This document shows positions 1 through 56,863 of a DNA stretch of 56,863 nt, piece after piece (position 1 is the stretch's first letter; each line of letters begins with the position of its first letter). A program made the translations under genes and the position numbers. Below the pieces are notes generated by a model. It saw only the letters and a list, made by a program, of their open reading frames with translations. It searched no databases and was not told the origin of the DNA. Where the stretch lies: positions 1 through 56,863 of the forward strand of contig JAZDJN010000025.1 of the NCBI GenBank assembly GCA_043803945.1, written 5' to 3'. Source of the stretch: a bacterium. GTDB taxonomy: Bacteria; Bacteroidota; Ignavibacteria; UBA10030.

Positions 1-36
1 GGCTGCCTACCGGAGCACAAAGTGCGTAGGTGGGGA

Positions 37-108
37 AATGTCGAATGCGGAATTTATCCCGAGCCCGTCGAGGGATGAAAAGCTGATTCAGAGATAGATC
101 AGCTTTTT
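37..108 (+). repeat. L-type unit L0 (heptamers, REP-like hairpin, terminator)
   Basis: aatgtcgaatgcggaat, then hairpin atcccgag..tcgagggat, then aaaagctgat..atcagcttttt; same order as copies at 188-288, 15639-15696, 27487-27612, 36807-36948, 37428-37520. Confidence 0.75.
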
Positions 109-120
109 GCTGTAAAAGGG

Positions 121-178
121 TAACACGAGTTCTCCGCCACAAAGACGGCGGATCTGTGAGAATCTCGTTGGGGGTACT
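121..178 (+). pseudogene. tRNA-Glu 3' remnant (att-site like) with 27-nt hairpin insert in the T-loop
   Basis: TAAC-ACGAG-TTC[133-159]GAAT-CTCGT-TGGGGGTA = variable loop, T arm, acceptor 3' strand; identical to the longer copy at 27405-27484 apart from the insert. Confidence 0.8.
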
Positions 179-256
179 ATAAAATTACAGAATGTTAAAA
201 TGTGGGAATGAGGGAATTCACTCCGAGCGCAGTCGAGGGGTAAAGATTTCCGCTTG

Positions 257-288
257 AAAAAGCTGGTCCAAAACAGGATCAGCTTTTT
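257..288 (+). terminator. Intrinsic terminator of L1 (likely bidirectional)
   Basis: aaaaagctggtcc-aaaaca-ggatcagcttttt stem-loop with A and T tails. Confidence 0.7.
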
Positions 289-310
289 GCATTATGAAGG
301 AAACCCTGCA

Positions 311-420
311 ACTGAATTCACAGGATCCACGGAATCGAGCTGTATAAAATTCACCTACCGTGGTAGACAATTTGGTGTACACTTCTTAGAACCTCTCTTA
401 CAGCAACATATTCAATCACT
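311..420 (+). repeat. 110-bp direct repeat (L1 distal part, with arm-type boxes)
   Basis: Matches 15720-15829 with 2 mismatches; contains gtggtagaca (360) and ttggtgtaca (372). Confidence 0.92.
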
Positions 421-442
421 TATTCGATAGGTAATATCTAAG

Positions 443-997
443 TTGCAGTCCAAATTTTACCTCACCAAAAGAACCAACGGCATCTATTACAGCCTCATTA
501 AATCACCTGAGAAGAAGAATCAATGGAGGACTATGAAGTGCAGGAAGAAACCAGACGCATACCGTTTCCTGAAAGAGTTTGAAGAAACAAACAGTAAAAT
601 AAAGAGTCTCCAGATACCTATATTCTCCGAGTTCCTGAAGATGTATGAGGCTATCCAATCCTTAGTAATCCGAAAATCTACTCTCGAACCGTATAAAACG
701 CTGGCAGCGAAATTCATACTATTGAACCCCGATAAGCCGTTAAACACATATACCTCCCTTGAATTTGAACAGTCACGAGCCAAAGCCATAGCCGATGGTA
801 TGTCTGTAACAAGGATGAATATGTATACACGAGCTGTCAAGACACTGTTCAACTTTGCCTATAAACAGAATATCATCAGCCGCAATCCACTTGAAGAACA
901 ATTCAATTTGCTATCGACATATATAGGGTTGAGCAATTGTGAATGCAACGATCTGAAAGTTGTTCGTCAAGAAAACGAGATATTGTGTGTGTCGTGA
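443..997 (+). pseudogene. Truncated tyrosine integrase (arm-binding and SAM-like N-terminal domains only)
   Basis: KSTLEPY..F....PLNTYT...S.TRMNMYTRAVKTLFNFAYKQNIISRNP is the typical integrase N-terminal core-binding pattern; sequence degenerates after RNP and no catalytic R-H-R-Y domain follows. Confidence 0.8.
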
Positions 998-1317
998 TCG
1001 TAGAACTTGATACGACGAAGATGGCTGGGATAGTCGTTGTGTGTGTTGACTCCTGTAAGAACCAATGCATGATCACATCGCAAGCCTATTGCATTATCGA
1101 ACGGATGTGAGTAAACACCTGAACATTTCCGGTTGTTATCTTAAGAAATGATGTTCCATGAGTCTGTGATCGTTGTTGCTGTAAGTTACAGCAGGTTCGA
1201 CTGGCGATTGCTTGCCATTAATGAATCTGCATCTTAACTTAGCAAAGATCCAGGAATATTGAAATGTACCCCGGGATCGGGAAGAATCCAATATAGTGGC
1301 ATGAAAGGAGCCGGCTT

Positions 1318-3402
1318 GTGTCACCATACTCCTTGCCCGCACTGCTCGCCCTCGCGATTAACGTCTCACTGATTGTCATCGTCCTCCTTGACAACTTCCG
1401 AAGTTATCCGCACAGACTATTCGCCCTCCTCATTGCGTGCTTCGCACTCTGGGATATTGCGGATATTCTTGTGGTCAGTAGCATGATGGCGGAGCAGGCA
1501 TCGCTTGGTGGCGGTATAATTGTTACCGCATTGGTATTTGCGACAACATTTTTTCTGAACATTTCATTTCTCTTCCCTCGACCTGTTCAGTCAAGACAGA
1601 ACCAAAGTCTGATACAAATTCTCTCGTTCACCATCGCACTCACGTTCAGCGTTCTGTCGGCCCTCGGGCTTATTCATCCACTATCCCTCCAGTATTTTGA
1701 AGAGCGCCACTTTTATTGCTATGCCCTCAGCCACGCGGATACAATTTCTGGCGCCCTTCTCTTTCTCATCGTCATCACGTGTCTTACGCTTGGCATAAGG
1801 AATTTGCTCAGTCAACTACGCTCAGCGCGGTTTCATCGGGAGCGCAGGCAGATTCAGTTCTTTCTCTATGGAACAATCATGTTCGGCCTGCTTGTTGCTG
1901 TGCTCGATCTTCTGCACGATTTTGAGATGATTCACTTCTATTTTTCGAGGGCTCTCTTCATTGTGCTGGGTATTTCCTTTGCCTACGTAGTACTTGCCAA
2001 CCGGTTGCTTGTTGTTCACAAGATACTGAAGCACGGTGTCGTGTACTCTATAGTTGCTGGTTTGATGTTTGGCTTCTACATCCTCGTTGTTCAAGGTCTC
2101 GTGAAAGCAATGAAGCAGTTTTTCGGGATAGGATCGGTATCATTTGAAATCATCGCGATTCTCTTGTTTTCCTTCTTACTTTGGCCTCTCGCCAATGCTG
2201 TGCAGATGTTACTGGACCATCTTTTCTACCAGCATATTTTCCATTACCGGGACAGATTCATTGTCTTTACACGCGAGATGTCTAATCTCACAGGCATCAC
2301 AGATCTTGCGAAATCTGTCGATACGTTTTTGAAGCATGCGCTTCGGGTATCAACAACACAGATGCTGGTGCATGATGTACGGAGTAACAGTCTTCGGGGT
2401 GTTCTTAATCCATCTGTAACAATTCCGGTCGATGGTGTGTCTACCTCTTTCATTGCAAAGGAACACCGCGTGTTTGAAATTGGAGAGCTCCTGGAACACT
2501 GCTCGGATGACGAGCGGTCACTCCTGCAAGCATATGACGGTGGTGTTCTCCTTGGGCTGTTTGCGAAAAAGGGGATAAACGGTTTGCTTCTCATCGGATC
2601 CGCAGTCAATCACAGGGCGTATTCGCTTGACGAGATGCAGTTTCTCACGGTTTTTACCAATGAGGTGTCGATGGCCGTCGAACGAAACATGGTGTTGCAG
2701 CAGGTGAAAGAGGAGGAGGCGAAGAGCCTGCAAATGGAAAAGCTTGCAGCGATGGGGCGCTTGACAGCTGGTATCGCACACGAATTTCGCAACCCGCTCA
2801 GCATTATCAAAACATCTGCTCAGACTATTCTTAGAAATGTAGACGAACGGGAAGTGGTGCAAGAGACGGGGAGGTATATCGTCAGTGAGACAGAACGCCT
2901 TGATTCGATTGTCGGGACGTTTCTCCAGTTTGCCAAACCCCACACACCGGTCTGGGAATCGACTGAGCTTTCAGGGTTGTTTGATCGCGTGATTCGGTCA
3001 CTCGAGCAAAAGGCCGCTTTGACCAACGTGATCATCAGGAGCAGAGTGGAGCATGACGTCCCTGAACTTGTGACTTCGAGCCGGCACGTCGAACAAGCTC
3101 TGATAAACCTGGGTCTGAATGCACTTGAGTCGATGTCCGCGGGAGGTGTGCTGACGTTCTCCGCGATGAAAAAGGATGTGAAGAGCGTCCTCATTTCCGT
3201 TCAGGATACAGGCCCGGGAATCCCGCAAGAGTTCCAGGCGAGAATCTTCGATCCTTTCTTCACGACGAAACCGACAGGCACAGGGTTAGGCCTGGCTATC
3301 GTCTATATGATGGTCCAAAACATCAAAGGCTCCATTTCATTCACGTCCGGAAGTGCCGGCACACTATTTTCAATTGAACTTCCCATCGATGGTGCAGCAT
3401 GA
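1318..3402 (+). CDS. Membrane sensor histidine kinase (multi-TM N-terminus, GAF-like, HisKA, HATPase)
   Basis: AGIAHEFRNPL H-box, NLGLNA N-box, DTGPGI, FDPFFTTK, GTGLGL; many hydrophobic segments. Confidence 0.93.
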   Translation: MSPYSLPALLALAINVSLIVIVLLDNFRSYPHRLFALLIACFALWDIADILVVSSMMAEQASLGGGIIVTALVFATTFFLNISFLFPRPVQSRQNQSLIQILSFTIALTFSVLSALGLIHPLSLQYFEERHFYCYALSHADTISGALLFLIVITCLTLGIRNLLSQLRSARFHRERRQIQFFLYGTIMFGLLVAVLDLLHDFEMIHFYFSRALFIVLGISFAYVVLANRLLVVHKILKHGVVYSIVAGLMFGFYILVVQGLVKAMKQFFGIGSVSFEIIAILLFSFLLWPLANAVQMLLDHLFYQHIFHYRDRFIVFTREMSNLTGITDLAKSVDTFLKHALRVSTTQMLVHDVRSNSLRGVLNPSVTIPVDGVSTSFIAKEHRVFEIGELLEHCSDDERSLLQAYDGGVLLGLFAKKGINGLLLIGSAVNHRAYSLDEMQFLTVFTNEVSMAVERNMVLQQVKEEEAKSLQMEKLAAMGRLTAGIAHEFRNPLSIIKTSAQTILRNVDEREVVQETGRYIVSETERLDSIVGTFLQFAKPHTPVWESTELSGLFDRVIRSLEQKAALTNVIIRSRVEHDVPELVTSSRHVEQALINLGLNALESMSAGGVLTFSAMKKDVKSVLISVQDTGPGIPQEFQARIFDPFFTTKPTGTGLGLAIVYMMVQNIKGSISFTSGSAGTLFSIELPIDGAA

Positions 3403-4814
3403 CAGATGAAATTAACCTCCTTATCGTTGACGATGAAGAGAAAACGCGTAGGATTCTCGAACTCAACCTTAACAAGCGCTACCGCCTTCATCTGGCAGAA
3501 TCAGGCAGAGCGGCGCTCGAAATAATTCTTTCGAGGCCAATTGATATCGTTCTTACCGATCTCAAGATGCCGGATATTGATGGGCGGACAGTCCTTCGCG
3601 AAGTGAAGGAAAAAGGACACCCGATACCTATTATCGTCATGACCGCTTACGGGACAATTGAGAATGCAGTAGCGGTAATACAAGAGGGAGCTTTTGACTA
3701 CGTTGTTAAGCCTGTTGATCTTGATCAACTCGATCTTGTGCTCAATCGAGCAGTCGGACACGTCCTGTTGCTGCGAGAAAACGAGCACCTGCGCTCAAAG
3801 CTGATGATGGCAGAAAATGTGCCCGACATCGTGACAGCCAGCCATTCCATGCAACAGATCGTCAAACTCATTCAACAGATTGCACCGACGGATTTCACCG
3901 TGCTCATTGAAGGGGAGACGGGAACGGGGAAAGAACTTGTTGCACGCGCCATCCATGCGCTGAGTCCTCGAGTATCGAAACCTCTTGTTGCTGTGAACTG
4001 TGGCGCTATACCTCGCGAGCTGCTGGAAAGTGAGTTCTTCGGGAGCGAACGTGGTGCATTCACCGGAGCTGTAGGTCGGCGTGCCGGGAAGTTCGAGCAA
4101 GCAAACGGAGGGACGCTCTTCTTGGATGAGATAGGCGAGTTTCCCCTGGACCTGCAGGTGAAATTGCTTCGTGCGCTTGAGGAGCGGGCGATCACGAGGG
4201 TCGGGGGAATTGAAAGGCTGGCACTTGACTTCCGTATCATTGCTGCGACGAACCGTCGGCTGGGAGATGAAGTTGCTGCAGGACGTTTTCGTTCTGATCT
4301 GTACTATCGGTTGAACGTTATTGTTTGTTCGCTGCCGCCACTCAGGGAACGAGTTGAGGATACTCCGCTGCTGGCCCAGCACTTCCTTCTGAAGCATCAA
4401 CAGCGTGCCGGCAAGAATCTCAAAGGCATCGACCAGCGGGCGCTCGCGTACTTGAAATCGTATCACTGGCCCGGTAATATTCGTGAATTGGAAAATGTGA
4501 TGATGCGGTCGATCGTCTCGGCGACAACAGATTTTGTCACAATTGACGACCTCCCCCCCGACATGAGTTTGAAACCGTCTACGCAAGGAGGGAAACTCCC
4601 CTCCACGTTCGAGGAGTTCAAACAAATGAAGAACCAATTTAAGGATGAATACCTGAAGCAGCTTGAACGAGCATTCTTGCTCGAACATCTCCGACGGAAT
4701 AACTGGAACATCTCCCAGACCGCTCGCATAGTGGGAATGGACCGACGCCTTCTCCAAAATATGATGAAAGAGCAGGGGCTGATGAAGCCGACTGACGAAG
4801 CTGTTCCCTCCTAG
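3399..4814 (+). CDS. Sigma54-dependent response regulator (NtrC family)
   Basis: Receiver (VDDE, DLKMP), GETGTGKE Walker A, GAFTGA, LFLDEIGE, WPGNIRELEN, C-terminal Fis HTH; overlaps kinase stop (ATGA). Confidence 0.96.
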   Translation: MTDEINLLIVDDEEKTRRILELNLNKRYRLHLAESGRAALEIILSRPIDIVLTDLKMPDIDGRTVLREVKEKGHPIPIIVMTAYGTIENAVAVIQEGAFDYVVKPVDLDQLDLVLNRAVGHVLLLRENEHLRSKLMMAENVPDIVTASHSMQQIVKLIQQIAPTDFTVLIEGETGTGKELVARAIHALSPRVSKPLVAVNCGAIPRELLESEFFGSERGAFTGAVGRRAGKFEQANGGTLFLDEIGEFPLDLQVKLLRALEERAITRVGGIERLALDFRIIAATNRRLGDEVAAGRFRSDLYYRLNVIVCSLPPLRERVEDTPLLAQHFLLKHQQRAGKNLKGIDQRALAYLKSYHWPGNIRELENVMMRSIVSATTDFVTIDDLPPDMSLKPSTQGGKLPSTFEEFKQMKNQFKDEYLKQLERAFLLEHLRRNNWNISQTARIVGMDRRLLQNMMKEQGLMKPTDEAVPS

Positions 4815-4821
4815 ATCCTTC

Positions 4822-4906
4822 TGCGAAGAATTCTTCGCAGCCTTGTCCCCTTGATTTCCTCGAATTCTTAGAGATTCCTACATCTGGGTGCGAATCGTTG
4901 TTCGCA
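4822..4906. promoter_or_regulatory. Two TGCGAA-N6-TTCGCA palindromes, putative enhancer sites
   Basis: 4822-4839 and 4889-4906, upstream of a -24/-12 element and next to a sigma54 activator gene. Confidence 0.7.
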
Positions 4907-4967
4907 CCTTGTTGCCTCAGCATGAAGCTCCTTGGGTAATTCTTGAAGGAATTCGGCACGTCACGGC

Positions 4968-4983
4968 TGGCACGCATGTTGGA
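4968..4983 (+). promoter_or_regulatory. Putative sigma54 -24/-12 promoter
   Basis: TGGCAC-GCATG-TTGGA versus consensus TGGCAC-N5-TTGC (one mismatch). Confidence 0.6.
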
Positions 4984-5030
4984 GGACAGTCATGCACAGG
5001 CACAACAGGTCGATCATTATTACTTATCTC

Positions 5031-5138
5031 ATGTCAACAACACTCATCATCGTCGGGTTGATTTCAGCGGCACTTATCGCTGCTACCATTTGGTCAGGAA
5101 TCGTGTCTAGACGAGATTCACAAAAGGATCGCCGATGA
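5031..5138 (+). CDS. Possible small single-pass membrane protein (35 aa; 48 aa if started at 4992)
   Basis: MSTTLIIVGLISAALIAATIWSGIVSRRDSQKDRR: hydrophobic helix plus basic tail; below ORF track cutoff. Confidence 0.4.
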   Translation: MSTTLIIVGLISAALIAATIWSGIVSRRDSQKDRR

Positions 5139-5196
5139 GAAAGAAGATCTGCAGTTGATGTCACATATATCCACTTCTTTTACAGGAGACGTATCT

Positions 5197-5826
5197 ATGA
5201 ATACCAACAAAATCGCGAAGACCTTTTCTCTTCTCTTCGCACTTACGGCTGCCCTTCTTCTTAGCACAAGCAGCGCCGAAGCACACTGTGACACGATGGA
5301 TGGCCCGGTTGTAAAAAGTGCGCAAAAGGCGCTTGAGACCGGCAATATAAACCTCGTTTTGATTTGGGTTCAGAAGAAGGACGAGGCGGATATTAAGAAA
5401 GCGTTTGAAAGGACCCTTGCAGTACGAAAGCTGAGTCCTGAAGCAAAACAGATGGCAGATATGTACTTCTTTGAGACTCTCGTTCGCATCCACCGCGCAG
5501 GCGAAGGTGCGCCGTACACAGGGCTCAAACCTGCCGGTTCAGAAGCAGAGCCGGGCATTGAGATGGCGGACAAAGCTGTCGAGAAAGAATCGGGAGCGGA
5601 TCTGGTAAAAGACCTCAATGAAATAATGCACAAGAGCTTGCACGCCCTGTTTATGGAAGTGAAGGAGAAAAAGAACTTCAAGAAGGATGACGTCCAGGCT
5701 GGAAGAGAGTACGTGAAGGCATACGTGACGTTCATTCACTACGTCGAGAAGTTGTACCAGGTCGCACAAAAGCCCGCTGGCGAGCACGGTGAGGTGACAA
5801 AGGACGCAGGTGGGCATCAGCACTGA
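5197..5826 (+). CDS. Secreted DUF6448-family protein
   Basis: AGGAG RBS, signal peptide ending AEA, then HCDTMDGPVV, FFETLVRIHRAGEGAPYTGLKPAG, GREYVKAYVTFIHY; His-rich tail. Confidence 0.85.
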   Translation: MNTNKIAKTFSLLFALTAALLLSTSSAEAHCDTMDGPVVKSAQKALETGNINLVLIWVQKKDEADIKKAFERTLAVRKLSPEAKQMADMYFFETLVRIHRAGEGAPYTGLKPAGSEAEPGIEMADKAVEKESGADLVKDLNEIMHKSLHALFMEVKEKKNFKKDDVQAGREYVKAYVTFIHYVEKLYQVAQKPAGEHGEVTKDAGGHQH

Positions 5827-6050
5827 TTTGCAGTGCCATGATCGAGTCGAGCCCAGGTGTCCAGTCCTTGGGCTCATCGATTTCCTCGACGTTAATCACT
5901 GTGAGTCTGTCAATGGAAGAAGAAGTCACTTACCCGGCAGCGATCTTGGTGGGGAATACATCAAGCTAAAATCGAAGAACTAGTCGGAGTGTCTCCTCAG
6001 ACCAAAGCCAGGAGACAACCCGAGCGTGAGCATATCAAAGGAGTCAAGTC

Positions 6051-6344
6051 ATGTTTATCAATACCATTGAGTTTCCACCGATCAAAGCGGGGAAGGAAGA
6101 AGAATTTAGACAGTGGTTTCTTCGGTCCAACCAGGTGTGCAACAAATTTGCGGGCCTGATCTCGCGCCGGCTGCTGAAATCAACCAAAGAAGCTGGAAAG
6201 TACGTCACATTGGTTGAGCATGAGAGCAAAGAGACATTCATGGCAATGCATACAAGCCCGGAGCGTCAAGCTGCGTGGGAAGAACTGAAGCCACTCCTCG
6301 AAGGATCCCTCAAGCCCAGCTTCTTCGAAACGGTGGGGTTGTGA
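6051..6344 (+). CDS. Antibiotic biosynthesis monooxygenase (ABM) family protein
   Basis: GKEEEF..W....GLISRRLL..YVTLVEHESKETF.AMHTSPE; AAGGAG RBS. Confidence 0.8.
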   Translation: MFINTIEFPPIKAGKEEEFRQWFLRSNQVCNKFAGLISRRLLKSTKEAGKYVTLVEHESKETFMAMHTSPERQAAWEELKPLLEGSLKPSFFETVGL

Positions 6345-6372
6345 GCGGTAGAACTCATCATCGGAGATACTT

Positions 6373-6510
6373 ATGGAGCACAATCTGAACGGAGCAACAA
6401 TGGAAGGCAACATTGAGACGCGAATCAGGATTCTGGAGGAGGCAAAGATCCAGTTTCTGACCTATGGGCTGACAAAAGTCACAATGGATGAGATCGCGAC
6501 GGTATCTTGA
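6373..6510 (+). pseudogene. TetR-family regulator, N-terminal fragment
   Basis: Manual translation ..ETRIRILEEAKIQFLTYGLTKVTMDEIATVS* = first half of TetR HTH, then directly HlyD sequence. Confidence 0.8.
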
Positions 6511-7213
6511 CCGAAACCGGTCGCAAACGCTGATGCGGCTGAAGCACAATATCAGTTGATGGTTAAGGGACCGCGTGAAGAGGATATTCTTCAGGCCGAA
6601 GCGAATTATAGGAGCGCACAGCAGGACATGAACCGCGCAGATGAGCTGTTCAAAGCCAAGAGCATAACGAAGAAGCAACTCGAGGACATGCAAACGCGAT
6701 TCGTGGTAACCCAGCAGAGCTTCGAAAAGCTGAAACGTGGTTCCCGCCCCGAAGAAATCAGGGCAGCCCGTGCTCGGCGCGACCAGGCAGCTGCGCAGGT
6801 AGAGGCAATCCGCAAGAAGATCAGCGATTCGTTCGTGGTCGCATCGATGAGCGGCGTCGTCACGGAGAAGGGGCTAGAGCAAGGAGACGTTGTGATGCCC
6901 AATGGTTCGGTCTTCCGCATCTCACGGTTGGACAAGGTGCATCTCATGATTTATGTTTCCGAAGTAGAACTGGCTCGAGCCAAGTTAGGCCAGCCGGCCG
7001 ACGTGTCTATCGACGCATACCCGACCAAAGCCTTCCCGGGAACAGTCGTATATATCTCGGATATCGCTGAGTTTACTCCAAAGAATGTGCAGACGAAGGA
7101 TGATCGGACAAAGCTCGTGTTCAGGGTCAAAATTTAAGTGACTAATGCCGACGGATCGTTAAAGCCTGGCATGCCCGCGGATGCGACGATCCGAACCTCT
7201 TCCGGCTCGTGAA
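6511..7213 (+). pseudogene. HlyD/YbhG-like membrane fusion protein, 5'-deleted with internal stop
   Basis: GPREEDI, AEFTPKNVQTKDDRTKLVFRVKI; TAA at 7135-7137 is followed in frame by [16 protein letters not shown]; no N-terminal anchor. Confidence 0.85.
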
Positions 7214-7225
7214 GGTGAGGAACCC

Positions 7226-7860
7226 ATGGTACCAGCGATAGCGATCAAGGGATTGACAAAAACGTTCGACGGTATTACCGCCGTCGACGGCCTCGATCTG
7301 ATCATTGAACAGGGCGAGATGTTCGGCATCGTCGGACCGGACGGGGCAGGCAAAACGACGACGTTCCGGATGCTGACGGGAATCCTGATACCGACATCCG
7401 GCTCGGCAACAATCCTCGGTCACGACCTTGTAAAGGAGTCGGAAGAAATCAAGAAAGAGATTGGCTATCTCTCGCAGCGGTTCAGTTTGTACGGCGACCT
7501 GACTGTGGACGAGAACATCGAGTTCTTTGCCGAGATCAATGAAGTGTTCGACTACAAGGAGCGCCGCGAAAACCTGCTCGAATTCACCAGGCTGACACCG
7601 TTCCGCGACCGACTTGCAGACCAACTCTCCGGCGGCATGAAGCAGAAACTCGCGCTTGCGTGCACGCTCATCCATCCGTTAAAGATGTTCAAGCGTTTGG
7701 TGACAGGTTGAACGTTGTCGTCGAAAACAGCAAGCGTGACTTCCCGCCTGTTGAGCGGACGCTCATCGAGGCGAATATCCGTATTGCTGAATGGCGTATC
7801 ATCACGCCATCGCTGGAAAATATCTTTATCTCAATGATGTCTCATGAACAGAATGCATAA
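7226..7860 (+). pseudogene. ABC ATPase with internal deletion and frameshift
   Basis: GPDGAGKTT and LSGGMKQK present, stops before Walker B (TLIHP); C-terminal PSLENIFI continues in another frame. Confidence 0.85.
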
Positions 7861-9189
7861 CACGGAGTTCACCATGCTGAAAAGGCTTCTTCTCGTTACA
7901 CTTCTCCCTGCGCTTGTGCTCGCACAGGAAAAACGCGTGCTCACGATCGACGATGCAGTTCGACTCGGACTGCAGAACAGCAAACTGCTGCACATCTCAG
8001 AAGCGAAAACGATGGCGGCAGAAGCGAAGTTGAGGGAAGCGAACGCAGCCAGGTTGCCTTCACTGAAACTACAAGCAGGTTACACCCGGCTGAGCGATGT
8101 TGAGCTGTTGCTGTGAAATTGCCGTCATCGCCAACACCCATCGTGATTTCACCAACGGTGTTGGATCAATACACGTCGAAAGTGTCGTTACAGCAGCCTC
8201 TCTTCTCGGGATTCAGGCTTGAGAAGTCGGCCGCAGCCGCGGATTATTCGGCTCGGGCTTCGCATTTTGACTTTGAAAGAGACAGAGTTGATATGGTGTA
8301 CAACGTGAGGGCTGCGTACTGGGGCGTTTACAAGGCGACGGAAGTGAGGCGCGTGGTTGAGGAGAGCGTGGAGCAAACCAAGGCGCACATGAGCGATGTG
8401 AACAATATGATGGCGCAAGGGCTGGTGACAAAAAACGAAGTATTGAAGGTAGAAGTCCAGTACTCCAACGTTCAGCTTGCTCAGATTGAAGCAGCCAACA
8501 ACGTGAAGAACGCAATGATGTCGCTGAACAGCCTCAATGGATTGCCGCTTGATACTGAAGTTCGAATAGCTTCGGCGATAAAGGCTCAGACCGAGGAATC
8601 GCAGTCTGCTGACGCGTTCGCACAACTAGCACTAGTTTCGCGTGCGGACGTGAAGGCCGCGGAGATGAGAACCAACGCAGCGGATGCTTCTGTTGTCGCT
8701 ACCAATGGAGGGTGGTGGCCACAGCTCAATTTGTTCAGCAACCTCTACTACTCACGCCCCAATCAGCGCATCCTGCCGACCAGGGATGAGTTCAAGGATA
8801 CGTGGGATGTTGGTGTGAGCCTCTCGTGGGATATTTGGAACTGGGGAACGACAAAACACCAAAGCGACCAGGCTGAAGCAATACACAAACAGACACGTTA
8901 TGCGCTTGAGCAGCTGAAGGATAACGTCTCACTTGAAGTGAATCAGAGCTATCTCGCGCGGGCCCAGTCGAAAGAAAAGATCTCTGTAGCTACCAAGGGT
9001 GTTCGCCAAGCCGAAGAGAACTACCGTATGACAAAGGACAAATTTACAAACGGAACCGCAACGAACACCGATCTGCTCGATGCTGAGATTGTCCTGCTTC
9101 AATCAAAACTGAATTACACAATATCGCTCGTGGATTCTGAGCTTGCACAGGCAAAGCTGGCGAGGGCGCTTGGCAAGGAGAGCATGTGA
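7844..9189 (+). pseudogene. TolC-family outer membrane efflux protein, frameshifted near 8110
   Basis: Signal peptide and ARLPSLKL in 7844-8116; QQPLFSG, WPQL, G..TNTDLLDAE in 8113-9189. Confidence 0.85.
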
Positions 9190-9364
9190 AATGACGGAAT
9201 CATCCAGAATGTGCCGGTCCGATCTTTGAAAATACTCAGAGGCAGGAAGTATGTCTCCCGTCTGCGAAGAACCTGGTTGGTAATGTGCTTTGCCGGATCG
9301 GTGTTGAGAGCACCTGACCATGATGACTGCTCAATTTCCCTGATAGCGACAGAAAGAACAACAA

Positions 9365-9911
9365 ATGACAGACCACGCGATCGAAGTTAAGAACCTGACC
9401 AAGAAATTCGGCAGCTTTGCTGCCGTGGACAACGTGAGCTTCACAGTGAATAGGGGAGAGATATTTGGATTCCTCGGCGCCAACGGTGCGGGTAAATCAA
9501 CGACCATCAGGATGCTGATTGGATTGCTTGAGCCAACTGACGGATCCGCGACCGTCGGTGGGTTCGACGTCAAGACACAGACCGACCTGCTCAAGAGGAA
9601 CATTGGCTACATGTCGCAGCGGTTCTCGCTGTATGAAGACATGACGGTGGAGGAAAATATCCGCTTCTTTGGCGGTGTGTATGGATTGAGTAAGGAGAAC
9701 GGGATTCATTTTCCCAATTCGCAGCATGCCAGTGGCGTTGCAAGTGATTTCCAATTTATCGCCACCGAAGTTCTTCCTCATCACTCTTCGCGACATCATC
9801 CTGAAGGGCGTCGGACCAGTTGCGTTCTGGGACCAGCTCGTATACCTGTCCATCTTCGCAGCAGTGACGCTTGGCATCAGCTCGGTGCGATTGCTGAAAA
9901 AGGCAGAATAA
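9365..9911 (+). pseudogene. ABC ATPase N-terminus fused by deletion to ABC-2 permease C-terminus
   Basis: GANGAGKST and Q-loop to ~9695, then in another frame GFIFPIRSMPVALQVISNL..LRDIILKGVG. Confidence 0.85.
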
Positions 9912-9912
9912 C

Positions 9913-11040
9913 ATGAAGACGATTTATCATATCATCATAAAGGAGTTCATCCAGTTCCGAAGGGACAAGCGCATGATGATGCTTTCGTTCGCGGCGCCCG
10001 TGCTGCAACTGATCATCCTTGGTTACGCAGCAACAACGGACGTGAAAGACATCCCAATGATAGTCTACAATCAGGACAAGTCAGCTACAAGCCGCGAGTA
10101 TATCAACCGGTTTGCAAACTCCGGGTACTTCGTCATTGAGCAGGAAGTGAACGCTCTTGCCGACATTGACCCGCTTATCGAGAACGGCAAAGTGTGGATG
10201 GCGCTGGTTATTCCTCCCGACTTCTCCAGCAACCTACTCGCCCGCAAACCCGCAACCGTGCAAATAATTGCCGACGGGAGTGATGCCAACTCTGCAGGCA
10301 TCAGCCTGAGCTACGCATCGCAAATCACGGCCAAGTATTCCCAGACAATTGTTGCGCAAGCATTCGAGCGGATGCCGCAAATGCTTCGACCCGCGATGGT
10401 GAATGCCGAGACGCGTGTATGGTACAACGCGGAATTGAAGAGCCGCAACTTTATGGTCCCCGGCGTGCTGGCGATGGTACTCATGATTATCACGATGACG
10501 CTGACGTCGCTCGGCGTTGTGAAGGAGAAGGAGATTGGAACGCTGGAGCAACTACTCGTTACGCCCATCAAGCCATACCAGCTCATCATTGGCAAGCTGC
10601 TTCCGTTTGCCGTCATTGGTGTGGTGGATATTGTTCTGGTCTTAGCTGTCACGCGATGGTGGTTCGCTGTGCCACTTCGAGGGAGCGTTCCGCTCCTGTT
10701 CGGCCTAAGCGGCCTCTTCCTGCTCACCACGCTGGGGCTGGGTCTCTTCATTTCTACAATTTCCAAGACGCAGCAACAGGCAATGATGACGGCGCAGTTC
10801 TTCTTCTTCATGCCGTTCATTTATCTGTCGGGTTTCACGTTCCCGATTGAAAACATGCCGCAGGTGATACAGTATCTAACGTTTGGTATTCCACTCCGTT
10901 ACTATATCGTTATCATACGCGGATTGTTCCTCAAAGGCGTTGGGATTGCAGAACTTTGGACGCAGGCATTGGCGTTGTGGTTATTTGGGACGCTCATACT
11001 CACACTTGCAGTATGGAAATTCAAAAGCAAGCTGGGCTAA
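9913..11040 (+). CDS. ABC-2 type permease (YbhR-like), intact
   Basis: KEFIQFRRD, EKEIGTLEQLLVTP, LSGFTFPIENMP. Confidence 0.92.
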   Translation: MKTIYHIIIKEFIQFRRDKRMMMLSFAAPVLQLIILGYAATTDVKDIPMIVYNQDKSATSREYINRFANSGYFVIEQEVNALADIDPLIENGKVWMALVIPPDFSSNLLARKPATVQIIADGSDANSAGISLSYASQITAKYSQTIVAQAFERMPQMLRPAMVNAETRVWYNAELKSRNFMVPGVLAMVLMIITMTLTSLGVVKEKEIGTLEQLLVTPIKPYQLIIGKLLPFAVIGVVDIVLVLAVTRWWFAVPLRGSVPLLFGLSGLFLLTTLGLGLFISTISKTQQQAMMTAQFFFFMPFIYLSGFTFPIENMPQVIQYLTFGIPLRYYIVIIRGLFLKGVGIAELWTQALALWLFGTLILTLAVWKFKSKLG

Positions 11041-11220
11041 CGGTAGAGCGGAAGAGTCCGGGCTCGAATGAAGAAACATACCAATGGAAGGGTGTTCTAT
11101 GAACAGTGTGCATGCGATGGTGGTGCGGTGTGGTGTGTGGATCCTGATCGCAATGGTAGCCTGGTGGGTGAGAAGACCCGTCGCGAAAATATCAGAATCT
11201 TTGGAGAGTGTTACACGGAA

Positions 11221-12660
11221 ATGAAGGAAATTATAAAAACATTCAGAACGATCTTCCGCACAACGTTGATGATCATGACAGTTACGCAGGTTATGAATAC
11301 TGCCACCGCCTTTTCACAATTCAAGAATGCGAAGCAGGCGGATTCAGCAGCAAGTCATCAAATAATCCGAGCACCAGGTACGGATTCACTCCTCCTCAAT
11401 CCATCCTCAAGGGGAAAGTATTGGATTGCTGCCGTAGAGGCTGTCGGATCAGATCTGGTCATGTGGTCATACTTCCGCTATATCCGCCAGGATACCTGGG
11501 CCAGGATCGATATTCACTCGATAAAGAACAACCTGAGGACCGGGTTCTGGTGGGACGAAGATGGATTCATGGGAAATCAATTTAACCATCCCTATCATGG
11601 ATCGTCTTACTATAATGCAGCAAGGGTAAACGGTTTGAGCTTCTGGGAGTCAGCCCACTATACGCTGGGGGGCAGTGCGATCTGGGATCTCTTTCTTGAA
11701 ACAGAGCAGCCATCGTACACGGACATCGTCAACACGCCTATCAGTGGTATTATATTCGGGGAAATATCGTTCCGGATAACAGACCTCATTCTCGATGATA
11801 GCAAACGTGGCGTGGATCGCATTCTACGGGAATCATCGGCATTCATCCTCAATCCCATGCGTGGATTCAATCGACTCATTCGCGGTGAAATGTGGCAAAG
11901 AGGACCTTCAACGCCAAGTCCTGACTACAAGATGTGGTTATCTATTGGTGGCAACAATGTTTTCCGGCACAGGACACTCACCAAAAATCATGGCTACGCC
12001 CTTCTCCGTTTTGATATGGATTACGGTGATCTCCTCGCCGCGTCGAGACATAATGACCCCTTTGACTATTTCAATGTCCACGCGGAATTGAGTGTCTCGA
12101 AGAATGACAGAATCATCGGTATCATGGCCAGTGGTGTGCTTTGGGACAAGGGGATGGCGCTCTTAGGTACGTCAAACGTTCTCGGTGTTTACAAAGAGTT
12201 TGATCTCTTGAATAATCTCGTCTATCACCTGACGGCGACGAGTGTTACCTCCAGCCTCACAAATGTTATCACCCTCTCGCCGGCGACCACGCTCCAAAAC
12301 ACCCTGAGTATATCCGGTGTCATTATGGGAGGAGTTAATTCGCAACACGCAGAAATGTACGGTAAGAAGTACAACGTCGGTCCAGGGGCAAGCGCAAAGG
12401 TCTCATCGCTCTTGAAGATCAGCGACTATGGTACCATATATCTGAACTATAAGAGATACTGGCTTCATACCCTGAACGGCGCGGACAGCGAGGAATTCAT
12501 CGGTTTACTCAACCTCGGTACGAATTACGAGATAACCAGCACAACGATCCTGGGATTTGATTTCTTACTCTATGAGCGTTATGGAGACTACAAGCACCTC
12601 CCCAATATCAAAGAGGCAAATTCGGCAGGTCGTCTCTATGTGAAGTTTGTATTGGGCTGA
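11221..12660 (+). CDS. DUF3943-like outer membrane protein (start uncertain; ORF open from 11068)
   Basis: WDEDGFMGNQFNHPYHGSSYYNAARVNG motif, E.PSYTD; beta-strand-rich C-terminus. Confidence 0.75.
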   Translation: MKEIIKTFRTIFRTTLMIMTVTQVMNTATAFSQFKNAKQADSAASHQIIRAPGTDSLLLNPSSRGKYWIAAVEAVGSDLVMWSYFRYIRQDTWARIDIHSIKNNLRTGFWWDEDGFMGNQFNHPYHGSSYYNAARVNGLSFWESAHYTLGGSAIWDLFLETEQPSYTDIVNTPISGIIFGEISFRITDLILDDSKRGVDRILRESSAFILNPMRGFNRLIRGEMWQRGPSTPSPDYKMWLSIGGNNVFRHRTLTKNHGYALLRFDMDYGDLLAASRHNDPFDYFNVHAELSVSKNDRIIGIMASGVLWDKGMALLGTSNVLGVYKEFDLLNNLVYHLTATSVTSSLTNVITLSPATTLQNTLSISGVIMGGVNSQHAEMYGKKYNVGPGASAKVSSLLKISDYGTIYLNYKRYWLHTLNGADSEEFIGLLNLGTNYEITSTTILGFDFLLYERYGDYKHLPNIKEANSAGRLYVKFVLG

Positions 12661-12808
12661 GAAGAGGGAGAAATGTCTACCACAGATGCGATTGATGGAA
12701 AGGGCTCGTGGATCTCTTCGGTTGACAGACATGTGTTGCCACTGAGAGTTCAAGATGGTACTTTTGTATGTATTCCAATCGATACTTTCACAAGAAAAAG
12801 GAGGAGCA

Positions 12809-13363
12809 ATGATTGATTCGAACACTGTACTCTGGGGGCAGACAATCGCATATACGTTGTATGTCTTCGTTATCATTCTGCTGATGGGATGGTTCGCGCA
12901 CAAGATAACCAGAGAAGGAACGGGGAGAGAAATCAAGCCCGCCTTGTTCTATTCGTTTATCGGGCTCCTTGTGGTCATCGGTATATCACTTCACATCATC
13001 ACATACAATACCATTCCGTGGTCGTCGATGGATCTGAACCGTGCGGAAATTAAACCTGACAAGGTTTTCAACATCACTGTAGCAAAGCACAAGTTTCAAT
13101 TGCCATCAGAAAGACTTTCTATCAATCTCCACGAAAAGGTCTTGTTTAATGTAACCTCGAATGACCTGACGTATGGCTTCGGGCTATTTCGGAGCGATAA
13201 TTCAATGGTTTTCCAGATGCAGGTGGTTCCCGGCCATGTCAACGACATCCTTTGGCAATTTGACAAGCCTGGTATCTACTCCATCCGTTCGACTGAATAT
13301 TCGGGTCCTGCTGGATTGAACATGATCGAAAAGAATGTGGTTGAAGTAGCTGACAGCAAGTAG
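12809..13363 (+). CDS. Heme-copper oxidase subunit II-like cupredoxin lacking CuA ligands
   Basis: Two TM helices, VTSNDLTYGF, MQVVPGHVN, PGIYSIRSTEYSGPAGLNM where CxExCGxxHxxM is expected; AAGGAGGAG RBS. Confidence 0.85.
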   Translation: MIDSNTVLWGQTIAYTLYVFVIILLMGWFAHKITREGTGREIKPALFYSFIGLLVVIGISLHIITYNTIPWSSMDLNRAEIKPDKVFNITVAKHKFQLPSERLSINLHEKVLFNVTSNDLTYGFGLFRSDNSMVFQMQVVPGHVNDILWQFDKPGIYSIRSTEYSGPAGLNMIEKNVVEVADSK

Positions 13364-13408
13364 ATCACGAACCAAAACATCATCAGACAAATACGAGAGA
13401 CATTCAAT

Positions 13409-15031
13409 ATGAACTTCATGCAAACACTCAAAAACGGAGAACAAGGCTTATTCCGATCCGATGCCTTGACGCCGATGCAGAAACTCACATTGCGATTTGT
13501 CGTCATTGGATTGGTGTACTACGGTCTTGTCGTGATCGAAGGAATGATCATGAGAGTTCATCTCGTTACCCCGGTCCCGACTGTGGGAACGAGCCAGTAT
13601 TTCGCCATCATGACTGCACATCCGCTCGTCGGCATCTTCGGTTCCACATATTCTATAGTGTTCGGTGCTTTTTTGTTCCTCGTTCCATTTCTCATGAAGA
13701 AACCGCTGTGGAGTATCAGACTCGCACAATGGACCTGGATCTTTATTGCACTTGGGACGTTCGTTTTTTGGGGGGCAGGCTTTTTGTCGCATTATGCACC
13801 TCTTTACACATTGTATTGGCCACTGCCAGCCGATTTCACGCAATTCAGCGCTTTGGGCGGGGCAGTATTTATCCTCGGGATTGCTCTTGTGATGGTTGGG
13901 ACTTTCTCCTTTGTGATCAATGTATTCAAGACGATTACGTATACGCCCGCGGGCTGGCAAAAGCAACCGGGCGGGGCGATGCTTAGTTCAGCACTAGGCA
14001 TCAGCGGCTTGAGGAATCTCTTTTCAAAGAACAAGAAAGAACATCTCGTCTCACTTCCGGTCGCTGCCGTGGCCCGAGGGACAGTGGATACCGCCCTGAA
14101 CGCCGCAGTCATACTCTTCACTGGTGTGCTCATTCTTGTTTTTATGGTTGCCTCCCTGATTGGATACGACTTGCGAAATTCGGCAATTGACGCGTTATTA
14201 TATAAGAATTGGTTCTGGTGGGGGCTTGATCTGATTGCCGATGGTATGGTTTTAATCTTTGTTGCAGGATCGTGGTACTTGCTGGCGATACTTATTACCG
14301 GTAAGAAACTCTACATGGAAAATGTGGCCCGGGCTGCCCTGGCAGTAGAACTCTTGGTCTCATGGACAGTTTGGTCTCATCACCTGTTGTCTGATCAGGC
14401 GCAGCCAGGCTTTTTGAAAATATTATCGGGTGAGATGGTTACAGCGTTCGAGTTAATCACTCAAGGACTGGCGTTCTTCATAACGCTTGTGACGCTCTGG
14501 GATGCACGACCTCTGAAAATGACCAATCCACTGAAGTTTCTTCTTGGTGGACTTCTCGGCTTTGCGTTAGCAGTCCCTGCCGGAATTATGCAGGCCGACG
14601 TTGGTCTGAACAGGATCCTCCATAATACGCAATGGGTTGTAGGGCCGCACGTTCATGTGGCGGTTCTCGTCGGGCTTGGAATGACGCTTTACTCGGTGAT
14701 CTATTTTCTGTTTCCAATACTGACGAACGGTGCGAAACTCTATAGCCAAAAACTTGCTGAGTTTCATTTCTGGGCGCATCTACTGGGTGGGATTGGTATG
14801 GGTGCATTTATGGGGATGGCAGGATTGAATGGGATGTTGAGGAGGACATTGTACATGAACGGGGAATTCAACATCTATATGATTCTTGCAGTATGCTCTG
14901 GCTCGCTGCTGTTGTTAGCTTTCTTGGCATTTTTCTTCAACATCGTGATGAGTATTGGATTGAATGGAGTCGTAGGGATATTTATGCCTTCAAAGCTGAA
15001 AACTTCTGATTTGGTACCGTCAGAGAATTAG
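13409..15031 (+). CDS. Heme-copper oxidase subunit I, gNOR-like putative nitric oxide reductase
   Basis: TAHP, WSHH and PHVH ligands, PLYTLY, GMLRR; helix VI WFWWGLDLIADG has Asp for His and no cross-link Tyr. Confidence 0.8.
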   Translation: MNFMQTLKNGEQGLFRSDALTPMQKLTLRFVVIGLVYYGLVVIEGMIMRVHLVTPVPTVGTSQYFAIMTAHPLVGIFGSTYSIVFGAFLFLVPFLMKKPLWSIRLAQWTWIFIALGTFVFWGAGFLSHYAPLYTLYWPLPADFTQFSALGGAVFILGIALVMVGTFSFVINVFKTITYTPAGWQKQPGGAMLSSALGISGLRNLFSKNKKEHLVSLPVAAVARGTVDTALNAAVILFTGVLILVFMVASLIGYDLRNSAIDALLYKNWFWWGLDLIADGMVLIFVAGSWYLLAILITGKKLYMENVARAALAVELLVSWTVWSHHLLSDQAQPGFLKILSGEMVTAFELITQGLAFFITLVTLWDARPLKMTNPLKFLLGGLLGFALAVPAGIMQADVGLNRILHNTQWVVGPHVHVAVLVGLGMTLYSVIYFLFPILTNGAKLYSQKLAEFHFWAHLLGGIGMGAFMGMAGLNGMLRRTLYMNGEFNIYMILAVCSGSLLLLAFLAFFFNIVMSIGLNGVVGIFMPSKLKTSDLVPSEN

Positions 15032-15617
15032 CAATTGGGTACAAGGAATATCCACAGTGGTGTTCCTCTTTAAATAGTCCACCCGGACCAGAATATCGTC
15101 TGATTCGGGGTGTTGTGCTAAGAAATGCTAAAGCTCCCGATGTTCATCGCCGGTCAGAATTTCCAGTGCTCGTTTCGTGAATATTGGGATTTCGATAATG
15201 AGCATAATGCACTATGCGCCATGGGCGTATAATTGGTTCAAGCCAGTATGCCGTTTCGGCCGGATTCACTGTATGGTTTTAGACTTGTGTCTATCCCGTA
15301 TAATAAAACTTGGCTGAGTGTGTCATTGCTCCAGTAATGAAGGATCCGTTCCGCCAAGAGTATTTGAAGGGATGATTATGACAGCAGGTATTCGTTTTTA
15401 GCTCTATTAGCTACGAGGCCATAATCCGAGCATCAGAAGCTTTATGGGAAGTAACATAATCATCAAAATACTGTACTTTCAATGTTCAGTTCTTGATAAC
15501 TGATTTTTTTAACGACCCATATCAATGAATATTGTTTTTGTAAGAAGAGTGTCAACGAGAGAGATCTACTACCTGGTAAAACACTCTGTTTTCCTCACTC
15601 AATGCTCTGCTGATCCG

Positions 15618-15829
15618 GTTGGGGGTACTTGAAATTTAGAATGACGAATGTCGAATGCGGGATTGAAAAAGCTTGCTGGAAACGGATAAGCTTTTTGGTT
15701 TATGTAAGAATACCACCCCACTGATTTCACAGGATCCACGGAATCGAGCTGTATAAAATTCACCTACCGTGGTAGACAATTTGGTGTGCACTTCTTAGAA
15801 CCTCTCTTACAGCAACATATTCAATCACT
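15618..15829 (+). repeat. L-type unit L2
   Basis: GTTGGGGGTACT tRNA 3' tip, GAATGAC-GAATGTC-GAATGCG, terminator 15666-15696, 110-bp repeat of 311-420. Confidence 0.88.
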
Positions 15830-16151
15830 CAATAATTCAAGTGCAGAATAGGTGGGGTATTACCCGAGTACGGCTACTGAACGCCGATATCGTTACATTT
15901 CAGTTCTTCGACTGTAGAAGAGAAATTGAATATGATGGTAAAACATACCTAGCAGATACAAATGATTGGTCGTTTTTGACAGAAGAATCGACAGAGGATG
16001 ATAAAAACTTGCAGGATGCGAAGGAATGACAAAGAATTACACCGCTCTAAAATATGAATTTTGACACTGGTATTAAACCTCAGTACATTAAATGTTAGTG
16101 ATTGAGTAAAATAATTATTCCTACCCCTGTATACCGTCAGTTGAGATAGTA

Positions 16152-16982
16152 ATGAAAACAAATCCTTCTGTTAAGTTTCTCTCTATTCTAATTCTCTTAG
16201 CGTTGTACAGTGACTATTGTAAGACACAGACCATTGACCATGGAACAACTATCGTGGTTGTTAGAACAAAGGATAGGATTATTATCGGTGCTGATAGTAA
16301 AGGGATCAGTGTTCCAATGGATAGAAAAGAATACTTCAATGATTTCAGTAAGGCACCATCATATGAGAAGGAAAAGCTAAAGAAATTCGGTAATGTCGTT
16401 GTAGGTGCGGCAGGTTTTTACGCTTACCCGAATACAAGATCCTATCCTAAATCGGATTATGACGTTTATATAACAATTGAGACGATAGGTTCGGCGAGTG
16501 ATGACATTCTAAAATTAAAAGAAATGTTCAAAGTCACAATCAAACAAGCGATTGAAAATGGTTGGGAATTTATCAGATCTGACTACCCTCGATCTGATTT
16601 ATCTGGTTTCTCCTTAGATCTTATTCTCTGTGGATTTAAGAAAGGTACACCTTTCATGTTTTCTTACACTTTTAGACCTGGAACCGACAAACATCCAGTT
16701 TCCGACCCAACTCTTTCAAATGTATTTTACCCAAGTGCAGTAATTGATAGTTTACACTTCCCAATAGCGAAAGCACCTTTCGATACGGTATATCGTCAAG
16801 TGTTCAATGATAGAATTCCCAAAGTGGCTTTTTCATCAATTGACAAATTGGCATTCAGTGATCCAATTGACTATGTTCGTAAGGCAATCTTAAAAGCAAT
16901 TGAATTAGATTCTGTCAGTGGTGGCCCGATTAAGATTCTTTCTATCACTCGCAATGGTATTAAAGCGATTCCTGAAAGATGA
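16152..16982 (+). CDS. Secreted proteasome-beta/Ntn-hydrolase-like protein
   Basis: Signal peptide, then HGTTIVVVRTKDRIIIGADSK..K..VVVGAAG and C-terminal AIELDSVSGGPIKILSIT. Confidence 0.7.
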   Translation: MKTNPSVKFLSILILLALYSDYCKTQTIDHGTTIVVVRTKDRIIIGADSKGISVPMDRKEYFNDFSKAPSYEKEKLKKFGNVVVGAAGFYAYPNTRSYPKSDYDVYITIETIGSASDDILKLKEMFKVTIKQAIENGWEFIRSDYPRSDLSGFSLDLILCGFKKGTPFMFSYTFRPGTDKHPVSDPTLSNVFYPSAVIDSLHFPIAKAPFDTVYRQVFNDRIPKVAFSSIDKLAFSDPIDYVRKAILKAIELDSVSGGPIKILSITRNGIKAIPER

Positions 16983-17019
16983 TTGAGTTTTTAATTCATT
17001 AATCGCAAAAGATTCAACC

Positions 17020-17037
17020 TTTGACAATCCTGTCAAA
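17020..17037. promoter_or_regulatory. Palindromic operator-like head of an R unit (rest missing)
   Basis: TTTGACA-ATCC-TGTCAAA; variants at ~21727, 26418, 29296, 31890. Confidence 0.6.
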
Positions 17038-17210
17038 AGTTAATCATCTCGGACATTCTCTGTGTAAAGCTCTCCAGGGCAAGGCGCAGTCGGTTTTCCA
17101 ACATCGATAACCTGATCTCAATGAGTAGAACCCCACACTATTATAGAGACGGTTGAAGAAAAGCGCGAAAGTGGTATACAAATCGGTATACATTTGAACT
17201 GTGATTCATT

Positions 17211-17897
17211 CTACTCTACAGCAAACCTATAACCGATTCCTGATTCCGTGAGAAACACTGTTGGCCGTGTCGGATCATCTTCCAGCTTTTTTCGAAGTTG
17301 AGCGATAAACACCCTTGAGTACTGAGTCTCTTCTGCATAGCTTGGGCCCCACACCTGCTCTAAAATATAATGATGGGTCAATACTCTTCCTGTGTTTCTA
17401 ACAAACAACGCCAGTAAATCATATTCGGTTACTGTAAGTTTTACTCTCCGCCCACGCTTTTTCACGCTACGTGCTTCAAAATCGACTGTCAAGAATCCAA
17501 TCTCCACCACATTCGTTTGGTGAACAGAAGGACGATGTCGCAAGGCCATACGGACACGAGCCAATAACTCTTTCGACCTAAATGGCTTCACCAGATAATC
17601 ATCCGCACCAGCATCAAGACATTCCACAATTATTGATTCAGCATCTCTAACTGAAAGAATAATTACTGGAAATGTTGCCCATTCGCGAAGCTTCTTGAGA
17701 ACGGAAATTCCGTCCTTGTCCGGAAGTCCGAGATCCAGAATAATCAAGTGGGGCCGGTCTAATGCCGCGCGATGTAATCCTTCCACACCTGATGCAGCAA
17801 CAATGGTTTTATATCCGCTAGTTTCGAGCGTGAGTTCTAACAATCGCCGGATCTGAATCTCGTCATCGATGATCAGGATTATTGGTTTATTAGCCAT
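17211..17897 (-). CDS. kdpE: KdpE response regulator
   Basis: DDEIQIRRLL, LDLGLPDKDG, GADDYLVKPF, VWGP, LRKKLEDDPTRP, TESGIGYR. Confidence 0.9.
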   Translation of the reverse strand: MANKPIILIIDDEIQIRRLLELTLETSGYKTIVAASGVEGLHRAALDRPHLIILDLGLPDKDGISVLKKLREWATFPVIILSVRDAESIIVECLDAGADDYLVKPFRSKELLARVRMALRHRPSVHQTNVVEIGFLTVDFEARSVKKRGRRVKLTVTEYDLLALFVRNTGRVLTHHYILEQVWGPSYAEETQYSRVFIAQLRKKLEDDPTRPTVFLTESGIGYRFAVE

Positions 17898-19482
17898 GTG
17901 TCAGATCTACCTTGGTGTTGTAGCTTTCGATTGGCAATTGAATAAGAAACCGTGCACCACCTGTTGAGATATTTTCAACGGTAATGGTTCCATGGTGTGC
18001 TTCAACAAGCCCTCGTGCAATCGAGAGCCCAAGACCAAAACCCCCGGATTTCGAATTAGAAACGCAATAGAATTTATCGAACACCCTGCTTAATGAGTCT
18101 TTTGAAAATCCTGGCCCCTGATCCGTCACTTCAAGAATACCTTTCTTTCCCTCACAATATGCCTTCACAATAATGGTTGACTTTTCTGGTGTGTAGAGTG
18201 AGGCATTACGTAGGAGATTCACCAATACTTGTTCGATGAGACTGAAATCCAATCTCATTAATGGAAAGGAGGGGGAGACATCAATAGTCACGATATGGTT
18301 AGAAAGTTCTTTGTCGAGAGCTTTCAAGGAAGCGTTGATAACATCATGGATGTCAGTCCAATCAAGGACAGGTTTGAGCAGGCCCGATTCGAGTCGCGTC
18401 ATTGCTAAAAGATTTTGAACAATATTATTTAATCGCACGACTGCAATTTGAATTTCTGCGGCAAGCTCTTCCCGAACATGTGGCCGACGCAGCACGTAAT
18501 CATTCTGGAGACTTTCAGAAGCACCGAGTAATGCCGTGAGCGGAGTTCGGATTTCATGGGAAATGCAATTAAACAGGGTTTTATACAACCGTTCTGATTC
18601 AGCCAATGCGATGGAGCGTTTGGAGATTTCGTTAAGAAATTCCCTATCCAATGCTGATGCTATCTGTTTGATAAAGTTTTCTAGAAGGGCCACTTTCTCC
18701 GATGAGAAACCTTCCTGAGGAGGTTTCACCCCTACAACACCCAGGATATAACGGGGGCCAGACAATGGATAATAGGTTGCTTCAGCGTCGGGAAAACGAC
18801 TGGTTCCTTTGCCGGCCGGCTGTTCATTCCAGTGAACCCAGGCAGGTACTTCCAGTTCACTCTCCGAGGGAGTGTAAGTACTAACCGGGAGTGGCTTCAC
18901 AACGAAATCACCATCAAGGTCTGAAAGAAAGATAGTGAATTCTATAAGGAAGAATTTTTGAATATTCTCTGCGGCTGCACGCGCCACATCTTGTTGATTT
19001 TTTGCCGATGAGAGATCTTTGGTTAAGGCATAGAGCGCTGCCGTTCGTTCCTCCCGCATACGAACAGTTTTCTCCCGCGCTCGGACACGAGCGGTAAGTG
19101 TGCCTGTCACCGCTGCAATGGCAAAATAGGTGATCACCATAAGAATGTCTTCGGGCTTGGAGATAAAAAAAGTAAGGCGCGGTGGGATAAAGAGAAAATT
19201 CCACATTAACGCACTGAAGGCTGCTGCCAGAATGACCGGTCCAACAGTAAACCGAAGGGAAAGTAATGCAACCATCAACAAGAAGATGAGAGAGATTGAT
19301 TGGTATCCAAGCATGTTCGAGAAAGGATAACAGACAGCAGATACTCCCAGAACAATAGCAATGGTTGCAAGAAAATCGAACAGCGAGGAGGAATGCAGAA
19401 TATGTAAATCAGCCTCAGAGTCTCGCGGAAAAAGCATCCTCCTGAGATTATACAATCGGCGATCATTCATGAACGTTCTCAC
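17890..19482 (-). CDS. kdpD: Short KdpD-like histidine kinase (DUF4118 TM, GAF, HisKA, HATPase)
   Basis: WNFLFIPPRLTF, SHEIRTPL, DQGPG, GLGLSI; lacks N-terminal KdpD and Usp domains. Confidence 0.82.
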   Translation of the reverse strand: MRTFMNDRRLYNLRRMLFPRDSEADLHILHSSSLFDFLATIAIVLGVSAVCYPFSNMLGYQSISLIFLLMVALLSLRFTVGPVILAAAFSALMWNFLFIPPRLTFFISKPEDILMVITYFAIAAVTGTLTARVRAREKTVRMREERTAALYALTKDLSSAKNQQDVARAAAENIQKFFLIEFTIFLSDLDGDFVVKPLPVSTYTPSESELEVPAWVHWNEQPAGKGTSRFPDAEATYYPLSGPRYILGVVGVKPPQEGFSSEKVALLENFIKQIASALDREFLNEISKRSIALAESERLYKTLFNCISHEIRTPLTALLGASESLQNDYVLRRPHVREELAAEIQIAVVRLNNIVQNLLAMTRLESGLLKPVLDWTDIHDVINASLKALDKELSNHIVTIDVSPSFPLMRLDFSLIEQVLVNLLRNASLYTPEKSTIIVKAYCEGKKGILEVTDQGPGFSKDSLSRVFDKFYCVSNSKSGGFGLGLSIARGLVEAHHGTITVENISTGGARFLIQLPIESYNTKVDLTHG

Positions 19483-19557
19483 TTCTAATATAGAAACTTT
19501 TTAAGAGACTCACATCGTTGTTTATCGGCTAAGGATGTTAGAAGGGCGGATTGGCCT

Positions 19558-21576
19558 TCAATTTTCATTGAATGTGCGTGCAATATCAAAGACTCGAATG
19601 GGGAGCACCATCGTGTTTAATCCGGCAAATTGAGTCCGTCGTTGAAATTCCATTGGTGTTTCATTATGCAAGAATCGTTGGTACCAACGCTCTTGTTCAA
19701 AGACGAGCCTTCCAGTGAAAAATATTGAGCGAGGGAAATCCTGGGCAATGGTAAGAGAGAGTTTCTCTGCTTCATCGAGAATGTCGGTCCCCTCGCCAGA
19801 ACGGTATTCGGCAGCGAATCCACACTGATGGACAAGGGCAACATATTTCTTTAATGATTCCTGTGTTTCTTCCTTGGCATGTTCAATTTCGTCAACACCT
19901 TTTAAGGTGCCGGCATCAATCATTGTGACGGAAACAAAAATAAAGTTATTGAAGTGATTCGGAAATAACTTTTGAATAGAGAGAAAAGAGTGGATACCTA
20001 AACCGTTATAGCCATTAACCAGCAATACAGCGGTGTGTGCTTTGGGATTGATAACCGGACTCATTTCTGTTTGGATTACCGGAATATCATCCAAGGCTGT
20101 ATCCAATCGGCGTAAATTTTCTGTAACTTTGCCATAATGATTTTTAATCAGATAACAAAAGCTCACAACCGCAGTAGTTATCACGATGGTGACCCAACCT
20201 CCCTCAGCGAATTTTTCAAAGAGATTGATGAGTAAGATTGAAAGGCATAAGAGAAAACCGATAATGTGAATGACGATATGGCGGGACCAGTCAATAAATT
20301 TTTGACGGTTTTGAATCCAGTAGCGTATCATCCCAAGCTCAGAAAGGGAAAACGTCAGAAAGACATTAATGGAATACATAAGCACCAGAGTGCTGGTGTT
20401 TCCACCGGTGAGGAACAGTGTCAGAATTGCCGCACCGGAGATAATCATCACACCGCTCTGGAGTGTCAGCCTATTCGATAATGAACTGAATCGATGAGGC
20501 AGCCAGGAATCGATAGCCATGTTGGACATCACCCTTGGACCGTCAATAAATCCTGCCTGCGCAGCAACAAAAAGAAGTGCTGCTTCAGCAATAAGGGTAA
20601 GAATAATGAAGATTTGTCCTGCAGGAAGCCCCCCAAATTCCCATCCTCCGGCAAACCGTTCTAAGAGAACAGCATTCATGGTTTTTCCCTCGACCGGTAC
20701 AACACGGTAAAGAAGATAGCACAGGAGTATGCCTCCTGCTGTCACGGCAAGGGAGACAGCCATATAAAGCATAGTGCGACGGGCAGTATGAATTTTAGGT
20801 TCACGCATAATTTGTATTCCGTTAGAAACGGCCTCAATACCTGTGTAGGTACCAGCTCCCCTGCTGTAGGCTCGTGCAAACAACGCAACCATTCCCCAAA
20901 AACCAAGTGTTGTAAATCCATATTGAGCGCCACGTTGAACATCGTTGACGACGCGTAAACCTTCATACAGATGGGAAAATATTCCACCGAAAATAAGTAT
21001 GACATGAGTGACAAGGAATACAAGGAAGATCGGCATAAGCGTCGTGACAGACTCTTTTACACCACGCAAATTGAGAACCATCAACAGGGCGATGCTGAGT
21101 GTCACGAGAATAAGTTTATAGGGAATGATCTGAGGAGGAAGGAAGCTGAATAGTTGATCGGCGGCGCTTGCGATCGACACTGAGATTGTGAAAATATAGT
21201 CGACGAGAAGAGCAGCACCAGAAATGACTCCGTATTTTGAGCCAAGTAATTTGCTGGCCACAACGTAGCCACCACCTCCGGATGGGAAGTGTTCAATAAT
21301 TCTCGAATAGGCATACGAGATAATAAAGATCGTAAAGGCAGTAGCAAGCACAAGACCCACTGACAGGTAGGTATGTTCTCCAAGTGCCCGGAATGCCTCC
21401 TCAGGACCATAGGAGGATGAAGAAAGACCGTCGGCTCCAAGGCCAACCCAGGCAAGAAAGGCGACGAGAGAAATTCGATGAAATAATGATGGATCCTTTA
21501 AATTTCGAGGTGCACCGACAATTATTTCCTTTACCTTTGAAAAAGCTGTCGTATTGGTGATCGTATCATTCATCAT
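19558..21576 (-). CDS. APC-superfamily transporter, KimA-like putative K+ uptake
   Basis: GADGLSSSSYGPEE, PSGGGGY, TGIEAVSNG, ~12 TM helices, cytoplasmic tail with LHNET. Confidence 0.8.
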   Translation of the reverse strand: MMNDTITNTTAFSKVKEIIVGAPRNLKDPSLFHRISLVAFLAWVGLGADGLSSSSYGPEEAFRALGEHTYLSVGLVLATAFTIFIISYAYSRIIEHFPSGGGGYVVASKLLGSKYGVISGAALLVDYIFTISVSIASAADQLFSFLPPQIIPYKLILVTLSIALLMVLNLRGVKESVTTLMPIFLVFLVTHVILIFGGIFSHLYEGLRVVNDVQRGAQYGFTTLGFWGMVALFARAYSRGAGTYTGIEAVSNGIQIMREPKIHTARRTMLYMAVSLAVTAGGILLCYLLYRVVPVEGKTMNAVLLERFAGGWEFGGLPAGQIFIILTLIAEAALLFVAAQAGFIDGPRVMSNMAIDSWLPHRFSSLSNRLTLQSGVMIISGAAILTLFLTGGNTSTLVLMYSINVFLTFSLSELGMIRYWIQNRQKFIDWSRHIVIHIIGFLLCLSILLINLFEKFAEGGWVTIVITTAVVSFCYLIKNHYGKVTENLRRLDTALDDIPVIQTEMSPVINPKAHTAVLLVNGYNGLGIHSFLSIQKLFPNHFNNFIFVSVTMIDAGTLKGVDEIEHAKEETQESLKKYVALVHQCGFAAEYRSGEGTDILDEAEKLSLTIAQDFPRSIFFTGRLVFEQERWYQRFLHNETPMEFQRRTQFAGLNTMVLPIRVFDIARTFNEN

Positions 21577-21726
21577 TCACTCCTTCGTCAACGCGTTACA
21601 ATATGCTTTGTGAAGGAGTATAGAATCAATGAAGAAACTATAAAAGGGATACTAAAGAATTTAGAGAATGAGATCAATTCCCCCGAGAAATAATCTTTAG
21701 TTCCTTTCTTCAGTCTTATCGAAATT

Positions 21727-21911
21727 CCGGCAATCCTGCCAAAATAAATTTCTCTCCCTGGTTGACTCCTACGGGCATACCTTTACCTTCCTTGGTAGAC
21801 TAACAAATCAAGGAAGGTGACGATATGTTGCACTCAAAATTCTACCTCACTAAACGACGCAACGGTGTCTATTACATCCTCATCAAATCTCCTGACCGTA
21901 TGAATCGATGG
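21727..21911 (+). mobile_element. R-type unit R2: operator, promoter, hairpin, integrase stub
   Basis: TTGACT 21762, TACCTT 21784, ATG 21825 MLHSKFYLTKRRNGVYYILIKSPDRMNRW, homologous to ORF 443. Confidence 0.85.
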
Positions 21912-22023
21912 CACCGATCTCAGGTGAAAGCACTTGTTCCTTGCCATACATAGCACTGTTATGTATATTGATGCCATACAAGATCACACTCGAGTTGGTC
22001 AACAGCACACAATGCACGCGATC

Positions 22024-22410
22024 ATGGAATTCAACAAGGACCTGATAGCCGCATCCTCAACCCCAATAGTCCTGGCGATACTATCAGAAAAGGACAGCTA
22101 CGGCTACGCAATCATTAAGCGAGTTCAAGAGTTGTCCGGAGGGCAGATGGAGTGGACGGACGGGATGCTCTACCCTGTTCTGCATCGGCTCGAGCGGCTC
22201 GGCCACATCAAGGCGCGGTGGGAAATTGCGGAGAGCGGCCGCCGTCGCAAGTACTACCGAATCACCTCGCGGGGCAGGGATCAGTTCGCAGAGGAACGCA
22301 GGCAGTGGCAGGCGGTTGATGCGACACTGCGGGGGATCTGGAAATCGCTCTCTATTTCCATTTCATCCATCTATGCGGCGCCGACCGCGCCACTATTGCA
22401 AGGAGTCTAA
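22024..22410 (+). CDS. PadR-family regulator
   Basis: DSYGYAII, DGMLYPVLHRLE, RRRKYYRITSRG. Confidence 0.92.
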   Translation: MEFNKDLIAASSTPIVLAILSEKDSYGYAIIKRVQELSGGQMEWTDGMLYPVLHRLERLGHIKARWEIAESGRRRKYYRITSRGRDQFAEERRQWQAVDATLRGIWKSLSISISSIYAAPTAPLLQGV

Positions 22411-22413
22411 ACG

Positions 22414-23784
22414 ATGCCGACAACAGAAAACACACCATCACTCGAAGAGCAGATCGGCCAATGGCGGCACTACCTTCTTCGCCGACAGGCAATCCATTCC
22501 GTCGATGTAGCGGAACTGGAAGATCACCTGCGCGAGCAGGTCGCGGTTCTGGTCGAGGCCGGGCTCTCCACCGATGAAGCATTCCTGGTGGCGGTGAAGC
22601 GCATGGGCAGTCTCGACGCTCTCTCACGGGAGTTCGCGCGGGAGCACTCGGAACGTCTCTGGAAGGAACTCGTCGTCGTACCCGCCGATTCGGGAGAGCA
22701 CGAGATGCGGGCTCGTACGGAAGCAATCATCGTCTTCTGTCTTGCCGTGGCGGCGGCCATGTTCGTCAAGGTGCCGGCACTCTTCGGCATCCAATTGGAC
22801 CACCATCCTGCCTTCTACGCCCGCAACCTAAGTTTCTTCGTGCTGCCTGTTCTGGCTGGTTATTTCATCTGGAAACGGCAGCTGGAAATAAAAACTCTCC
22901 GCTGGCTTGCCGTCGCATTTATTGTGGCAGGCGTCGTGGCCAACATCTTTCCGTTTGCCGGACATAGCAACACCGAGGTGCTTCTGGCAATGCACCTGCC
23001 GATCGCGCTCTGGCTTGTCGTGGGCCTCGCGTACGCAGGCGGACGGTGGGGAGAGGTGGCAGGCCGCATGGATTTCATTCGCTTCTCGGGTGAACTGTTC
23101 ATCTACTATGTGCTCATCGCCCTCGGCGGCGGCGTCTTCACCGCGTTCATGGCTATGATCTACCGGACCATTGGGATGAATGTCGAACCCTTCTTCCAAT
23201 CGTGGCTTCTGCCATGCGGCGCCGCGGGGGCCGTTCTCATTGGTTCCTGGCTTGTGGAGGCAAAACAGAGCGTGATCGAAAACATGGCGCCGGTGCTGAC
23301 GCGCCTCTTCACGCCCTTCTTTGCCATTTTGTTGGTTACGTTTCTGGCGACCCTGCTCTGGACCGGACGCGGGATCAGCATCGAGCGCAACATGCTCATC
23401 GCCTTTGACCTACTCCTAGTGGTCGTCCTGGGTCTCTTGCTCTATTCCGTATCCGCCCGAGATCCCCGGCAACCACCTGGCGTTTTCGATGTGTTGCAGG
23501 TTGCCCTGGTGGTCAGTGCGTTGTTGGCAGACGTTGTGGCGCTGTGGGCAATCGCCGCTCGTATCTCCGAGTTCGGGTTCACACCGAACCGTGTGGCAGC
23601 CCTGGGTGAGAATGTGATCCTTCTGGTCAATCTGGCATGGTCCGCTGCGCTCTACATCAGGTTCCTGAAGGGGAGCGGATTGTTCACGGATCTCGAACGA
23701 TGGCAGACGAACTACCTGCCGGTTTACGCCGTGTGGGCAGCAATCGTTGTAATTGTCTTTCCGGTTGTGTTCGGATATATCTGA
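22414..23784 (+). CDS. PadR-associated multi-pass membrane protein
   Basis: ELEDHLREQV..L..GLS.DEAFLVAVKRMG prefix domain; ~12 TM; RISEFGFTPNR; visibly GC-richer than flanks. Confidence 0.85.
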   Translation: MPTTENTPSLEEQIGQWRHYLLRRQAIHSVDVAELEDHLREQVAVLVEAGLSTDEAFLVAVKRMGSLDALSREFAREHSERLWKELVVVPADSGEHEMRARTEAIIVFCLAVAAAMFVKVPALFGIQLDHHPAFYARNLSFFVLPVLAGYFIWKRQLEIKTLRWLAVAFIVAGVVANIFPFAGHSNTEVLLAMHLPIALWLVVGLAYAGGRWGEVAGRMDFIRFSGELFIYYVLIALGGGVFTAFMAMIYRTIGMNVEPFFQSWLLPCGAAGAVLIGSWLVEAKQSVIENMAPVLTRLFTPFFAILLVTFLATLLWTGRGISIERNMLIAFDLLLVVVLGLLLYSVSARDPRQPPGVFDVLQVALVVSALLADVVALWAIAARISEFGFTPNRVAALGENVILLVNLAWSAALYIRFLKGSGLFTDLERWQTNYLPVYAVWAAIVVIVFPVVFGYI

Positions 23785-24102
23785 CCACGTGCACTGGCTC
23801 CTCCAGCCGTTCGCTGCGCAGTTTCGGCGCAATTGTGAAATGATGTACATTGCATGCTGCCCACTTCATTAACATTTGTGGAGAGATCTTCCAATCTTCT
23901 GCAATGGATACATACCAGAATTCCATCCTAGATGTGTTCATGAACTCTACTGCCTTCTCTTTCATAGTTCATTTTGGATGTTAATTTTTTACCTTCGTTG
24001 TGACTGTTCAAAACTCAGATGATACTATCTTGTTCATAGATCAATGTTGCCGGGAACACGGAGGATGCACTCAACCATCAGGAAGAAAAGTAAGGTAGAA
24101 TA

Positions 24103-24972
24103 ATGCAAAACATTATCCCGCAATTATGGTTTGACAAAGAAGCCAAAGAGGCAGCAGAGTTTTATTGTTCCGTCTTTGACAATTCTACCATCAAGTCCAT
24201 TGCACGAATCTATGACACTCCATCAGGCGATTGTGACATCGTGAGCTTTCAAATAATGGGGTATGATTTCATGGCGATAAGCGCAGGCCCGCTATTCAAG
24301 ATCAACCCTTCCATATCTTTCCACGTCAAATGTATAAGTGTGAGCGAAGTGGATGAAATATGGAAAAAGCTGTCTGGTGAGGGAACCGTGATGATGGAGC
24401 TCGGCGAATATCCTTTCAGTAAAAGATATGGTTGGATACAAGATAAATATGGAGTTTCATGGCAGATTATTCATAATGAGAGAGATTGCAAGCAGAGAAT
24501 AATGCCAGCGTTGATGTTTGTCGGTGATGTCTGCGGCAAGGCTGAAGAAGCTATTAATTTTTACACGTCGATTTTCCCTGACACAAATGCTCAAGTCTTA
24601 GCGCGATACTCCAAAGGAGAGGAACCTGATAAGGAAGGGACGGTGAAATATGCAGAATTTACGCTTAGCGGTCAGGAATTCGGTGTGATGGATTCTGCCT
24701 GGACGCATCATTTTGATTTCAACGAGGCTGTCTCATTCATCGTAAACTGCAACGATCAGAAGGAAATTGATTATTTCTGGAATAAACTTTCCGCCGTACC
24801 TGAAGCGGAGCAATGTGGTTGGGTCAAGGATAACTATGGGATTTCCTGGCAGATAACCCCAGCGAATATGGGAGAACTCATAGCAAAGAATCCCAAAAAG
24901 ACCACCCCCATCATCCTGAAGATGAAGAAGATTATTATTGAGGATCTTAAGAGGGCTGGAGAGGGAAAATGA
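24103..24972 (+). CDS. VOC/PhnB-like (3-demethylubiquinone methyltransferase family) two-domain protein
   Basis: IIPQLWF..EAAEFY, YGWIQDKYGVSWQ, CGWVKDNYGISWQ. Confidence 0.9.
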   Translation: MQNIIPQLWFDKEAKEAAEFYCSVFDNSTIKSIARIYDTPSGDCDIVSFQIMGYDFMAISAGPLFKINPSISFHVKCISVSEVDEIWKKLSGEGTVMMELGEYPFSKRYGWIQDKYGVSWQIIHNERDCKQRIMPALMFVGDVCGKAEEAINFYTSIFPDTNAQVLARYSKGEEPDKEGTVKYAEFTLSGQEFGVMDSAWTHHFDFNEAVSFIVNCNDQKEIDYFWNKLSAVPEAEQCGWVKDNYGISWQITPANMGELIAKNPKKTTPIILKMKKIIIEDLKRAGEGK

Positions 24973-25334
24973 ATAATAAAGAGAGAGCCACTTCTTTTTT
25001 ACAGCTTGCATCTTCAGGTGAAGTTCGTAATGCATATGAGAATTATATCCACCCTGAATTTCGTCATCACAACGCCTATTTCAAGGGAGATCGGGAATCG
25101 CTTTTGAAGGGTATGGAGGAAAACGCGCAAGAGTTCCCAAATAAGGTCTATGAGACATTACGTGTAATGGAAGACGGTAATCTTGTTGCTATTCATGGAA
25201 AAGTGATACTGTCGCCAAATTCCCATTGGTCAGTAATTCACATTTTTCGTTTTGAGAATGACAAGATCATTGAAATGTGGGAAGCTTCGCAGGAGGCATT
25301 TAAAAATTCTCCTAATGAAAATGGAATATTCTAA
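24969..25334 (+). CDS. SnoaL/NTF2-like protein
   Basis: FRHHNAY, EDGNLVAIH, HIFRFENDKIIEMW. Confidence 0.85.
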   Translation: MNNKERATSFLQLASSGEVRNAYENYIHPEFRHHNAYFKGDRESLLKGMEENAQEFPNKVYETLRVMEDGNLVAIHGKVILSPNSHWSVIHIFRFENDKIIEMWEASQEAFKNSPNENGIF

Positions 25335-25530
25335 ACAAAGGAGTGAACCGTGAAGCTCCTGCACCAAATATTTTTCTGGGTTGTTGAGAAACCTCTGGAT
25401 TCACAGATTATGATGAAAGAGGTTTTCACGTTCAATTGCTTATAGTATATTGCATTAAAGGTGCCGGGATTGATTCGTGTGTTGGCACTCTTCCTTAATA
25501 ATATCATCTGGGGGATAGTTTATTCATACT

Positions 25531-26310
25531 ATGATTAAATGGTCTCCTCCTGTCCTGTTGATGACAATTCTAACATTGAATGCCTATGCACAGAATTCTC
25601 ACAGTAAGGCGACAATACTCTTCGTGGGTATGAAGCACTTCGAATTGTTTGATGATATTTATTCACCCAAGCGACAGAAAGAAATTGCGGAAATCGTTAC
25701 ACTCCTGAAAAAGTTTAATCCCACGAAAATAACCTGTGAACGACAATTCGTAGATAAGGAGACTTTTGAGATTTACAGCAAATACCTTAAGGGCGATTAC
25801 GAACTCAGTATCCATGAATCGAACCAAATAGGATTTCGCCTGGCGAAAGAACTTCATCTGGAGAAGGTCTATCCAGTAGATTACCGGACAGAGGCAACGC
25901 TACCATCAATAGACTCCTCTGCAAAGGCAAACAATCAGGAAGTGTTTCTTCGGCGTTTGATTGATGGATTCGATCGCATTGGCACTCCTTCTGACGATAT
26001 GATAAAAACATCTTCGATACTCCAGGTTCTTCGGGCAGTGAATGCCGAAAGTATCCTTGAGCAGGTAGACCGGGTGCAACTCAGTTCGTATGTTCACATT
26101 CACAACGATAAAGATTATATCGGCACAGATCATTTGACTGAGTGGTATAAAAGAAATCTTAGAATCTATACGAACATAACGAGAATAATCGATTCAAAGA
26201 ATGATCGTGTATTAGTGTTAATAGGAGCTGCGCATGTTAATGTATTGCGGTGGTTTGCATTAGGATCGGGTGAATATAATGTAGAGAAGGCAGATGAGCA
26301 TTTGAAGTGA
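25531..26310 (+). CDS. Secreted DUF5694-like protein
   Basis: Signal peptide, QIGFRLAK, WYKRNLRIYTNI, RVLVLIGAAH. Confidence 0.8.
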   Translation: MIKWSPPVLLMTILTLNAYAQNSHSKATILFVGMKHFELFDDIYSPKRQKEIAEIVTLLKKFNPTKITCERQFVDKETFEIYSKYLKGDYELSIHESNQIGFRLAKELHLEKVYPVDYRTEATLPSIDSSAKANNQEVFLRRLIDGFDRIGTPSDDMIKTSSILQVLRAVNAESILEQVDRVQLSSYVHIHNDKDYIGTDHLTEWYKRNLRIYTNITRIIDSKNDRVLVLIGAAHVNVLRWFALGSGEYNVEKADEHLK

Positions 26311-26417
26311 AGTCATCCGAGTATAATATTTTTTATTGATATTCCATTAACGGCATCACAATTACGAACAACGCAGACCATAATATATTACAACATTCCA
26401 TATCCATTGATAGAACA

Positions 26418-26626
26418 TTTGACAATCCTGTCATAAATCGATTGTTGAAAAATATTCCTGTTGTCGGTTGACTCTTTCAGGCATACCTTTGCCTTCCTTG
26501 GTAGACAAACCACCGAGAAAGGTAACCGAATATGTCGCATTCAAAATTCTACCTTACCAAACACTGTAACGGTTTTAAACTCATATGTTTTTTTTCTCCG
26601 TGGGAGTGAGTATCAGATGGGCTATA
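26418..26626 (+). mobile_element. R-type unit R3 with integrase stub
   Basis: TTGACT 26468; ATG 26532 MSHSKFYLTKHCNG; 26466-26626 near-identical to 29329-29488. Confidence 0.88.
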
Positions 26627-26863
26627 TACCAGTACCGTATCAGGCCTTCTTCCATGGGTGGTGGCCAAGGTTCGTACTCCGGATATAGATTACCTCAACG
26701 AATAGCAGCAAATGAAAATGCAACCTATTCAGCCACACCCTCTGCAGAGAGCATTCTATTTCTGGCGACCTCAGCATTGACTGCAAAAAACACTCTCACT
26801 GTTTCCATCGACAGCCTGGGTAGATTCGGTGGTTGGAAGTACAGCGGTGATTTTGCAAAGTAG
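26627..26863 (+). pseudogene. C-terminal fragment of a small pilin-like hypothetical protein
   Basis: YQYRIRPSSMGGGQGSYSGY begins exactly where the R3/R4 repeat ends; no own start. Confidence 0.45.
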
Positions 26864-27151
26864 ATACACCTGGCGACTGATTTTTTTAGCAGGCGAGTTC
26901 TCCAAGAGCGTCTGAGTATTTATTAAAGGAATCGAATTCAATTCCGTCACTCTCTGTATTGCTCTTCAAGGGTGAATAACTGAAAGCAAAAAAGATGGTA
27001 CTGCACCATGGTGAGCTTATTGACCTGATCGATTACTCCAAGACTCTGCCAGGACACCGATGTATATGAGGTTGGGGTATTAAGGAATACCAAACATCAG
27101 GAGAATATCGAACCACACGGAAAATGTTGCCAATTAAAGTGAGAATGCAAT

Positions 27152-27179
27152 AAAAAAAGGCCCGATTATCCGGGCCTTT
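27152..27179 (-). terminator. Intrinsic terminator (long T tail on minus strand)
   Basis: aaaaaaaggcccg-attatc-cgggccttt. Confidence 0.65.
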
Positions 27180-27311
27180 ACATTATCAGACAAAATAATA
27201 CTCGCACACTGTAATCTTAGATCAAATCTTTTGAATAACTCTTCACAAGTCTGTCCCAATAAATAGCACTATCACCGTTTGTAAACTCCTATAAAACACC
27301 AACTACTTTCC

Positions 27312-27332
27312 TTGGTACATAGCTCGGTACAC
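27312..27332 (+). promoter_or_regulatory. Paired arm-type integrase boxes upstream of the att core
   Basis: ttggtacat and tcggtacac, 12-bp period, ~75 bp before the tRNA remnant. Confidence 0.6.
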
Positions 27333-27404
27333 AATCACCACCACTACCATTCGTTTCCCCCAGTATCCATTGTATTTCCCCTGTGTCAGAAAGTGCCCGG
27401 GCGA

Positions 27405-27484
27405 TTTTCAAGCCTGTAACACGAGTTCGCCTCCCCGCCGGAGTTGGAATCCAAAACGCAGGCGGGAATCTCGTTGGGGGTACT
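27405..27484 (+). pseudogene. tRNA-Glu(TTC) 3' half (attR-like) with 37-nt T-loop insert
   Basis: TTTCAA-GCCTG-TAAC-ACGAG-TTCG[insert]AAT-CTCGT-TGGGGGTA: anticodon loop onward; 5' half absent. Confidence 0.85.
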
Positions 27485-27719
27485 ACGAATTCGGAATGTT
27501 GAATGCGGAATAATATTTATTGGATCAATGAAACAATGAAACATTGATTCAATTTCCATCGGAATTCGATGCTTTCTCAAAGGAGCTGATCAGACAACAG
27601 GATCAGCTTTTTGCGTTTTGGGAGTGGTTATACGATATCCATAGCATCCACGGTGTGAAGCTGTAGAATTCCTACCGTTTGGTTGACAGTTCGGTAGGCA
27701 GCATTTTTTACGAATCCTT
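27485..27719 (+). repeat. L-type unit L3
   Basis: GAATTCG-GAATGTT-GAATGCG-GAAT, terminator 27584-27612, boxes at 27679 and 27691; 27548-27719 repeated at 30704-30866. Confidence 0.85.
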
Positions 27720-28046
27720 AAACCTCAGTTGACAATGATTACCCCGAGTTTTAAGTTTACCCCACACATATGACCCCAGCTGGCCTCGTCGAGAGGACTC
27801 CTATCTTGCTGGTAACATTCTGTTGAACAATAGAAGCCCTTGTTGGCGATACGCTGGCAAGGGTTTTTACATTTACGCCAACGACCCCTCAAAAAGTTGG
27901 TAGCACTCTTGAGAACCTCCCGATTTCGCTGACGTGAATAAATGAAAGCGTATTATATACGGGTGTATCGGATGCACTTTATTCTCCAATGTAAAAGATT
28001 ATTTATTCGGCTTCTATTCCTCGATATTGAATGAAAGGGAAACGTC

Positions 28047-29288
28047 ATGAAACCTATTATCGTGCGATTGTGGTATCAAATGTGTTTTGTCATACTCTCC
28101 CTCGGCCTTGCAAATAATTTTTCATCGGCACAATGGAGCAAGATCATGGGGATAGATACGCTCCGTGTTCATTCGCTTGCGGTGGTAGGAACAAACCTTT
28201 TTGTTGGAACAGAATGGGGAGGCGTCTACCTTTCTACTGATAACGGCTCAAGCCTGATTGCAGTGAACTCTGGTTTAATGTATTCGAATACAATCGTCAC
28301 TGCCATAGCATCCTCTGGTTCAAATATCTTCGCGGGTGTTTTTCTCCGTGGAGTATTTCTTACGACCAACAATGGTTCAAGCTGGACAGCGGTCAACACC
28401 GGTTTAACAGATCTCAAAGTCTATGATCTTGCTGTTTCTGGAACTAACCTGGTTAGTGGGAATCTGTCGAGTGGAATTTATCTTTCGACGAATAATGGCA
28501 CTACTTGGATGGCCGCAAATACTGGTTTGCAAAGCGCGACACTCAGTATCTATTCACTCGCTAGTTCTGGCATGAATCTTTTTACAGGCACATACCCGGG
28601 TGGTGTATATCGTTCGACAAACGATGGTTCAAGCTGGGCTACAGCTAATACAGGATTATCGAATAATTATGTCCACGCTTTTTTCATCTCAGGCAATGAT
28701 CTCTTTGCAGGAACAGGTGCTGGCATATTTCATTCCACGAATAATGGAACATCGTGGGCATCAATAAACTCAATCTATGTGTATGATTTTGCGGTCTTTG
28801 GGACAAACCTCTTTGCGGGTGTAAACGATGGTGTCGTCCTCTCCACGGATAAGGGTAAAACATGGACACCAGTCAATATCGGTTTGCAGAATGTGAGGGT
28901 GAATGAGCTTGTTATTTTAGGTTCGAATCTCATTGCGGGAACTAATGGCCGCGGTGTCTGGAAAAGACCATTGTCGGAGATGGTGACACCAACATCTGTT
29001 GAACCTCTATTGTATCGTCTACCGACTCAATATCGTCTCGACCAAAACTATCCCAACCCTTTCAATCCATCAACAACTATCCGTTATTCTTTGCCGCATC
29101 ACACAACGGTAAAGCTTTCCATCTTCGATTTGCTCGGAAGCGAAATAGTTATACTTGTCGATGAAAAACAATCAGCAGGATTGAGAGAGGTGCAGTGGAA
29201 TGCCTCTGGATTTCCGAGTGGAATCTACTTCTATCGATTGCGGGCCGGCAGCTATAGTTCGACAAAGAGGTTAATTCTGGTGAAGTAA
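28047..29288 (+). CDS. Secreted BNR/Asp-box beta-propeller protein with T9SS-type CTD
   Basis: Signal peptide, repeated STNNGxSW, QNYPNPFNPST..SGIYFYRL..KRLILVK. Confidence 0.9.
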   Translation: MKPIIVRLWYQMCFVILSLGLANNFSSAQWSKIMGIDTLRVHSLAVVGTNLFVGTEWGGVYLSTDNGSSLIAVNSGLMYSNTIVTAIASSGSNIFAGVFLRGVFLTTNNGSSWTAVNTGLTDLKVYDLAVSGTNLVSGNLSSGIYLSTNNGTTWMAANTGLQSATLSIYSLASSGMNLFTGTYPGGVYRSTNDGSSWATANTGLSNNYVHAFFISGNDLFAGTGAGIFHSTNNGTSWASINSIYVYDFAVFGTNLFAGVNDGVVLSTDKGKTWTPVNIGLQNVRVNELVILGSNLIAGTNGRGVWKRPLSEMVTPTSVEPLLYRLPTQYRLDQNYPNPFNPSTTIRYSLPHHTTVKLSIFDLLGSEIVILVDEKQSAGLREVQWNASGFPSGIYFYRLRAGSYSSTKRLILVK

Positions 29289-29295
29289 TAAAACC

Positions 29296-29488
29296 TTTAA
29301 CAAACCTGTCAAATAAAATCTTGTAACTGGTTGACTCTTTCAGGCATACCGTTACCTTCCTTGGTAGACAAACCACCGAGAAAGGTAACCGAGTATGTCG
29401 CATTCAAAATTCTACCTTACCAAACACTGTAACGGTTTTAAATTCATATGTTTTTTTCCCCGTGGGAGCGAGTATCAGATGGGCTATA
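29296..29488 (+). mobile_element. R-type unit R4 with integrase stub
   Basis: TTGACT 29331, TACCTT 29353, ATG 29395 MSHSKFYLTKHCNG. Confidence 0.88.
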
Positions 29489-29603
29489 GCGTATGAGGTA
29501 AAGCATGTTTCCGTAATTGCTTGTTTAATGGTGAAAATGTATTTTGGATACATAAAGCACCATATGGTGTAATAAGTATCCAGTTAACACTTGAGGGCCT
29601 GAG

Positions 29604-30227
29604 ATGATATTCCATAAGGTTTTGGATGTACTCCTCTCGACGTGGTCTCACATTGCAGTCTTGCGCGTGTTGCAGGATTCTGTGCATGGGTTGACTGGGA
29701 GAGAAATCGCCCGCCAATCCGGAATGAACCATCGCTCGTGTCTCAGGGCGCTGACCACGCTGGAGGAACTGTCAATAGTACGCCGAATCCGTGGTGGGAG
29801 AGATCATCTCTTTAGTATTAACCGGGAACATCTCTTGATTGCTGAAGGTATTCTCCCATTGCTGGGGCTCGAACGAAAATTCTTCAAAGAATTCACGGAT
29901 GTTTTGAAGCATCTGTGTGGCAACCAGGCAGAGACCATTATTCTCTTTGGAAGCGTTGCTCGCAGGGAAGAGACTGCAGCAAGTGATGTCGATGTCTGTT
30001 TTCTCATTAACAAAGCAGCGGATAAAGAAAAGATTCAGGACATTCTACAGAAAAATTCAAATGCAATGGTGAAGCGCTTTGGAGCGCGTATGTCTCCCAT
30101 CTTTTTTACAAGAAAAGAGTTTTCGAAAAAGGTTGAGCAGAAAGTACCGCTTGTGCAACTAATCCTGAGCGAAGGAATTATTATCAAAGGGAAACAGATC
30201 CGGAGGTCTGTGAATGCCACGTCATAA
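29604..30227 (+). CDS. wHTH plus minimal nucleotidyltransferase (MNT antitoxin)
   Basis: LTGREIARQSG HTH; LFGSVARREETAASDVD. Confidence 0.88.
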   Translation: MIFHKVLDVLLSTWSHIAVLRVLQDSVHGLTGREIARQSGMNHRSCLRALTTLEELSIVRRIRGGRDHLFSINREHLLIAEGILPLLGLERKFFKEFTDVLKHLCGNQAETIILFGSVARREETAASDVDVCFLINKAADKEKIQDILQKNSNAMVKRFGARMSPIFFTRKEFSKKVEQKVPLVQLILSEGIIIKGKQIRRSVNATS

Positions 30228-30452
30228 TCTTCGTACGAAGGAACACCGGTCAAAAACACGGTTCAACCAACTTGAAGATTTAATTGCTCCAGGTGAAGAA
30301 CAACGTAAAGCGATGCACCAATTACGTCGCATTATTGATCATAAAAAAAGGTATCCTATACAGGACAACTGTACACCCGGAAAGATGTTGATGAGTTATG
30401 GAAACTCATAGAGCGATTTCGTCAATGGGCAATTCAATTGCTGGGGACCTAA
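30214..30452 (+). pseudogene. HEPN-like partner, shortened and frameshifted
   Basis: Overlaps MNT end; LRRIIDHK then, after a shift in the A-run near 30345, KVSYTGQLYTRKDVDELWKLIERFRQWAIQLLGT*. Confidence 0.65.
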
Positions 30453-30703
30453 CAATGAACAATACTCTTCTATAGAAAAATATCCGCTTTGAATCAGTTT
30501 GTTTGTTGAGATTAAAAAAGGAAAAGAAAATAATCTTAAACTCTTGACTTCTGCTTTACGTTCTAGATATACTTGCATCACTAATTCACGTGTTAGCGAT
30601 AGCACGTGTGCTGCTAACAATCTGCTAACAGATCGAGCCCTCTGCAGGGTGTTTTTGAGGAAAAATGTTTTGTTTTTGAATCGGTTTCCTACCAAAGACG
30701 ATT

Positions 30704-30866
30704 TTCAATTTCCATCGGAATTCGATGGTTTCTCAAAGGAGCTGATCAGACAATGGGATCAGCTTTTTGCGTTTATGGGGATGGTTAAGTGGTATGAACA
30801 GAATCCATGGATTGAAGCTGTAGACCATTGACGGTGCTTGGTAGACAGCAATTTCTACGAGTCCTT
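30704..30866 (+). repeat. L-type unit L4 (partial, no tRNA remnant)
   Basis: Direct repeat of 27548-27719 including terminator 30740-30768 and ttggtagaca. Confidence 0.85.
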
Positions 30867-31027
30867 GTATACTGCTTCTCACTCGTATGTTCTGACATTC
30901 TCAAAGATTGTCTTTCGACCATCCTTTCGACTCTCCGTTGTTTCGTATTGACACTAGTTTCAAACATTCCTACATTCGTGCAGTCGGTTTAAAATAAACC
31001 TCCTTTACCTAAACCCTGGAGGACACC

Positions 31028-31654
31028 ATGATACTTCCGCACAAATTATTCGCCCTTCTCGTCTATCTTCTTATTTTATCACTTTTTGTTTGGTCATTCA
31101 GTTTTTCGCAAGTCCGAGATGAAACGGCTCCAAAAGAATCTGGTTCTCCATTGGTGTTTGTAGGTGTATTACTTGCTGTTCTTCTTGTTGTTGTTCTAAT
31201 CATGCCAGGGGATTCACCAGATCAAGATCAAAAAGTCCAGGACATACCAGCCAAGGCTGATGTTCCTCCAATACGCAATATGCAGTTAAAAGTTGATTTT
31301 AAAATGGAGTTCACTTATACCCCAAAACAAGAAGATTCAGTTCGAGTCTTAAGTATTCCGTATTTATTAGAAAGATTAAATTCTATAGGTCAATCGGATG
31401 GCAATAGTTTCACTATCCCGGATGGTGAAGCGACAAATTTTATTCTAACATATACTATTAACCAGGTGGGCCAAATTGGGAATGATAGATATACAGGCAG
31501 TATGACATTGAGCGGATGGGGTTGGGGTACAATTTGTACTATTTCAAGCGGTGAGTACCCTTTCACTAATCCCTTTCATATGCTTAACAAGTTAACAGAC
31601 CAAGCGTATAGTTGGATTCACAATGGCTGGCGCGAAACCCAGACGAATCGATAA
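31028..31654 (+). CDS. Hypothetical membrane-anchored protein
   Basis: GGAGG RBS, signal-like segment plus a second TM helix, soluble C-terminus; no family recognised. Confidence 0.65.
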   Translation: MILPHKLFALLVYLLILSLFVWSFSFSQVRDETAPKESGSPLVFVGVLLAVLLVVVLIMPGDSPDQDQKVQDIPAKADVPPIRNMQLKVDFKMEFTYTPKQEDSVRVLSIPYLLERLNSIGQSDGNSFTIPDGEATNFILTYTINQVGQIGNDRYTGSMTLSGWGWGTICTISSGEYPFTNPFHMLNKLTDQAYSWIHNGWRETQTNR

Positions 31655-31889
31655 ATAAATTGGTCGAAATAAACTTTCACTTCTTTGAAATGCTCGCCAA
31701 CAGCGTTTGATTCTATACCTGAAAAACTTCTTTTCAATTCTCTTGAAATGTAGCTCGGTCACAATCACATAGATATTTTTCATTTCCCAAAAATATCTAT
31801 TATACAGAAACGAGGATAACCAGCTTAGTACCTTTCTGATATAGGCTGCGCTGACAATCAAGACTACCCTGCTATTTCGTTGCCAAACA

Positions 31890-32195
31890 TTCGCCAATCC
31901 TGTCTAAAGTTAACTTGCTGGTTGACTCTCACGAGGATACCAATACCTTCCTTGGTAGACAAACCATCGAGAAAGGTAATTGAGTAGGTTGCACTCAAAA
32001 TTCTATCTCAGTAAACGCCGTAACGGTGTCTATTACATCCTCATTAAAACTTCTGACAGTAAAAACCGATTGAAATCCACCAAGTGCTGTAAGAAATCAG
32101 ATGCTTACTGTTTCCTGAAAGAGTATGAAGAAACATACAGTAAACTAAAGAACTTCCAGATACCCGCCTTCTCCGAGTTTCTAAATGTCTATTAG
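31890..32195 (+). mobile_element. R-type unit R5 with ~70-codon integrase stub
   Basis: TTGACT 31922; LHSKFYLSKRRNGVYYILIK..KSDAYCFLKEYEE..QIPAFSEFL aligns to ORF 443. Confidence 0.9.
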
Positions 32196-32453
32196 TACCT
32201 TCAGTTTTGTTGACTGTACACATAAGTATAGAATACGATGCTCGAACCTGCTTGATAGAATCGGATGATCGGAGTTACTTGATTAGGAGGTCAAGGAAAG
32301 AACATGAGGACTTGCTAAAGGCAGAGGGATAGTCAAGATTGACACTAGCAGTAATCATCGCTACATTTCATCACCTGAAAGAAGTGAACCGGGGCTTCCT
32401 GACCTTGCCCCGAGAACAAACCCAACATTGCGGGTGTAACCTGAGAAAACGGT

Positions 32454-34064
32454 ATGCTACAGTCCTTAAAACTCTATGGGAGATCAAAACAACTTCTCAT
32501 CATTCTTGTCGTTCTGGTCCTTCTCCCTCTTCTATTATACTCCGCGTTTCAAATCAATACGCTGTCAGAGGGAGAGTCGCTCATCCATGAGATCTATAAC
32601 CGTCAACTTGATGCAGTCCTTTTCTCGATTAATCAGTATGCCTGGGATAATGCTGCTCTCTGGCGGGGTGAGATAGAGCAAACCTTTCGCGTTCACCGAA
32701 TATCTGATGTTCAGAAATTGGACTCTCTTTCGAGGGAGTTTTTTCTGCGGAATGCACCACTCCGCAGTATCGTCTTTCTGGATACCAGTTTTACATTGCG
32801 TTCCTTTATCCATACTCCGCGGGAATCGCTCTCCGCTGTCGATCGCCAACACAGAGAATTGCTCCTCCGGACGATGTTGAGCCAGCAACGCGCACGGGTG
32901 GAGAAACTTGTCGATTATCAAAAAATTGGCTACAGAAAGCTTGAGACAGTTATTGTCGACAGTTCTCAGAATCATGCGGACGTTGCGGTTTTCTTTCTCA
33001 GCGAACAATCCGGGGGAACGTCGTTGCTGACCTGTTTTATCTTCAATGTCGAAGCATTCATCACCGAAGCATTGGCATCGAAACTGAATGAAATCGCCGG
33101 GGATGAATTTTCTCTCTCCATCTATTCTCCAACAACTGGCCGACAGATTTTTACAATAGGGGATATTAATGTCCATGAAGTCAAAGAGTCCAAAGCCTTC
33201 TGGCTGTTCCCTTCGTATCATCTGGCGATCCAGCTCCGGGAACAGACGCTTGAAGGATTAGTCAAAGACCGATCACGCCGCAGTCTGCTGCTCATTCTGG
33301 GGGTCGATCTCCTGGTTCTCCTTGGTGCAGGAATTGTGTTCAGAACGGTAAAGAAAGAGATGGTACTTGCCCAGCTAAAGACGGACTTTGTCTCGAATGT
33401 CTCTCATGAATTACGAACCCCTCTCTCGCTCATTCGGATGTACAGCGAAACGCTGCAGATGAACCGTGTTCGTTCGGACGATGAACGACAGGAGTTCTAC
33501 GACACCCTCGTTCATGAATCGGAACGGCTCACCCGGCTCATTAACTCGATCCTCGACTTCTCACGTATGGAATCGGGGAACCATCAATACCGTTTTGAAA
33601 CCATCAATTTAAATGAACTTGTTCAGCACGTGATCGAACAGCTGAAGGTACAGTGGGAACAGGAGGGTGTTTCCTATGAGTGGCGACCCTGTGAAGGGCT
33701 CCGGGAGTTCTCTGCAGACCCGGAAGCACTCACCAGTGTGATTGTCAACCTGCTCGATAATGCGGTAAAATTCCGTGCCGAACAGAAGTGGGTACGAATC
33801 AGTACGGCACAGCATGCCGACACGATCCTTCTTGAAGTGGAAGATCATGGTATTGGCATTGCGCCTGAGCATCAGAAAAAAATATTCCAGAAATTTTACC
33901 GTGTCTCGAGTGAATTGGTACATCGGGTGAAGGGAAGCGGACTGGGATTGACACTTGTGCACCACATTGTTGAAGCACACCACGGAACAATTACCCTGCA
34001 CAGCGTTCCGGGGAAGGGGAGTACATTTCAACTCTCGTTTCCTGTTTCCACACCATTGTCCTGA
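32454..34064 (+). CDS. Sensor histidine kinase (2 TM, periplasmic domain)
   Basis: VSHELRTPL, NLLDNAVKF, DHGIGI, GSGLGL. Confidence 0.94.
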   Translation: MLQSLKLYGRSKQLLIILVVLVLLPLLLYSAFQINTLSEGESLIHEIYNRQLDAVLFSINQYAWDNAALWRGEIEQTFRVHRISDVQKLDSLSREFFLRNAPLRSIVFLDTSFTLRSFIHTPRESLSAVDRQHRELLLRTMLSQQRARVEKLVDYQKIGYRKLETVIVDSSQNHADVAVFFLSEQSGGTSLLTCFIFNVEAFITEALASKLNEIAGDEFSLSIYSPTTGRQIFTIGDINVHEVKESKAFWLFPSYHLAIQLREQTLEGLVKDRSRRSLLLILGVDLLVLLGAGIVFRTVKKEMVLAQLKTDFVSNVSHELRTPLSLIRMYSETLQMNRVRSDDERQEFYDTLVHESERLTRLINSILDFSRMESGNHQYRFETINLNELVQHVIEQLKVQWEQEGVSYEWRPCEGLREFSADPEALTSVIVNLLDNAVKFRAEQKWVRISTAQHADTILLEVEDHGIGIAPEHQKKIFQKFYRVSSELVHRVKGSGLGLTLVHHIVEAHHGTITLHSVPGKGSTFQLSFPVSTPLS

Positions 34065-34075
34065 GAGCAACCGCA

Positions 34076-34762
34076 ATGAAAAAAATACTGGTCATAGAAG
34101 ATGAACCCGCAATGCGACGCGGCCTAAAGCATAATCTTGAACTCGAAGGCTACGAGGTTCGCACCATCGCAGACGGTGAGGCGGGGCTTCGTTCGATTGT
34201 CTCCCAGCCGTTCGATCTTGCGATCCTCGATATTATGCTTCCCCGGATGTCGGGATTTGATCTGTGTAAAGCGGCACGCGCGCAGGGTGTGAAAATCCCC
34301 ATTCTGATGCTGACGGCAAAAGGTGAGGAGGTCGATAAAATCATCGGCCTTGAATTAGGGGCGGATGATTATGTGATTAAACCATTCAGTTTGCGTGAAC
34401 TGCTCGCCCGTGTCAAGGCGCTGATCCGGCGATCGGAAGGGACGTTCAGCGCAGATCCGGAACGGGTCTCTCTTGGCTCTGTGGAGATCAATTTCCGGGA
34501 GTATACAGCGCAGCGTGATGGCATTCCTCTGACGATGACACCAAAAGAAATTGAAGTACTCAGGTACCTCTGGCTGAACCAGAACAAAACAATAAGCCGG
34601 GATGAGCTGTTAACCAAGGTCTGGGGATATGATCAATCCATGAACTCACGCACTGTCGATAATTTCATTGTACGGCTGCGTCACAAACTTGAACATGATC
34701 CATCGCATCCCCGATATATTCTCACCATTCATGGCGTAGGATACAAATTCGTTGTCCCCTGA
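34076..34762 (+). CDS. OmpR/PhoB-family response regulator
   Basis: IEDE, LDIMLP, GADDYVIKPF, SRTVDNFIVRLR, GVGYKF. Confidence 0.95.
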   Translation: MKKILVIEDEPAMRRGLKHNLELEGYEVRTIADGEAGLRSIVSQPFDLAILDIMLPRMSGFDLCKAARAQGVKIPILMLTAKGEEVDKIIGLELGADDYVIKPFSLRELLARVKALIRRSEGTFSADPERVSLGSVEINFREYTAQRDGIPLTMTPKEIEVLRYLWLNQNKTISRDELLTKVWGYDQSMNSRTVDNFIVRLRHKLEHDPSHPRYILTIHGVGYKFVVP

Positions 34763-34889
34763 CGCGGCGTTGACATGACATTCTTTTACAATGTTGGTAC
34801 AGGGAGATGACATCTTCCTGCCCGGAGCATCGTATCTTTGGTTGGAACGATTAATCAATTGATGTTCAACATTGTAAGATGAGGATGCC

Positions 34890-35348
34890 ATGAAACGATA
34901 TGCGATGTTCCTGTTAGGAATCACAGTTGTGGCAACATTGAATGTCCACAGTCAGAATTTTGCCAAGAATGTAATACCCGGTGGAAAGACCTCTGTTCAG
35001 CATCACAATACCTATTCACCGGCGTATTTGCAGAAGGCGAAGAAGCAGTATCTCCAGTGTCTGCGCGAACGCCACGAAGCGATTGTCGAAGCGGCATTGG
35101 CACATGTTGCCTATCTGCGCATTGTAGCCCCGGATGAAAATGTTACAGAGCTCCAGAAACAGATCGCAATACTTGCACGGGATGGTATTACTGAAAACAT
35201 TAAGATCAAAGCGGCCATTGTACAGATCATCTTTACTAATCCGCTCGCGTATGAAAACCTGCTTGAATCGAAAGGCTTGAACAGCAATCAGTTCTTTTCT
35301 GCCTCATGTCAACGAATCATGGCGACGTACTTCGCGGGTCGGGAATAA
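34890..35348 (+). CDS. Secreted hypothetical protein
   Basis: GAGG RBS, signal peptide, helical body. Confidence 0.65.
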   Translation: MKRYAMFLLGITVVATLNVHSQNFAKNVIPGGKTSVQHHNTYSPAYLQKAKKQYLQCLRERHEAIVEAALAHVAYLRIVAPDENVTELQKQIAILARDGITENIKIKAAIVQIIFTNPLAYENLLESKGLNSNQFFSASCQRIMATYFAGRE

Positions 35349-35435
35349 CAACGCATTGATGAATCTCTTGTGCCCTTCTCGGGAAAATACGATGCTCACG
35401 AGAATGATTGTTCGAGAATGAAGGATAGGGATGTC

Positions 35436-36512
35436 ATGAAATACTCTAAACGATGCTGCATCGTGATGGTTCTTGGTCTGATGATCGCCTCCACTTCGGG
35501 ATTGCATGCCCAGGGGTGGAAAGCCTTGCTTGATCTGAGCGGTACCTGGAGGTTCGAGCTCGGTGATAGTGTGAGCTGGAGCAATCCTGCTTATAATGAT
35601 ATTCGCTGGAGCCGTATCGAAGTTCCTTCTCCCTGGGAAGAACAGGGATTTCAGAACTATAATGGATATGCCTGGTACCGGAAACATTTTCGTGTGAACC
35701 GCGACCTTGTGTCTGGCAGGCTGGTTTATTTGTTGGTGGGATATATTGACGATGTCAGTGAAATATACCTCAATGGTCGATTGATTGGGTATGCCGGACA
35801 ATTTCCTCCCAGGTTTACCACAGCCTATACGCGTGCACAGTCATACGTGCTGCCGTTGGAGTTCCTGCACTTTGACCGGGAAAATGTTCTTGCCGTACGG
35901 GTGTATGATTTACGATCGGTCGGCGGTATTACCAGAGGATTGATTGGATTATTTGAGCCCCGGAACTATCCCTCTCCCGATCTCGATCTCAGTGGTCCAT
36001 GGAAGTTTTCGACCGGTGACAACAGAAAGTGGAGGGATGAAGGATTTGAGGATTCAGATTGGGAAGAACTCCGGGTTCCTGGTTTTTGGGATACACAGGG
36101 ATATCGGCATTACGATGGTTATGCCTGGTATAGAGTCAGGTTTAAGCTTCCTGAACAGCTCAGACATCAATCGCTCACAATGCTCGCGGGGAGGATCGAT
36201 GACTTCGATGAGGTGTACGTTAATGGAACCCTCATTGGCAGAACGGGGGATATGAGTTACGGTGTTGATCCATCCCGAGTACGGGAGGATTGGAAAAAGC
36301 TCCGCGCGTATGAGATACCGAGAAATCTTCTCCACGCCGAGGGAGAAAATGTCATAGCCATTCGGGTACTTGATGCAATTCTCCATGGTGGCATTTATGA
36401 CGGACCGGTGGGCCTTGTTCGCACCAGCAGATACAAGCAATGGAACAAAGAGAATGCTCCGCAGTCCAAATTTTGGGATTGGTTCAAAGATATTTTCTTA
36501 GAACCGATGTAA
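35436..36512 (+). CDS. Secreted tandem galactose-binding jelly-roll (GH2 sugar-binding-like) protein
   Basis: Two repeats of DLSGxWxF..VP..W..Y.GYAWYR..IDD....NG..ENV.A.RV.D; no catalytic barrel. Confidence 0.85.
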   Translation: MKYSKRCCIVMVLGLMIASTSGLHAQGWKALLDLSGTWRFELGDSVSWSNPAYNDIRWSRIEVPSPWEEQGFQNYNGYAWYRKHFRVNRDLVSGRLVYLLVGYIDDVSEIYLNGRLIGYAGQFPPRFTTAYTRAQSYVLPLEFLHFDRENVLAVRVYDLRSVGGITRGLIGLFEPRNYPSPDLDLSGPWKFSTGDNRKWRDEGFEDSDWEELRVPGFWDTQGYRHYDGYAWYRVRFKLPEQLRHQSLTMLAGRIDDFDEVYVNGTLIGRTGDMSYGVDPSRVREDWKKLRAYEIPRNLLHAEGENVIAIRVLDAILHGGIYDGPVGLVRTSRYKQWNKENAPQSKFWDWFKDIFLEPM

Positions 36513-36561
36513 TTATTCTCAATAGAAATTTTCTGATATCCATATCACCCCAGCTAACCTT

Positions 36562-36596
36562 GTAAGAGGACTCCTTTCTGCTGGGAGAGTCTTTTT
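36562..36596 (+). terminator. Probable intrinsic terminator
   Basis: gactcct..ggagagtc stem followed by ttttt. Confidence 0.45.
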
Positions 36597-36806
36597 CCTT
36601 TCGCACTGATACTATCAGTAGTTCTACTGATGCTAAAATCTGTAGTTGTCCGGTTTGAAATTTATGTGAGACCTTACCAGTTTCCCATATAGTAGAGGTA
36701 CCTGTTGATAGTGAAACAACTCTGCAAGGAGACTGCAATGAAAACAATTCATTCCCCCAGAGCTTTCTCCCTTCCCTTGGTACACATAACGGTATGGAGT
36801 TATCAG

Positions 36807-36990
36807 GAATTCGAAATTCGGAATGTTGAATTCGGAATTCCCCCGCTTGCCCCGACTTGTCTCGATGTATTGTATCGGGATGTTTTTTATCGGGGAGATT
36901 AATCGAGGGATAATGTGGAGAAGCTGATCTATAACAGCATCACCTTTCTGAGTTATAAGGGATACCTTTGCACTGAATTCTCAGGATTCA
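36807..36990 (+). repeat. Degenerate L-type unit L5 with nested palindromes
   Basis: GAATTC-GAAATTCG-GAATGTT-GAATTCG-GAAT, aagctgatc, cactgaattctcagga. Confidence 0.7.
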
Positions 36991-37302
36991 AGGTCCAAGC
37001 AGAGCGCAGGTAATTTGCCAGACGGAACAGCCTTTATGGTAAATAATCCTTCCGGAAACCAGGATCGGATTCCGCTTGCAATAACATTAAGCAAGGATGG
37101 ATTTCTGTTTGATAAAGCGTACCTAGTGCGCAGTGGAGGAGAAGATCTTCAACACTTACGGTATAAAGGAAAATATAAAAGGGCAGGTTATAGTTATCCG
37201 AAAAGTGTCCTCTGGGGTGATTATCTCTATATCTCGTATGCAACCAATAAAGAGGATGTTGAATTAACGAGAATCCCGATTGATAGTTTGTTGTATCAGT
37301 AG
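36985..37302 (+). pseudogene. C-terminal fragment of a sialidase-like BNR propeller
   Basis: DSRSKQSAGNLPDG..RIPLAITLSKDG..F..YSYP..YATNKEDV; fused straight onto L5, no start. Confidence 0.7.
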
Positions 37303-37360
37303 GTGTGAAGAGCCATTCAACCCGATTGAGTCACAGTAAAGAACCCAATGAGAGAGTTTT

Positions 37361-37417
37361 CTCCCCCTTTCATACCGGATTATGTTAGGAGAAAAGGGGG
37401 AGATTAAAGAGGGGGTT
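37361..37417. repeat. REP-like palindrome
   Basis: ctccccctt..aagggggag followed by agaggggg. Confidence 0.55.
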
Positions 37418-37427
37418 CAAAAATACA

Positions 37428-37600
37428 GAATGGCGAATGTTGAATGCGGAATACATCCCGCTTGCTCCGGCTGTTTATGTCGGGGAGTGAAAACGCTGGT
37501 CTAAAGTTAGATCAGCTTTTCCCGACACTGAATTCTCAGAATCCATCGTATCAAACTGTGTAATACCTTCCGGTTTGTTAATCAGTTTGGGTGACACTTC
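37428..37600 (+). repeat. Degenerate L-type unit L6
   Basis: GAATGGC-GAATGTT-GAATGCG-GAAT, terminator 37490-37520, cactgaattctcagaatcca, boxes at 37575 and 37587. Confidence 0.75.
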
Positions 37601-37665
37601 TTATCTTTAATGAAGTTTGTTCTAAGAAATATTTTTATATATAATATTGGATAAGGAGATTAACA

Positions 37666-40041
37666 ATGAGAAAACGAATAACCCTGTTGACCCTTTTATT
37701 GAACATAGGCATGATAGTCGATGCTTTTGCTCAACAACTGCCACTCGTCTATACTGTTGAGAACACGGGCATGGACTATCCTAAACCACCTTTCCCATCA
37801 TTTAATCAACTCCCTACCATTCAGGCCTTACCCGACCCGTTTAATTGGGCCGATGGTAGAGGCCGCATTTCGAACTTCTCCGATTGGCAGTACCGGCGTG
37901 CTGAGATCGGCGCTCAGATCCAAAATTATGAGATTGGTGAAAAGCCGGTTCGTCCGAGCACCATACAGGCAAGTTATTCCGGGGTCGAACTCACAGTAAA
38001 TGTTACTGCGAACGGCCAAACACTCACGCTGACTTGCACAGTTGTCCGCCCATCGGGAAGCGGCCCCTTCCCTGCGGTGATCGGTTTAGGTGGCTTCAGT
38101 GGCAGTGGTAGTCTCCCATCCTCCATCTTTAGCAGCCGAAATATTGCACAAATCATATTCAACCATAATCAGGTAACGACGTATGGCGGCCCGCAAAGTA
38201 CAGACCCCTACTACAAGCTTTATCCTTATCTTAACGCTGATAATACGGGGCAATACAGTGCATGGGCTTGGGGAGTCAGTCGTATAATCGACGGGTTGGA
38301 GATGGTTCAGAATGTTCTCCCCATAGATCTAAAGCACATAGCTGTCACCGGTTGCTCGTACGCTGGCAAAATGGCACTCTTTGCCGGAGCGTTTGACGAG
38401 CGTGTTGCGCTTACAATCGCCCAGGAGTCGGGTGGCGGTGGCGCCACGTCGTGGCGGTACTCGCACTCCGAACCTTCTGGTACCGTAGAAAAAATAGATA
38501 ATACAGATTATAATTGGTTTATGAATTCGATGAAACAATTTTCCGGCGACAATGTTTCGCGCCTCCCGGTTGATCATCATGAGTTAATGGCAATGTGTGC
38601 ACCCCGTGCATTGTACGTAACGGCAAACCCGGATTATCTATGGCTGTCAAATCCGTCGTCCTACGTCTGTAGTAGGGGTTGTCAGCAGGTCTATAATGCT
38701 TTAGGCATAGCCGATAGGTTCGGCTTTTCCATTGTCGGCGGACATGGGCACTGCCAGGTTCCAACTAACCAGATACCAGAAATTGAAGTCTTTGTGGATA
38801 AGTTCCTCCTTGGTAAGGATACCACGAATACGAACATCGCTACCACTCCGTATAATATCAACCTTTCCCCCTGGATTACGTGGACAACACCAACACTTTC
38901 CAACGGTACTTCTTTTATTGAATGGGCATCTTTAATCTATCCTACCAATCTTCAAAATGGTCTGGTTAAAACTATTACCTTCAAATGGAACAAAGTAAAA
39001 GATGCTGAAAAGTATTTTATCCAGTTATCGATGGACCCGACATTTACAAACGTTGTTATAAGTGATTCAACCACGACAGATACAGTAAAAACAATCACTA
39101 ACCTAATAGAAGGCAAAGTATACTATTGGCGTGTTCAAGTAAAAAATACTTCTGGATCTTCAGGTCCATGGAGCGAAACATGGAACTTCACCACATTTAT
39201 ACCTTTACCAACTGCCCCGCAATTAGTGGCTGCCACTCCATATCCAAATCGAGAAGGCTGGATTACATTTAAGTGGAAGAAAGTAAAAAACGCTGATCAA
39301 TATTCGATCCAACTATCTGACTCGCAAAGCTTCGCTACTGTAATGTTCGAATCTACATCATCAGATACCGTCAAAACTCTAACCGGGTTTTACGAAGGAC
39401 AAAAGTACTGCTGGCGAGTTCAGGCAAAGAATGTTGCGGGCTCCAGTCCCTGGAGCGATGTATCGAATTTTACCATACTCTATGCACCGACGGATCTTGT
39501 GTTACGAAGAAGTGGTGTAAAAGAAATCACTCTTACCTGGAATGATCACTCAACAGTTGAAAATGGATATGTGATTGAACGTAAGCAGAGTCAGCAAACA
39601 TCTTTTACAGTACTCGATACGTTAAAAGGAAGCGGGAATGAATATGTAGATAAAAAAGTAGAACAAGCTCAAACCTATACCTATAGAACAAAAGCGTATA
39701 CAAAATTCGCGGAATCAGACTATAGCAATGAGGCTTCTTTATTTGTAGTCGTAGGTGTTAAAGAAGAAGAAGAAATACCAACAGAGTATTCAATACGTCA
39801 GAACTATCCCAACCCATTCAACCCCAGCACGAGAATTCAATTTGCACTTCCTACAGAATGTACTGTATCACTTAAAATATTCAACCTCTTAGGAAAGGAA
39901 GTTGCAGATATTGTATCACAGGAATTAAATGCAGGCTACTATAGTATTGAATGGAAAGCATCGGTTCCAAGTGGAATCTACTATTATAGATTACAAGCAG
40001 GAGGTTTCATTGATACGAAGAAGATGATACTACTCAGGTAG
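37666..40041 (+). CDS. CE15 glucuronoyl-esterase-family protein with FN3 repeats and T9SS-type CTD
   Basis: LPDPF, AWAWGVSRIIDGL, TGCSYAGK, QESGGGG, LPVDHHEL..APR; YYWRV repeats; QNYPNPFNPST. Confidence 0.9.
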   Translation: MRKRITLLTLLLNIGMIVDAFAQQLPLVYTVENTGMDYPKPPFPSFNQLPTIQALPDPFNWADGRGRISNFSDWQYRRAEIGAQIQNYEIGEKPVRPSTIQASYSGVELTVNVTANGQTLTLTCTVVRPSGSGPFPAVIGLGGFSGSGSLPSSIFSSRNIAQIIFNHNQVTTYGGPQSTDPYYKLYPYLNADNTGQYSAWAWGVSRIIDGLEMVQNVLPIDLKHIAVTGCSYAGKMALFAGAFDERVALTIAQESGGGGATSWRYSHSEPSGTVEKIDNTDYNWFMNSMKQFSGDNVSRLPVDHHELMAMCAPRALYVTANPDYLWLSNPSSYVCSRGCQQVYNALGIADRFGFSIVGGHGHCQVPTNQIPEIEVFVDKFLLGKDTTNTNIATTPYNINLSPWITWTTPTLSNGTSFIEWASLIYPTNLQNGLVKTITFKWNKVKDAEKYFIQLSMDPTFTNVVISDSTTTDTVKTITNLIEGKVYYWRVQVKNTSGSSGPWSETWNFTTFIPLPTAPQLVAATPYPNREGWITFKWKKVKNADQYSIQLSDSQSFATVMFESTSSDTVKTLTGFYEGQKYCWRVQAKNVAGSSPWSDVSNFTILYAPTDLVLRRSGVKEITLTWNDHSTVENGYVIERKQSQQTSFTVLDTLKGSGNEYVDKKVEQAQTYTYRTKAYTKFAESDYSNEASLFVVVGVKEEEEIPTEYSIRQNYPNPFNPSTRIQFALPTECTVSLKIFNLLGKEVADIVSQELNAGYYSIEWKASVPSGIYYYRLQAGGFIDTKKMILLR

Positions 40042-40532
40042 AATTATTCTGTGAGAATTGGCTCTGGAAGTTTGATTACTATGATAAGAAACTGCAATAC
40101 TTCGGTCGCGATGTGCATGTACTGACGGTGATGCATGCAGAGGATTATTAGGATTCGGGTTAGAATTAAGAAATGGACAGGGTTGCCAGAAGTTGATATC
40201 AGTTTGCATTCCCTGATGAACTTTGCTATGTTTGACTCAATACATATTGCCATGCGAATCTAGACGATCGTGATGGCGTGAAGAGAAGAAGAACCTCTGG
40301 ATTCGCATTGTGCGAAGAAAGAGGTTTTTGCGATTATATACCCTAGTAATTATCACCGACAATTATTCATTAGATAGCCAATGCTTGATAAAGGAAAAAC
40401 TAACTTGCCATCGGTACAATGACAGGGGGGCACCTCGGTTGTATTCGAATTCCCCGTTGTGGGTAATTTTGAGATGGCCACCACTTTTAGAAGACCTCGA
40501 ACAATTGTAACTCCTCATCCAAGGGAGATAGT

Positions 40533-43379
40533 ATGAAACCATTCACTGTATTTTCATTGCTGTTTTTAATAGCAGCGCAGCTTCCTGCCCAGACCACAGA
40601 TCCAATACTTATGCTTAACACGGAGATGCACACATCCAAGATCAATCGTATTGCGACGGATCCGATGGGAAAATATATCTTAACTTGCTCTTTTGATAAG
40701 ACCGCCAAACTTTGGGATGCCGCTACAGGATCACTTCTCCATACATATCGTGTACCAATCGATCTGGGGAATGAAGGGATGCTCTATGCATGTACACTCT
40801 CACCCAATGCAAAAATAATAGCCGTCGGCGGATGGACAAAGTATCGATGGGAAAGTAAATATTCAATTTATCTCTTCAATATCTTTACAGGTGAGATAAT
40901 TGGTAGTCTTAAAGAATTATCAAATGTAATTTTTGATCTTGAGTTCTCTCCTGATGGTAAATATTTAGCTGCAGCCTTAGCTTCTGAGGGAGTACGCATT
41001 TTCAATACTCAGTCATGGGAACTTGAACACTCACTAACAGGGTATTCGGGTATATGTTACAATATTTCTTTTAATGCGAAGGGCTGCATGGCTTCTGTAT
41101 GCAATGATGGTACAGTGAGACTTTATAACTCATCATTTGAATTGATAAAAGAGATGCAAACCAAAGTGGGGGAAAAACCGTATTCGCTTGCATTTTCTCC
41201 CGATGGAAGTAAATTAGCGGTGGGCTATGATGATTCTCCAACGATTCAGGTTCTGGATGGCTATGACCTTGATTTGTTGTATGAACCAGATATTACAGGA
41301 GCAAAATCATTGGGGAATCACTTTATTCAAGTTTGTTGGTCATTTGATGGTCAATACTTGATTGCAGGTGGATATAATTCGATCTACAAGAATCAGAAAT
41401 CGTGGAAGCAGATAAGAATATGGAATGATAAGGGAAGAGGAAGCTATTCAGATTATAGTGCCTGCGATAATTCATTGATGGACAGTAAACCCATGCCTGA
41501 CAATTCAATTCTTTACTGTGGCTCTCAACCAGATTTTGGAAGGATGACTTTCACCGGGAATTTGGTATTCTATAAATCAGGAGAGACCAATACCTATAGT
41601 GCAAGAGACAAGTCTTATCTGAAAATCAACAAAGATGGAAGTGTCTTGGGTTTTACTCCATCTGGAAAAGCTGCCTTGACATTTGATCTTCGTAATAGAT
41701 TATTGACGAGGGAAAAAGCTGAATATCCTTCATATACCGATAGCACATCTGCTATCGCTGTTACAGATTGGGATGAATCTCACTCTCCCAAAATCAATGG
41801 AAAAGTTCTGAGCATATTGAGTAATAACGAGCGGTCCTATAGTACAGATATTGACGCTAACACTTGTAGAGTTATCATTGGTGCCTCTTGGAATCTCTAT
41901 TGCATAGATGAAGATGGAAAGATTCATTGGAAAACTCCATCTCAAGCTTCAGTATGGGCAGTCAATATTTCCGGGAATGAAAAAGTCGTTGTGGCGGCTG
42001 TGGGGGATGGCACACTCAGATGGTATCGGATGAGTGATGGAACGCTCTTACTCTCACTCTTTGTCCATCCGGACGACCGGTGGGTTCTCTACACTCCCTC
42101 GGGATACTACGATGCATCCGCAGGTGGTGAGAACCTAATCGGGTGGCATCTGAATAATGGCATGGATAAGGCGGCGGATTTCTACTCGATCTCAAAGTTC
42201 CGTTCGTCATACTATCGCCCGGAAGTGATCTCACAGATTCTGAATACGTATGATGAAGCCAATGCGATCAAGCTTGCCGAGAGAGAGTCAGGTAAGTCGA
42301 AACAACCAACCAGCATTAAAATAATCCTGCCGCCAACGGTGAGAATCGTAAGCCCATTGGATGGGACAGAAATATCGAGTAAGCGGATTACGATCGGATA
42401 CACGGCCAAATCTGCGGGTGGAGAGAGCATCACGGGAATAAAAGCGCTCATCGATGGACGACCTGAATCGACACAGCGAGGTATGAAAATATCTGGAACG
42501 GGGGGTGAAGGGAGTATCACCGTTGCGATTCCGGAGAGAGATTGTGAAGTATCCTTGATTGCCGAGAACGTCAATGGATACAGCGAGCCGGCGAGGGTGA
42601 GCTTGAAATGGAGAGGGAAGGTTGAGAAGCTTGATATCCGACCGAAGCTGTATCTTCTCTCGATCGGTGTCAGTCAATATCAGGATCAAGAGTTGACGCT
42701 GGCACTGGCGTCGAAGGATGCATCGGATTTTGCCAATGCTCTGCGGAGGAATGGCTTGGTATTGTATCGGGATGTTGTCGTGAAGGTACTCACTGATGTG
42801 CAGGCAACCAAGGCGGAAATCCTGGATGGTTTGGAATGGATCCAGAAGGAGACCACCTCGAGGGATGTAGCGATGATCTTCTTTGCCGGACATGGGGTGA
42901 ATGATGCCTCGGGAATGTTCTACTATCTGCCGGTGGATGCGAACACTGAGAAGTTGAAGCGGAGTGCAATTCCAGCCTCAGAGTTTGTGAACACTGTTGG
43001 ATCGGTAGCGGGCAAAGTGCTTGTGTTTGCCGATGCGTGTCATTCAGGGAATATTATGGGAGGACGGCGGGGATCGCCGGATATCATATCGGTAGTGAAC
43101 GAACTATCGAGCGTGGAGAATGGAGCAGTGACGTTTACGTCATCGACGGGAAAACAATACTCGTTGGAGGATAAAAGTTGGGGGAACGGTGCGTTCACGA
43201 AGGCATTGGTGGAAGGATTGTCAGGAAAGGCGGATTATACGAAAACGGGAGTGATTACGGTGAAGGCACTTGATATGTATATCACAGAGAGGGTGAAGGA
43301 ACTAACGAAAGGGCGGCAGTCACCGACAACCGTAGTGCCGCCGAACACTCCTGACTTTCCGATTATCGTTATCAAATAG
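40533..43379 (+). CDS. Secreted WD40-repeat caspase-family (peptidase C14) protein
   Basis: Signal peptide, DKTAKLWD and FSPDG repeats, TPSGYYDAS, catalytic FFAGHG and DACHSG. Confidence 0.92.
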   Translation: MKPFTVFSLLFLIAAQLPAQTTDPILMLNTEMHTSKINRIATDPMGKYILTCSFDKTAKLWDAATGSLLHTYRVPIDLGNEGMLYACTLSPNAKIIAVGGWTKYRWESKYSIYLFNIFTGEIIGSLKELSNVIFDLEFSPDGKYLAAALASEGVRIFNTQSWELEHSLTGYSGICYNISFNAKGCMASVCNDGTVRLYNSSFELIKEMQTKVGEKPYSLAFSPDGSKLAVGYDDSPTIQVLDGYDLDLLYEPDITGAKSLGNHFIQVCWSFDGQYLIAGGYNSIYKNQKSWKQIRIWNDKGRGSYSDYSACDNSLMDSKPMPDNSILYCGSQPDFGRMTFTGNLVFYKSGETNTYSARDKSYLKINKDGSVLGFTPSGKAALTFDLRNRLLTREKAEYPSYTDSTSAIAVTDWDESHSPKINGKVLSILSNNERSYSTDIDANTCRVIIGASWNLYCIDEDGKIHWKTPSQASVWAVNISGNEKVVVAAVGDGTLRWYRMSDGTLLLSLFVHPDDRWVLYTPSGYYDASAGGENLIGWHLNNGMDKAADFYSISKFRSSYYRPEVISQILNTYDEANAIKLAERESGKSKQPTSIKIILPPTVRIVSPLDGTEISSKRITIGYTAKSAGGESITGIKALIDGRPESTQRGMKISGTGGEGSITVAIPERDCEVSLIAENVNGYSEPARVSLKWRGKVEKLDIRPKLYLLSIGVSQYQDQELTLALASKDASDFANALRRNGLVLYRDVVVKVLTDVQATKAEILDGLEWIQKETTSRDVAMIFFAGHGVNDASGMFYYLPVDANTEKLKRSAIPASEFVNTVGSVAGKVLVFADACHSGNIMGGRRGSPDIISVVNELSSVENGAVTFTSSTGKQYSLEDKSWGNGAFTKALVEGLSGKADYTKTGVITVKALDMYITERVKELTKGRQSPTTVVPPNTPDFPIIVIK

Positions 43380-43854
43380 GTGGTAGTCTATTCTCATAGT
43401 CATACACACGTATTTTCCCAATCATTTTCAGGTATTTGCCCGAGATCTATCCAGCCTATCATTGTTACTGACACATTTGTGTTATTGACTCTACTGGCAA
43501 ACATTTCTACCTTAATAACAATAGTCATACCTTCAGTACCGTGCTGGGGCATGCCGTGGGGAAGGATTATGTGTACTTCCAAAGGAGTAAACCAGGCAAC
43601 TCCTACAAACCTCCGGACACGCATAAATAGTTTACTGAAGCAGACCGATATTTAACTAGAAAGTTGGACGAAAAGTCCAACCACAAAGGACACTAAGGAT
43701 GCGAAGAATAAAAAGAAAAAAGAGTAATGGAAATTTAAATTAATTCAACAACTTTTCCTTTGTGTCCTTTTCGACCGGGTCTCTAGATCGGATTCAGTTA
43801 TTTCACGAATTATGTTACAATAATTGATACCCTCACACCCCTCGGGAGGGAACC

Positions 43855-45822
43855 ATGCGTATCACCTCTCAAGCCGTAGCGACATTTCTTATTCTACTAC
43901 TAAGTTGTTCATACCTCATAGCGCAGGATCGCGGCTTCCGCAATATCGTCAAAGACCCCGATACCGGCTCGGAACTCCGTGCCTATAACGAAAGCTGGGC
44001 GGTCATTATCGGCATCGATAAGTATCAGCATGTCCAACAATTGGATTACGCAGTTGCTGATGCCGTAGCGATCAAGAATCTTCTGTTAGAGACCTTCGGT
44101 TTCAAGCAGGAAAAGATTTTCCTTCTCACAGATAACAATGCAACCCGCACAAATATAATCAAAACACTAGGCGATCTGACACAAACTAAGGAAGAAGACC
44201 GTGTCCTTGTCTTCTTTGCCGGCCATGGTGAAACAGTGGATCAACCGATGGGCGGACAGATGGGGTACCTCATTCCGGTCGATGGAAAAGCATCTTCCTT
44301 CAGCGACCTCTCGGTCACGTCGATTCGCATGTCGGAAATCCGGGAGATATCGAATATTATTTCTGCAAAACATATGCTCTTCCTCGTTGACGCCTGCTAC
44401 GGCGGATTGGCTGCGACTGGTGCCCGTTCACTCACAAAAGAGATGAAAGGCTATATCAGGAAAGTTACCGCAGCACGTGCCCGGCAAATCCTGACTGCCG
44501 GAGGCCGAGGGGAACAGGTCATCGAAAAACCTGAATGGGGGCATAGTGCATTTACCTATCGGCTGCTCGATGGCTTGGGCAAAGGACTTGCCGATCTTGA
44601 TGAAAACAAGATCATCACCGGAAGAGAATTGGCAACCTATGTCGAATCCAAAGTCGCGCAAATGACGGAGAATCGCCAGCGCCCGCAATTTCGCTGCTTT
44701 ACAGAAGATGAAGGTGAGTTCCTGTTTATTCTTCCAATGGTGGCAACCGGATCACTTTCTCTCTCTTCTCAACCTAACGGGACAGAAGTTTTTCTTAATC
44801 GGCAACTCAAGGGCTCTACACCGATAGCAATCAGGGACTTAACTCCAGGACAGTATGAGATTATACTGAAGAAAGAGGGCTATCAAGATTTAACTCAGTC
44901 AATCAAAATTGAAGCAGGAGTTGAAGCCTCAATCACTCCGAAACTCATAAAGCTGAGCAAACTGAGAATCGAGTCCGATCCGCCAGGTTCTGATGTCTTT
45001 CTCGATGGTAATTACATTGGTAAGACACCGGTTCCTGATCAGAATGTTGCTCCCGGGATGATCAACGTGCGGGTAAAGAAAGATGGTTACGGAGAATGGA
45101 ATCGCAATTTTAGCATTGAACCAGAGAAAGATCTTCCACTCTCTATCAAACTTGAGAGCGATGCTGGCTTCCTTTCGATTTCTGTTTCACCTCCTGATGT
45201 AGAAGTGTATATCGATGGAAAGAAAGCCGGAGCGGGAGCACTTCAGAGTTTGAGACTTCCGACAGGGAGTCACGAAATTCAACTCAAACATCCATCGTAT
45301 GCTGGTGCACTAAGTGAAAAAGTATCAATACAACCCTCAATGGAATCGAGAGTTGAAGGAAGGTTTGGTGTCTTTACAATGACACCGGCGTTACGTTCTA
45401 TGCTCCTGCCAGGATTGGGACAGTTGATGAATGGCTCGACCTTGAAAGGTGTGCTCTGCCTTGCAGGTACTCTCGGCGGCGGTGTGTATTCATTGCTGAG
45501 TTACTCAGACTACACGAAGAAAACCGACACCTATACTGCATCGGTTGATGCTTACAATAAAGCCCAGACAGTAGCAGATGCAAATCGGTTGAGGCAGGAA
45601 ATGCAACAGCATTATGTTCAAGTGGATGATGCGAAGAAGAAGAAGACCATAAGCCTGGCGGTTTTAGCTGGAGCATATGTGGTGAACCTCCTCGATGCAT
45701 TGATCTTCGAATCGAATGGAGGAGAGATAAAGATTTTAGCTAAGGATGGCATTGTTAAGATACATCCCAATCTCACCATCGATGATGTCGGTATGCGTCT
45801 GGGAGTACAAGTGAGATTCTAA
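43855..45822 (+). CDS. Caspase-family protein with three PEGA domains and C-terminal membrane segment
   Basis: Signal peptide, AVIIGIDKY, FFAGHG, DACYGG; SQPNGTEVFLN, SDPPGSDVFLDG, SPPDVEVYIDG; SMLLPGLGQ. Confidence 0.92.
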   Translation: MRITSQAVATFLILLLSCSYLIAQDRGFRNIVKDPDTGSELRAYNESWAVIIGIDKYQHVQQLDYAVADAVAIKNLLLETFGFKQEKIFLLTDNNATRTNIIKTLGDLTQTKEEDRVLVFFAGHGETVDQPMGGQMGYLIPVDGKASSFSDLSVTSIRMSEIREISNIISAKHMLFLVDACYGGLAATGARSLTKEMKGYIRKVTAARARQILTAGGRGEQVIEKPEWGHSAFTYRLLDGLGKGLADLDENKIITGRELATYVESKVAQMTENRQRPQFRCFTEDEGEFLFILPMVATGSLSLSSQPNGTEVFLNRQLKGSTPIAIRDLTPGQYEIILKKEGYQDLTQSIKIEAGVEASITPKLIKLSKLRIESDPPGSDVFLDGNYIGKTPVPDQNVAPGMINVRVKKDGYGEWNRNFSIEPEKDLPLSIKLESDAGFLSISVSPPDVEVYIDGKKAGAGALQSLRLPTGSHEIQLKHPSYAGALSEKVSIQPSMESRVEGRFGVFTMTPALRSMLLPGLGQLMNGSTLKGVLCLAGTLGGGVYSLLSYSDYTKKTDTYTASVDAYNKAQTVADANRLRQEMQQHYVQVDDAKKKKTISLAVLAGAYVVNLLDALIFESNGGEIKILAKDGIVKIHPNLTIDDVGMRLGVQVRF

Positions 45823-46131
45823 CATAGTCGACAGGTGTAATATCAAAGTTCAAAATGAAAAGAGCAAAATGACAATGTATAGATAAAAATGGTACTGTGG
45901 AGAGACTGCTCTTGAATTGACAATATTATCATGATGAATTTATGATCCGTCAGGTGAATTCTTTCATATTTATTGGCGATGCACTGCAGTATGATGCAGA
46001 TCGCACTCTTGGAGTAACTGTCATTAACATTTTCAATTATCCTATGTTATTTTGATTTTTCATTTTTGATGTTTGCATTTCGATAAATGCTGGGCACTTA
46101 CTTGAAGTATAATGGTTGGAGGTATCATGAA

Positions 46132-46953
46132 ATGAAATCGAAAACCAATCTTATCGTCTTCTTCGTCGTGCTATTCACCTTTGCCTGTGATAAAGCTGTC
46201 ACCCCACCGGAGCAGGTACCACCCAACAAGTATGACACTGTATACGAGGGATTTGTTCCTCCTCAGATAACTATTCTGAATGGTCCCGCAAGTGGTTCAA
46301 CAATCAATTTTTCTGCCGTGACATTTATCTGGAAAGGCACAAAAAATGTGACTGAGTACTGGTATCAATTCGATTCAGATTTAGTTTCCGGATGGGTAAA
46401 GGATACTATTGTTACGAAAGATTTTCTCGATGAAGGCATTCATACCCTAAAGCTAAAATGCAGGATTAACAATCAAGTGGAGGAGCAAGCAATACAGACC
46501 TGCTCATTCACTGTGGATGCAGTAAAAGGTCCAGCGTTTATGTTCTTCCCTCGTAAGAAAACAGTAGCCATTGGGCAATCATTCTCTTATGAAATTAAGG
46601 CCGAAGAGGTAACTGGATTTATGGGATGCAAGCTTGTTGTTAAGTATGATCCAACAAAAATTCGAGTCGATAGCATACAAGCCGGGTCGTACATTCAGTC
46701 AAATGGAGCTTCCTATCTGGCATTTCCCTCGATAGTTGATCCTGTTGCAGGGAAGGCATCACTCGATCTTGTTCGGTTAGGAGGAAATCCGAAATCGCTC
46801 ACAGGCACCGGTACGATCGCTATTCTCTTTGGCTGTATGCAGTCGAATAGCCCGGTTGATATCACGTTTCTTAGTTCAGAGACTGTCTATAGGGATGTTG
46901 ATAATAAGACTGTGCAGGTATTGCTTGTCGATGGGAGAGTTGTGGGGCAATGA
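46132..46953 (+). CDS. Lipoprotein with Ig-like domain and C-terminal cohesin-like domain
   Basis: Lipobox LFTFAC; VAIGQSFSYEI..V.YDPTKI.V..I.AG..TGTGTIAI..DG.V. Confidence 0.75.
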   Translation: MKSKTNLIVFFVVLFTFACDKAVTPPEQVPPNKYDTVYEGFVPPQITILNGPASGSTINFSAVTFIWKGTKNVTEYWYQFDSDLVSGWVKDTIVTKDFLDEGIHTLKLKCRINNQVEEQAIQTCSFTVDAVKGPAFMFFPRKKTVAIGQSFSYEIKAEEVTGFMGCKLVVKYDPTKIRVDSIQAGSYIQSNGASYLAFPSIVDPVAGKASLDLVRLGGNPKSLTGTGTIAILFGCMQSNSPVDITFLSSETVYRDVDNKTVQVLLVDGRVVGQ

Positions 46954-47044
46954 AGTGGAGTGTGAATGAGTGTGAGGGGGAGAGAGGGAGAATGGGAGAT
47001 GAGGAGATTGAGGATTAACGATTTGAGTTTTTGAATAACTGTGA

Positions 47045-47389
47045 TTAGAGGCAGAAATGCTTCCTTAGATAGCCCTGGAGTAATTGAAGTACTTCAGGAC
47101 TCACTTCGCCGATGCGATGCATAAAACGGTGTTTATCAAATGAGGATATCTGTCTGGTCTTCAACACTGAATCATGGAGCAAACGGTTTCTTTCATCTTT
47201 GGAGAGCAAAATGTCATCTTGTCCTGGTTTCTCGACATTTGTTGAGATGGGCATAACAGTGACGAGTGGAGAGTTTTGGGTGATCTCGTTGGATTGGATT
47301 ACAAGAGCAGGTCGTACTTTCCGATACTCTTTGCCAATACTCGGATCGAAATTAACGAGGTAGATATTGCCGAAGAGTATTTCCATCAA
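47045..47389 (-). CDS. mazF: PemK/MazF-family toxin
   Basis: IYLVNFDPSIGKEYRKVRPALVIQ, VMPIST, QISSFDKHRF. Confidence 0.9.
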   Translation of the reverse strand: MMEILFGNIYLVNFDPSIGKEYRKVRPALVIQSNEITQNSPLVTVMPISTNVEKPGQDDILLSKDERNRLLHDSVLKTRQISSFDKHRFMHRIGEVSPEVLQLLQGYLRKHFCL

Positions 47390-47598
47390 GATAATGAGAG
47401 GTAATAAGAAAGCTCTTCTTGAGAGAGGAAATCGTCGTCTTGAAGATCTTCAAGAGCAGCAGCTTCAATTTCTTCTTTTGTCACATCATTACTTGTTGAG
47501 GTAAGCACTGTAACGAGCAATTGAGCGAACGGCTTCAAGTCAAGAGGCTCTTTCAGTTGGATATATTTTCCATCAAAATATGCTTGAGCAGTTTGCAT
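47386..47598 (-). CDS. Putative antitoxin (AF2212/DUF104-like)
   Basis: MQTAQAYFDGKYIQLKEPLDL, acidic tail, overlaps toxin start by 4 nt. Confidence 0.7.
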   Translation of the reverse strand: MQTAQAYFDGKYIQLKEPLDLKPFAQLLVTVLTSTSNDVTKEEIEAAALEDLQDDDFLSQEELSYYLSLS

Positions 47599-47904
47599 GA
47601 TGCCACCTTTGCATGGGAAGAAAGTTTCGCATAGCATTATCTTGTTATAAAGATAGTTATTACCTGAAAAGAAATCAAATAGGTAGATTGAGGAAAGAGG
47701 GGGACAGTGAGAAAAAACATGAGAAGAAAGAAGGTAGACGAAAGAAGGAAACCCGAATGATCCTCAAGTGCTTCTATTCAGGATCTGCGATGAAGTTGGA
47801 AACTGAGAGGGCAAAAATGACGATCCGCAGAGATCGGAAAATCTCCGAAAGAGATTCAGACGACAATATTTCAACGCCTTGGAATTAACAGAGGTGATGA
47901 TACC

Positions 47905-50900
47905 ATGAAAAATATTCCTGACTTGAATGAGTTCTGTTTACGAGCAATTGCGATATCAGTCATTAAGCAATATCGACAGAGGTTGAAACATATTGCTGAG
48001 ATTATTGCTTTGCTATTGCTCATTCCTCCGATTATGTTTGCCCAAAATTTCTGGCAGCAGACGAATGGACCATACGCGGGCAATATATATTCTCTTGTAG
48101 TCAATTCATCCGGCCACGTTTTTGCAGGAACATATGGCGGTGGAATATTTCGTTCGACAGATGGTGGAAACAATTGGAACCAGATCAATAATGGACTGAG
48201 TGGCTTTGGATGGAACAGACAGTCTGTTAGCCTTGCCATTAATTCAGATGGGATACTCTATGCGGCAGCCGGACGAGTGTACAGATCGGTTGACAATGGA
48301 GATTCCTGGAGTGCGATCGATAGTGATTTACCCTCCAACTCCGCTGTATGTGTTATCGTCGGTGCAACGGGTCAAATCTACGTAGGGACTTCTGACAAGG
48401 GTGTGTTTCGTTCGAGAAATAATGGAGGGAATTGGATAGCGGCGAACAAAGGCGCCTCAAATGCAAATATAATCTCGCTTGCAGTGAACACGGCGGGGCA
48501 CATATTTGCAGCTGTATATCTGGATGGAATCTACCGCACAGTGGACAGCGGAGCAACCTGGATTCAGGTGCAACAGAAGATCTCGGCAGGAAATACAACG
48601 GGATTAGCGATAAACTCCTTCGGACATATTTTCGCAGCAATCAATGGAGCTGGTATCTATAGATCGATGAATAACGGAGATAGCTGGACTGATCTCTCTT
48701 ATTACAATTGTACATCGGCGATATTCATCAACAGCTCTGGACATATTATTACTGCAAAGGCACGATCAATAAACAATGGCGCGAGCTGGATGGATATGCA
48801 AGGCGTGCCCTCATTTATTAAATGTTTCGGAGAACAATCCTCTGGAATCCTCTACGCTGGTTCAGAAGATGCGGGTGTTCTTAAATCAATTGATAATGGC
48901 AATAGTTGGCAAAAATCTAATAACGGATTGAAAAACTCTTATGTCACCAGCTTGCTTGCTATTGGATCCGGTGCAATCCTAGCCGGCGATCAACATGACG
49001 GGCTCTTCAGTTCCACAAATGCCGGCAATGAATGGAAGCGCGTTGCTGAGGGCTATGTCGCTTCTCTCTGCCGCGACTCGGCGGGAATCGTGTATCTTGG
49101 AGGATTCTCAACGATTTCGCGATCACTGGACAATGGGCTTACCTGGAAACCTCTGTTCGCTTCTGGTTGGCAATCTTCAATTGCAGTCAATACGCAAGGG
49201 CATGTTTTTACTGGAACGAACAATGGCCTGTATCGCTCAACAAATAACGGCGATACCTGGGTGGAGTTGAGCAATGGATTAACGACAAGGAATATCTTCG
49301 CTCTATCTATAAACTCTTCAGGTCACATCTTTGCAGGAACTGCAGGTGGCGGCATCTATCGCTCTACAAGTAATGGAAACAGTTGGCAACAATCCAATTC
49401 AGGCTTAGGTCAATCGATGATCCAGAGTGTCTTCTGTGAACCTTCGGGGAGAATATTTGTTGGAACACAGTCAGCAGGAATATTCTATTCCACAAATAAT
49501 GGAGATAGTTGGACCCAGTCACTTAGTGGGCAAACAGTTCACGGCTTTGCAATGAACTCATCAGGCCACCTGTTTGCGGCTGCCTCGGATGGTGTGGTTC
49601 GTTCAAGGGACAGTGGAGTTACATGGCAAAAATTCTATCAATCCCCGAGTAGCGAGCCCTGGATGTGGGCGAAATCTCTTCTTGTCGACTCCTTGGGATT
49701 CCTCTATGTGGGTACCAATTATGATGGTGTTCTTCGTTCAGCAAAAACAACAATCACTCCACTCGTACCGATTTTAGCTTCACCGGCGAATGGCTCGATA
49801 GATCTCAGCAAGAACTTTACATTAACATGGTATCCCTCAAATGCAGCCGAGTCGTACTGTCTTCAAGTCGCTAAAGATTCGCTCTTTACTCAATTGTTAG
49901 TTGATCAATCGGCGATCGCAACTACATCAAAGGGAGTGTCACTTCAATTTTCTACCACCTATTATTGGCGTGTTCGAGCAGAGAACGAAAATGGATTGAG
50001 TGCCTGGTCGCCATTCCGAAGATTTACTACGGTGGAAGGGCCGATCCTTGGTGAATATACTCCTGATGCTAACACTGTTCTTCTCATGCACTTGAACGAA
50101 ACCAGCGGCAACACAGTAAAGGATGTCAGTGAAAACAAATACATGGGGACATTCGGGGCTGGCTCGTTTGTGCCGGGGAGATTTGGGAATGCATTTCAAC
50201 CGAGCGATTCTGCTGGCATCGTGATACAGTCATTTTCAACATTTGATCTTGGCAATCAATTCACAGTTGAAGCATGGATTAGACTCTCATCTTTTCCTTC
50301 AAGTGGAGTAGACATCCTAATGTTAGGAAGAAACAACTCTATTAATTTTTATATAATACCTGATTTGCGGCTCAGATTGTATTTGTACTTCTCAAATGGT
50401 ACTCAAGGAGATTTGTTGACCAATCAACCGATGATTTCTTTGGGTGTATGGCACCATGTCGCAGTGACGTTCAACAATGGTTTGGTTTCTATCTATATTA
50501 ATGGTGAGTTGAAGGAGAGAAATAATTATTATCCTTCTGTACAAAAAACAATTGGTACCTCGTATATTGCTGGTACTTTCTATAACAGTGAAATGTATCA
50601 TGGATTGATTGATGAGATTCGCGTTTCAAAAATTGCCCGCGATCCAAGCGAGTTCAATCTTCAACGTCCACCCCAAAATCTTACATCTACCGCGAACGCC
50701 AATTCGCTTCAATTAATATGGCAAAACGGTGGTGGTGCAGCACCTCTGATGCGCTACAAGATATATAGAGGTATTGATTCTCTTAATCTCACTTTCATCG
50801 ATTCAACAATGAGCACATCATATACCGATACAAAAATAACGCTTGGGTCACCATATTTCTATCGAGTTTCTGCTGTTGACTCTACAGGATTTGAAGGAGC

Positions 50901-53900
50901 AAAGAGCTATGTAACGCGAGCTGCTACATCGTTATTCGGTGAATATCAACCTGATGCAAATACGGTCGTGCTCTTGCATCTGAACGAAGAGAGAGGAGTT
51001 ATTGCCAATGATGCAAGTAACTTTAAAAATGATGGGACCTTCAATAAATCGAGTGTCTTTATTGGGAGATTTGGTCGAGGGAGAAAATTCGACGCACAAA
51101 GTTCGATTACTATACCATATTCATCTTCAGTAAAAATAGGTGGATCCGATTTCACCATCGAAGGCTGGATTAAGACTGATACTCCTTCTGATTCATGGGG
51201 TTGGCGTTTCTTCTCGAACTATGATGGAATAAAAGGACTCTATATTGATATCCGTCAAATCGGATTGCCAGTGCTAGGTTTGATAGACGCTGCTGGAAAA
51301 CAAGTTGAAGTAAATGGTGTACGTCAAATTGATGATCTCAAATGGCATCATCTGGTTGTAAGACGTATAGGATTTCAAATGACACTCTTTGTAGATGGAA
51401 TATTGGAATCTGGAATTGATATTTCAAGCATGGGAAGCTTTTCAACGAATGCAACTATAACTTTAGGCGCTGTAGGAGTTGCCAATCGTACAGATTATTT
51501 CATTGATGAAATTCGTATCTCTAATTTAGCCCGCTCTTCTGGAGAATTCAACCTCCAGCTTCCTCCTGTAAACATCAGTGCTACTTCTGTGTCATCAACG
51601 GTTAATCTTTCTTGGCAAAATGGTGGCGGAGCCGTGCCATTGATGCGATACAAGATTTATCGGGGTACTGATTCAATGAATGTTACACTCATCGATTCAA
51701 CGGTAAATACATCGTATACCAATTCCGGTCTGACAACCGGCACCACGTATTATTATCGCGTCGGCGCTGTGGACTCTACCGGATTTGAAGGAGCAAAGAG
51801 CTATGCGGTTAGAGTACAACCTCCAATTCCAGGCCCTACACTATCCTCTCCTGTAAACGGTTCATCTAATCTTGCAACAACGACTACGCTGACGTGGAAC
51901 CCGTTCGTCGGAGCTTCAGTATATCAAGTTCAAGTATCAGGTGATTCACTCTTCCGTAGCACCTTCTTCATGAATGATTCAACAATTTCTGCTGTAACCA
52001 AAACTGCCTCAGGTCTCATTAAAAGCATATCATATTATTGGCGTGTGAGAGCAAAAACGACAAGCGGGTGGAGCCTGTATTCAAATACCTGGAATTTCCA
52101 GATCGCACCAACAAGCATTACTCCTCCCGTTACTCAAGGAATGTGGCAGCAAACAAATGGGCCATATGGCTCTTGCGGAATCCTTTCGCTTGCGGTAAAT
52201 AGCTCAAACCATCTTTTTGCAGCGACCGAAGAGGGTATCTACCGATCAATAAATAATGGTCAAACGTGGACTCCAATTAATAATGGAATGACATCATTCG
52301 GCGAGGCAGGTCCAAGATGTGTTGCTCTGGCAATGACTCCAAAGGGTGATCTCTTTGCTGCCTGGTATTCAGTCTATCGCTCGACCGATAATGGTGATAG
52401 TTGGAGCCAACACAGCTCTGGTCTTGATGGACCCGTTGCCTGCTTTCTGACGACGGTGGATGGAACTGTCTTTGCAGGACGAGATAAAGGGGCCTTCCGG
52501 CTGGTACAAGGAAGTAATACCTGGTCAGCGGTGAATGCAGGGATCACCAATTTAAATATTCGTTCGATGGTGCAATCAACTGACGGAACTCTCTTTGCTG
52601 GAGCGATGAATGGCGAAATCTTCCGGTCAACAAATAATGGGGACAATTGGAATCAATTAAGCACCGGTATCCCTAGCCTTGAGATTCGATCACTCGCAGT
52701 CGATTCATCGGGATCAGTATATGCAGGTACATTAAGAGGTCCTGTCTATAAATCCACAAACAATGGGACTACCTGGACGAGCCTCGGAATCGAGGGTGAG
52801 ACAACCGCTATCTTAGTCAATCGAGAAAATCAAGTTTTTGTTGGGGGAGGAGGAGGTAGTAATCATGGTTTGTCTCGATCAACTGATGGAGGAAGTACCT
52901 GGGTATTTATACAAAACGGAATTTTAAGAGAAATTGTACAATCACTTGCGTTAACACCATCTGGTAATCTTGTTGCAGGAACATATTCAGGTGTATTTTT
53001 ACCAACCAGCAATGGTGATAGCTGGAAAAAAATCAATAACGGGATAAAGAATAGCAGGATCTTTTCAATGTTTCCTACATCATCGGGAAGCATTCTCGCG
53101 GCAGTACTTAATACTGGAATTCACAGTACAACTGATGCCGGGCTAACGTGGGTGGAACAGAAGGATATTCCTTACTACATCGCAGGTCAATTTGTTAAGA
53201 ATTCTCTAGGGCACATTTTTCTCTCAGACCGCAATTCTGGCGTCTATCGATCAACGGATGATGGACGAACTTGGACTTCAATCAATGCAGGACTAACTCA
53301 ACAGGTATGGGCAATTGCAGTTGGGAGATATGATCACCTCTACGCAGGGACAAGTTCAGGAGTATTTCGATCCACAAATAATGGTGATAGTTGGACACAA
53401 AAAAGTAATGGACTTCCCGCGGAGGTAGCCCATGTCATAACCGCATTACCGAGTGGTCAACTATTTATTGGAACTGCGAGCAGTCACCTGTATCGTTCGG
53501 ACAATAATGGAGAAACATGGATACAATCCGATGCTGGAATTAGTGGACGTATGGTATTTTGTTTCTACACGGATTTCTCAGGAACGCTTTATGCTGGCAC
53601 AAATCAAGGAGATAGTTTGGGAGTATATCGAAGCACCGATAATGGAGCTAATTGGTTAAGGATTAGTGGTAACACTTTCATCTCAGCGGTAAACACTATT
53701 TCCCAAAATGCCTCTGGCCACTTCTTTGTTGGATCGGATAATATCTACCGTTCGATTGATAAAGGCATGACGTGGTCTAGAGGTTCGTGGACCACCAAGC
53801 CAACAGGTTTATATGGGTATGTGACTTCGCTCTTCTTTGACAGTCTCGGTTATGGATATGCAGGCACAGAGAGATCTGGTGTTTTTCGAACTTCTAAAAC

Positions 53901-56643
53901 AACAGTAGTGCCCTCCGTTCCTTTACTCATCGCTCCAAATAATCTGGCAAGTGATCTTCCAAAGACCATTACGCTGAGTTGGAGTGATTCGTATGCAGCA
54001 GATAGCTACTGGTATCAGGTCGCTAAAGATTCGCTCTTTACCCAATTGATAGTTGATCAATCGTTGATCGCGACTACATCGAAGCAAGTTGCTCTTCAAT
54101 CTTCAACCACTTATTACTGGCGTGTGCGGGCAGAGAACGAAAATGGATTGAGCGGATGGTCTCTATTCAGAAGATTTACTACAGTGGAAGGGCCGATCCT
54201 TGGCGAATATACCACTGACGCCAACACTGTTCTCCTCATGCACATGAACGAAACCAGCGGTAACACAGTAAAGGATTCGAGCATCTTTAAGAATAATGGC
54301 ACTGCCATCGGAACTACGATTACAGCAGGACGATTTGGCAAAGCACGACAGTTCAACGGTTTAACAGATTATCTTACAATTCCTCACCGTACCTCTATTA
54401 ATTATGCAGGAGCATTGACAATAGAGGCTTGGATTCTGGCAAATCAATTTGTCAATAATGCAGGAATCATTACTAAAGGCACTTCTAATCGAAGCTATTC
54501 ATTGCATGAGTACAATCAAAGTATTGCTTTTTCAACGGCATCGAACACGTATCGGGCTAATTCAACACTTGTTCCCGGAAAATACCAGCATGTTGCCGTC
54601 GTAATTGTGGAGACTATTTTGAAATTCTATATCAATGGTGTGTTAGATAAACAAGAAAACCTCCAGGCATCAATAACGAATAATGCTGAGGATCTGACAA
54701 TTGGCGTTGAAAAGCCCGGAACGCCTGAATATTGGAATGGAATTATTGATGAAATCCGAATCTCAATGGTTACACGAAGTCCGGAAGAATTTAACCTTCA
54801 GCTCCCGCCCAAGAATCTCGAACTGGATATCACGGGTACATTGGCTACGCTCACTTGGCAGAAAGGGGGTGGATTGACGCCGGTCATGCGCTATAAGATT
54901 TATCGTGGCCTCGATTCCATGAATGTAGCCCTCATCGATTCGACGGATGCTCCACTATATGCTAATTCCGGATTGGCCATTGGGACTAAGTATTATTACA
55001 GAGTAAGTGCTGTTGATTCCACGGGATTTGAAGGAGCGTGGAGCTATGCCGCAACTGTAACGGCTCAGCCGAAATCGATCAAGGCAATTTCTGGGGGAAA
55101 TCAGTCAGGCAAAGTTACGACAACTCTTCCGAGTCCATTTGTGGTAACAGTGCTGGACAATAGCAATTCACCTGTCCCTACTATCTCTGTTGCATTTACC
55201 ATAGTCCAATATCCCGCTGGAGCAACGGGTCAATCACTCTCTCGATCATCGGCATTAACCGACTCCCTCGGTCAAGCATCAACATTGCTGACCCTGGGGG
55301 ATAAGCGAGGGACGTATAGAATAAATTGTGTTCCGGTAGGATGGAAGGGAGATACGGCATGGTTTTCAGCAGTCGCAACTCCAGGTACTGCATCTCTCCT
55401 GGCTAAGATATCGGGTGATAATCAATCTGCATTGATAAAATTTCAGATAAAAGAATCTCTTGTTATCATTGTGCGGGATGATAAAGGAAATGAAGTACCC
55501 AATGCCAATGTCCAATTTTCAATCTTGCAGCAGCCAACCGGAGCCGCTGGTGCACTTTGCTTTCCAATCAGTGCCCAGACAGATTCCAACGGACGAGCAT
55601 CGACTACAGTGACAATGGGAAGTAAAGCTGGCAATTATACCATTACTGCTTCATCTCAGGGTCTAACCTCGATTAACTTCACTGCAAAAGGAGTGTACCT
55701 CTCAGATTTCAACGCTGATGGAAGAGTGAATGGCCAGGATCTGACATTGCTCTTGACGTACAAGCAGCAAAACAATCTTACGCTGGGTGACATTGGTCCG
55801 GCAGCAGGGACTGTTCCTGAACTTCTCCCGATAAAAGATGTCAAAATTGATTTTGAAGATGCCATGGTTTTTGGGCAGATGTGGAACTGGTCTCTCGATA
55901 ACCCAAATCCGTTCGGATCGATTACTGTTTCTGATGAAAGTAATCCAGTCGGTACTCTCAAACTTAATTGCAGGGAAGATCCCTCCACCTTGTCTCAAAC
56001 GTCAAGGGAAATCTCATTCTCATTCGGCACTGCAGTTTCCTACCGAGGAGTATCGCTCCGGTTGGAATACAATCCACAGAGTATTCACGTGGAGGATTGG
56101 TCTTATCCCTCTGACAATACACTGTTTGCACTCAAGCGAATCGAAAATGAAAAAGGTTTTGCAGTGCTCGATCTTGCCCACTATAATAGTGTGTTGAACA
56201 AACAGATTCTCTCAGGAGAAATGATAAAAGTCCGGCTGAAAATTCTTAATGGTTCACACAATGCCAGGTTGGCTATTCATGCTGAAGCTTATACGGAGAC
56301 TGCTTCACTCGCCGGTAAGACACAAACTGAATATGCATTTAATAATGAACAAATTGTGCCAAGAGAATTCGCATTAAATCAGAATTATCCGAATCCATTC
56401 AATCCATCGACAATTATTCGATACTCGCTGCCGGTGAAATCGCAGGTGCGGTTGATTATTCTCAACACACTGGGTCAGAGGATTGCCACTCTAGTTAATT
56501 CCGAACAGGCTGCAGGGAATTTTCAGGTTGAATGGAAAACAAATATGGCGACAGGTTTATATTTCTATCGACTTGAGGCTGTTGGCGTAGAAGGGGAGAA
56601 AAAGGCGTTTTCTTCGACGAAAAAGATGTTGCTGTTGCAATAA
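47905..56643 (+). CDS. Giant secreted modular protein: BNR propellers, FN3, three LamG, Ig-like, dockerin-like, T9SS-type CTD
   Basis: RSTxNGxxW repeats in two blocks, TVEAWI..WHHVAV..NG..IDEIR LamG x3, GGNQSG and SGDNQS Ig repeats, DFNADGRVNGQD, QNYPNPFNPST. Confidence 0.92.
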   Translation: MKNIPDLNEFCLRAIAISVIKQYRQRLKHIAEIIALLLLIPPIMFAQNFWQQTNGPYAGNIYSLVVNSSGHVFAGTYGGGIFRSTDGGNNWNQINNGLSGFGWNRQSVSLAINSDGILYAAAGRVYRSVDNGDSWSAIDSDLPSNSAVCVIVGATGQIYVGTSDKGVFRSRNNGGNWIAANKGASNANIISLAVNTAGHIFAAVYLDGIYRTVDSGATWIQVQQKISAGNTTGLAINSFGHIFAAINGAGIYRSMNNGDSWTDLSYYNCTSAIFINSSGHIITAKARSINNGASWMDMQGVPSFIKCFGEQSSGILYAGSEDAGVLKSIDNGNSWQKSNNGLKNSYVTSLLAIGSGAILAGDQHDGLFSSTNAGNEWKRVAEGYVASLCRDSAGIVYLGGFSTISRSLDNGLTWKPLFASGWQSSIAVNTQGHVFTGTNNGLYRSTNNGDTWVELSNGLTTRNIFALSINSSGHIFAGTAGGGIYRSTSNGNSWQQSNSGLGQSMIQSVFCEPSGRIFVGTQSAGIFYSTNNGDSWTQSLSGQTVHGFAMNSSGHLFAAASDGVVRSRDSGVTWQKFYQSPSSEPWMWAKSLLVDSLGFLYVGTNYDGVLRSAKTTITPLVPILASPANGSIDLSKNFTLTWYPSNAAESYCLQVAKDSLFTQLLVDQSAIATTSKGVSLQFSTTYYWRVRAENENGLSAWSPFRRFTTVEGPILGEYTPDANTVLLMHLNETSGNTVKDVSENKYMGTFGAGSFVPGRFGNAFQPSDSAGIVIQSFSTFDLGNQFTVEAWIRLSSFPSSGVDILMLGRNNSINFYIIPDLRLRLYLYFSNGTQGDLLTNQPMISLGVWHHVAVTFNNGLVSIYINGELKERNNYYPSVQKTIGTSYIAGTFYNSEMYHGLIDEIRVSKIARDPSEFNLQRPPQNLTSTANANSLQLIWQNGGGAAPLMRYKIYRGIDSLNLTFIDSTMSTSYTDTKITLGSPYFYRVSAVDSTGFEGAKSYVTRAATSLFGEYQPDANTVVLLHLNEERGVIANDASNFKNDGTFNKSSVFIGRFGRGRKFDAQSSITIPYSSSVKIGGSDFTIEGWIKTDTPSDSWGWRFFSNYDGIKGLYIDIRQIGLPVLGLIDAAGKQVEVNGVRQIDDLKWHHLVVRRIGFQMTLFVDGILESGIDISSMGSFSTNATITLGAVGVANRTDYFIDEIRISNLARSSGEFNLQLPPVNISATSVSSTVNLSWQNGGGAVPLMRYKIYRGTDSMNVTLIDSTVNTSYTNSGLTTGTTYYYRVGAVDSTGFEGAKSYAVRVQPPIPGPTLSSPVNGSSNLATTTTLTWNPFVGASVYQVQVSGDSLFRSTFFMNDSTISAVTKTASGLIKSISYYWRVRAKTTSGWSLYSNTWNFQIAPTSITPPVTQGMWQQTNGPYGSCGILSLAVNSSNHLFAATEEGIYRSINNGQTWTPINNGMTSFGEAGPRCVALAMTPKGDLFAAWYSVYRSTDNGDSWSQHSSGLDGPVACFLTTVDGTVFAGRDKGAFRLVQGSNTWSAVNAGITNLNIRSMVQSTDGTLFAGAMNGEIFRSTNNGDNWNQLSTGIPSLEIRSLAVDSSGSVYAGTLRGPVYKSTNNGTTWTSLGIEGETTAILVNRENQVFVGGGGGSNHGLSRSTDGGSTWVFIQNGILREIVQSLALTPSGNLVAGTYSGVFLPTSNGDSWKKINNGIKNSRIFSMFPTSSGSILAAVLNTGIHSTTDAGLTWVEQKDIPYYIAGQFVKNSLGHIFLSDRNSGVYRSTDDGRTWTSINAGLTQQVWAIAVGRYDHLYAGTSSGVFRSTNNGDSWTQKSNGLPAEVAHVITALPSGQLFIGTASSHLYRSDNNGETWIQSDAGISGRMVFCFYTDFSGTLYAGTNQGDSLGVYRSTDNGANWLRISGNTFISAVNTISQNASGHFFVGSDNIYRSIDKGMTWSRGSWTTKPTGLYGYVTSLFFDSLGYGYAGTERSGVFRTSKTTVVPSVPLLIAPNNLASDLPKTITLSWSDSYAADSYWYQVAKDSLFTQLIVDQSLIATTSKQVALQSSTTYYWRVRAENENGLSGWSLFRRFTTVEGPILGEYTTDANTVLLMHMNETSGNTVKDSSIFKNNGTAIGTTITAGRFGKARQFNGLTDYLTIPHRTSINYAGALTIEAWILANQFVNNAGIITKGTSNRSYSLHEYNQSIAFSTASNTYRANSTLVPGKYQHVAVVIVETILKFYINGVLDKQENLQASITNNAEDLTIGVEKPGTPEYWNGIIDEIRISMVTRSPEEFNLQLPPKNLELDITGTLATLTWQKGGGLTPVMRYKIYRGLDSMNVALIDSTDAPLYANSGLAIGTKYYYRVSAVDSTGFEGAWSYAATVTAQPKSIKAISGGNQSGKVTTTLPSPFVVTVLDNSNSPVPTISVAFTIVQYPAGATGQSLSRSSALTDSLGQASTLLTLGDKRGTYRINCVPVGWKGDTAWFSAVATPGTASLLAKISGDNQSALIKFQIKESLVIIVRDDKGNEVPNANVQFSILQQPTGAAGALCFPISAQTDSNGRASTTVTMGSKAGNYTITASSQGLTSINFTAKGVYLSDFNADGRVNGQDLTLLLTYKQQNNLTLGDIGPAAGTVPELLPIKDVKIDFEDAMVFGQMWNWSLDNPNPFGSITVSDESNPVGTLKLNCREDPSTLSQTSREISFSFGTAVSYRGVSLRLEYNPQSIHVEDWSYPSDNTLFALKRIENEKGFAVLDLAHYNSVLNKQILSGEMIKVRLKILNGSHNARLAIHAEAYTETASLAGKTQTEYAFNNEQIVPREFALNQNYPNPFNPSTIIRYSLPVKSQVRLIILNTLGQRIATLVNSEQAAGNFQVEWKTNMATGLYFYRLEAVGVEGEKKAFSSTKKMLLLQ
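49864..50124 (+). repeat. Intragenic duplication (FN3-LamG junction)
   Basis: Highly similar at DNA level to 54016-54276, offset 4152 nt (in frame). Confidence 0.85.
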
Positions 56644-56863
56644 ACAATGCTCCTTTGTATATGCATTGATATCAATATCCAATTTAAAGCAGAATGTCAT
56701 GCAATTTGCGATTCTGGAGATGACTAGCCCAAGTTCGACAGTCGTATGGTCTAAAAAAATATTTTTTGGTCATTGAGCTCTGCTTTCACTTATTATGACA
56801 GAAAAGCTCATGTAGTGAAAACCTACCCCCTTGCGGAGCCCCATGATGATGTTGTATATTGCA

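Follow-up and report, generated by a model that had tools for sequence, protein, structure and literature searches.

The DNA analysed here, a stretch of 56,863 nucleotides hereafter called the window, belongs to contig C25 of a 118-contig, 100%-complete draft assembly of an Ignavibacteriota genome. Downstream of a tRNA-Glu(TTC) gene, it most likely holds a tandem array of about 8 to 10 decayed remnants of one family of small integrative islands. This pile of worn-down mobile islands, at least eight in number and with integrases reduced to short stubs, very probably spans about 40 kb 3' of the tRNA gene; its end lies at or beyond position 40155, and the limit of 37600 set in the initial annotation was too short. 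The repeats, the stubs, the tRNA gene, the loss of the catalytic domains and the existence of intact relatives at the same site are observed directly. The locus fits the published model of "deletion and tandem accretion", and is therefore not regarded as integron-like. It offers a clear and dense example of a tRNA hot spot turning mobile islands into fixed chromosomal genes, and illustrates a known bacterial route to gaining and fixing genes in the Ignavibacteriota, whose mobile elements are little studied.

With regard to the target, ARAGORN detected no tRNA within the window, but the intact tRNA-Glu(TTC) expected upstream of it was found on another contig, C12, at c[124-197], where it ends 17 nt upstream of the first base of the window. 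C12 terminates in a sequence identical to window positions 1-108, a link that has no competitor among the assembly's 39 contig-end overlaps (78 oriented links); the adjacency of the two contigs, and with it the gene order tRNA-His, IVP gene, tRNA-Glu and window, is predicted from this 108-nt overlap alone. Downstream of the intact gene lie displaced 3' pieces of it in the same orientation, one long and two shorter (119-177 and 15613-15629). The flank and the two larger pieces are as follows:

1-118, plus strand: 3' flank of the intact tRNA-Glu(TTC), L0; GAATG-type repeat word at 37-57, followed by two hairpins, a small GC one (58-78) and a terminator-like one (77-108)
119-177, plus strand: 3' copy of tRNA-Glu covering positions 44-74; its T loop contains a GC hairpin of 28 nt (133-160) from a genome-wide family
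27400-27484, plus strand: 3' fragment of tRNA-Glu that begins in the anticodon loop and covers positions 33-74; its two retained parts, each identical to the tRNA, are separated in the T loop by a GC hairpin of 37 nt

Only the 27400-27484 piece starts in the anticodon loop and keeps the crossover region; the 119-177 piece begins at the variable loop and its T loop is split, and the one at 15613-15629 comprises only 16-17 nt. The crossover segment is identical at 25 of 25 positions between the intact tRNA and 27405-27429, survives at those two places only, and is absent from all other remnants. Together with the intact relatives described below, these data support an integrase family specific for tRNA-Glu(TTC) with crossover in the anticodon loop. 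Most borders of the array were placed from the L units alone, the anticodon-loop junction being present in a single remnant.

Two types of repeat, L and R, recur along the locus. Pattern searches and self-BLAST recovered all those previously noticed, in one orientation, with L repeats at 37, 121, 15613/15618, 27400/27405, 30704, 36807 and 37428 on the plus strand:

178-442, plus strand: L1, GAATG-type repeats, GC hairpin, terminator-like hairpin (257-289) and native integrase upstream region (297-442; 91% identical to L028, a locus of another genome)
15613-15845, plus strand: L2, last 16-17 nt of tRNA-Glu, GAATG repeats, terminator-like hairpin, integrase upstream region
27485-27720, plus strand: L3, GAATG repeats, terminator-like hairpin, promoter region
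30704-30866, plus strand: L4, terminator-like hairpin and promoter region; lacks a tRNA piece and shares 96% identity with L3 over 71 nt
36788-36993, plus strand: L5, GAATG repeats, genome-wide GC repeat (36844-36895), degenerate hairpin, start of promoter region
37417-37600, plus strand: L6, GAATG repeats, GC hairpin, terminator-like hairpin, promoter region; weak similarity

In self-BLAST, L1 and L2 match at 3e-56 (89% over 168 nt), L3 and L4 at 2e-33, L1 and L5 at 8e-7, and L5 and L6 at only 0.005. The integrase upstream region of L2 is 98% identical to that of L1 over 110 nt and breaks a few nt before the integrase start. The L hairpins fold well singly (z of -2.8 to -5.3). Rfam at gathering thresholds gave no match in the window, and a simple promoter/terminator scan of 26300-32500, which missed the L hairpins, performed at chance (18 versus 13.5 expected, and 5 versus 5.1). 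A separate 30-nt promoter-like repeat occurs at 16060, 30947 and 32338, with an 11-nt core found four times in the genome.

The R units, when complete, consist of an operator palindrome, a promoter region and the start of an integrase gene:

443-997, plus strand: R1, integrase 5' stub, homologous to 340-aa integrases over codons 1-152 (443-898), then stops; original ATG now AAG
17011-17038, plus strand: R2, operator palindrome only, exact 18-mer at 17020
21727-21911, plus strand: R3, degenerate operator and promoter region, then about 27 codons of integrase (ATG 21825); 84% identical to the same stretch of the metagenome contig L023
26409-26626, plus strand: R4, operator (26418), promoter region and 14-codon stub (ATG 26532); homology ends at 26573, and the next 53 nt are common to R5
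29287-29488, plus strand: R5, operator (29296), promoter region and 14-codon stub (ATG 29395); break as in R4, next 52 nt common
31890-32195, plus strand: R6, operator and promoter region, then about 68 codons of integrase with 67% identity to the protein P0002; original ATG now AGG

The palindrome is present at 17020 (18/18), 26418, 29296 and 31890; the copy at 21727 is degenerate. A search for the R core, CCTTCCTTGGTAGACAAAC, at up to 3 mismatches returned four copies in C25 and one elsewhere, with 3 mismatches; no R unit occurs elsewhere in the genome. R units are thus specific to the locus. The L word at 37, AATGTCGAATGCGGAAT, is one member of a repeat family found throughout the genome, with 56 matches at up to 3 mismatches. 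R1 and R6 (6e-34), R3 and R6 (4e-36), and R4 and R5 (4e-68) match in self-BLAST. As the initial annotation proposed, five R units (R1, R3, R4, R5 and R6) encode a common integrase N-terminus, SKFYL(T/S)KxxNG, and none a catalytic domain: of the 10 PF00589 matches in the genome none is in C25, every copy being a stub of 14 to 152 codons, and tblastn with a full-length relative matched N-terminal parts only in the window. A full-length integrase of this family, sought elsewhere in the assembly, was not found either, the nearest integrase being 29% identical. In-frame fusion of the stubs to cargo genes was ruled out by ORF coordinates.

In other genomes, the full-length relatives of the stubs are 340-aa tyrosine integrases (PF00589); R1 is 63-77% identical to seven of them, and R6 67% identical to P0002. 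Intact relatives are located directly after tRNA-Glu in L002 and 3.4 kb after it in L023, and two-island tandems with intact relatives occur in G016 and L003/L024. The tRNA-Glu fragments beside intact integrases begin at tRNA position 32 (L001) or 33 (L003/L024), and the remnant at 27400-27484 at 33. L023 keeps a complete left end, composed of the tRNA, an L-like region, an 894-aa T9SS gene, the operator/R region (its upstream region 85-88% identical to R3, R4 and R6) and the intact integrase, with a DUF3768 gene about 0.6 kb after it. The regular architecture of the array, whose L and R units are indeed present, mostly echoes the way the element is natively built at its left end, with L, one gene, R and integrase in that order. 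Decay of the same kind is seen elsewhere: in L028, about 98 stub codons follow tRNA-Glu, and the integrases of L004, L026 and L027 are broken by frameshifts and end near residue 210-232. The 40 relatives searched included no genome of the same genus, and none of the ORFs 3' of tRNA-Glu in 7 relatives, compared with this genome, maps to C25. The locus defines an integrase family with a precise target, the tRNA-Glu(TTC) anticodon loop, and a recognisable left end, in which a single variable gene has its slot.

Between these units lie the cargo blocks, which range from 1 to about 12 genes and bring their own regulators, and the genes of the variable slot:

1318-15031, plus strand: cargo a, histidine kinase, sigma-54 regulator, DUF6448, ABM, wrecked HlyD/ABC/OEP efflux operon (6553-9899), ABC-2 permease, DUF3943, COX2-like and COX1
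16152-16982, plus strand: cargo b, slot gene, 276-aa protein of no known family
17211-21576, minus strand: cargo c, response regulator, histidine kinase, permease
21934-26310, plus strand: cargo d, PadR, 456-aa permease-prefix protein, glyoxalase-type protein, SnoaL, DUF5694
28047-29288, plus strand: cargo e, L3-R5 slot, BNR-repeat protein with a T9SS sorting domain
29604-30227, plus strand: cargo f, HTH and nucleotidyltransferase (weak MntA-like match)
31028-31654, plus strand: cargo g, L4-R6 slot, 208-aa protein of no known family
32454-36512, plus strand: cargo h, histidine kinase, response regulator, 152-aa protein, GH2-like sugar-binding protein
37015-37302, plus strand: C-terminal fragment of a BNR_2 (sialidase-like) gene
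37666-40041, plus strand: slot gene after L6, glucuronyl-esterase-like T9SS protein
40041-40155, plus strand: 3' remnant of the DUF3768 backbone gene; R, the integrase and the 5' part of the gene are deleted here

Two-component systems, oxidase subunits and secreted T9SS proteins are thus among the cargo. The order of L, one gene and R recurs at L2-R2, L3-R5 and L4-R6; slot proteins b and g are unrelated to each other and match no family. Retention of the cargo, as initially proposed, holds only in part, since the efflux operon is broken in at least four genes compared with its paralogue on C54, the gene at 37015-37302 is a fragment, and 26627-27399 contains no long ORF.

We infer from these features an order of events, a role for selection and the present immobility of the stack. 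Each island would have borne a 340-aa tyrosine integrase recombining its attP with the tRNA-Glu(TTC) anticodon loop; attP would hold the 3' 40 nt of the tRNA, so that the gene was restored on integration, and each arrival would have pushed the earlier island, together with the displaced 3' piece of the tRNA, further downstream. The native left end would comprise the 3' part of the tRNA, a terminator hairpin, the promoter region (L), an optional single variable gene, the operator and promoter (R) and the integrase, followed by small backbone genes, including DUF3768, and then by cargo. Later deletions would have removed each integrase from its 5' region onward, along with the backbone, and taken most crossover sites, leaving the stack immobile. 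The survival of 5' stubs only could be explained by deletions that clear the dispensable integrase-backbone block and spare the gene upstream.

Did the islands arrive separately, or did the stack grow in place? Stub pairs display dN/dS values of 0.23-0.28 (about 0.25 over 68 codons, 0.23 over 27 codons); they diverged under purifying selection, and most are therefore separate acquisitions. This divergence while coding, along with intact relatives at the same tRNA elsewhere, bears out the proposal that one element family integrated here repeatedly. That one or two founder islands multiplied mostly on the spot, through unequal crossing-over or segmental duplication and with few separate integrations, is unlikely: the DNA of stub pairs other than R4/R5 has diverged by 14-29%, at a dN/dS of about 0.25, self-comparison reveals no duplicated cargo block, module G+C is heterogeneous (0.37-0.57, versus 0.465 for the genome), and R3 is as close to the integrases of other metagenomes as to its neighbours (over its first 84 nt, 84.5% and 85.7% identity to L023 and L028, and 85.7% to R6). 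What this reading does account for is the R4/R5 pair, 95.7% identical over 161 nt, which shares one deletion junction and the next 52-53 nt. These two are therefore not independent decays, and a truncated unit was duplicated or moved. Likewise, the near-identity of L1/L2 (98% over 110 nt) and L3/L4 (96% over 71 nt) points to some internal copying or recombination.

The same truncated R4/R5 unit, present twice with different neighbours, would also suit a working cassette system, be it integron-like or cis-mobilizable, in which R and L would serve for recombination or expression and an integrase provided in trans would shuffle or capture modules. The units are co-oriented, a single variable gene occupies the L-R slot in four units of the window (L2-R2, L3-R5, L4-R6 and after L6) and in L023, and an integrase acting in trans could in principle excise a 27-kb block through the identical 25-nt anticodon-loop segments of the tRNA and the 27400 remnant. 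We nevertheless consider such a system very improbable, since the 100%-complete assembly has no integrase of this family, the crossover region is lost from all but one remnant, the slot borders are not sharp, the cargo is decaying, and the family falls far below integron-integrase cut-offs (98.8 bits for the intact L023 integrase against TIGR02249, with a cut-off of 265). That the repeats are an artefact of assembly, as a 118-contig draft with many contig-end overlaps might suggest, is barely credible: they are short (up to about 200 nt) and diverged (73-98%), the near-identical stretches of 110 and 71 nt are below the commonest overlap of the assembly (141 nt), and the same architecture is found in independent assemblies (L023, L028, L003/L024 and G016). 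Repeated integration followed by decay is the reading retained below.

In other respects, a GC hairpin interrupts the T loop in two of the three tRNA-Glu remnants (119-177 and 27400-27484). The displaced half of a working tRNA should be free of such a hairpin, and therefore a second process is at work in this locus. In this genome, split tRNA 3' copies lie behind 10 of the 47 tRNA genes, and they were detected in 13 of 61 genomes of the family; the shared GC double hairpin sits after the GTTC of the T loop, and the units are sometimes tandem, some being coupled to a 90-aa GIY-YIG nuclease gene, as beside tRNA-Asp. Word searches of the open-access literature returned no description of them. We tentatively suggest, as a possibility that we rate below even, that the two hairpin-bearing copies are not decay products but members of an undescribed class of very small elements located just 3' of tRNA genes, a unit of which may bring or duplicate the last 30 nt or so of the tRNA, from the variable loop to the 3' end. 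If so, two tRNA-targeting systems would shape the tRNA-Glu locus, and the truncated R4/R5 unit may have moved in trans. Widespread in the family, these hairpin-split copies may be a more interesting lead than the array.

Among known systems, integrons share with the locus only a row of co-oriented acquired genes beside integrase-related sequence. The integron-like character initially attributed to it finds no support, since C25 has no intact integrase, the cargo is organised in multi-gene blocks that include regulators of their own, a tRNA gene serves as target, and inspection of the module borders, made without a dedicated attC model, revealed only tRNA pieces, terminator-like hairpins and promoter regions, with no attC-like sites seen. 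Nor is a named system lacking, as was first thought: deletion and tandem accretion of site-specific islands is already described in the passages of two publications that bear on it (PMC5704250, PMC3146451). The review PMC5704250, where it treats ICESt1-type elements of streptococci and cites Pavlovic et al. 2004 on their accretion, presents cis-mobilizable elements as the outcome of this process. As in those elements, integration at the 3' part of one gene is repeated, integration genes decay, and later arrivals stack beside remnants. By contrast with that account, the host here belongs to the Ignavibacteriota, the target is the tRNA-Glu anticodon loop, no conjugation genes were seen, remnants number about 8-10 rather than 2-3, and most att cores are lost, so that most modules are no longer strict cis-mobilizable elements. 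By the CIME definition (integration genes lost, attL and attR kept), the integrases are gone, and no more than the stretch running from the tRNA to 27484 could count as such an element.

The Dehalococcoides ssrA islands, as portrayed in the relevant part of PMC3146451, likewise stand in tandem 3' of a single small-RNA gene, whose 3' end is directly repeated at each island; they accumulate adaptive cargo, and some of them, devoid of an integration module, are proposed to be fixed. They employ a serine recombinase, a tmRNA T-loop site and a clean 20-bp repeat at every border, whereas the recombinase here is of the tyrosine type, the repeats are eroded and every integrase is truncated. Finally, the tRNA islands of Islander, in the sections of PMC4383910 that define them, display an intact tDNA with a displaced 3' fragment in the same orientation, and include an anticodon-loop crossover class. 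Both sequence marks are present in our locus, but the integrase inside each island is absent. Islander requires an integrase per member and, among 3919 islands, reports 125 tandems of at least two and four of at least three (PMC4383910); its method would not call this stack, and tools demanding an intact integrase will miss stacks of this kind.

All the repeats described in the initial annotation were recovered by self-comparison of the window and pattern matching, namely, seven L units (at 37, 121, 15618, 27405, 30704, 36807 and 37428), which carry, in varying combinations, tRNA-Glu pieces, GAATG-type repeats, a terminator-like hairpin and a promoter region, and six R units (at 443, 17020, 21727, 26418, 29296 and 31890), made of an operator palindrome, an integrase 5' stub or both, all in the same orientation. 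Self-BLAST E-values of the repeat pairs range from 4e-68 (R4-R5) to 8e-7 (L1-L5), L6 being weak (0.005). Five stubs, of about 152, 27, 14, 14 and 68 codons, carry the SKFYL(T/S)KxxNG motif. That none reaches the catalytic domain is borne out by PF00589, with no match in this contig versus 10 elsewhere in the genome, and tblastn of a full-length relative matched the window only in N-terminal parts. In a genome-wide search, R units were confined to this locus. A 17/18 match to their operator palindrome lies outside it, on contig C26 at 30463, and therefore a host or other-element regulator may use the same site. With regard to the L units, the terminator word occurs exactly four times in the genome, always within the window's contig, C25. 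Their GAATG-type word has 56 genome matches at up to 3 mismatches and is thus not locus-specific, and their small GC hairpins likewise recur elsewhere. L5 is interrupted at 36844-36895 by another dispersed GC-rich repeat, about 53 nt long, whose copies on C81, C99 and C101 are 80-92% identical. Three unrelated cargo genes are preceded, at 16060, 30947 and 32338, by a promoter-like 30-nt repeat in which 17 nt separate a TTGACA-type box from TACATT.

The window is one whole contig of a draft assembly (5.54 Mb in 118 contigs), with completeness given as 100%. ARAGORN detected no tRNA in the whole window, and the single tRNA-Glu(TTC) gene of the genome lies on contig C12, at c[124-197]. The reverse complement of the C12 start reads tRNA-His, a PF05635 gene, tRNA-Glu, 17 nt, then 108 nt identical to window positions 1-108. 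Contig-end overlaps are frequent in this assembly (39 links, commonest length 141 nt). Because of the 108-nt identity, and since the C12-C25 link is unique for both contig ends, the tRNA-Glu gene is taken to lie just upstream of the window. The PF05635 gene (23S rRNA intervening-sequence, four-helix-bundle; C12:345-719, minus strand), bordered by short degenerate repeats, also fills the tRNA-His/tRNA-Glu spacer in L002, L023, L028, L033, L034 and L039, loci of other genomes; it is absent from L003/L024, G016, L035, L036 and L037, where the spacer measures about 40-80 nt.

R1 matches seven 340-residue PF00589 proteins with 63-77% identity, and one 280-residue protein, while R6 is 67% identical to the related integrase P0002. 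The named relatives belong to Ignavibacteriota and Bacteroidota MAGs, which, together with the T9SS sorting domains encoded in the window, assigns the contig to the Ignavibacteriota/Bacteroidota group. The loci of the relatives are arranged as follows:
L002: tRNA-His, IVP gene, tRNA-Glu, about 130 nt, intact integrase
L001 and G016: tRNA-Glu, 28-kb island with a different integrase (33% identical), tRNA-Glu fragment (positions 32-71), integrase
L003/L024: as L001 and G016, but with a first island of 7.5 kb
L023: tRNA-Glu, L-like region, one 894-aa T9SS gene, operator palindrome, R upstream region, intact integrase, YunG-like gene, DUF3768 gene, IS

The tRNA-Glu of L023 is 100% identical to the window's tRNA, and its R upstream region shares 85-88% identity with R3, R4 and R6. 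L and R therefore correspond to two conserved parts at the left end of the element itself, separated by a slot holding one variable gene. The slot plan recurs in the window as L2-b-R2, L3-e-R5 and L4-g-R6 (lower-case letters denoting cargo blocks); at R1, L2, L028 and L002, the promoter region adjoins the integrase without a slot gene. The array does not end at 37600, as had been proposed, but reaches at least 40155: the slot gene following L6 (37666-40041) runs directly into the final 115 nt of a DUF3768 gene, deletion having removed R, the integrase and further sequence. Beyond the array are genes for WD40-caspase and caspase-PEGA proteins and for a T9SS protein of 2912 residues (40533-45822 and 47905-56643), the last with internal repeats (49841-50124 versus 53993-54276, 86%).

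Whether the units arrived separately or were copied in place can be approached through their divergence. The dN/dS ratios between stubs, 0.25 (R1-R6, 68 codons), 0.23 (R6-R3, 27 codons) and 0.28 (R1-R3, 27 codons), indicate that they diverged as working genes, and the first 84 nt of R3 are no closer to R6 (85.7% identity) than to L028 (85.7%), with 84.5% to L023. Support for independent arrivals from these values is moderate, because the compared stretches are short. R4 and R5 point the other way: integrase homology ends at the same base and the next 52-53 nt are common to both before the sequences diverge, so that one truncated unit is present twice. L1/L2 (over 110 nt) and L3/L4 (over 71 nt) are near-identical pairs as well. 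To some extent, units inside the stack were duplicated, recombined or mobilised in trans.

Decay extends to the cargo. The efflux operon in cargo a, the block after R1, was compared with an intact paralogous operon at C54:23274-29865:
6553-9899: broken efflux operon (HlyD, two ABC ATPases, OEP, ABC-2 permease) with several deletions and a frameshift

Its HlyD gene lacks the first 118 codons, one of the ATPases is cut short at residue 158 (of 310), the other has been joined to the tail of a permease, and the OEP gene carries a frameshift. Furthermore, 37015-37302 is a gene fragment, and an ORF scan found no long ORF in 26627-27399. The att cores are mostly lost, the anticodon-loop segment being kept only at 27405-27429. 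No full-length family integrase is left in the genome, the closest other integrases being 25-29% identical. Given this, the truncated integrases and the lost att cores, the stack is concluded to be frozen. The simplest account of why only 5' stubs survive is their location: the integrase leads a dispensable block and has a gene or the tRNA flank upstream. The family also leaves 5' stubs in other genomes (about 98 codons in L028; ending near residue 210-232 in L004, L026 and L027), and one 3' scrap in L003. The proposal of repeated integration by one family followed by integrase loss holds in part: intact relatives at the same tRNA, stubs found only here and the dN/dS values favour it, whereas R4/R5 point to copying or movement of a unit and cargo did not stay whole.

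In some tRNA copies, a GC hairpin interrupts the T loop directly after its GTTC:
window 119-177: split tRNA piece
window 27400-27484: split tRNA piece
C27, C29/C51, C91, C95, C98, C102, C60, C109 and C16, same genome: split tRNA copies
L039-L059, other genomes: split tRNA copies

Such copies hold roughly the final 30 nt of the tRNA and related GC double hairpins, and lie 10-400 nt downstream of the matching gene. Eight of the 47 tRNA genes in the genome (Arg-tcg, Arg-acg, Asn, Val-cac, Gly-ccc, Leu-taa, Met and Asp) are followed on the same contig, at up to 450 nt, by a copy of their own 3' end, all eight hairpin-split; Glu-ttc and Gln-ttg, linked across contig ends, raise the count to 10/47. 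Tandem units occur for Met and Asn (periods 99 and 108 nt). These hairpins are mutually related, and related also to a dispersed family (38 matches allowing up to 2 mismatches). GTTC|TGAGCCNNAGGCTCAT, the junction pattern, is present in 13/61 family genomes (12/33 genera; reversed control, 0). Of 18 distinct loci retrieved, 13 have a same-strand tRNA gene no more than 600 nt upstream. T-loop splitting is not peculiar to the tRNA-Glu locus. In the related genome G003, the unit after tRNA-Glu has a hairpin homologous to window 27429-27466, and this unit's T stem matches the tRNA type of the present genome, not G003's own tRNA. For the island stack it follows that the piece at 119-177 is not necessarily an island junction, and that the hairpin in 27400-27484 may stem from fusion with a neighbouring split unit.

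Small GIY-YIG ORFs (about 90 residues) adjoin tRNA genes or split copies in the same genome:
C109:3264-3527
C99:20842-21099
C51:39491-39703
C98:16821-17024
C98:6286-6495
C103:44939 / C22:45

Six of 13 such loci touch a tRNA gene or split unit; the ORF at tRNA-Asp extends into the split tRNA-Asp copy, and another overlaps the 5' end of an intact tRNA-Pro(ggg). Other copies have different palindromic repeats on their flanks. A T-loop-preferring hairpin element, a miniature integrative element and a homing-type GIY-YIG element are among the possible origins of the split units. This small element overlapping the stack is possibly new.

The stack had been termed integron-like. It is not an integron, because it has no integrase, the family integrase scores 98.8 bits versus a 265-bit cut-off for integron integrases, no attC-like borders were seen at the locus, and its cargo consists of multi-gene blocks. 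Closer precedents are tandem islands. PMC5704250 outlines a three-step model, credited there to Pavlovic et al. 2004, in which site-specific integration is followed by decay to a cis-mobilizable element and by integration of the next element alongside. In Dehalococcoides, according to PMC3146451, islands stand in tandem at ssrA, and some of them lack integration modules and may be fixed. PMC4383910 counts, among 3919 islands, 125 tandems of at least two and 4 of at least three, with an integrase required in every member. The stack belongs to this known kind, tandem decayed site-specific islands, and, set against the cases these sources describe, represents a large and unusually worn one.

What the first reader, a model, noticed from the sequence alone, without database searches (positions are those of the whole stretch)
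121..178. Two tRNA remnants interrupted at the same T-loop position by different CCGCC..GGCGG hairpins
Seen: at 133-159 TCCGCC-acaaagac-GGCGGA-tctgtga and at 27430-27466 cct-c-CCCGCC-ggagttggaatccaaaacgca-GGCGGG both split TTC/GAAT of otherwise identical T arms. The inserts differ in length (27 vs 37 nt) and sequence, implying independent events. Inference: a family of tiny non-autonomous palindromic elements targets the tRNA T-loop hairpin, perhaps via a HUH (IS200/IS605 or RAYT-type) transposase in trans, and may inactivate spent att sites.
Basis: partly seen in the sequence, partly recalled or inferred. Interest (0 to 1): 0.75.

Follow-up and report, generated by a model that had tools for sequence, protein, structure and literature searches.

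The report
Hairpin-split tRNA-Glu gene copies
Two dead partial copies of a glutamate tRNA gene are each broken at the same spot in their T-loop by a small DNA hairpin, and this turns out to be one case of a habit seen at many tRNA genes in many bacterial groups that appears not to have been described in print.

Summary
Window 120-178 and 27405-27484 are 3' copies of tRNA-Glu(UUC). The intact gene lies 16 nt upstream of window base 1 on the neighbouring contig and has a normal T-loop. Both copies are split between TTC and GA(AT), by 27 nt and by 37 nt of unrelated hairpin sequence.

This is not a local oddity:
- At least 9 tRNA species in this genome have such copies.
- The junction occurs in 109 of 277 genomes of the order (Ignavibacteria-type).
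- A canonical 2 x 15-nt double mini-hairpin sits at GGTTC^RA in MAGs of many phyla.

Each window insert belongs to a hairpin family repeated in this genome. Each recurs at the same tRNA-Glu T-loop position in other genera.

Tyrosine integrases are not linked to these copies. Small GIY-YIG nuclease genes often are (9 of 56 and 16 of 80 sampled loci), though none lies in this window. I found no support for a HUH/RAYT enzyme.

Best reading (0.5): hairpin modules of a nuclease-linked, tRNA-gene-targeting selfish system land in, or are delivered to, the T-loop of displaced tRNA copies and disable them.

Four literature searches found no description. Earlier notes of this scan report the same design on other DNA.

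The parts
1..40 (+). Hairpin of the same family as the 37-nt insert (GCTGCCTACCGGAG..GCGTAGGTGGGG). It lies in the trailer 16 nt after the intact tRNA-Glu, which is off-window on contig C12.
   Evidence: sequence comparison by eye with 27429-27466 and with G003; fold.
120..132 (+). Copy 1, left half: variable loop, T stem 5' strand and TTC of tRNA-Glu(UUC).
   Evidence: 13 of 13 identical to the intact gene.
133..159 (+). 27-nt insert: hairpin TCCGCC-N8-GGCGGA plus the 7-nt tail TCTGTGA. It is a member of a family of about 38 copies in the genome.
   Evidence: The same insert type sits in tRNA-Glu copies of G132, G133 and G149.
160..177 (+). Copy 1, right half: GAAT, T stem 3' strand, acceptor 3' strand and discriminator.
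   Evidence: 16 of 16 anchor bases identical.
254..420 (+). Trailer/terminator module repeated after the next tRNA copy (15663-15829, 89% identity over 168 bp).
   Evidence: blastn.
15612..15628 (+). Third tRNA-Glu 3' copy (TCCGGTTGGGGGTAC, with a T stem of the CCGG type as in G003). It begins in the T-loop and has no left half and no hairpin.
27405..27428 (+). Copy 2, left half: anticodon loop through T stem 5' strand and TTC.
   Evidence: identical to the intact gene from TTTTCAAGCC onward.
27429..27465 (+). 37-nt insert: hairpin CCCGCC..GGCGGG with an inner small stem. The junction is ambiguous by one G.
   Evidence: The homologous insert is in 3 tandem tRNA-Glu copies of G003.
27466..27483 (+). 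Copy 2, right half: GAAT, T stem 3' strand and acceptor 3' strand.

Best explanation
The two features are displaced, dead 3' copies of the tRNA-Glu(UUC) gene. Each time DNA was inserted at the 3' part of that gene, the old 3' end was pushed downstream and a new 3' end kept the gene whole. The inserted segments are about 150 nt, 15.4 kb and 11.9 kb.

In such displaced copies the T arm, itself a small hairpin with the loop TTCGA, receives a small GC-rich hairpin module exactly between TTC and GA. The modules belong to repeat families that also sit in the loops of other hairpins in the genome. The same rule holds at many tRNA genes in many phyla, where the usual module is two 15-nt mini-hairpins and the complete unit carries a gene for a roughly 90-residue GIY-YIG nuclease.

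My reading is that a hairpin-recognising nuclease of that kind, acting on single-stranded DNA, drives the insertion or the spread. The hit is tolerated only in the dispensable copy. Its effect is to destroy the T arm of that copy, so it can no longer serve as a target, a recombination partner or a tRNA-like transcript.

Shown here: the anatomy, the recurrence, the presence/absence of the module between repeat copies, the link to GIY-YIG genes and the absence of integrases. Inferred: the enzyme, single-stranded DNA as the substrate, and the disabling role.
For: 1. The intact gene is uninterrupted and the copies are split at the same bond.

2. A genome-wide scan of G000 with the 3' anchors of all 47 tRNAs found hairpin-split copies for 9 tRNA species: Gly-ccc, Glu-ttc, Arg-tcg, Arg-acg, Asn, Val-cac, Leu-taa, Met-cat and Gln-ttg. 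That is about 17-19 copies, including tandem arrays. Only 1 clean uninterrupted copy was found (Met, C39). One more split copy (Thr-cgt, C1:648) turned up.

3. The module is a discrete insertion. The 30-nt double hairpin is present in some copies and absent from others of a roughly 200-nt repeat, at CCAC^GAAGG inside a hairpin loop and with no target duplication. The 27-nt family is mostly nested in or next to those hairpins.

4. In the order, GTTC followed by a mini-hairpin occurs in 109 of 277 genomes, against 2 control hits in all. Of the sampled loci, 16 of 16 multi-copy loci are T-loops of tRNA 3' copies. So are 22 clear plus 4 probable of 40 loci taken one per genome.

Of the 80 loci with DNA, 56 have at least 4 of 5 T-stem pairs around the hairpins, 52 have an intact tRNA upstream on the same strand and 16 have a GIY-YIG ORF at the junction.

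6. In the order sample, 9 of 56 loci carry a GIY-YIG ORF between the tRNA and its split copy. In G000, 6 of 13 small GIY-YIG genes abut a tRNA gene or copy.

7. Both window inserts recur at the tRNA-Glu T-loop in other genera. Stems are conserved while loops and tails vary.

8. No integrase lies on the contigs of the tRNA-Glu arrays or near the other split copies (the nearest is 23 kb away). The single uninterrupted copy lies about 460 nt from a tyrosine integrase gene.
Against: - The window holds no GIY-YIG gene or relic: the best HMM E-value is 3.1, and Pfam on 36 ORFs shows none.
- The two window inserts are not the canonical double hairpin, so their link to the nuclease units is by analogy.
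- No empty-site allele of either copy was found, so insertion at these very sites was not observed directly.
- In most sampled loci no nuclease gene is present (47 of 56; 64 of 80).
- 14 of the 40 one-per-genome junctions are not in recognisable tRNA copies.
- GIY-YIG enzymes make no covalent DNA intermediate (recalled knowledge), so how a hairpin would be pasted in is unexplained.
- How the 15.4-kb and 11.9-kb segments arrived is unknown. Each is followed by a homologous trailer module of about 170 bp, which fits homologous exchange as well as site-specific insertion.
- Fold energies of the two split copies are not exceptional.
Confidence: 0.5

Rival explanations
1. Built-in end structure. 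The hairpins are not mobile by themselves. They are the fixed right-end structure of the DNA units that insert into tRNA T-loops, and they arrive together with the inserted DNA. They might serve as a terminator for the nuclease gene, or as the feature that keeps the displaced T arm from being cut or recombined again.
For: - Nearly every displaced copy has hairpins: 9 tRNA species against 1 without.
- The same 2 x 15-nt design recurs across phyla at the same bond.
- In complete units the nuclease ORF ends in or just before the first hairpin (L021, L024, L030, L048).
- Arrays of 86-142-nt units each carry the hairpins.
- Both window inserts are shared with other genera together with their tRNA-Glu halves.
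Against: - The same double hairpin and the 27-nt module occur at many places that are not tRNA copies. They show presence/absence between copies of one repeat and nest in each other's loops.
- Three different hairpin families occupy the same T-loop bond.
- G149 has an uninterrupted tRNA-Glu copy beside a split one.
Confidence: 0.25
2. The hairpins are REP-like, non-autonomous elements moved in trans by a HUH tyrosine transposase (RAYT or IS200/IS605 TnpA). The enzyme takes the T arm for one of its hairpins and inserts 3' of GTTC.
For: - The genome has 12 Y1_Tnp matches.
- The inserts make no target duplication and have a fixed junction C^GA, as peel-and-paste elements do (the mechanism itself is recalled from the IS200/IS605 literature cited in PMC11893778, passages seen).
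- The targets are hairpin loops.
Against: - Each of the 12 RAYT-like genes is flanked by its own, different hairpin repeats. None is flanked by the TGAGCC/TGCGCC/TCCGCC modules.
- The modules are conserved across phyla, whereas REP families are normally lineage-specific (the general rule is recalled).
- No Y1 gene appeared in the sampled split-copy loci by eye. I did not scan those loci with a Y1 profile.
Confidence: 0.15
3. Selected RNA or DNA structure. The split copies are kept because the extended T-arm structure does a job, for example as a processing or termination signal after the tRNA gene or as a decoy for tRNA-binding factors.
For: - The T-arm halves and hairpin stems of the 27-nt type are identical in 4 genomes of 3 genera, while loops, tails and flanks differ.
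- The copies lie on the tRNA strand just downstream of the gene.
Against: - In arrays the T stem 5' strand drifts freely (GCAGG, GCTGG, ACTGG against a constant CCAGC), so pairing is not maintained.
- 24 of 80 cross-phylum loci have 3 or fewer T-stem pairs.
- There is no Rfam match and the fold z-scores are weak.
- Gene conversion from the nearby intact gene can explain the conserved halves.
Confidence: 0.05
4. Ordinary decay. These are plain attR scars of integrase-borne islands that picked up random indels.
For: - The copies have the extent typical of att identity blocks: variable or anticodon loop to the 3' end.
Against: - The same bond is hit in at least 9 tRNA species here, in 109 of 277 genomes of the order and in many phyla, always by structured GC hairpins.
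- No integrase goes with these copies.
Confidence: 0.02

Closest known systems
Displaced tRNA gene fragments (attL/attR) of integrase-borne genomic islands, including tandem islands
   Same: Direct repeats of the tRNA 3' part flank the inserted DNA. The gene stays intact because the insert supplies a new 3' end. Arrays build up at one tRNA gene.
   Different: No integrase lies in or near these units. The displaced copy is regularly split in the T-loop by hairpins. Units can be as short as about 75-150 nt. The one classical case in this genome (Met copy beside an integrase, C39) is not split.
Ssn nucleases with their hairpin repeats (NTS/SRM), Chenal et al. 2025, PMC11893778 (abstract, Results part 1 and passages read)
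   Same: A minimal GIY-YIG protein of about 90 residues is associated with many copies of a short hairpin repeat, and hairpins often lie beside the gene. The published enzyme cuts single-stranded DNA next to the hairpin.
   Different: The paper's main text does not mention tRNA (0 occurrences). The hairpins here are 15-nt mini-hairpins or other types, not the published motif. I did not test whether the nucleases here belong to the same subfamily. The sampled one matches only a UPF0213 structure (1ZG2, E 0.009) and weakly a group I intron endonuclease model, below its cut-off.
REP/BIME repeats with RAYT (HUH Y1) transposases, and IS200/IS605 miniature derivatives
   Same: Short extragenic palindromes in many copies, no target duplication, a link to single-stranded hairpins, and nesting or clustering.
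   Different: The RAYT genes of this genome carry other hairpins. The modules are conserved across phyla. The T-loop of tRNA copies as a preferred site is not, to my knowledge, a described REP property (recalled; searches found nothing).
Free-standing GIY-YIG homing endonuclease SegB in the phage T4 tRNA gene cluster (PMC2330249; search listing and start of abstract only)
   Same: A small GIY-YIG nuclease gene lodged among tRNA genes. It is inherited preferentially together with flanking tRNA sequence.
   Different: It is a phage gene with no duplicated tRNA end and no hairpin-split copy. Homing by the units seen here is inferred, not shown.
Mobile endonuclease ORFs that bring a replacement gene terminus and leave the old terminus behind
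   Same: The same logic of 'new end supplied, old end left downstream as a dead copy'.
   Different: Those are protein genes in organelles, and no hairpin is inserted in the old copy.

Membership tests
Functional tRNA gene or tRNA with intron | Complete cloverleaf (5' half, anticodon arm) detectable; an insert present in the working gene and removable. | tested here: not met
   ARAGORN finds 0 genes in the window and Rfam finds 0. The copies lack the 5' half. The intact tRNA-Glu has no insert.
Integrase-type att remnant of a genomic island | Direct repeat of the tRNA 3' part bounding the inserted DNA. | tested here: met
   the intact gene plus copies at 120-177, 15612-15628 and 27405-27483.
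Integrase-type att remnant of a genomic island | A tyrosine or serine recombinase gene in the island. | tested here: not met
   Pfam on 36 ORFs of the window shows none. There is no PF00589 match on C25, C12 or C13, nor on the tRNA-Glu contigs of G003, G132, G133 and G149. Serine recombinases were covered only through the Pfam scan of the window.
REP/RAYT system | The repeat flanks its own RAYT gene. | tested here: not met
   The flanks of all 12 Y1_Tnp matches carry other hairpins.
REP/RAYT system | Many extragenic copies of a short imperfect palindrome. | tested here: met
   About 38 copies of the 27-nt family, 27 strict double-hairpin loci and at least 10 copies of the 37-nt family.
IS200/IS605-type miniature element | No target duplication, and insertion 3' of a fixed short motif. 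| tested here: inconclusive
   No duplication at the T-loops or in the 200-nt repeat. The junction is mostly C^GA or C^AA but not uniform. There is no TnpA link.
Ssn nuclease with SRM hairpins | A single-domain GIY-YIG protein of about 94 residues next to its hairpin repeats. | tested here: inconclusive
   Not in the window. Elsewhere in G000, 13 small GIY-YIG genes exist and several have hairpins on both sides. In relatives the ORFs end at the double hairpin. Subfamily (cd10448) membership was not tested.
Ssn nuclease with SRM hairpins | Site-specific cutting of single-stranded DNA beside the hairpin. | not testable with these tools
   Needs purified protein and oligonucleotides.
Free-standing homing endonuclease unit | The nuclease cuts the unit-free allele, and repair copies the unit in. 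| not testable with these tools
   No empty alleles were found and no sequencing runs were listed.

The most novel reading that the evidence does not exclude
Small single-strand hairpin modules together with minimal GIY-YIG nucleases form a cross-phylum class of mobile DNA that uses the T arm of tRNA genes (TTC^GA in the T-loop) as its landing site. Without any integrase, it builds integron-like arrays at tRNA genes. Each new unit restores the gene and pushes a hairpin-disabled old 3' end downstream. Units range from about 75 nt to islands of 12-15 kb, such as the two in this window.
Probability: 0.25. Interest if true: 0.85.

Novelty: new variant of a known kind. Interest (0 to 1): 0.68.

Why it matters
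If the reading holds, tRNA genes are exploited by a second kind of selfish DNA besides integrase-borne islands. This kind is widespread: 109 of 277 genomes of this order, and MAGs of many phyla. It works through DNA hairpins and a roughly 90-residue nuclease family that still has no assigned role in most genomes.

It would explain many 'tRNA fragments' and short tandem repeats after tRNA genes that annotation pipelines trip over. It would give a candidate natural substrate (the T arm as single-stranded DNA) for minimal GIY-YIG nucleases. It would also offer a way in which accessory DNA accumulates at tRNA genes without a recombinase.

For this window it means the 27 kb between the copies is best treated as two accreted accessory segments.

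Tried and rejected
- **Archaeal-type or other tRNA intron:** rejected. The genome is bacterial (tmRNA and tRNA-SeC present) and the intact gene has no insert.
- **Known RNA family:** no Rfam match in the window.
- **Empty-site alleles:** one scan of metagenome contigs, with a pattern allowing 0-30 nt in the T-loop plus the copy-specific flank, gave 0 hits. This leaves direct proof of insertion open.
- **Sequencing runs:** none was listed for window 1-1200. No RNA holder was listed.
- **GIY-YIG relic in the window:** a six-frame HMM search found nothing better than E 3.1.
- **A possible integrase relic after the tRNA-Glu copy of G132:** I thought a short ORF there (31 codons, L188) looked like an integrase N-terminus from memory. 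PF00589 finds nothing on that contig or on the other tRNA-Glu contigs, so I dropped the idea.
- **Automatic T-arm classification** of the 40 one-per-genome loci (34 of 40) was too lax. I reclassified by eye to 22 clear, 4 probable and 14 not or unclear.
- **Literature:** four full-text searches found no description of hairpin-split tRNA copies or of tRNA-linked GIY-YIG units in bacteria. Subscription journals and supplements were not covered.
- **Not used:** Complex prediction, structure prediction and the large protein searches. No claim here rests on them.

Full report
**What is there.** The window is contig C25 of a 5.54-Mb, 46.5% G+C bacterial draft genome with 47 tRNA genes and a tmRNA. 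Records labelled Ignavibacteria(e), Ignavibacteriales or Ignavibacteriaceae are frequent among the matches of the public-contig scan, and earlier notes of this scan call this genome Ignavibacteria-like.

ARAGORN and Rfam find no RNA gene in the window. The single tRNA-Glu(UUC) gene lies on contig C12 c[124-197]. The reverse-complemented end of C12 overlaps window 1-107, so the gene ends 16 nt before window base 1. Its T arm is the normal ACGAG TTCGAAT CTCGT.

- Window 120-132 plus 160-177 repeats that gene from the variable loop to the 3' end. A 27-nt insert (133-159) lies between TTC and GAAT.
- Window 27405-27428 plus 27466-27483 repeats it from the anticodon loop to the 3' end. A 37-nt insert lies at the same bond, with the junction ambiguous by one G.
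- A third copy, 15612-15628, starts in the T-loop and has a T stem of another allele (CCGG type, as in relative G003).
- A decayed, hairpin-split fourth copy is on C13:245-320.

The intact gene is simply just outside the window.

**The window's layout.** After each copy comes a related trailer: a GAATG-rich stretch and a terminator-like hairpin. After copies 1 and 3 a further module follows, 254-420 against 15663-15829 at 89% over 168 bp.

The stretches between the copies are 15.4 kb and 11.9 kb. They encode two-component systems, ABC and efflux parts (several fragmented), a cytochrome oxidase subunit I-like protein, a permease and small enzymes. They hold no recombinase and no GIY-YIG gene.

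**The phenomenon is general in this genome.** I took the 3' anchor of each of the 47 tRNAs (last three T-loop bases, T stem 3' strand and 8 acceptor bases, at most 2 mismatches). I then asked for the matching T stem 5' strand plus TTC within 110 nt upstream.

- Hairpin-split 3' copies exist for Gly-ccc, Glu-ttc, Arg-tcg, Arg-acg, Asn, Val-cac, Leu-taa, Met-cat and Gln-ttg.
- Six further hits with a gap had 2 anchor mismatches and no hairpin (five of the six also had 1 mismatch in the left anchor). I count them as chance.
- Only one copy with an intact T arm was found (Met, C39).
- A Thr-cgt case (C1:648) turned up later.

Each split copy lies on the tRNA strand. It follows a short segment with its own terminator (about 100-150 nt), or sits in tandem arrays: Asn units of about 108 nt, and Met units of 99 nt with at least 7 copies. 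The last copy is followed by a different flank. So the layout is 'intact gene, inserted segment, old 3' end', not a plain tandem duplication.

**The inserts are modules of repeat families.** In 7 of the 9 tRNA species above the insert is, or is built on, two adjacent 15-nt mini-hairpins, T-SNGCC-NNN-GGCNS-A. An example is TGAGCCGTAGGCTCA + TGCGCCTCTGGCGCA, placed exactly as TTC^[30 nt]^GAGT with no duplication.

The same 30-nt pair is present in some copies and absent from others of a roughly 200-nt repeat. It lies at CCAC^GAAGG, inside a small hairpin loop. That shows it is a discrete insertion. Strict doublets occur at 27 loci in the genome.

The 27-nt insert of window site 1 belongs to a family of about 38 copies (TCCGCC-GTCTKTTK-GGCGGA with a short leader). 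Most of these are nested in, or wedged between, the mini-hairpins, including those inside the split Met, Val and Thr copies.

The 37-nt insert of site 2 belongs to a third family, GCCTGCCCGCC..GGCGGG(CAGG), with at least 10 copies. One of them is at window 1-40, in the trailer of the intact gene.

**Beyond this genome.**
- The junction 'GTTC + mini-hairpin' is found in 109 of 277 genomes of the order, against 2 hits in all for the backwards-read control.
- I looked at 16 loci chosen for multiple hits. All 16 are T-loops of tRNA 3' copies: Val, Ser, Ala, Leu, Thr, Lys, Gly. In 14 of the 16 the intact cognate or neighbouring tRNA was visible in the fetched stretch.
- Of 40 further loci, the first listed match of each of 40 other genomes, 22 are clear and 4 probable T-loops of tRNA copies. 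The other 14 are not or are unclear (classified by eye).
The records are labelled Ignavibacteria, Bacteroidota, Chlorobi(aceae), many Patescibacteria lineages, Margulisiibacteriota, Kryptoniota, Omnitrophota, Planctomycetales, Gammaproteobacteria, WOR-1 and one Nanoarchaeota MAG.
- Of the 80 loci delivered with DNA, 56 have at least 4 of 5 T-stem pairs around the hairpins and 52 have an intact tRNA upstream on the same strand.

**Both window inserts have homologues at the same place elsewhere.** The site-2 type sits in three tandem 142-nt tRNA-Glu units of G003, a different genus. The site-1 type sits in tRNA-Glu copies of G132, G133 and G149, which belong to two further genera.

In the site-1 type the T-arm halves and the hairpin stem are identical, while the loop and the 7-nt tail vary. 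G133 has the same order as here: tRNA-His, tRNA-Glu, trailer, split copy, trailer. G149 has an uninterrupted copy next to a split one.

So the two inserts are independent of each other, but neither is a recent private event.

**Which enzyme.**
- Tyrosine integrases are not associated. None lies on C25, C12 or C13, nor on the tRNA-Glu contigs of the four relatives. The nearest to any split copy in G000 is 23 kb away. The only uninterrupted copy (Met, C39) lies about 460 nt from an integrase gene.
- The 12 RAYT-like Y1 genes each have their own flanking hairpins, none of the types discussed here.
- Small GIY-YIG genes are linked. 6 of 13 in G000 abut a tRNA gene or copy: Asp, Pro-ggg on the 5' side, Ser-gct, Ser-tga, Ser-cga and the Asn array.
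- 9 of the 56 sampled loci of the order, and 16 of the 80 cross-phylum loci, have such an ORF at the junction. It often ends in the first hairpin.
- One such protein (89 residues) matches only a UPF0213 structure (1ZG2, E 0.009) and, below its cut-off, a group I intron endonuclease model.
- A family of minimal GIY-YIG nucleases that bind hairpin repeats and cut single-stranded DNA beside them was published in 2025 (PMC11893778; abstract, first part of Results and passages read). Its main text does not mention tRNA.

**Reading.** I commit to the following at 0.5. The copies are old 3' ends displaced by insertions at the tRNA-Glu gene. Small hairpin modules of a nuclease-linked selfish system occupy the T-loop of such dispensable copies, because the T arm is a hairpin with the right loop motif. 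The result is a disabled copy.

Whether the hairpin arrives later (my preference, because the modules behave as independent insertions elsewhere) or comes in as the built-in end of the inserted unit (0.25) cannot be decided without empty-site alleles, which I did not find. The HUH version (0.15), a selected structure (0.05) and plain decay (0.02) are less likely, for the reasons given under the rivals.

How the two large segments of this window arrived remains open.

**Novelty.** Four full-text searches gave no description of this arrangement. Subscription journals were not covered.

Earlier notes of this scan describe the same design on other DNA: tiny GIY-YIG units beside tRNA genes with hairpin-split copies, mostly in Patescibacteria. 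My genome-wide scan shows that copy is one of the split set. Those notes gave me the lead to the GIY-YIG genes and the Ssn paper. The counts above are my own.

Noticed in passing
Off-window, contig C12 about 200-800 (reverse strand), directly upstream of the window; also L003 (G003): Between tRNA-His and tRNA-Glu lies a small gene that looks, from memory, like the four-helix-bundle '23S rRNA intervening sequence' protein. It is bracketed by long imperfect inverted repeats rich in GAATG/CATTC. The same arrangement is present in G003. The trailers after each tRNA-Glu copy in the window carry the same GAATG-rich motif.
   Followed up: no
Genome contigs C42:15950-16150, C57:8850-9060, C98:84040-84250, C26:99080-99290 and others (not in the window): A roughly 200-nt palindromic repeat (CTAGAAACCTGGACGAAAAGTCCAACCAC ... 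CTAG) occurs in many copies and often lies at contig ends. Copies differ by presence or absence of the 30-nt double hairpin and of nested hairpins.
   Followed up: partly
Genome contig C99:20700-21151: A GIY-YIG ORF ends inside the 5' part of tRNA-Pro(GGG). It is preceded by a dead 5' copy of that tRNA with a hairpin in the D-loop region. So the same kind of unit also works from the 5' side.
   Followed up: partly
Genome contig C41:1600-2000: A GIY-YIG ORF sits between two pieces of a tyrosine recombinase gene. The break falls between the HTFRHS and FATHLLENG stretches, and PF00589 matches only the C-terminal piece.
   Followed up: no
Genome contig C98:6240-6560: After tRNA-Ser(UGA) and a GIY-YIG ORF comes a dead copy of the tRNA's middle part. 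In it the anticodon arm is replaced by a 15-nt mini-hairpin (TCTGCCTTCGGCGGA).
   Followed up: no
window 6556-9916: The efflux/ABC genes look fragmented. There is a short HlyD-type piece, two truncated ABC ATPase ORFs (176 and 183 aa) and an outer-membrane factor split into 90-aa and 358-aa ORFs. These are probably pseudogenes or frameshifts in the 15-kb segment.
   Followed up: no
window 40533-45822 and 47905-56643: Three large ORFs: a WD40-caspase (Peptidase_C14) protein of 948 aa, a caspase-PEGA protein of 655 aa and a 2912-aa ORF. I read the sequence at the window end as a type IX secretion sorting tail by eye and did not scan that ORF.
   Followed up: no
Genome-wide (12 places listed): There are twelve RAYT-like Y1 transposase matches, each flanked by its own distinct hairpin repeat family. 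That is an unusually rich set of REP-type systems in one genome.
   Followed up: partly
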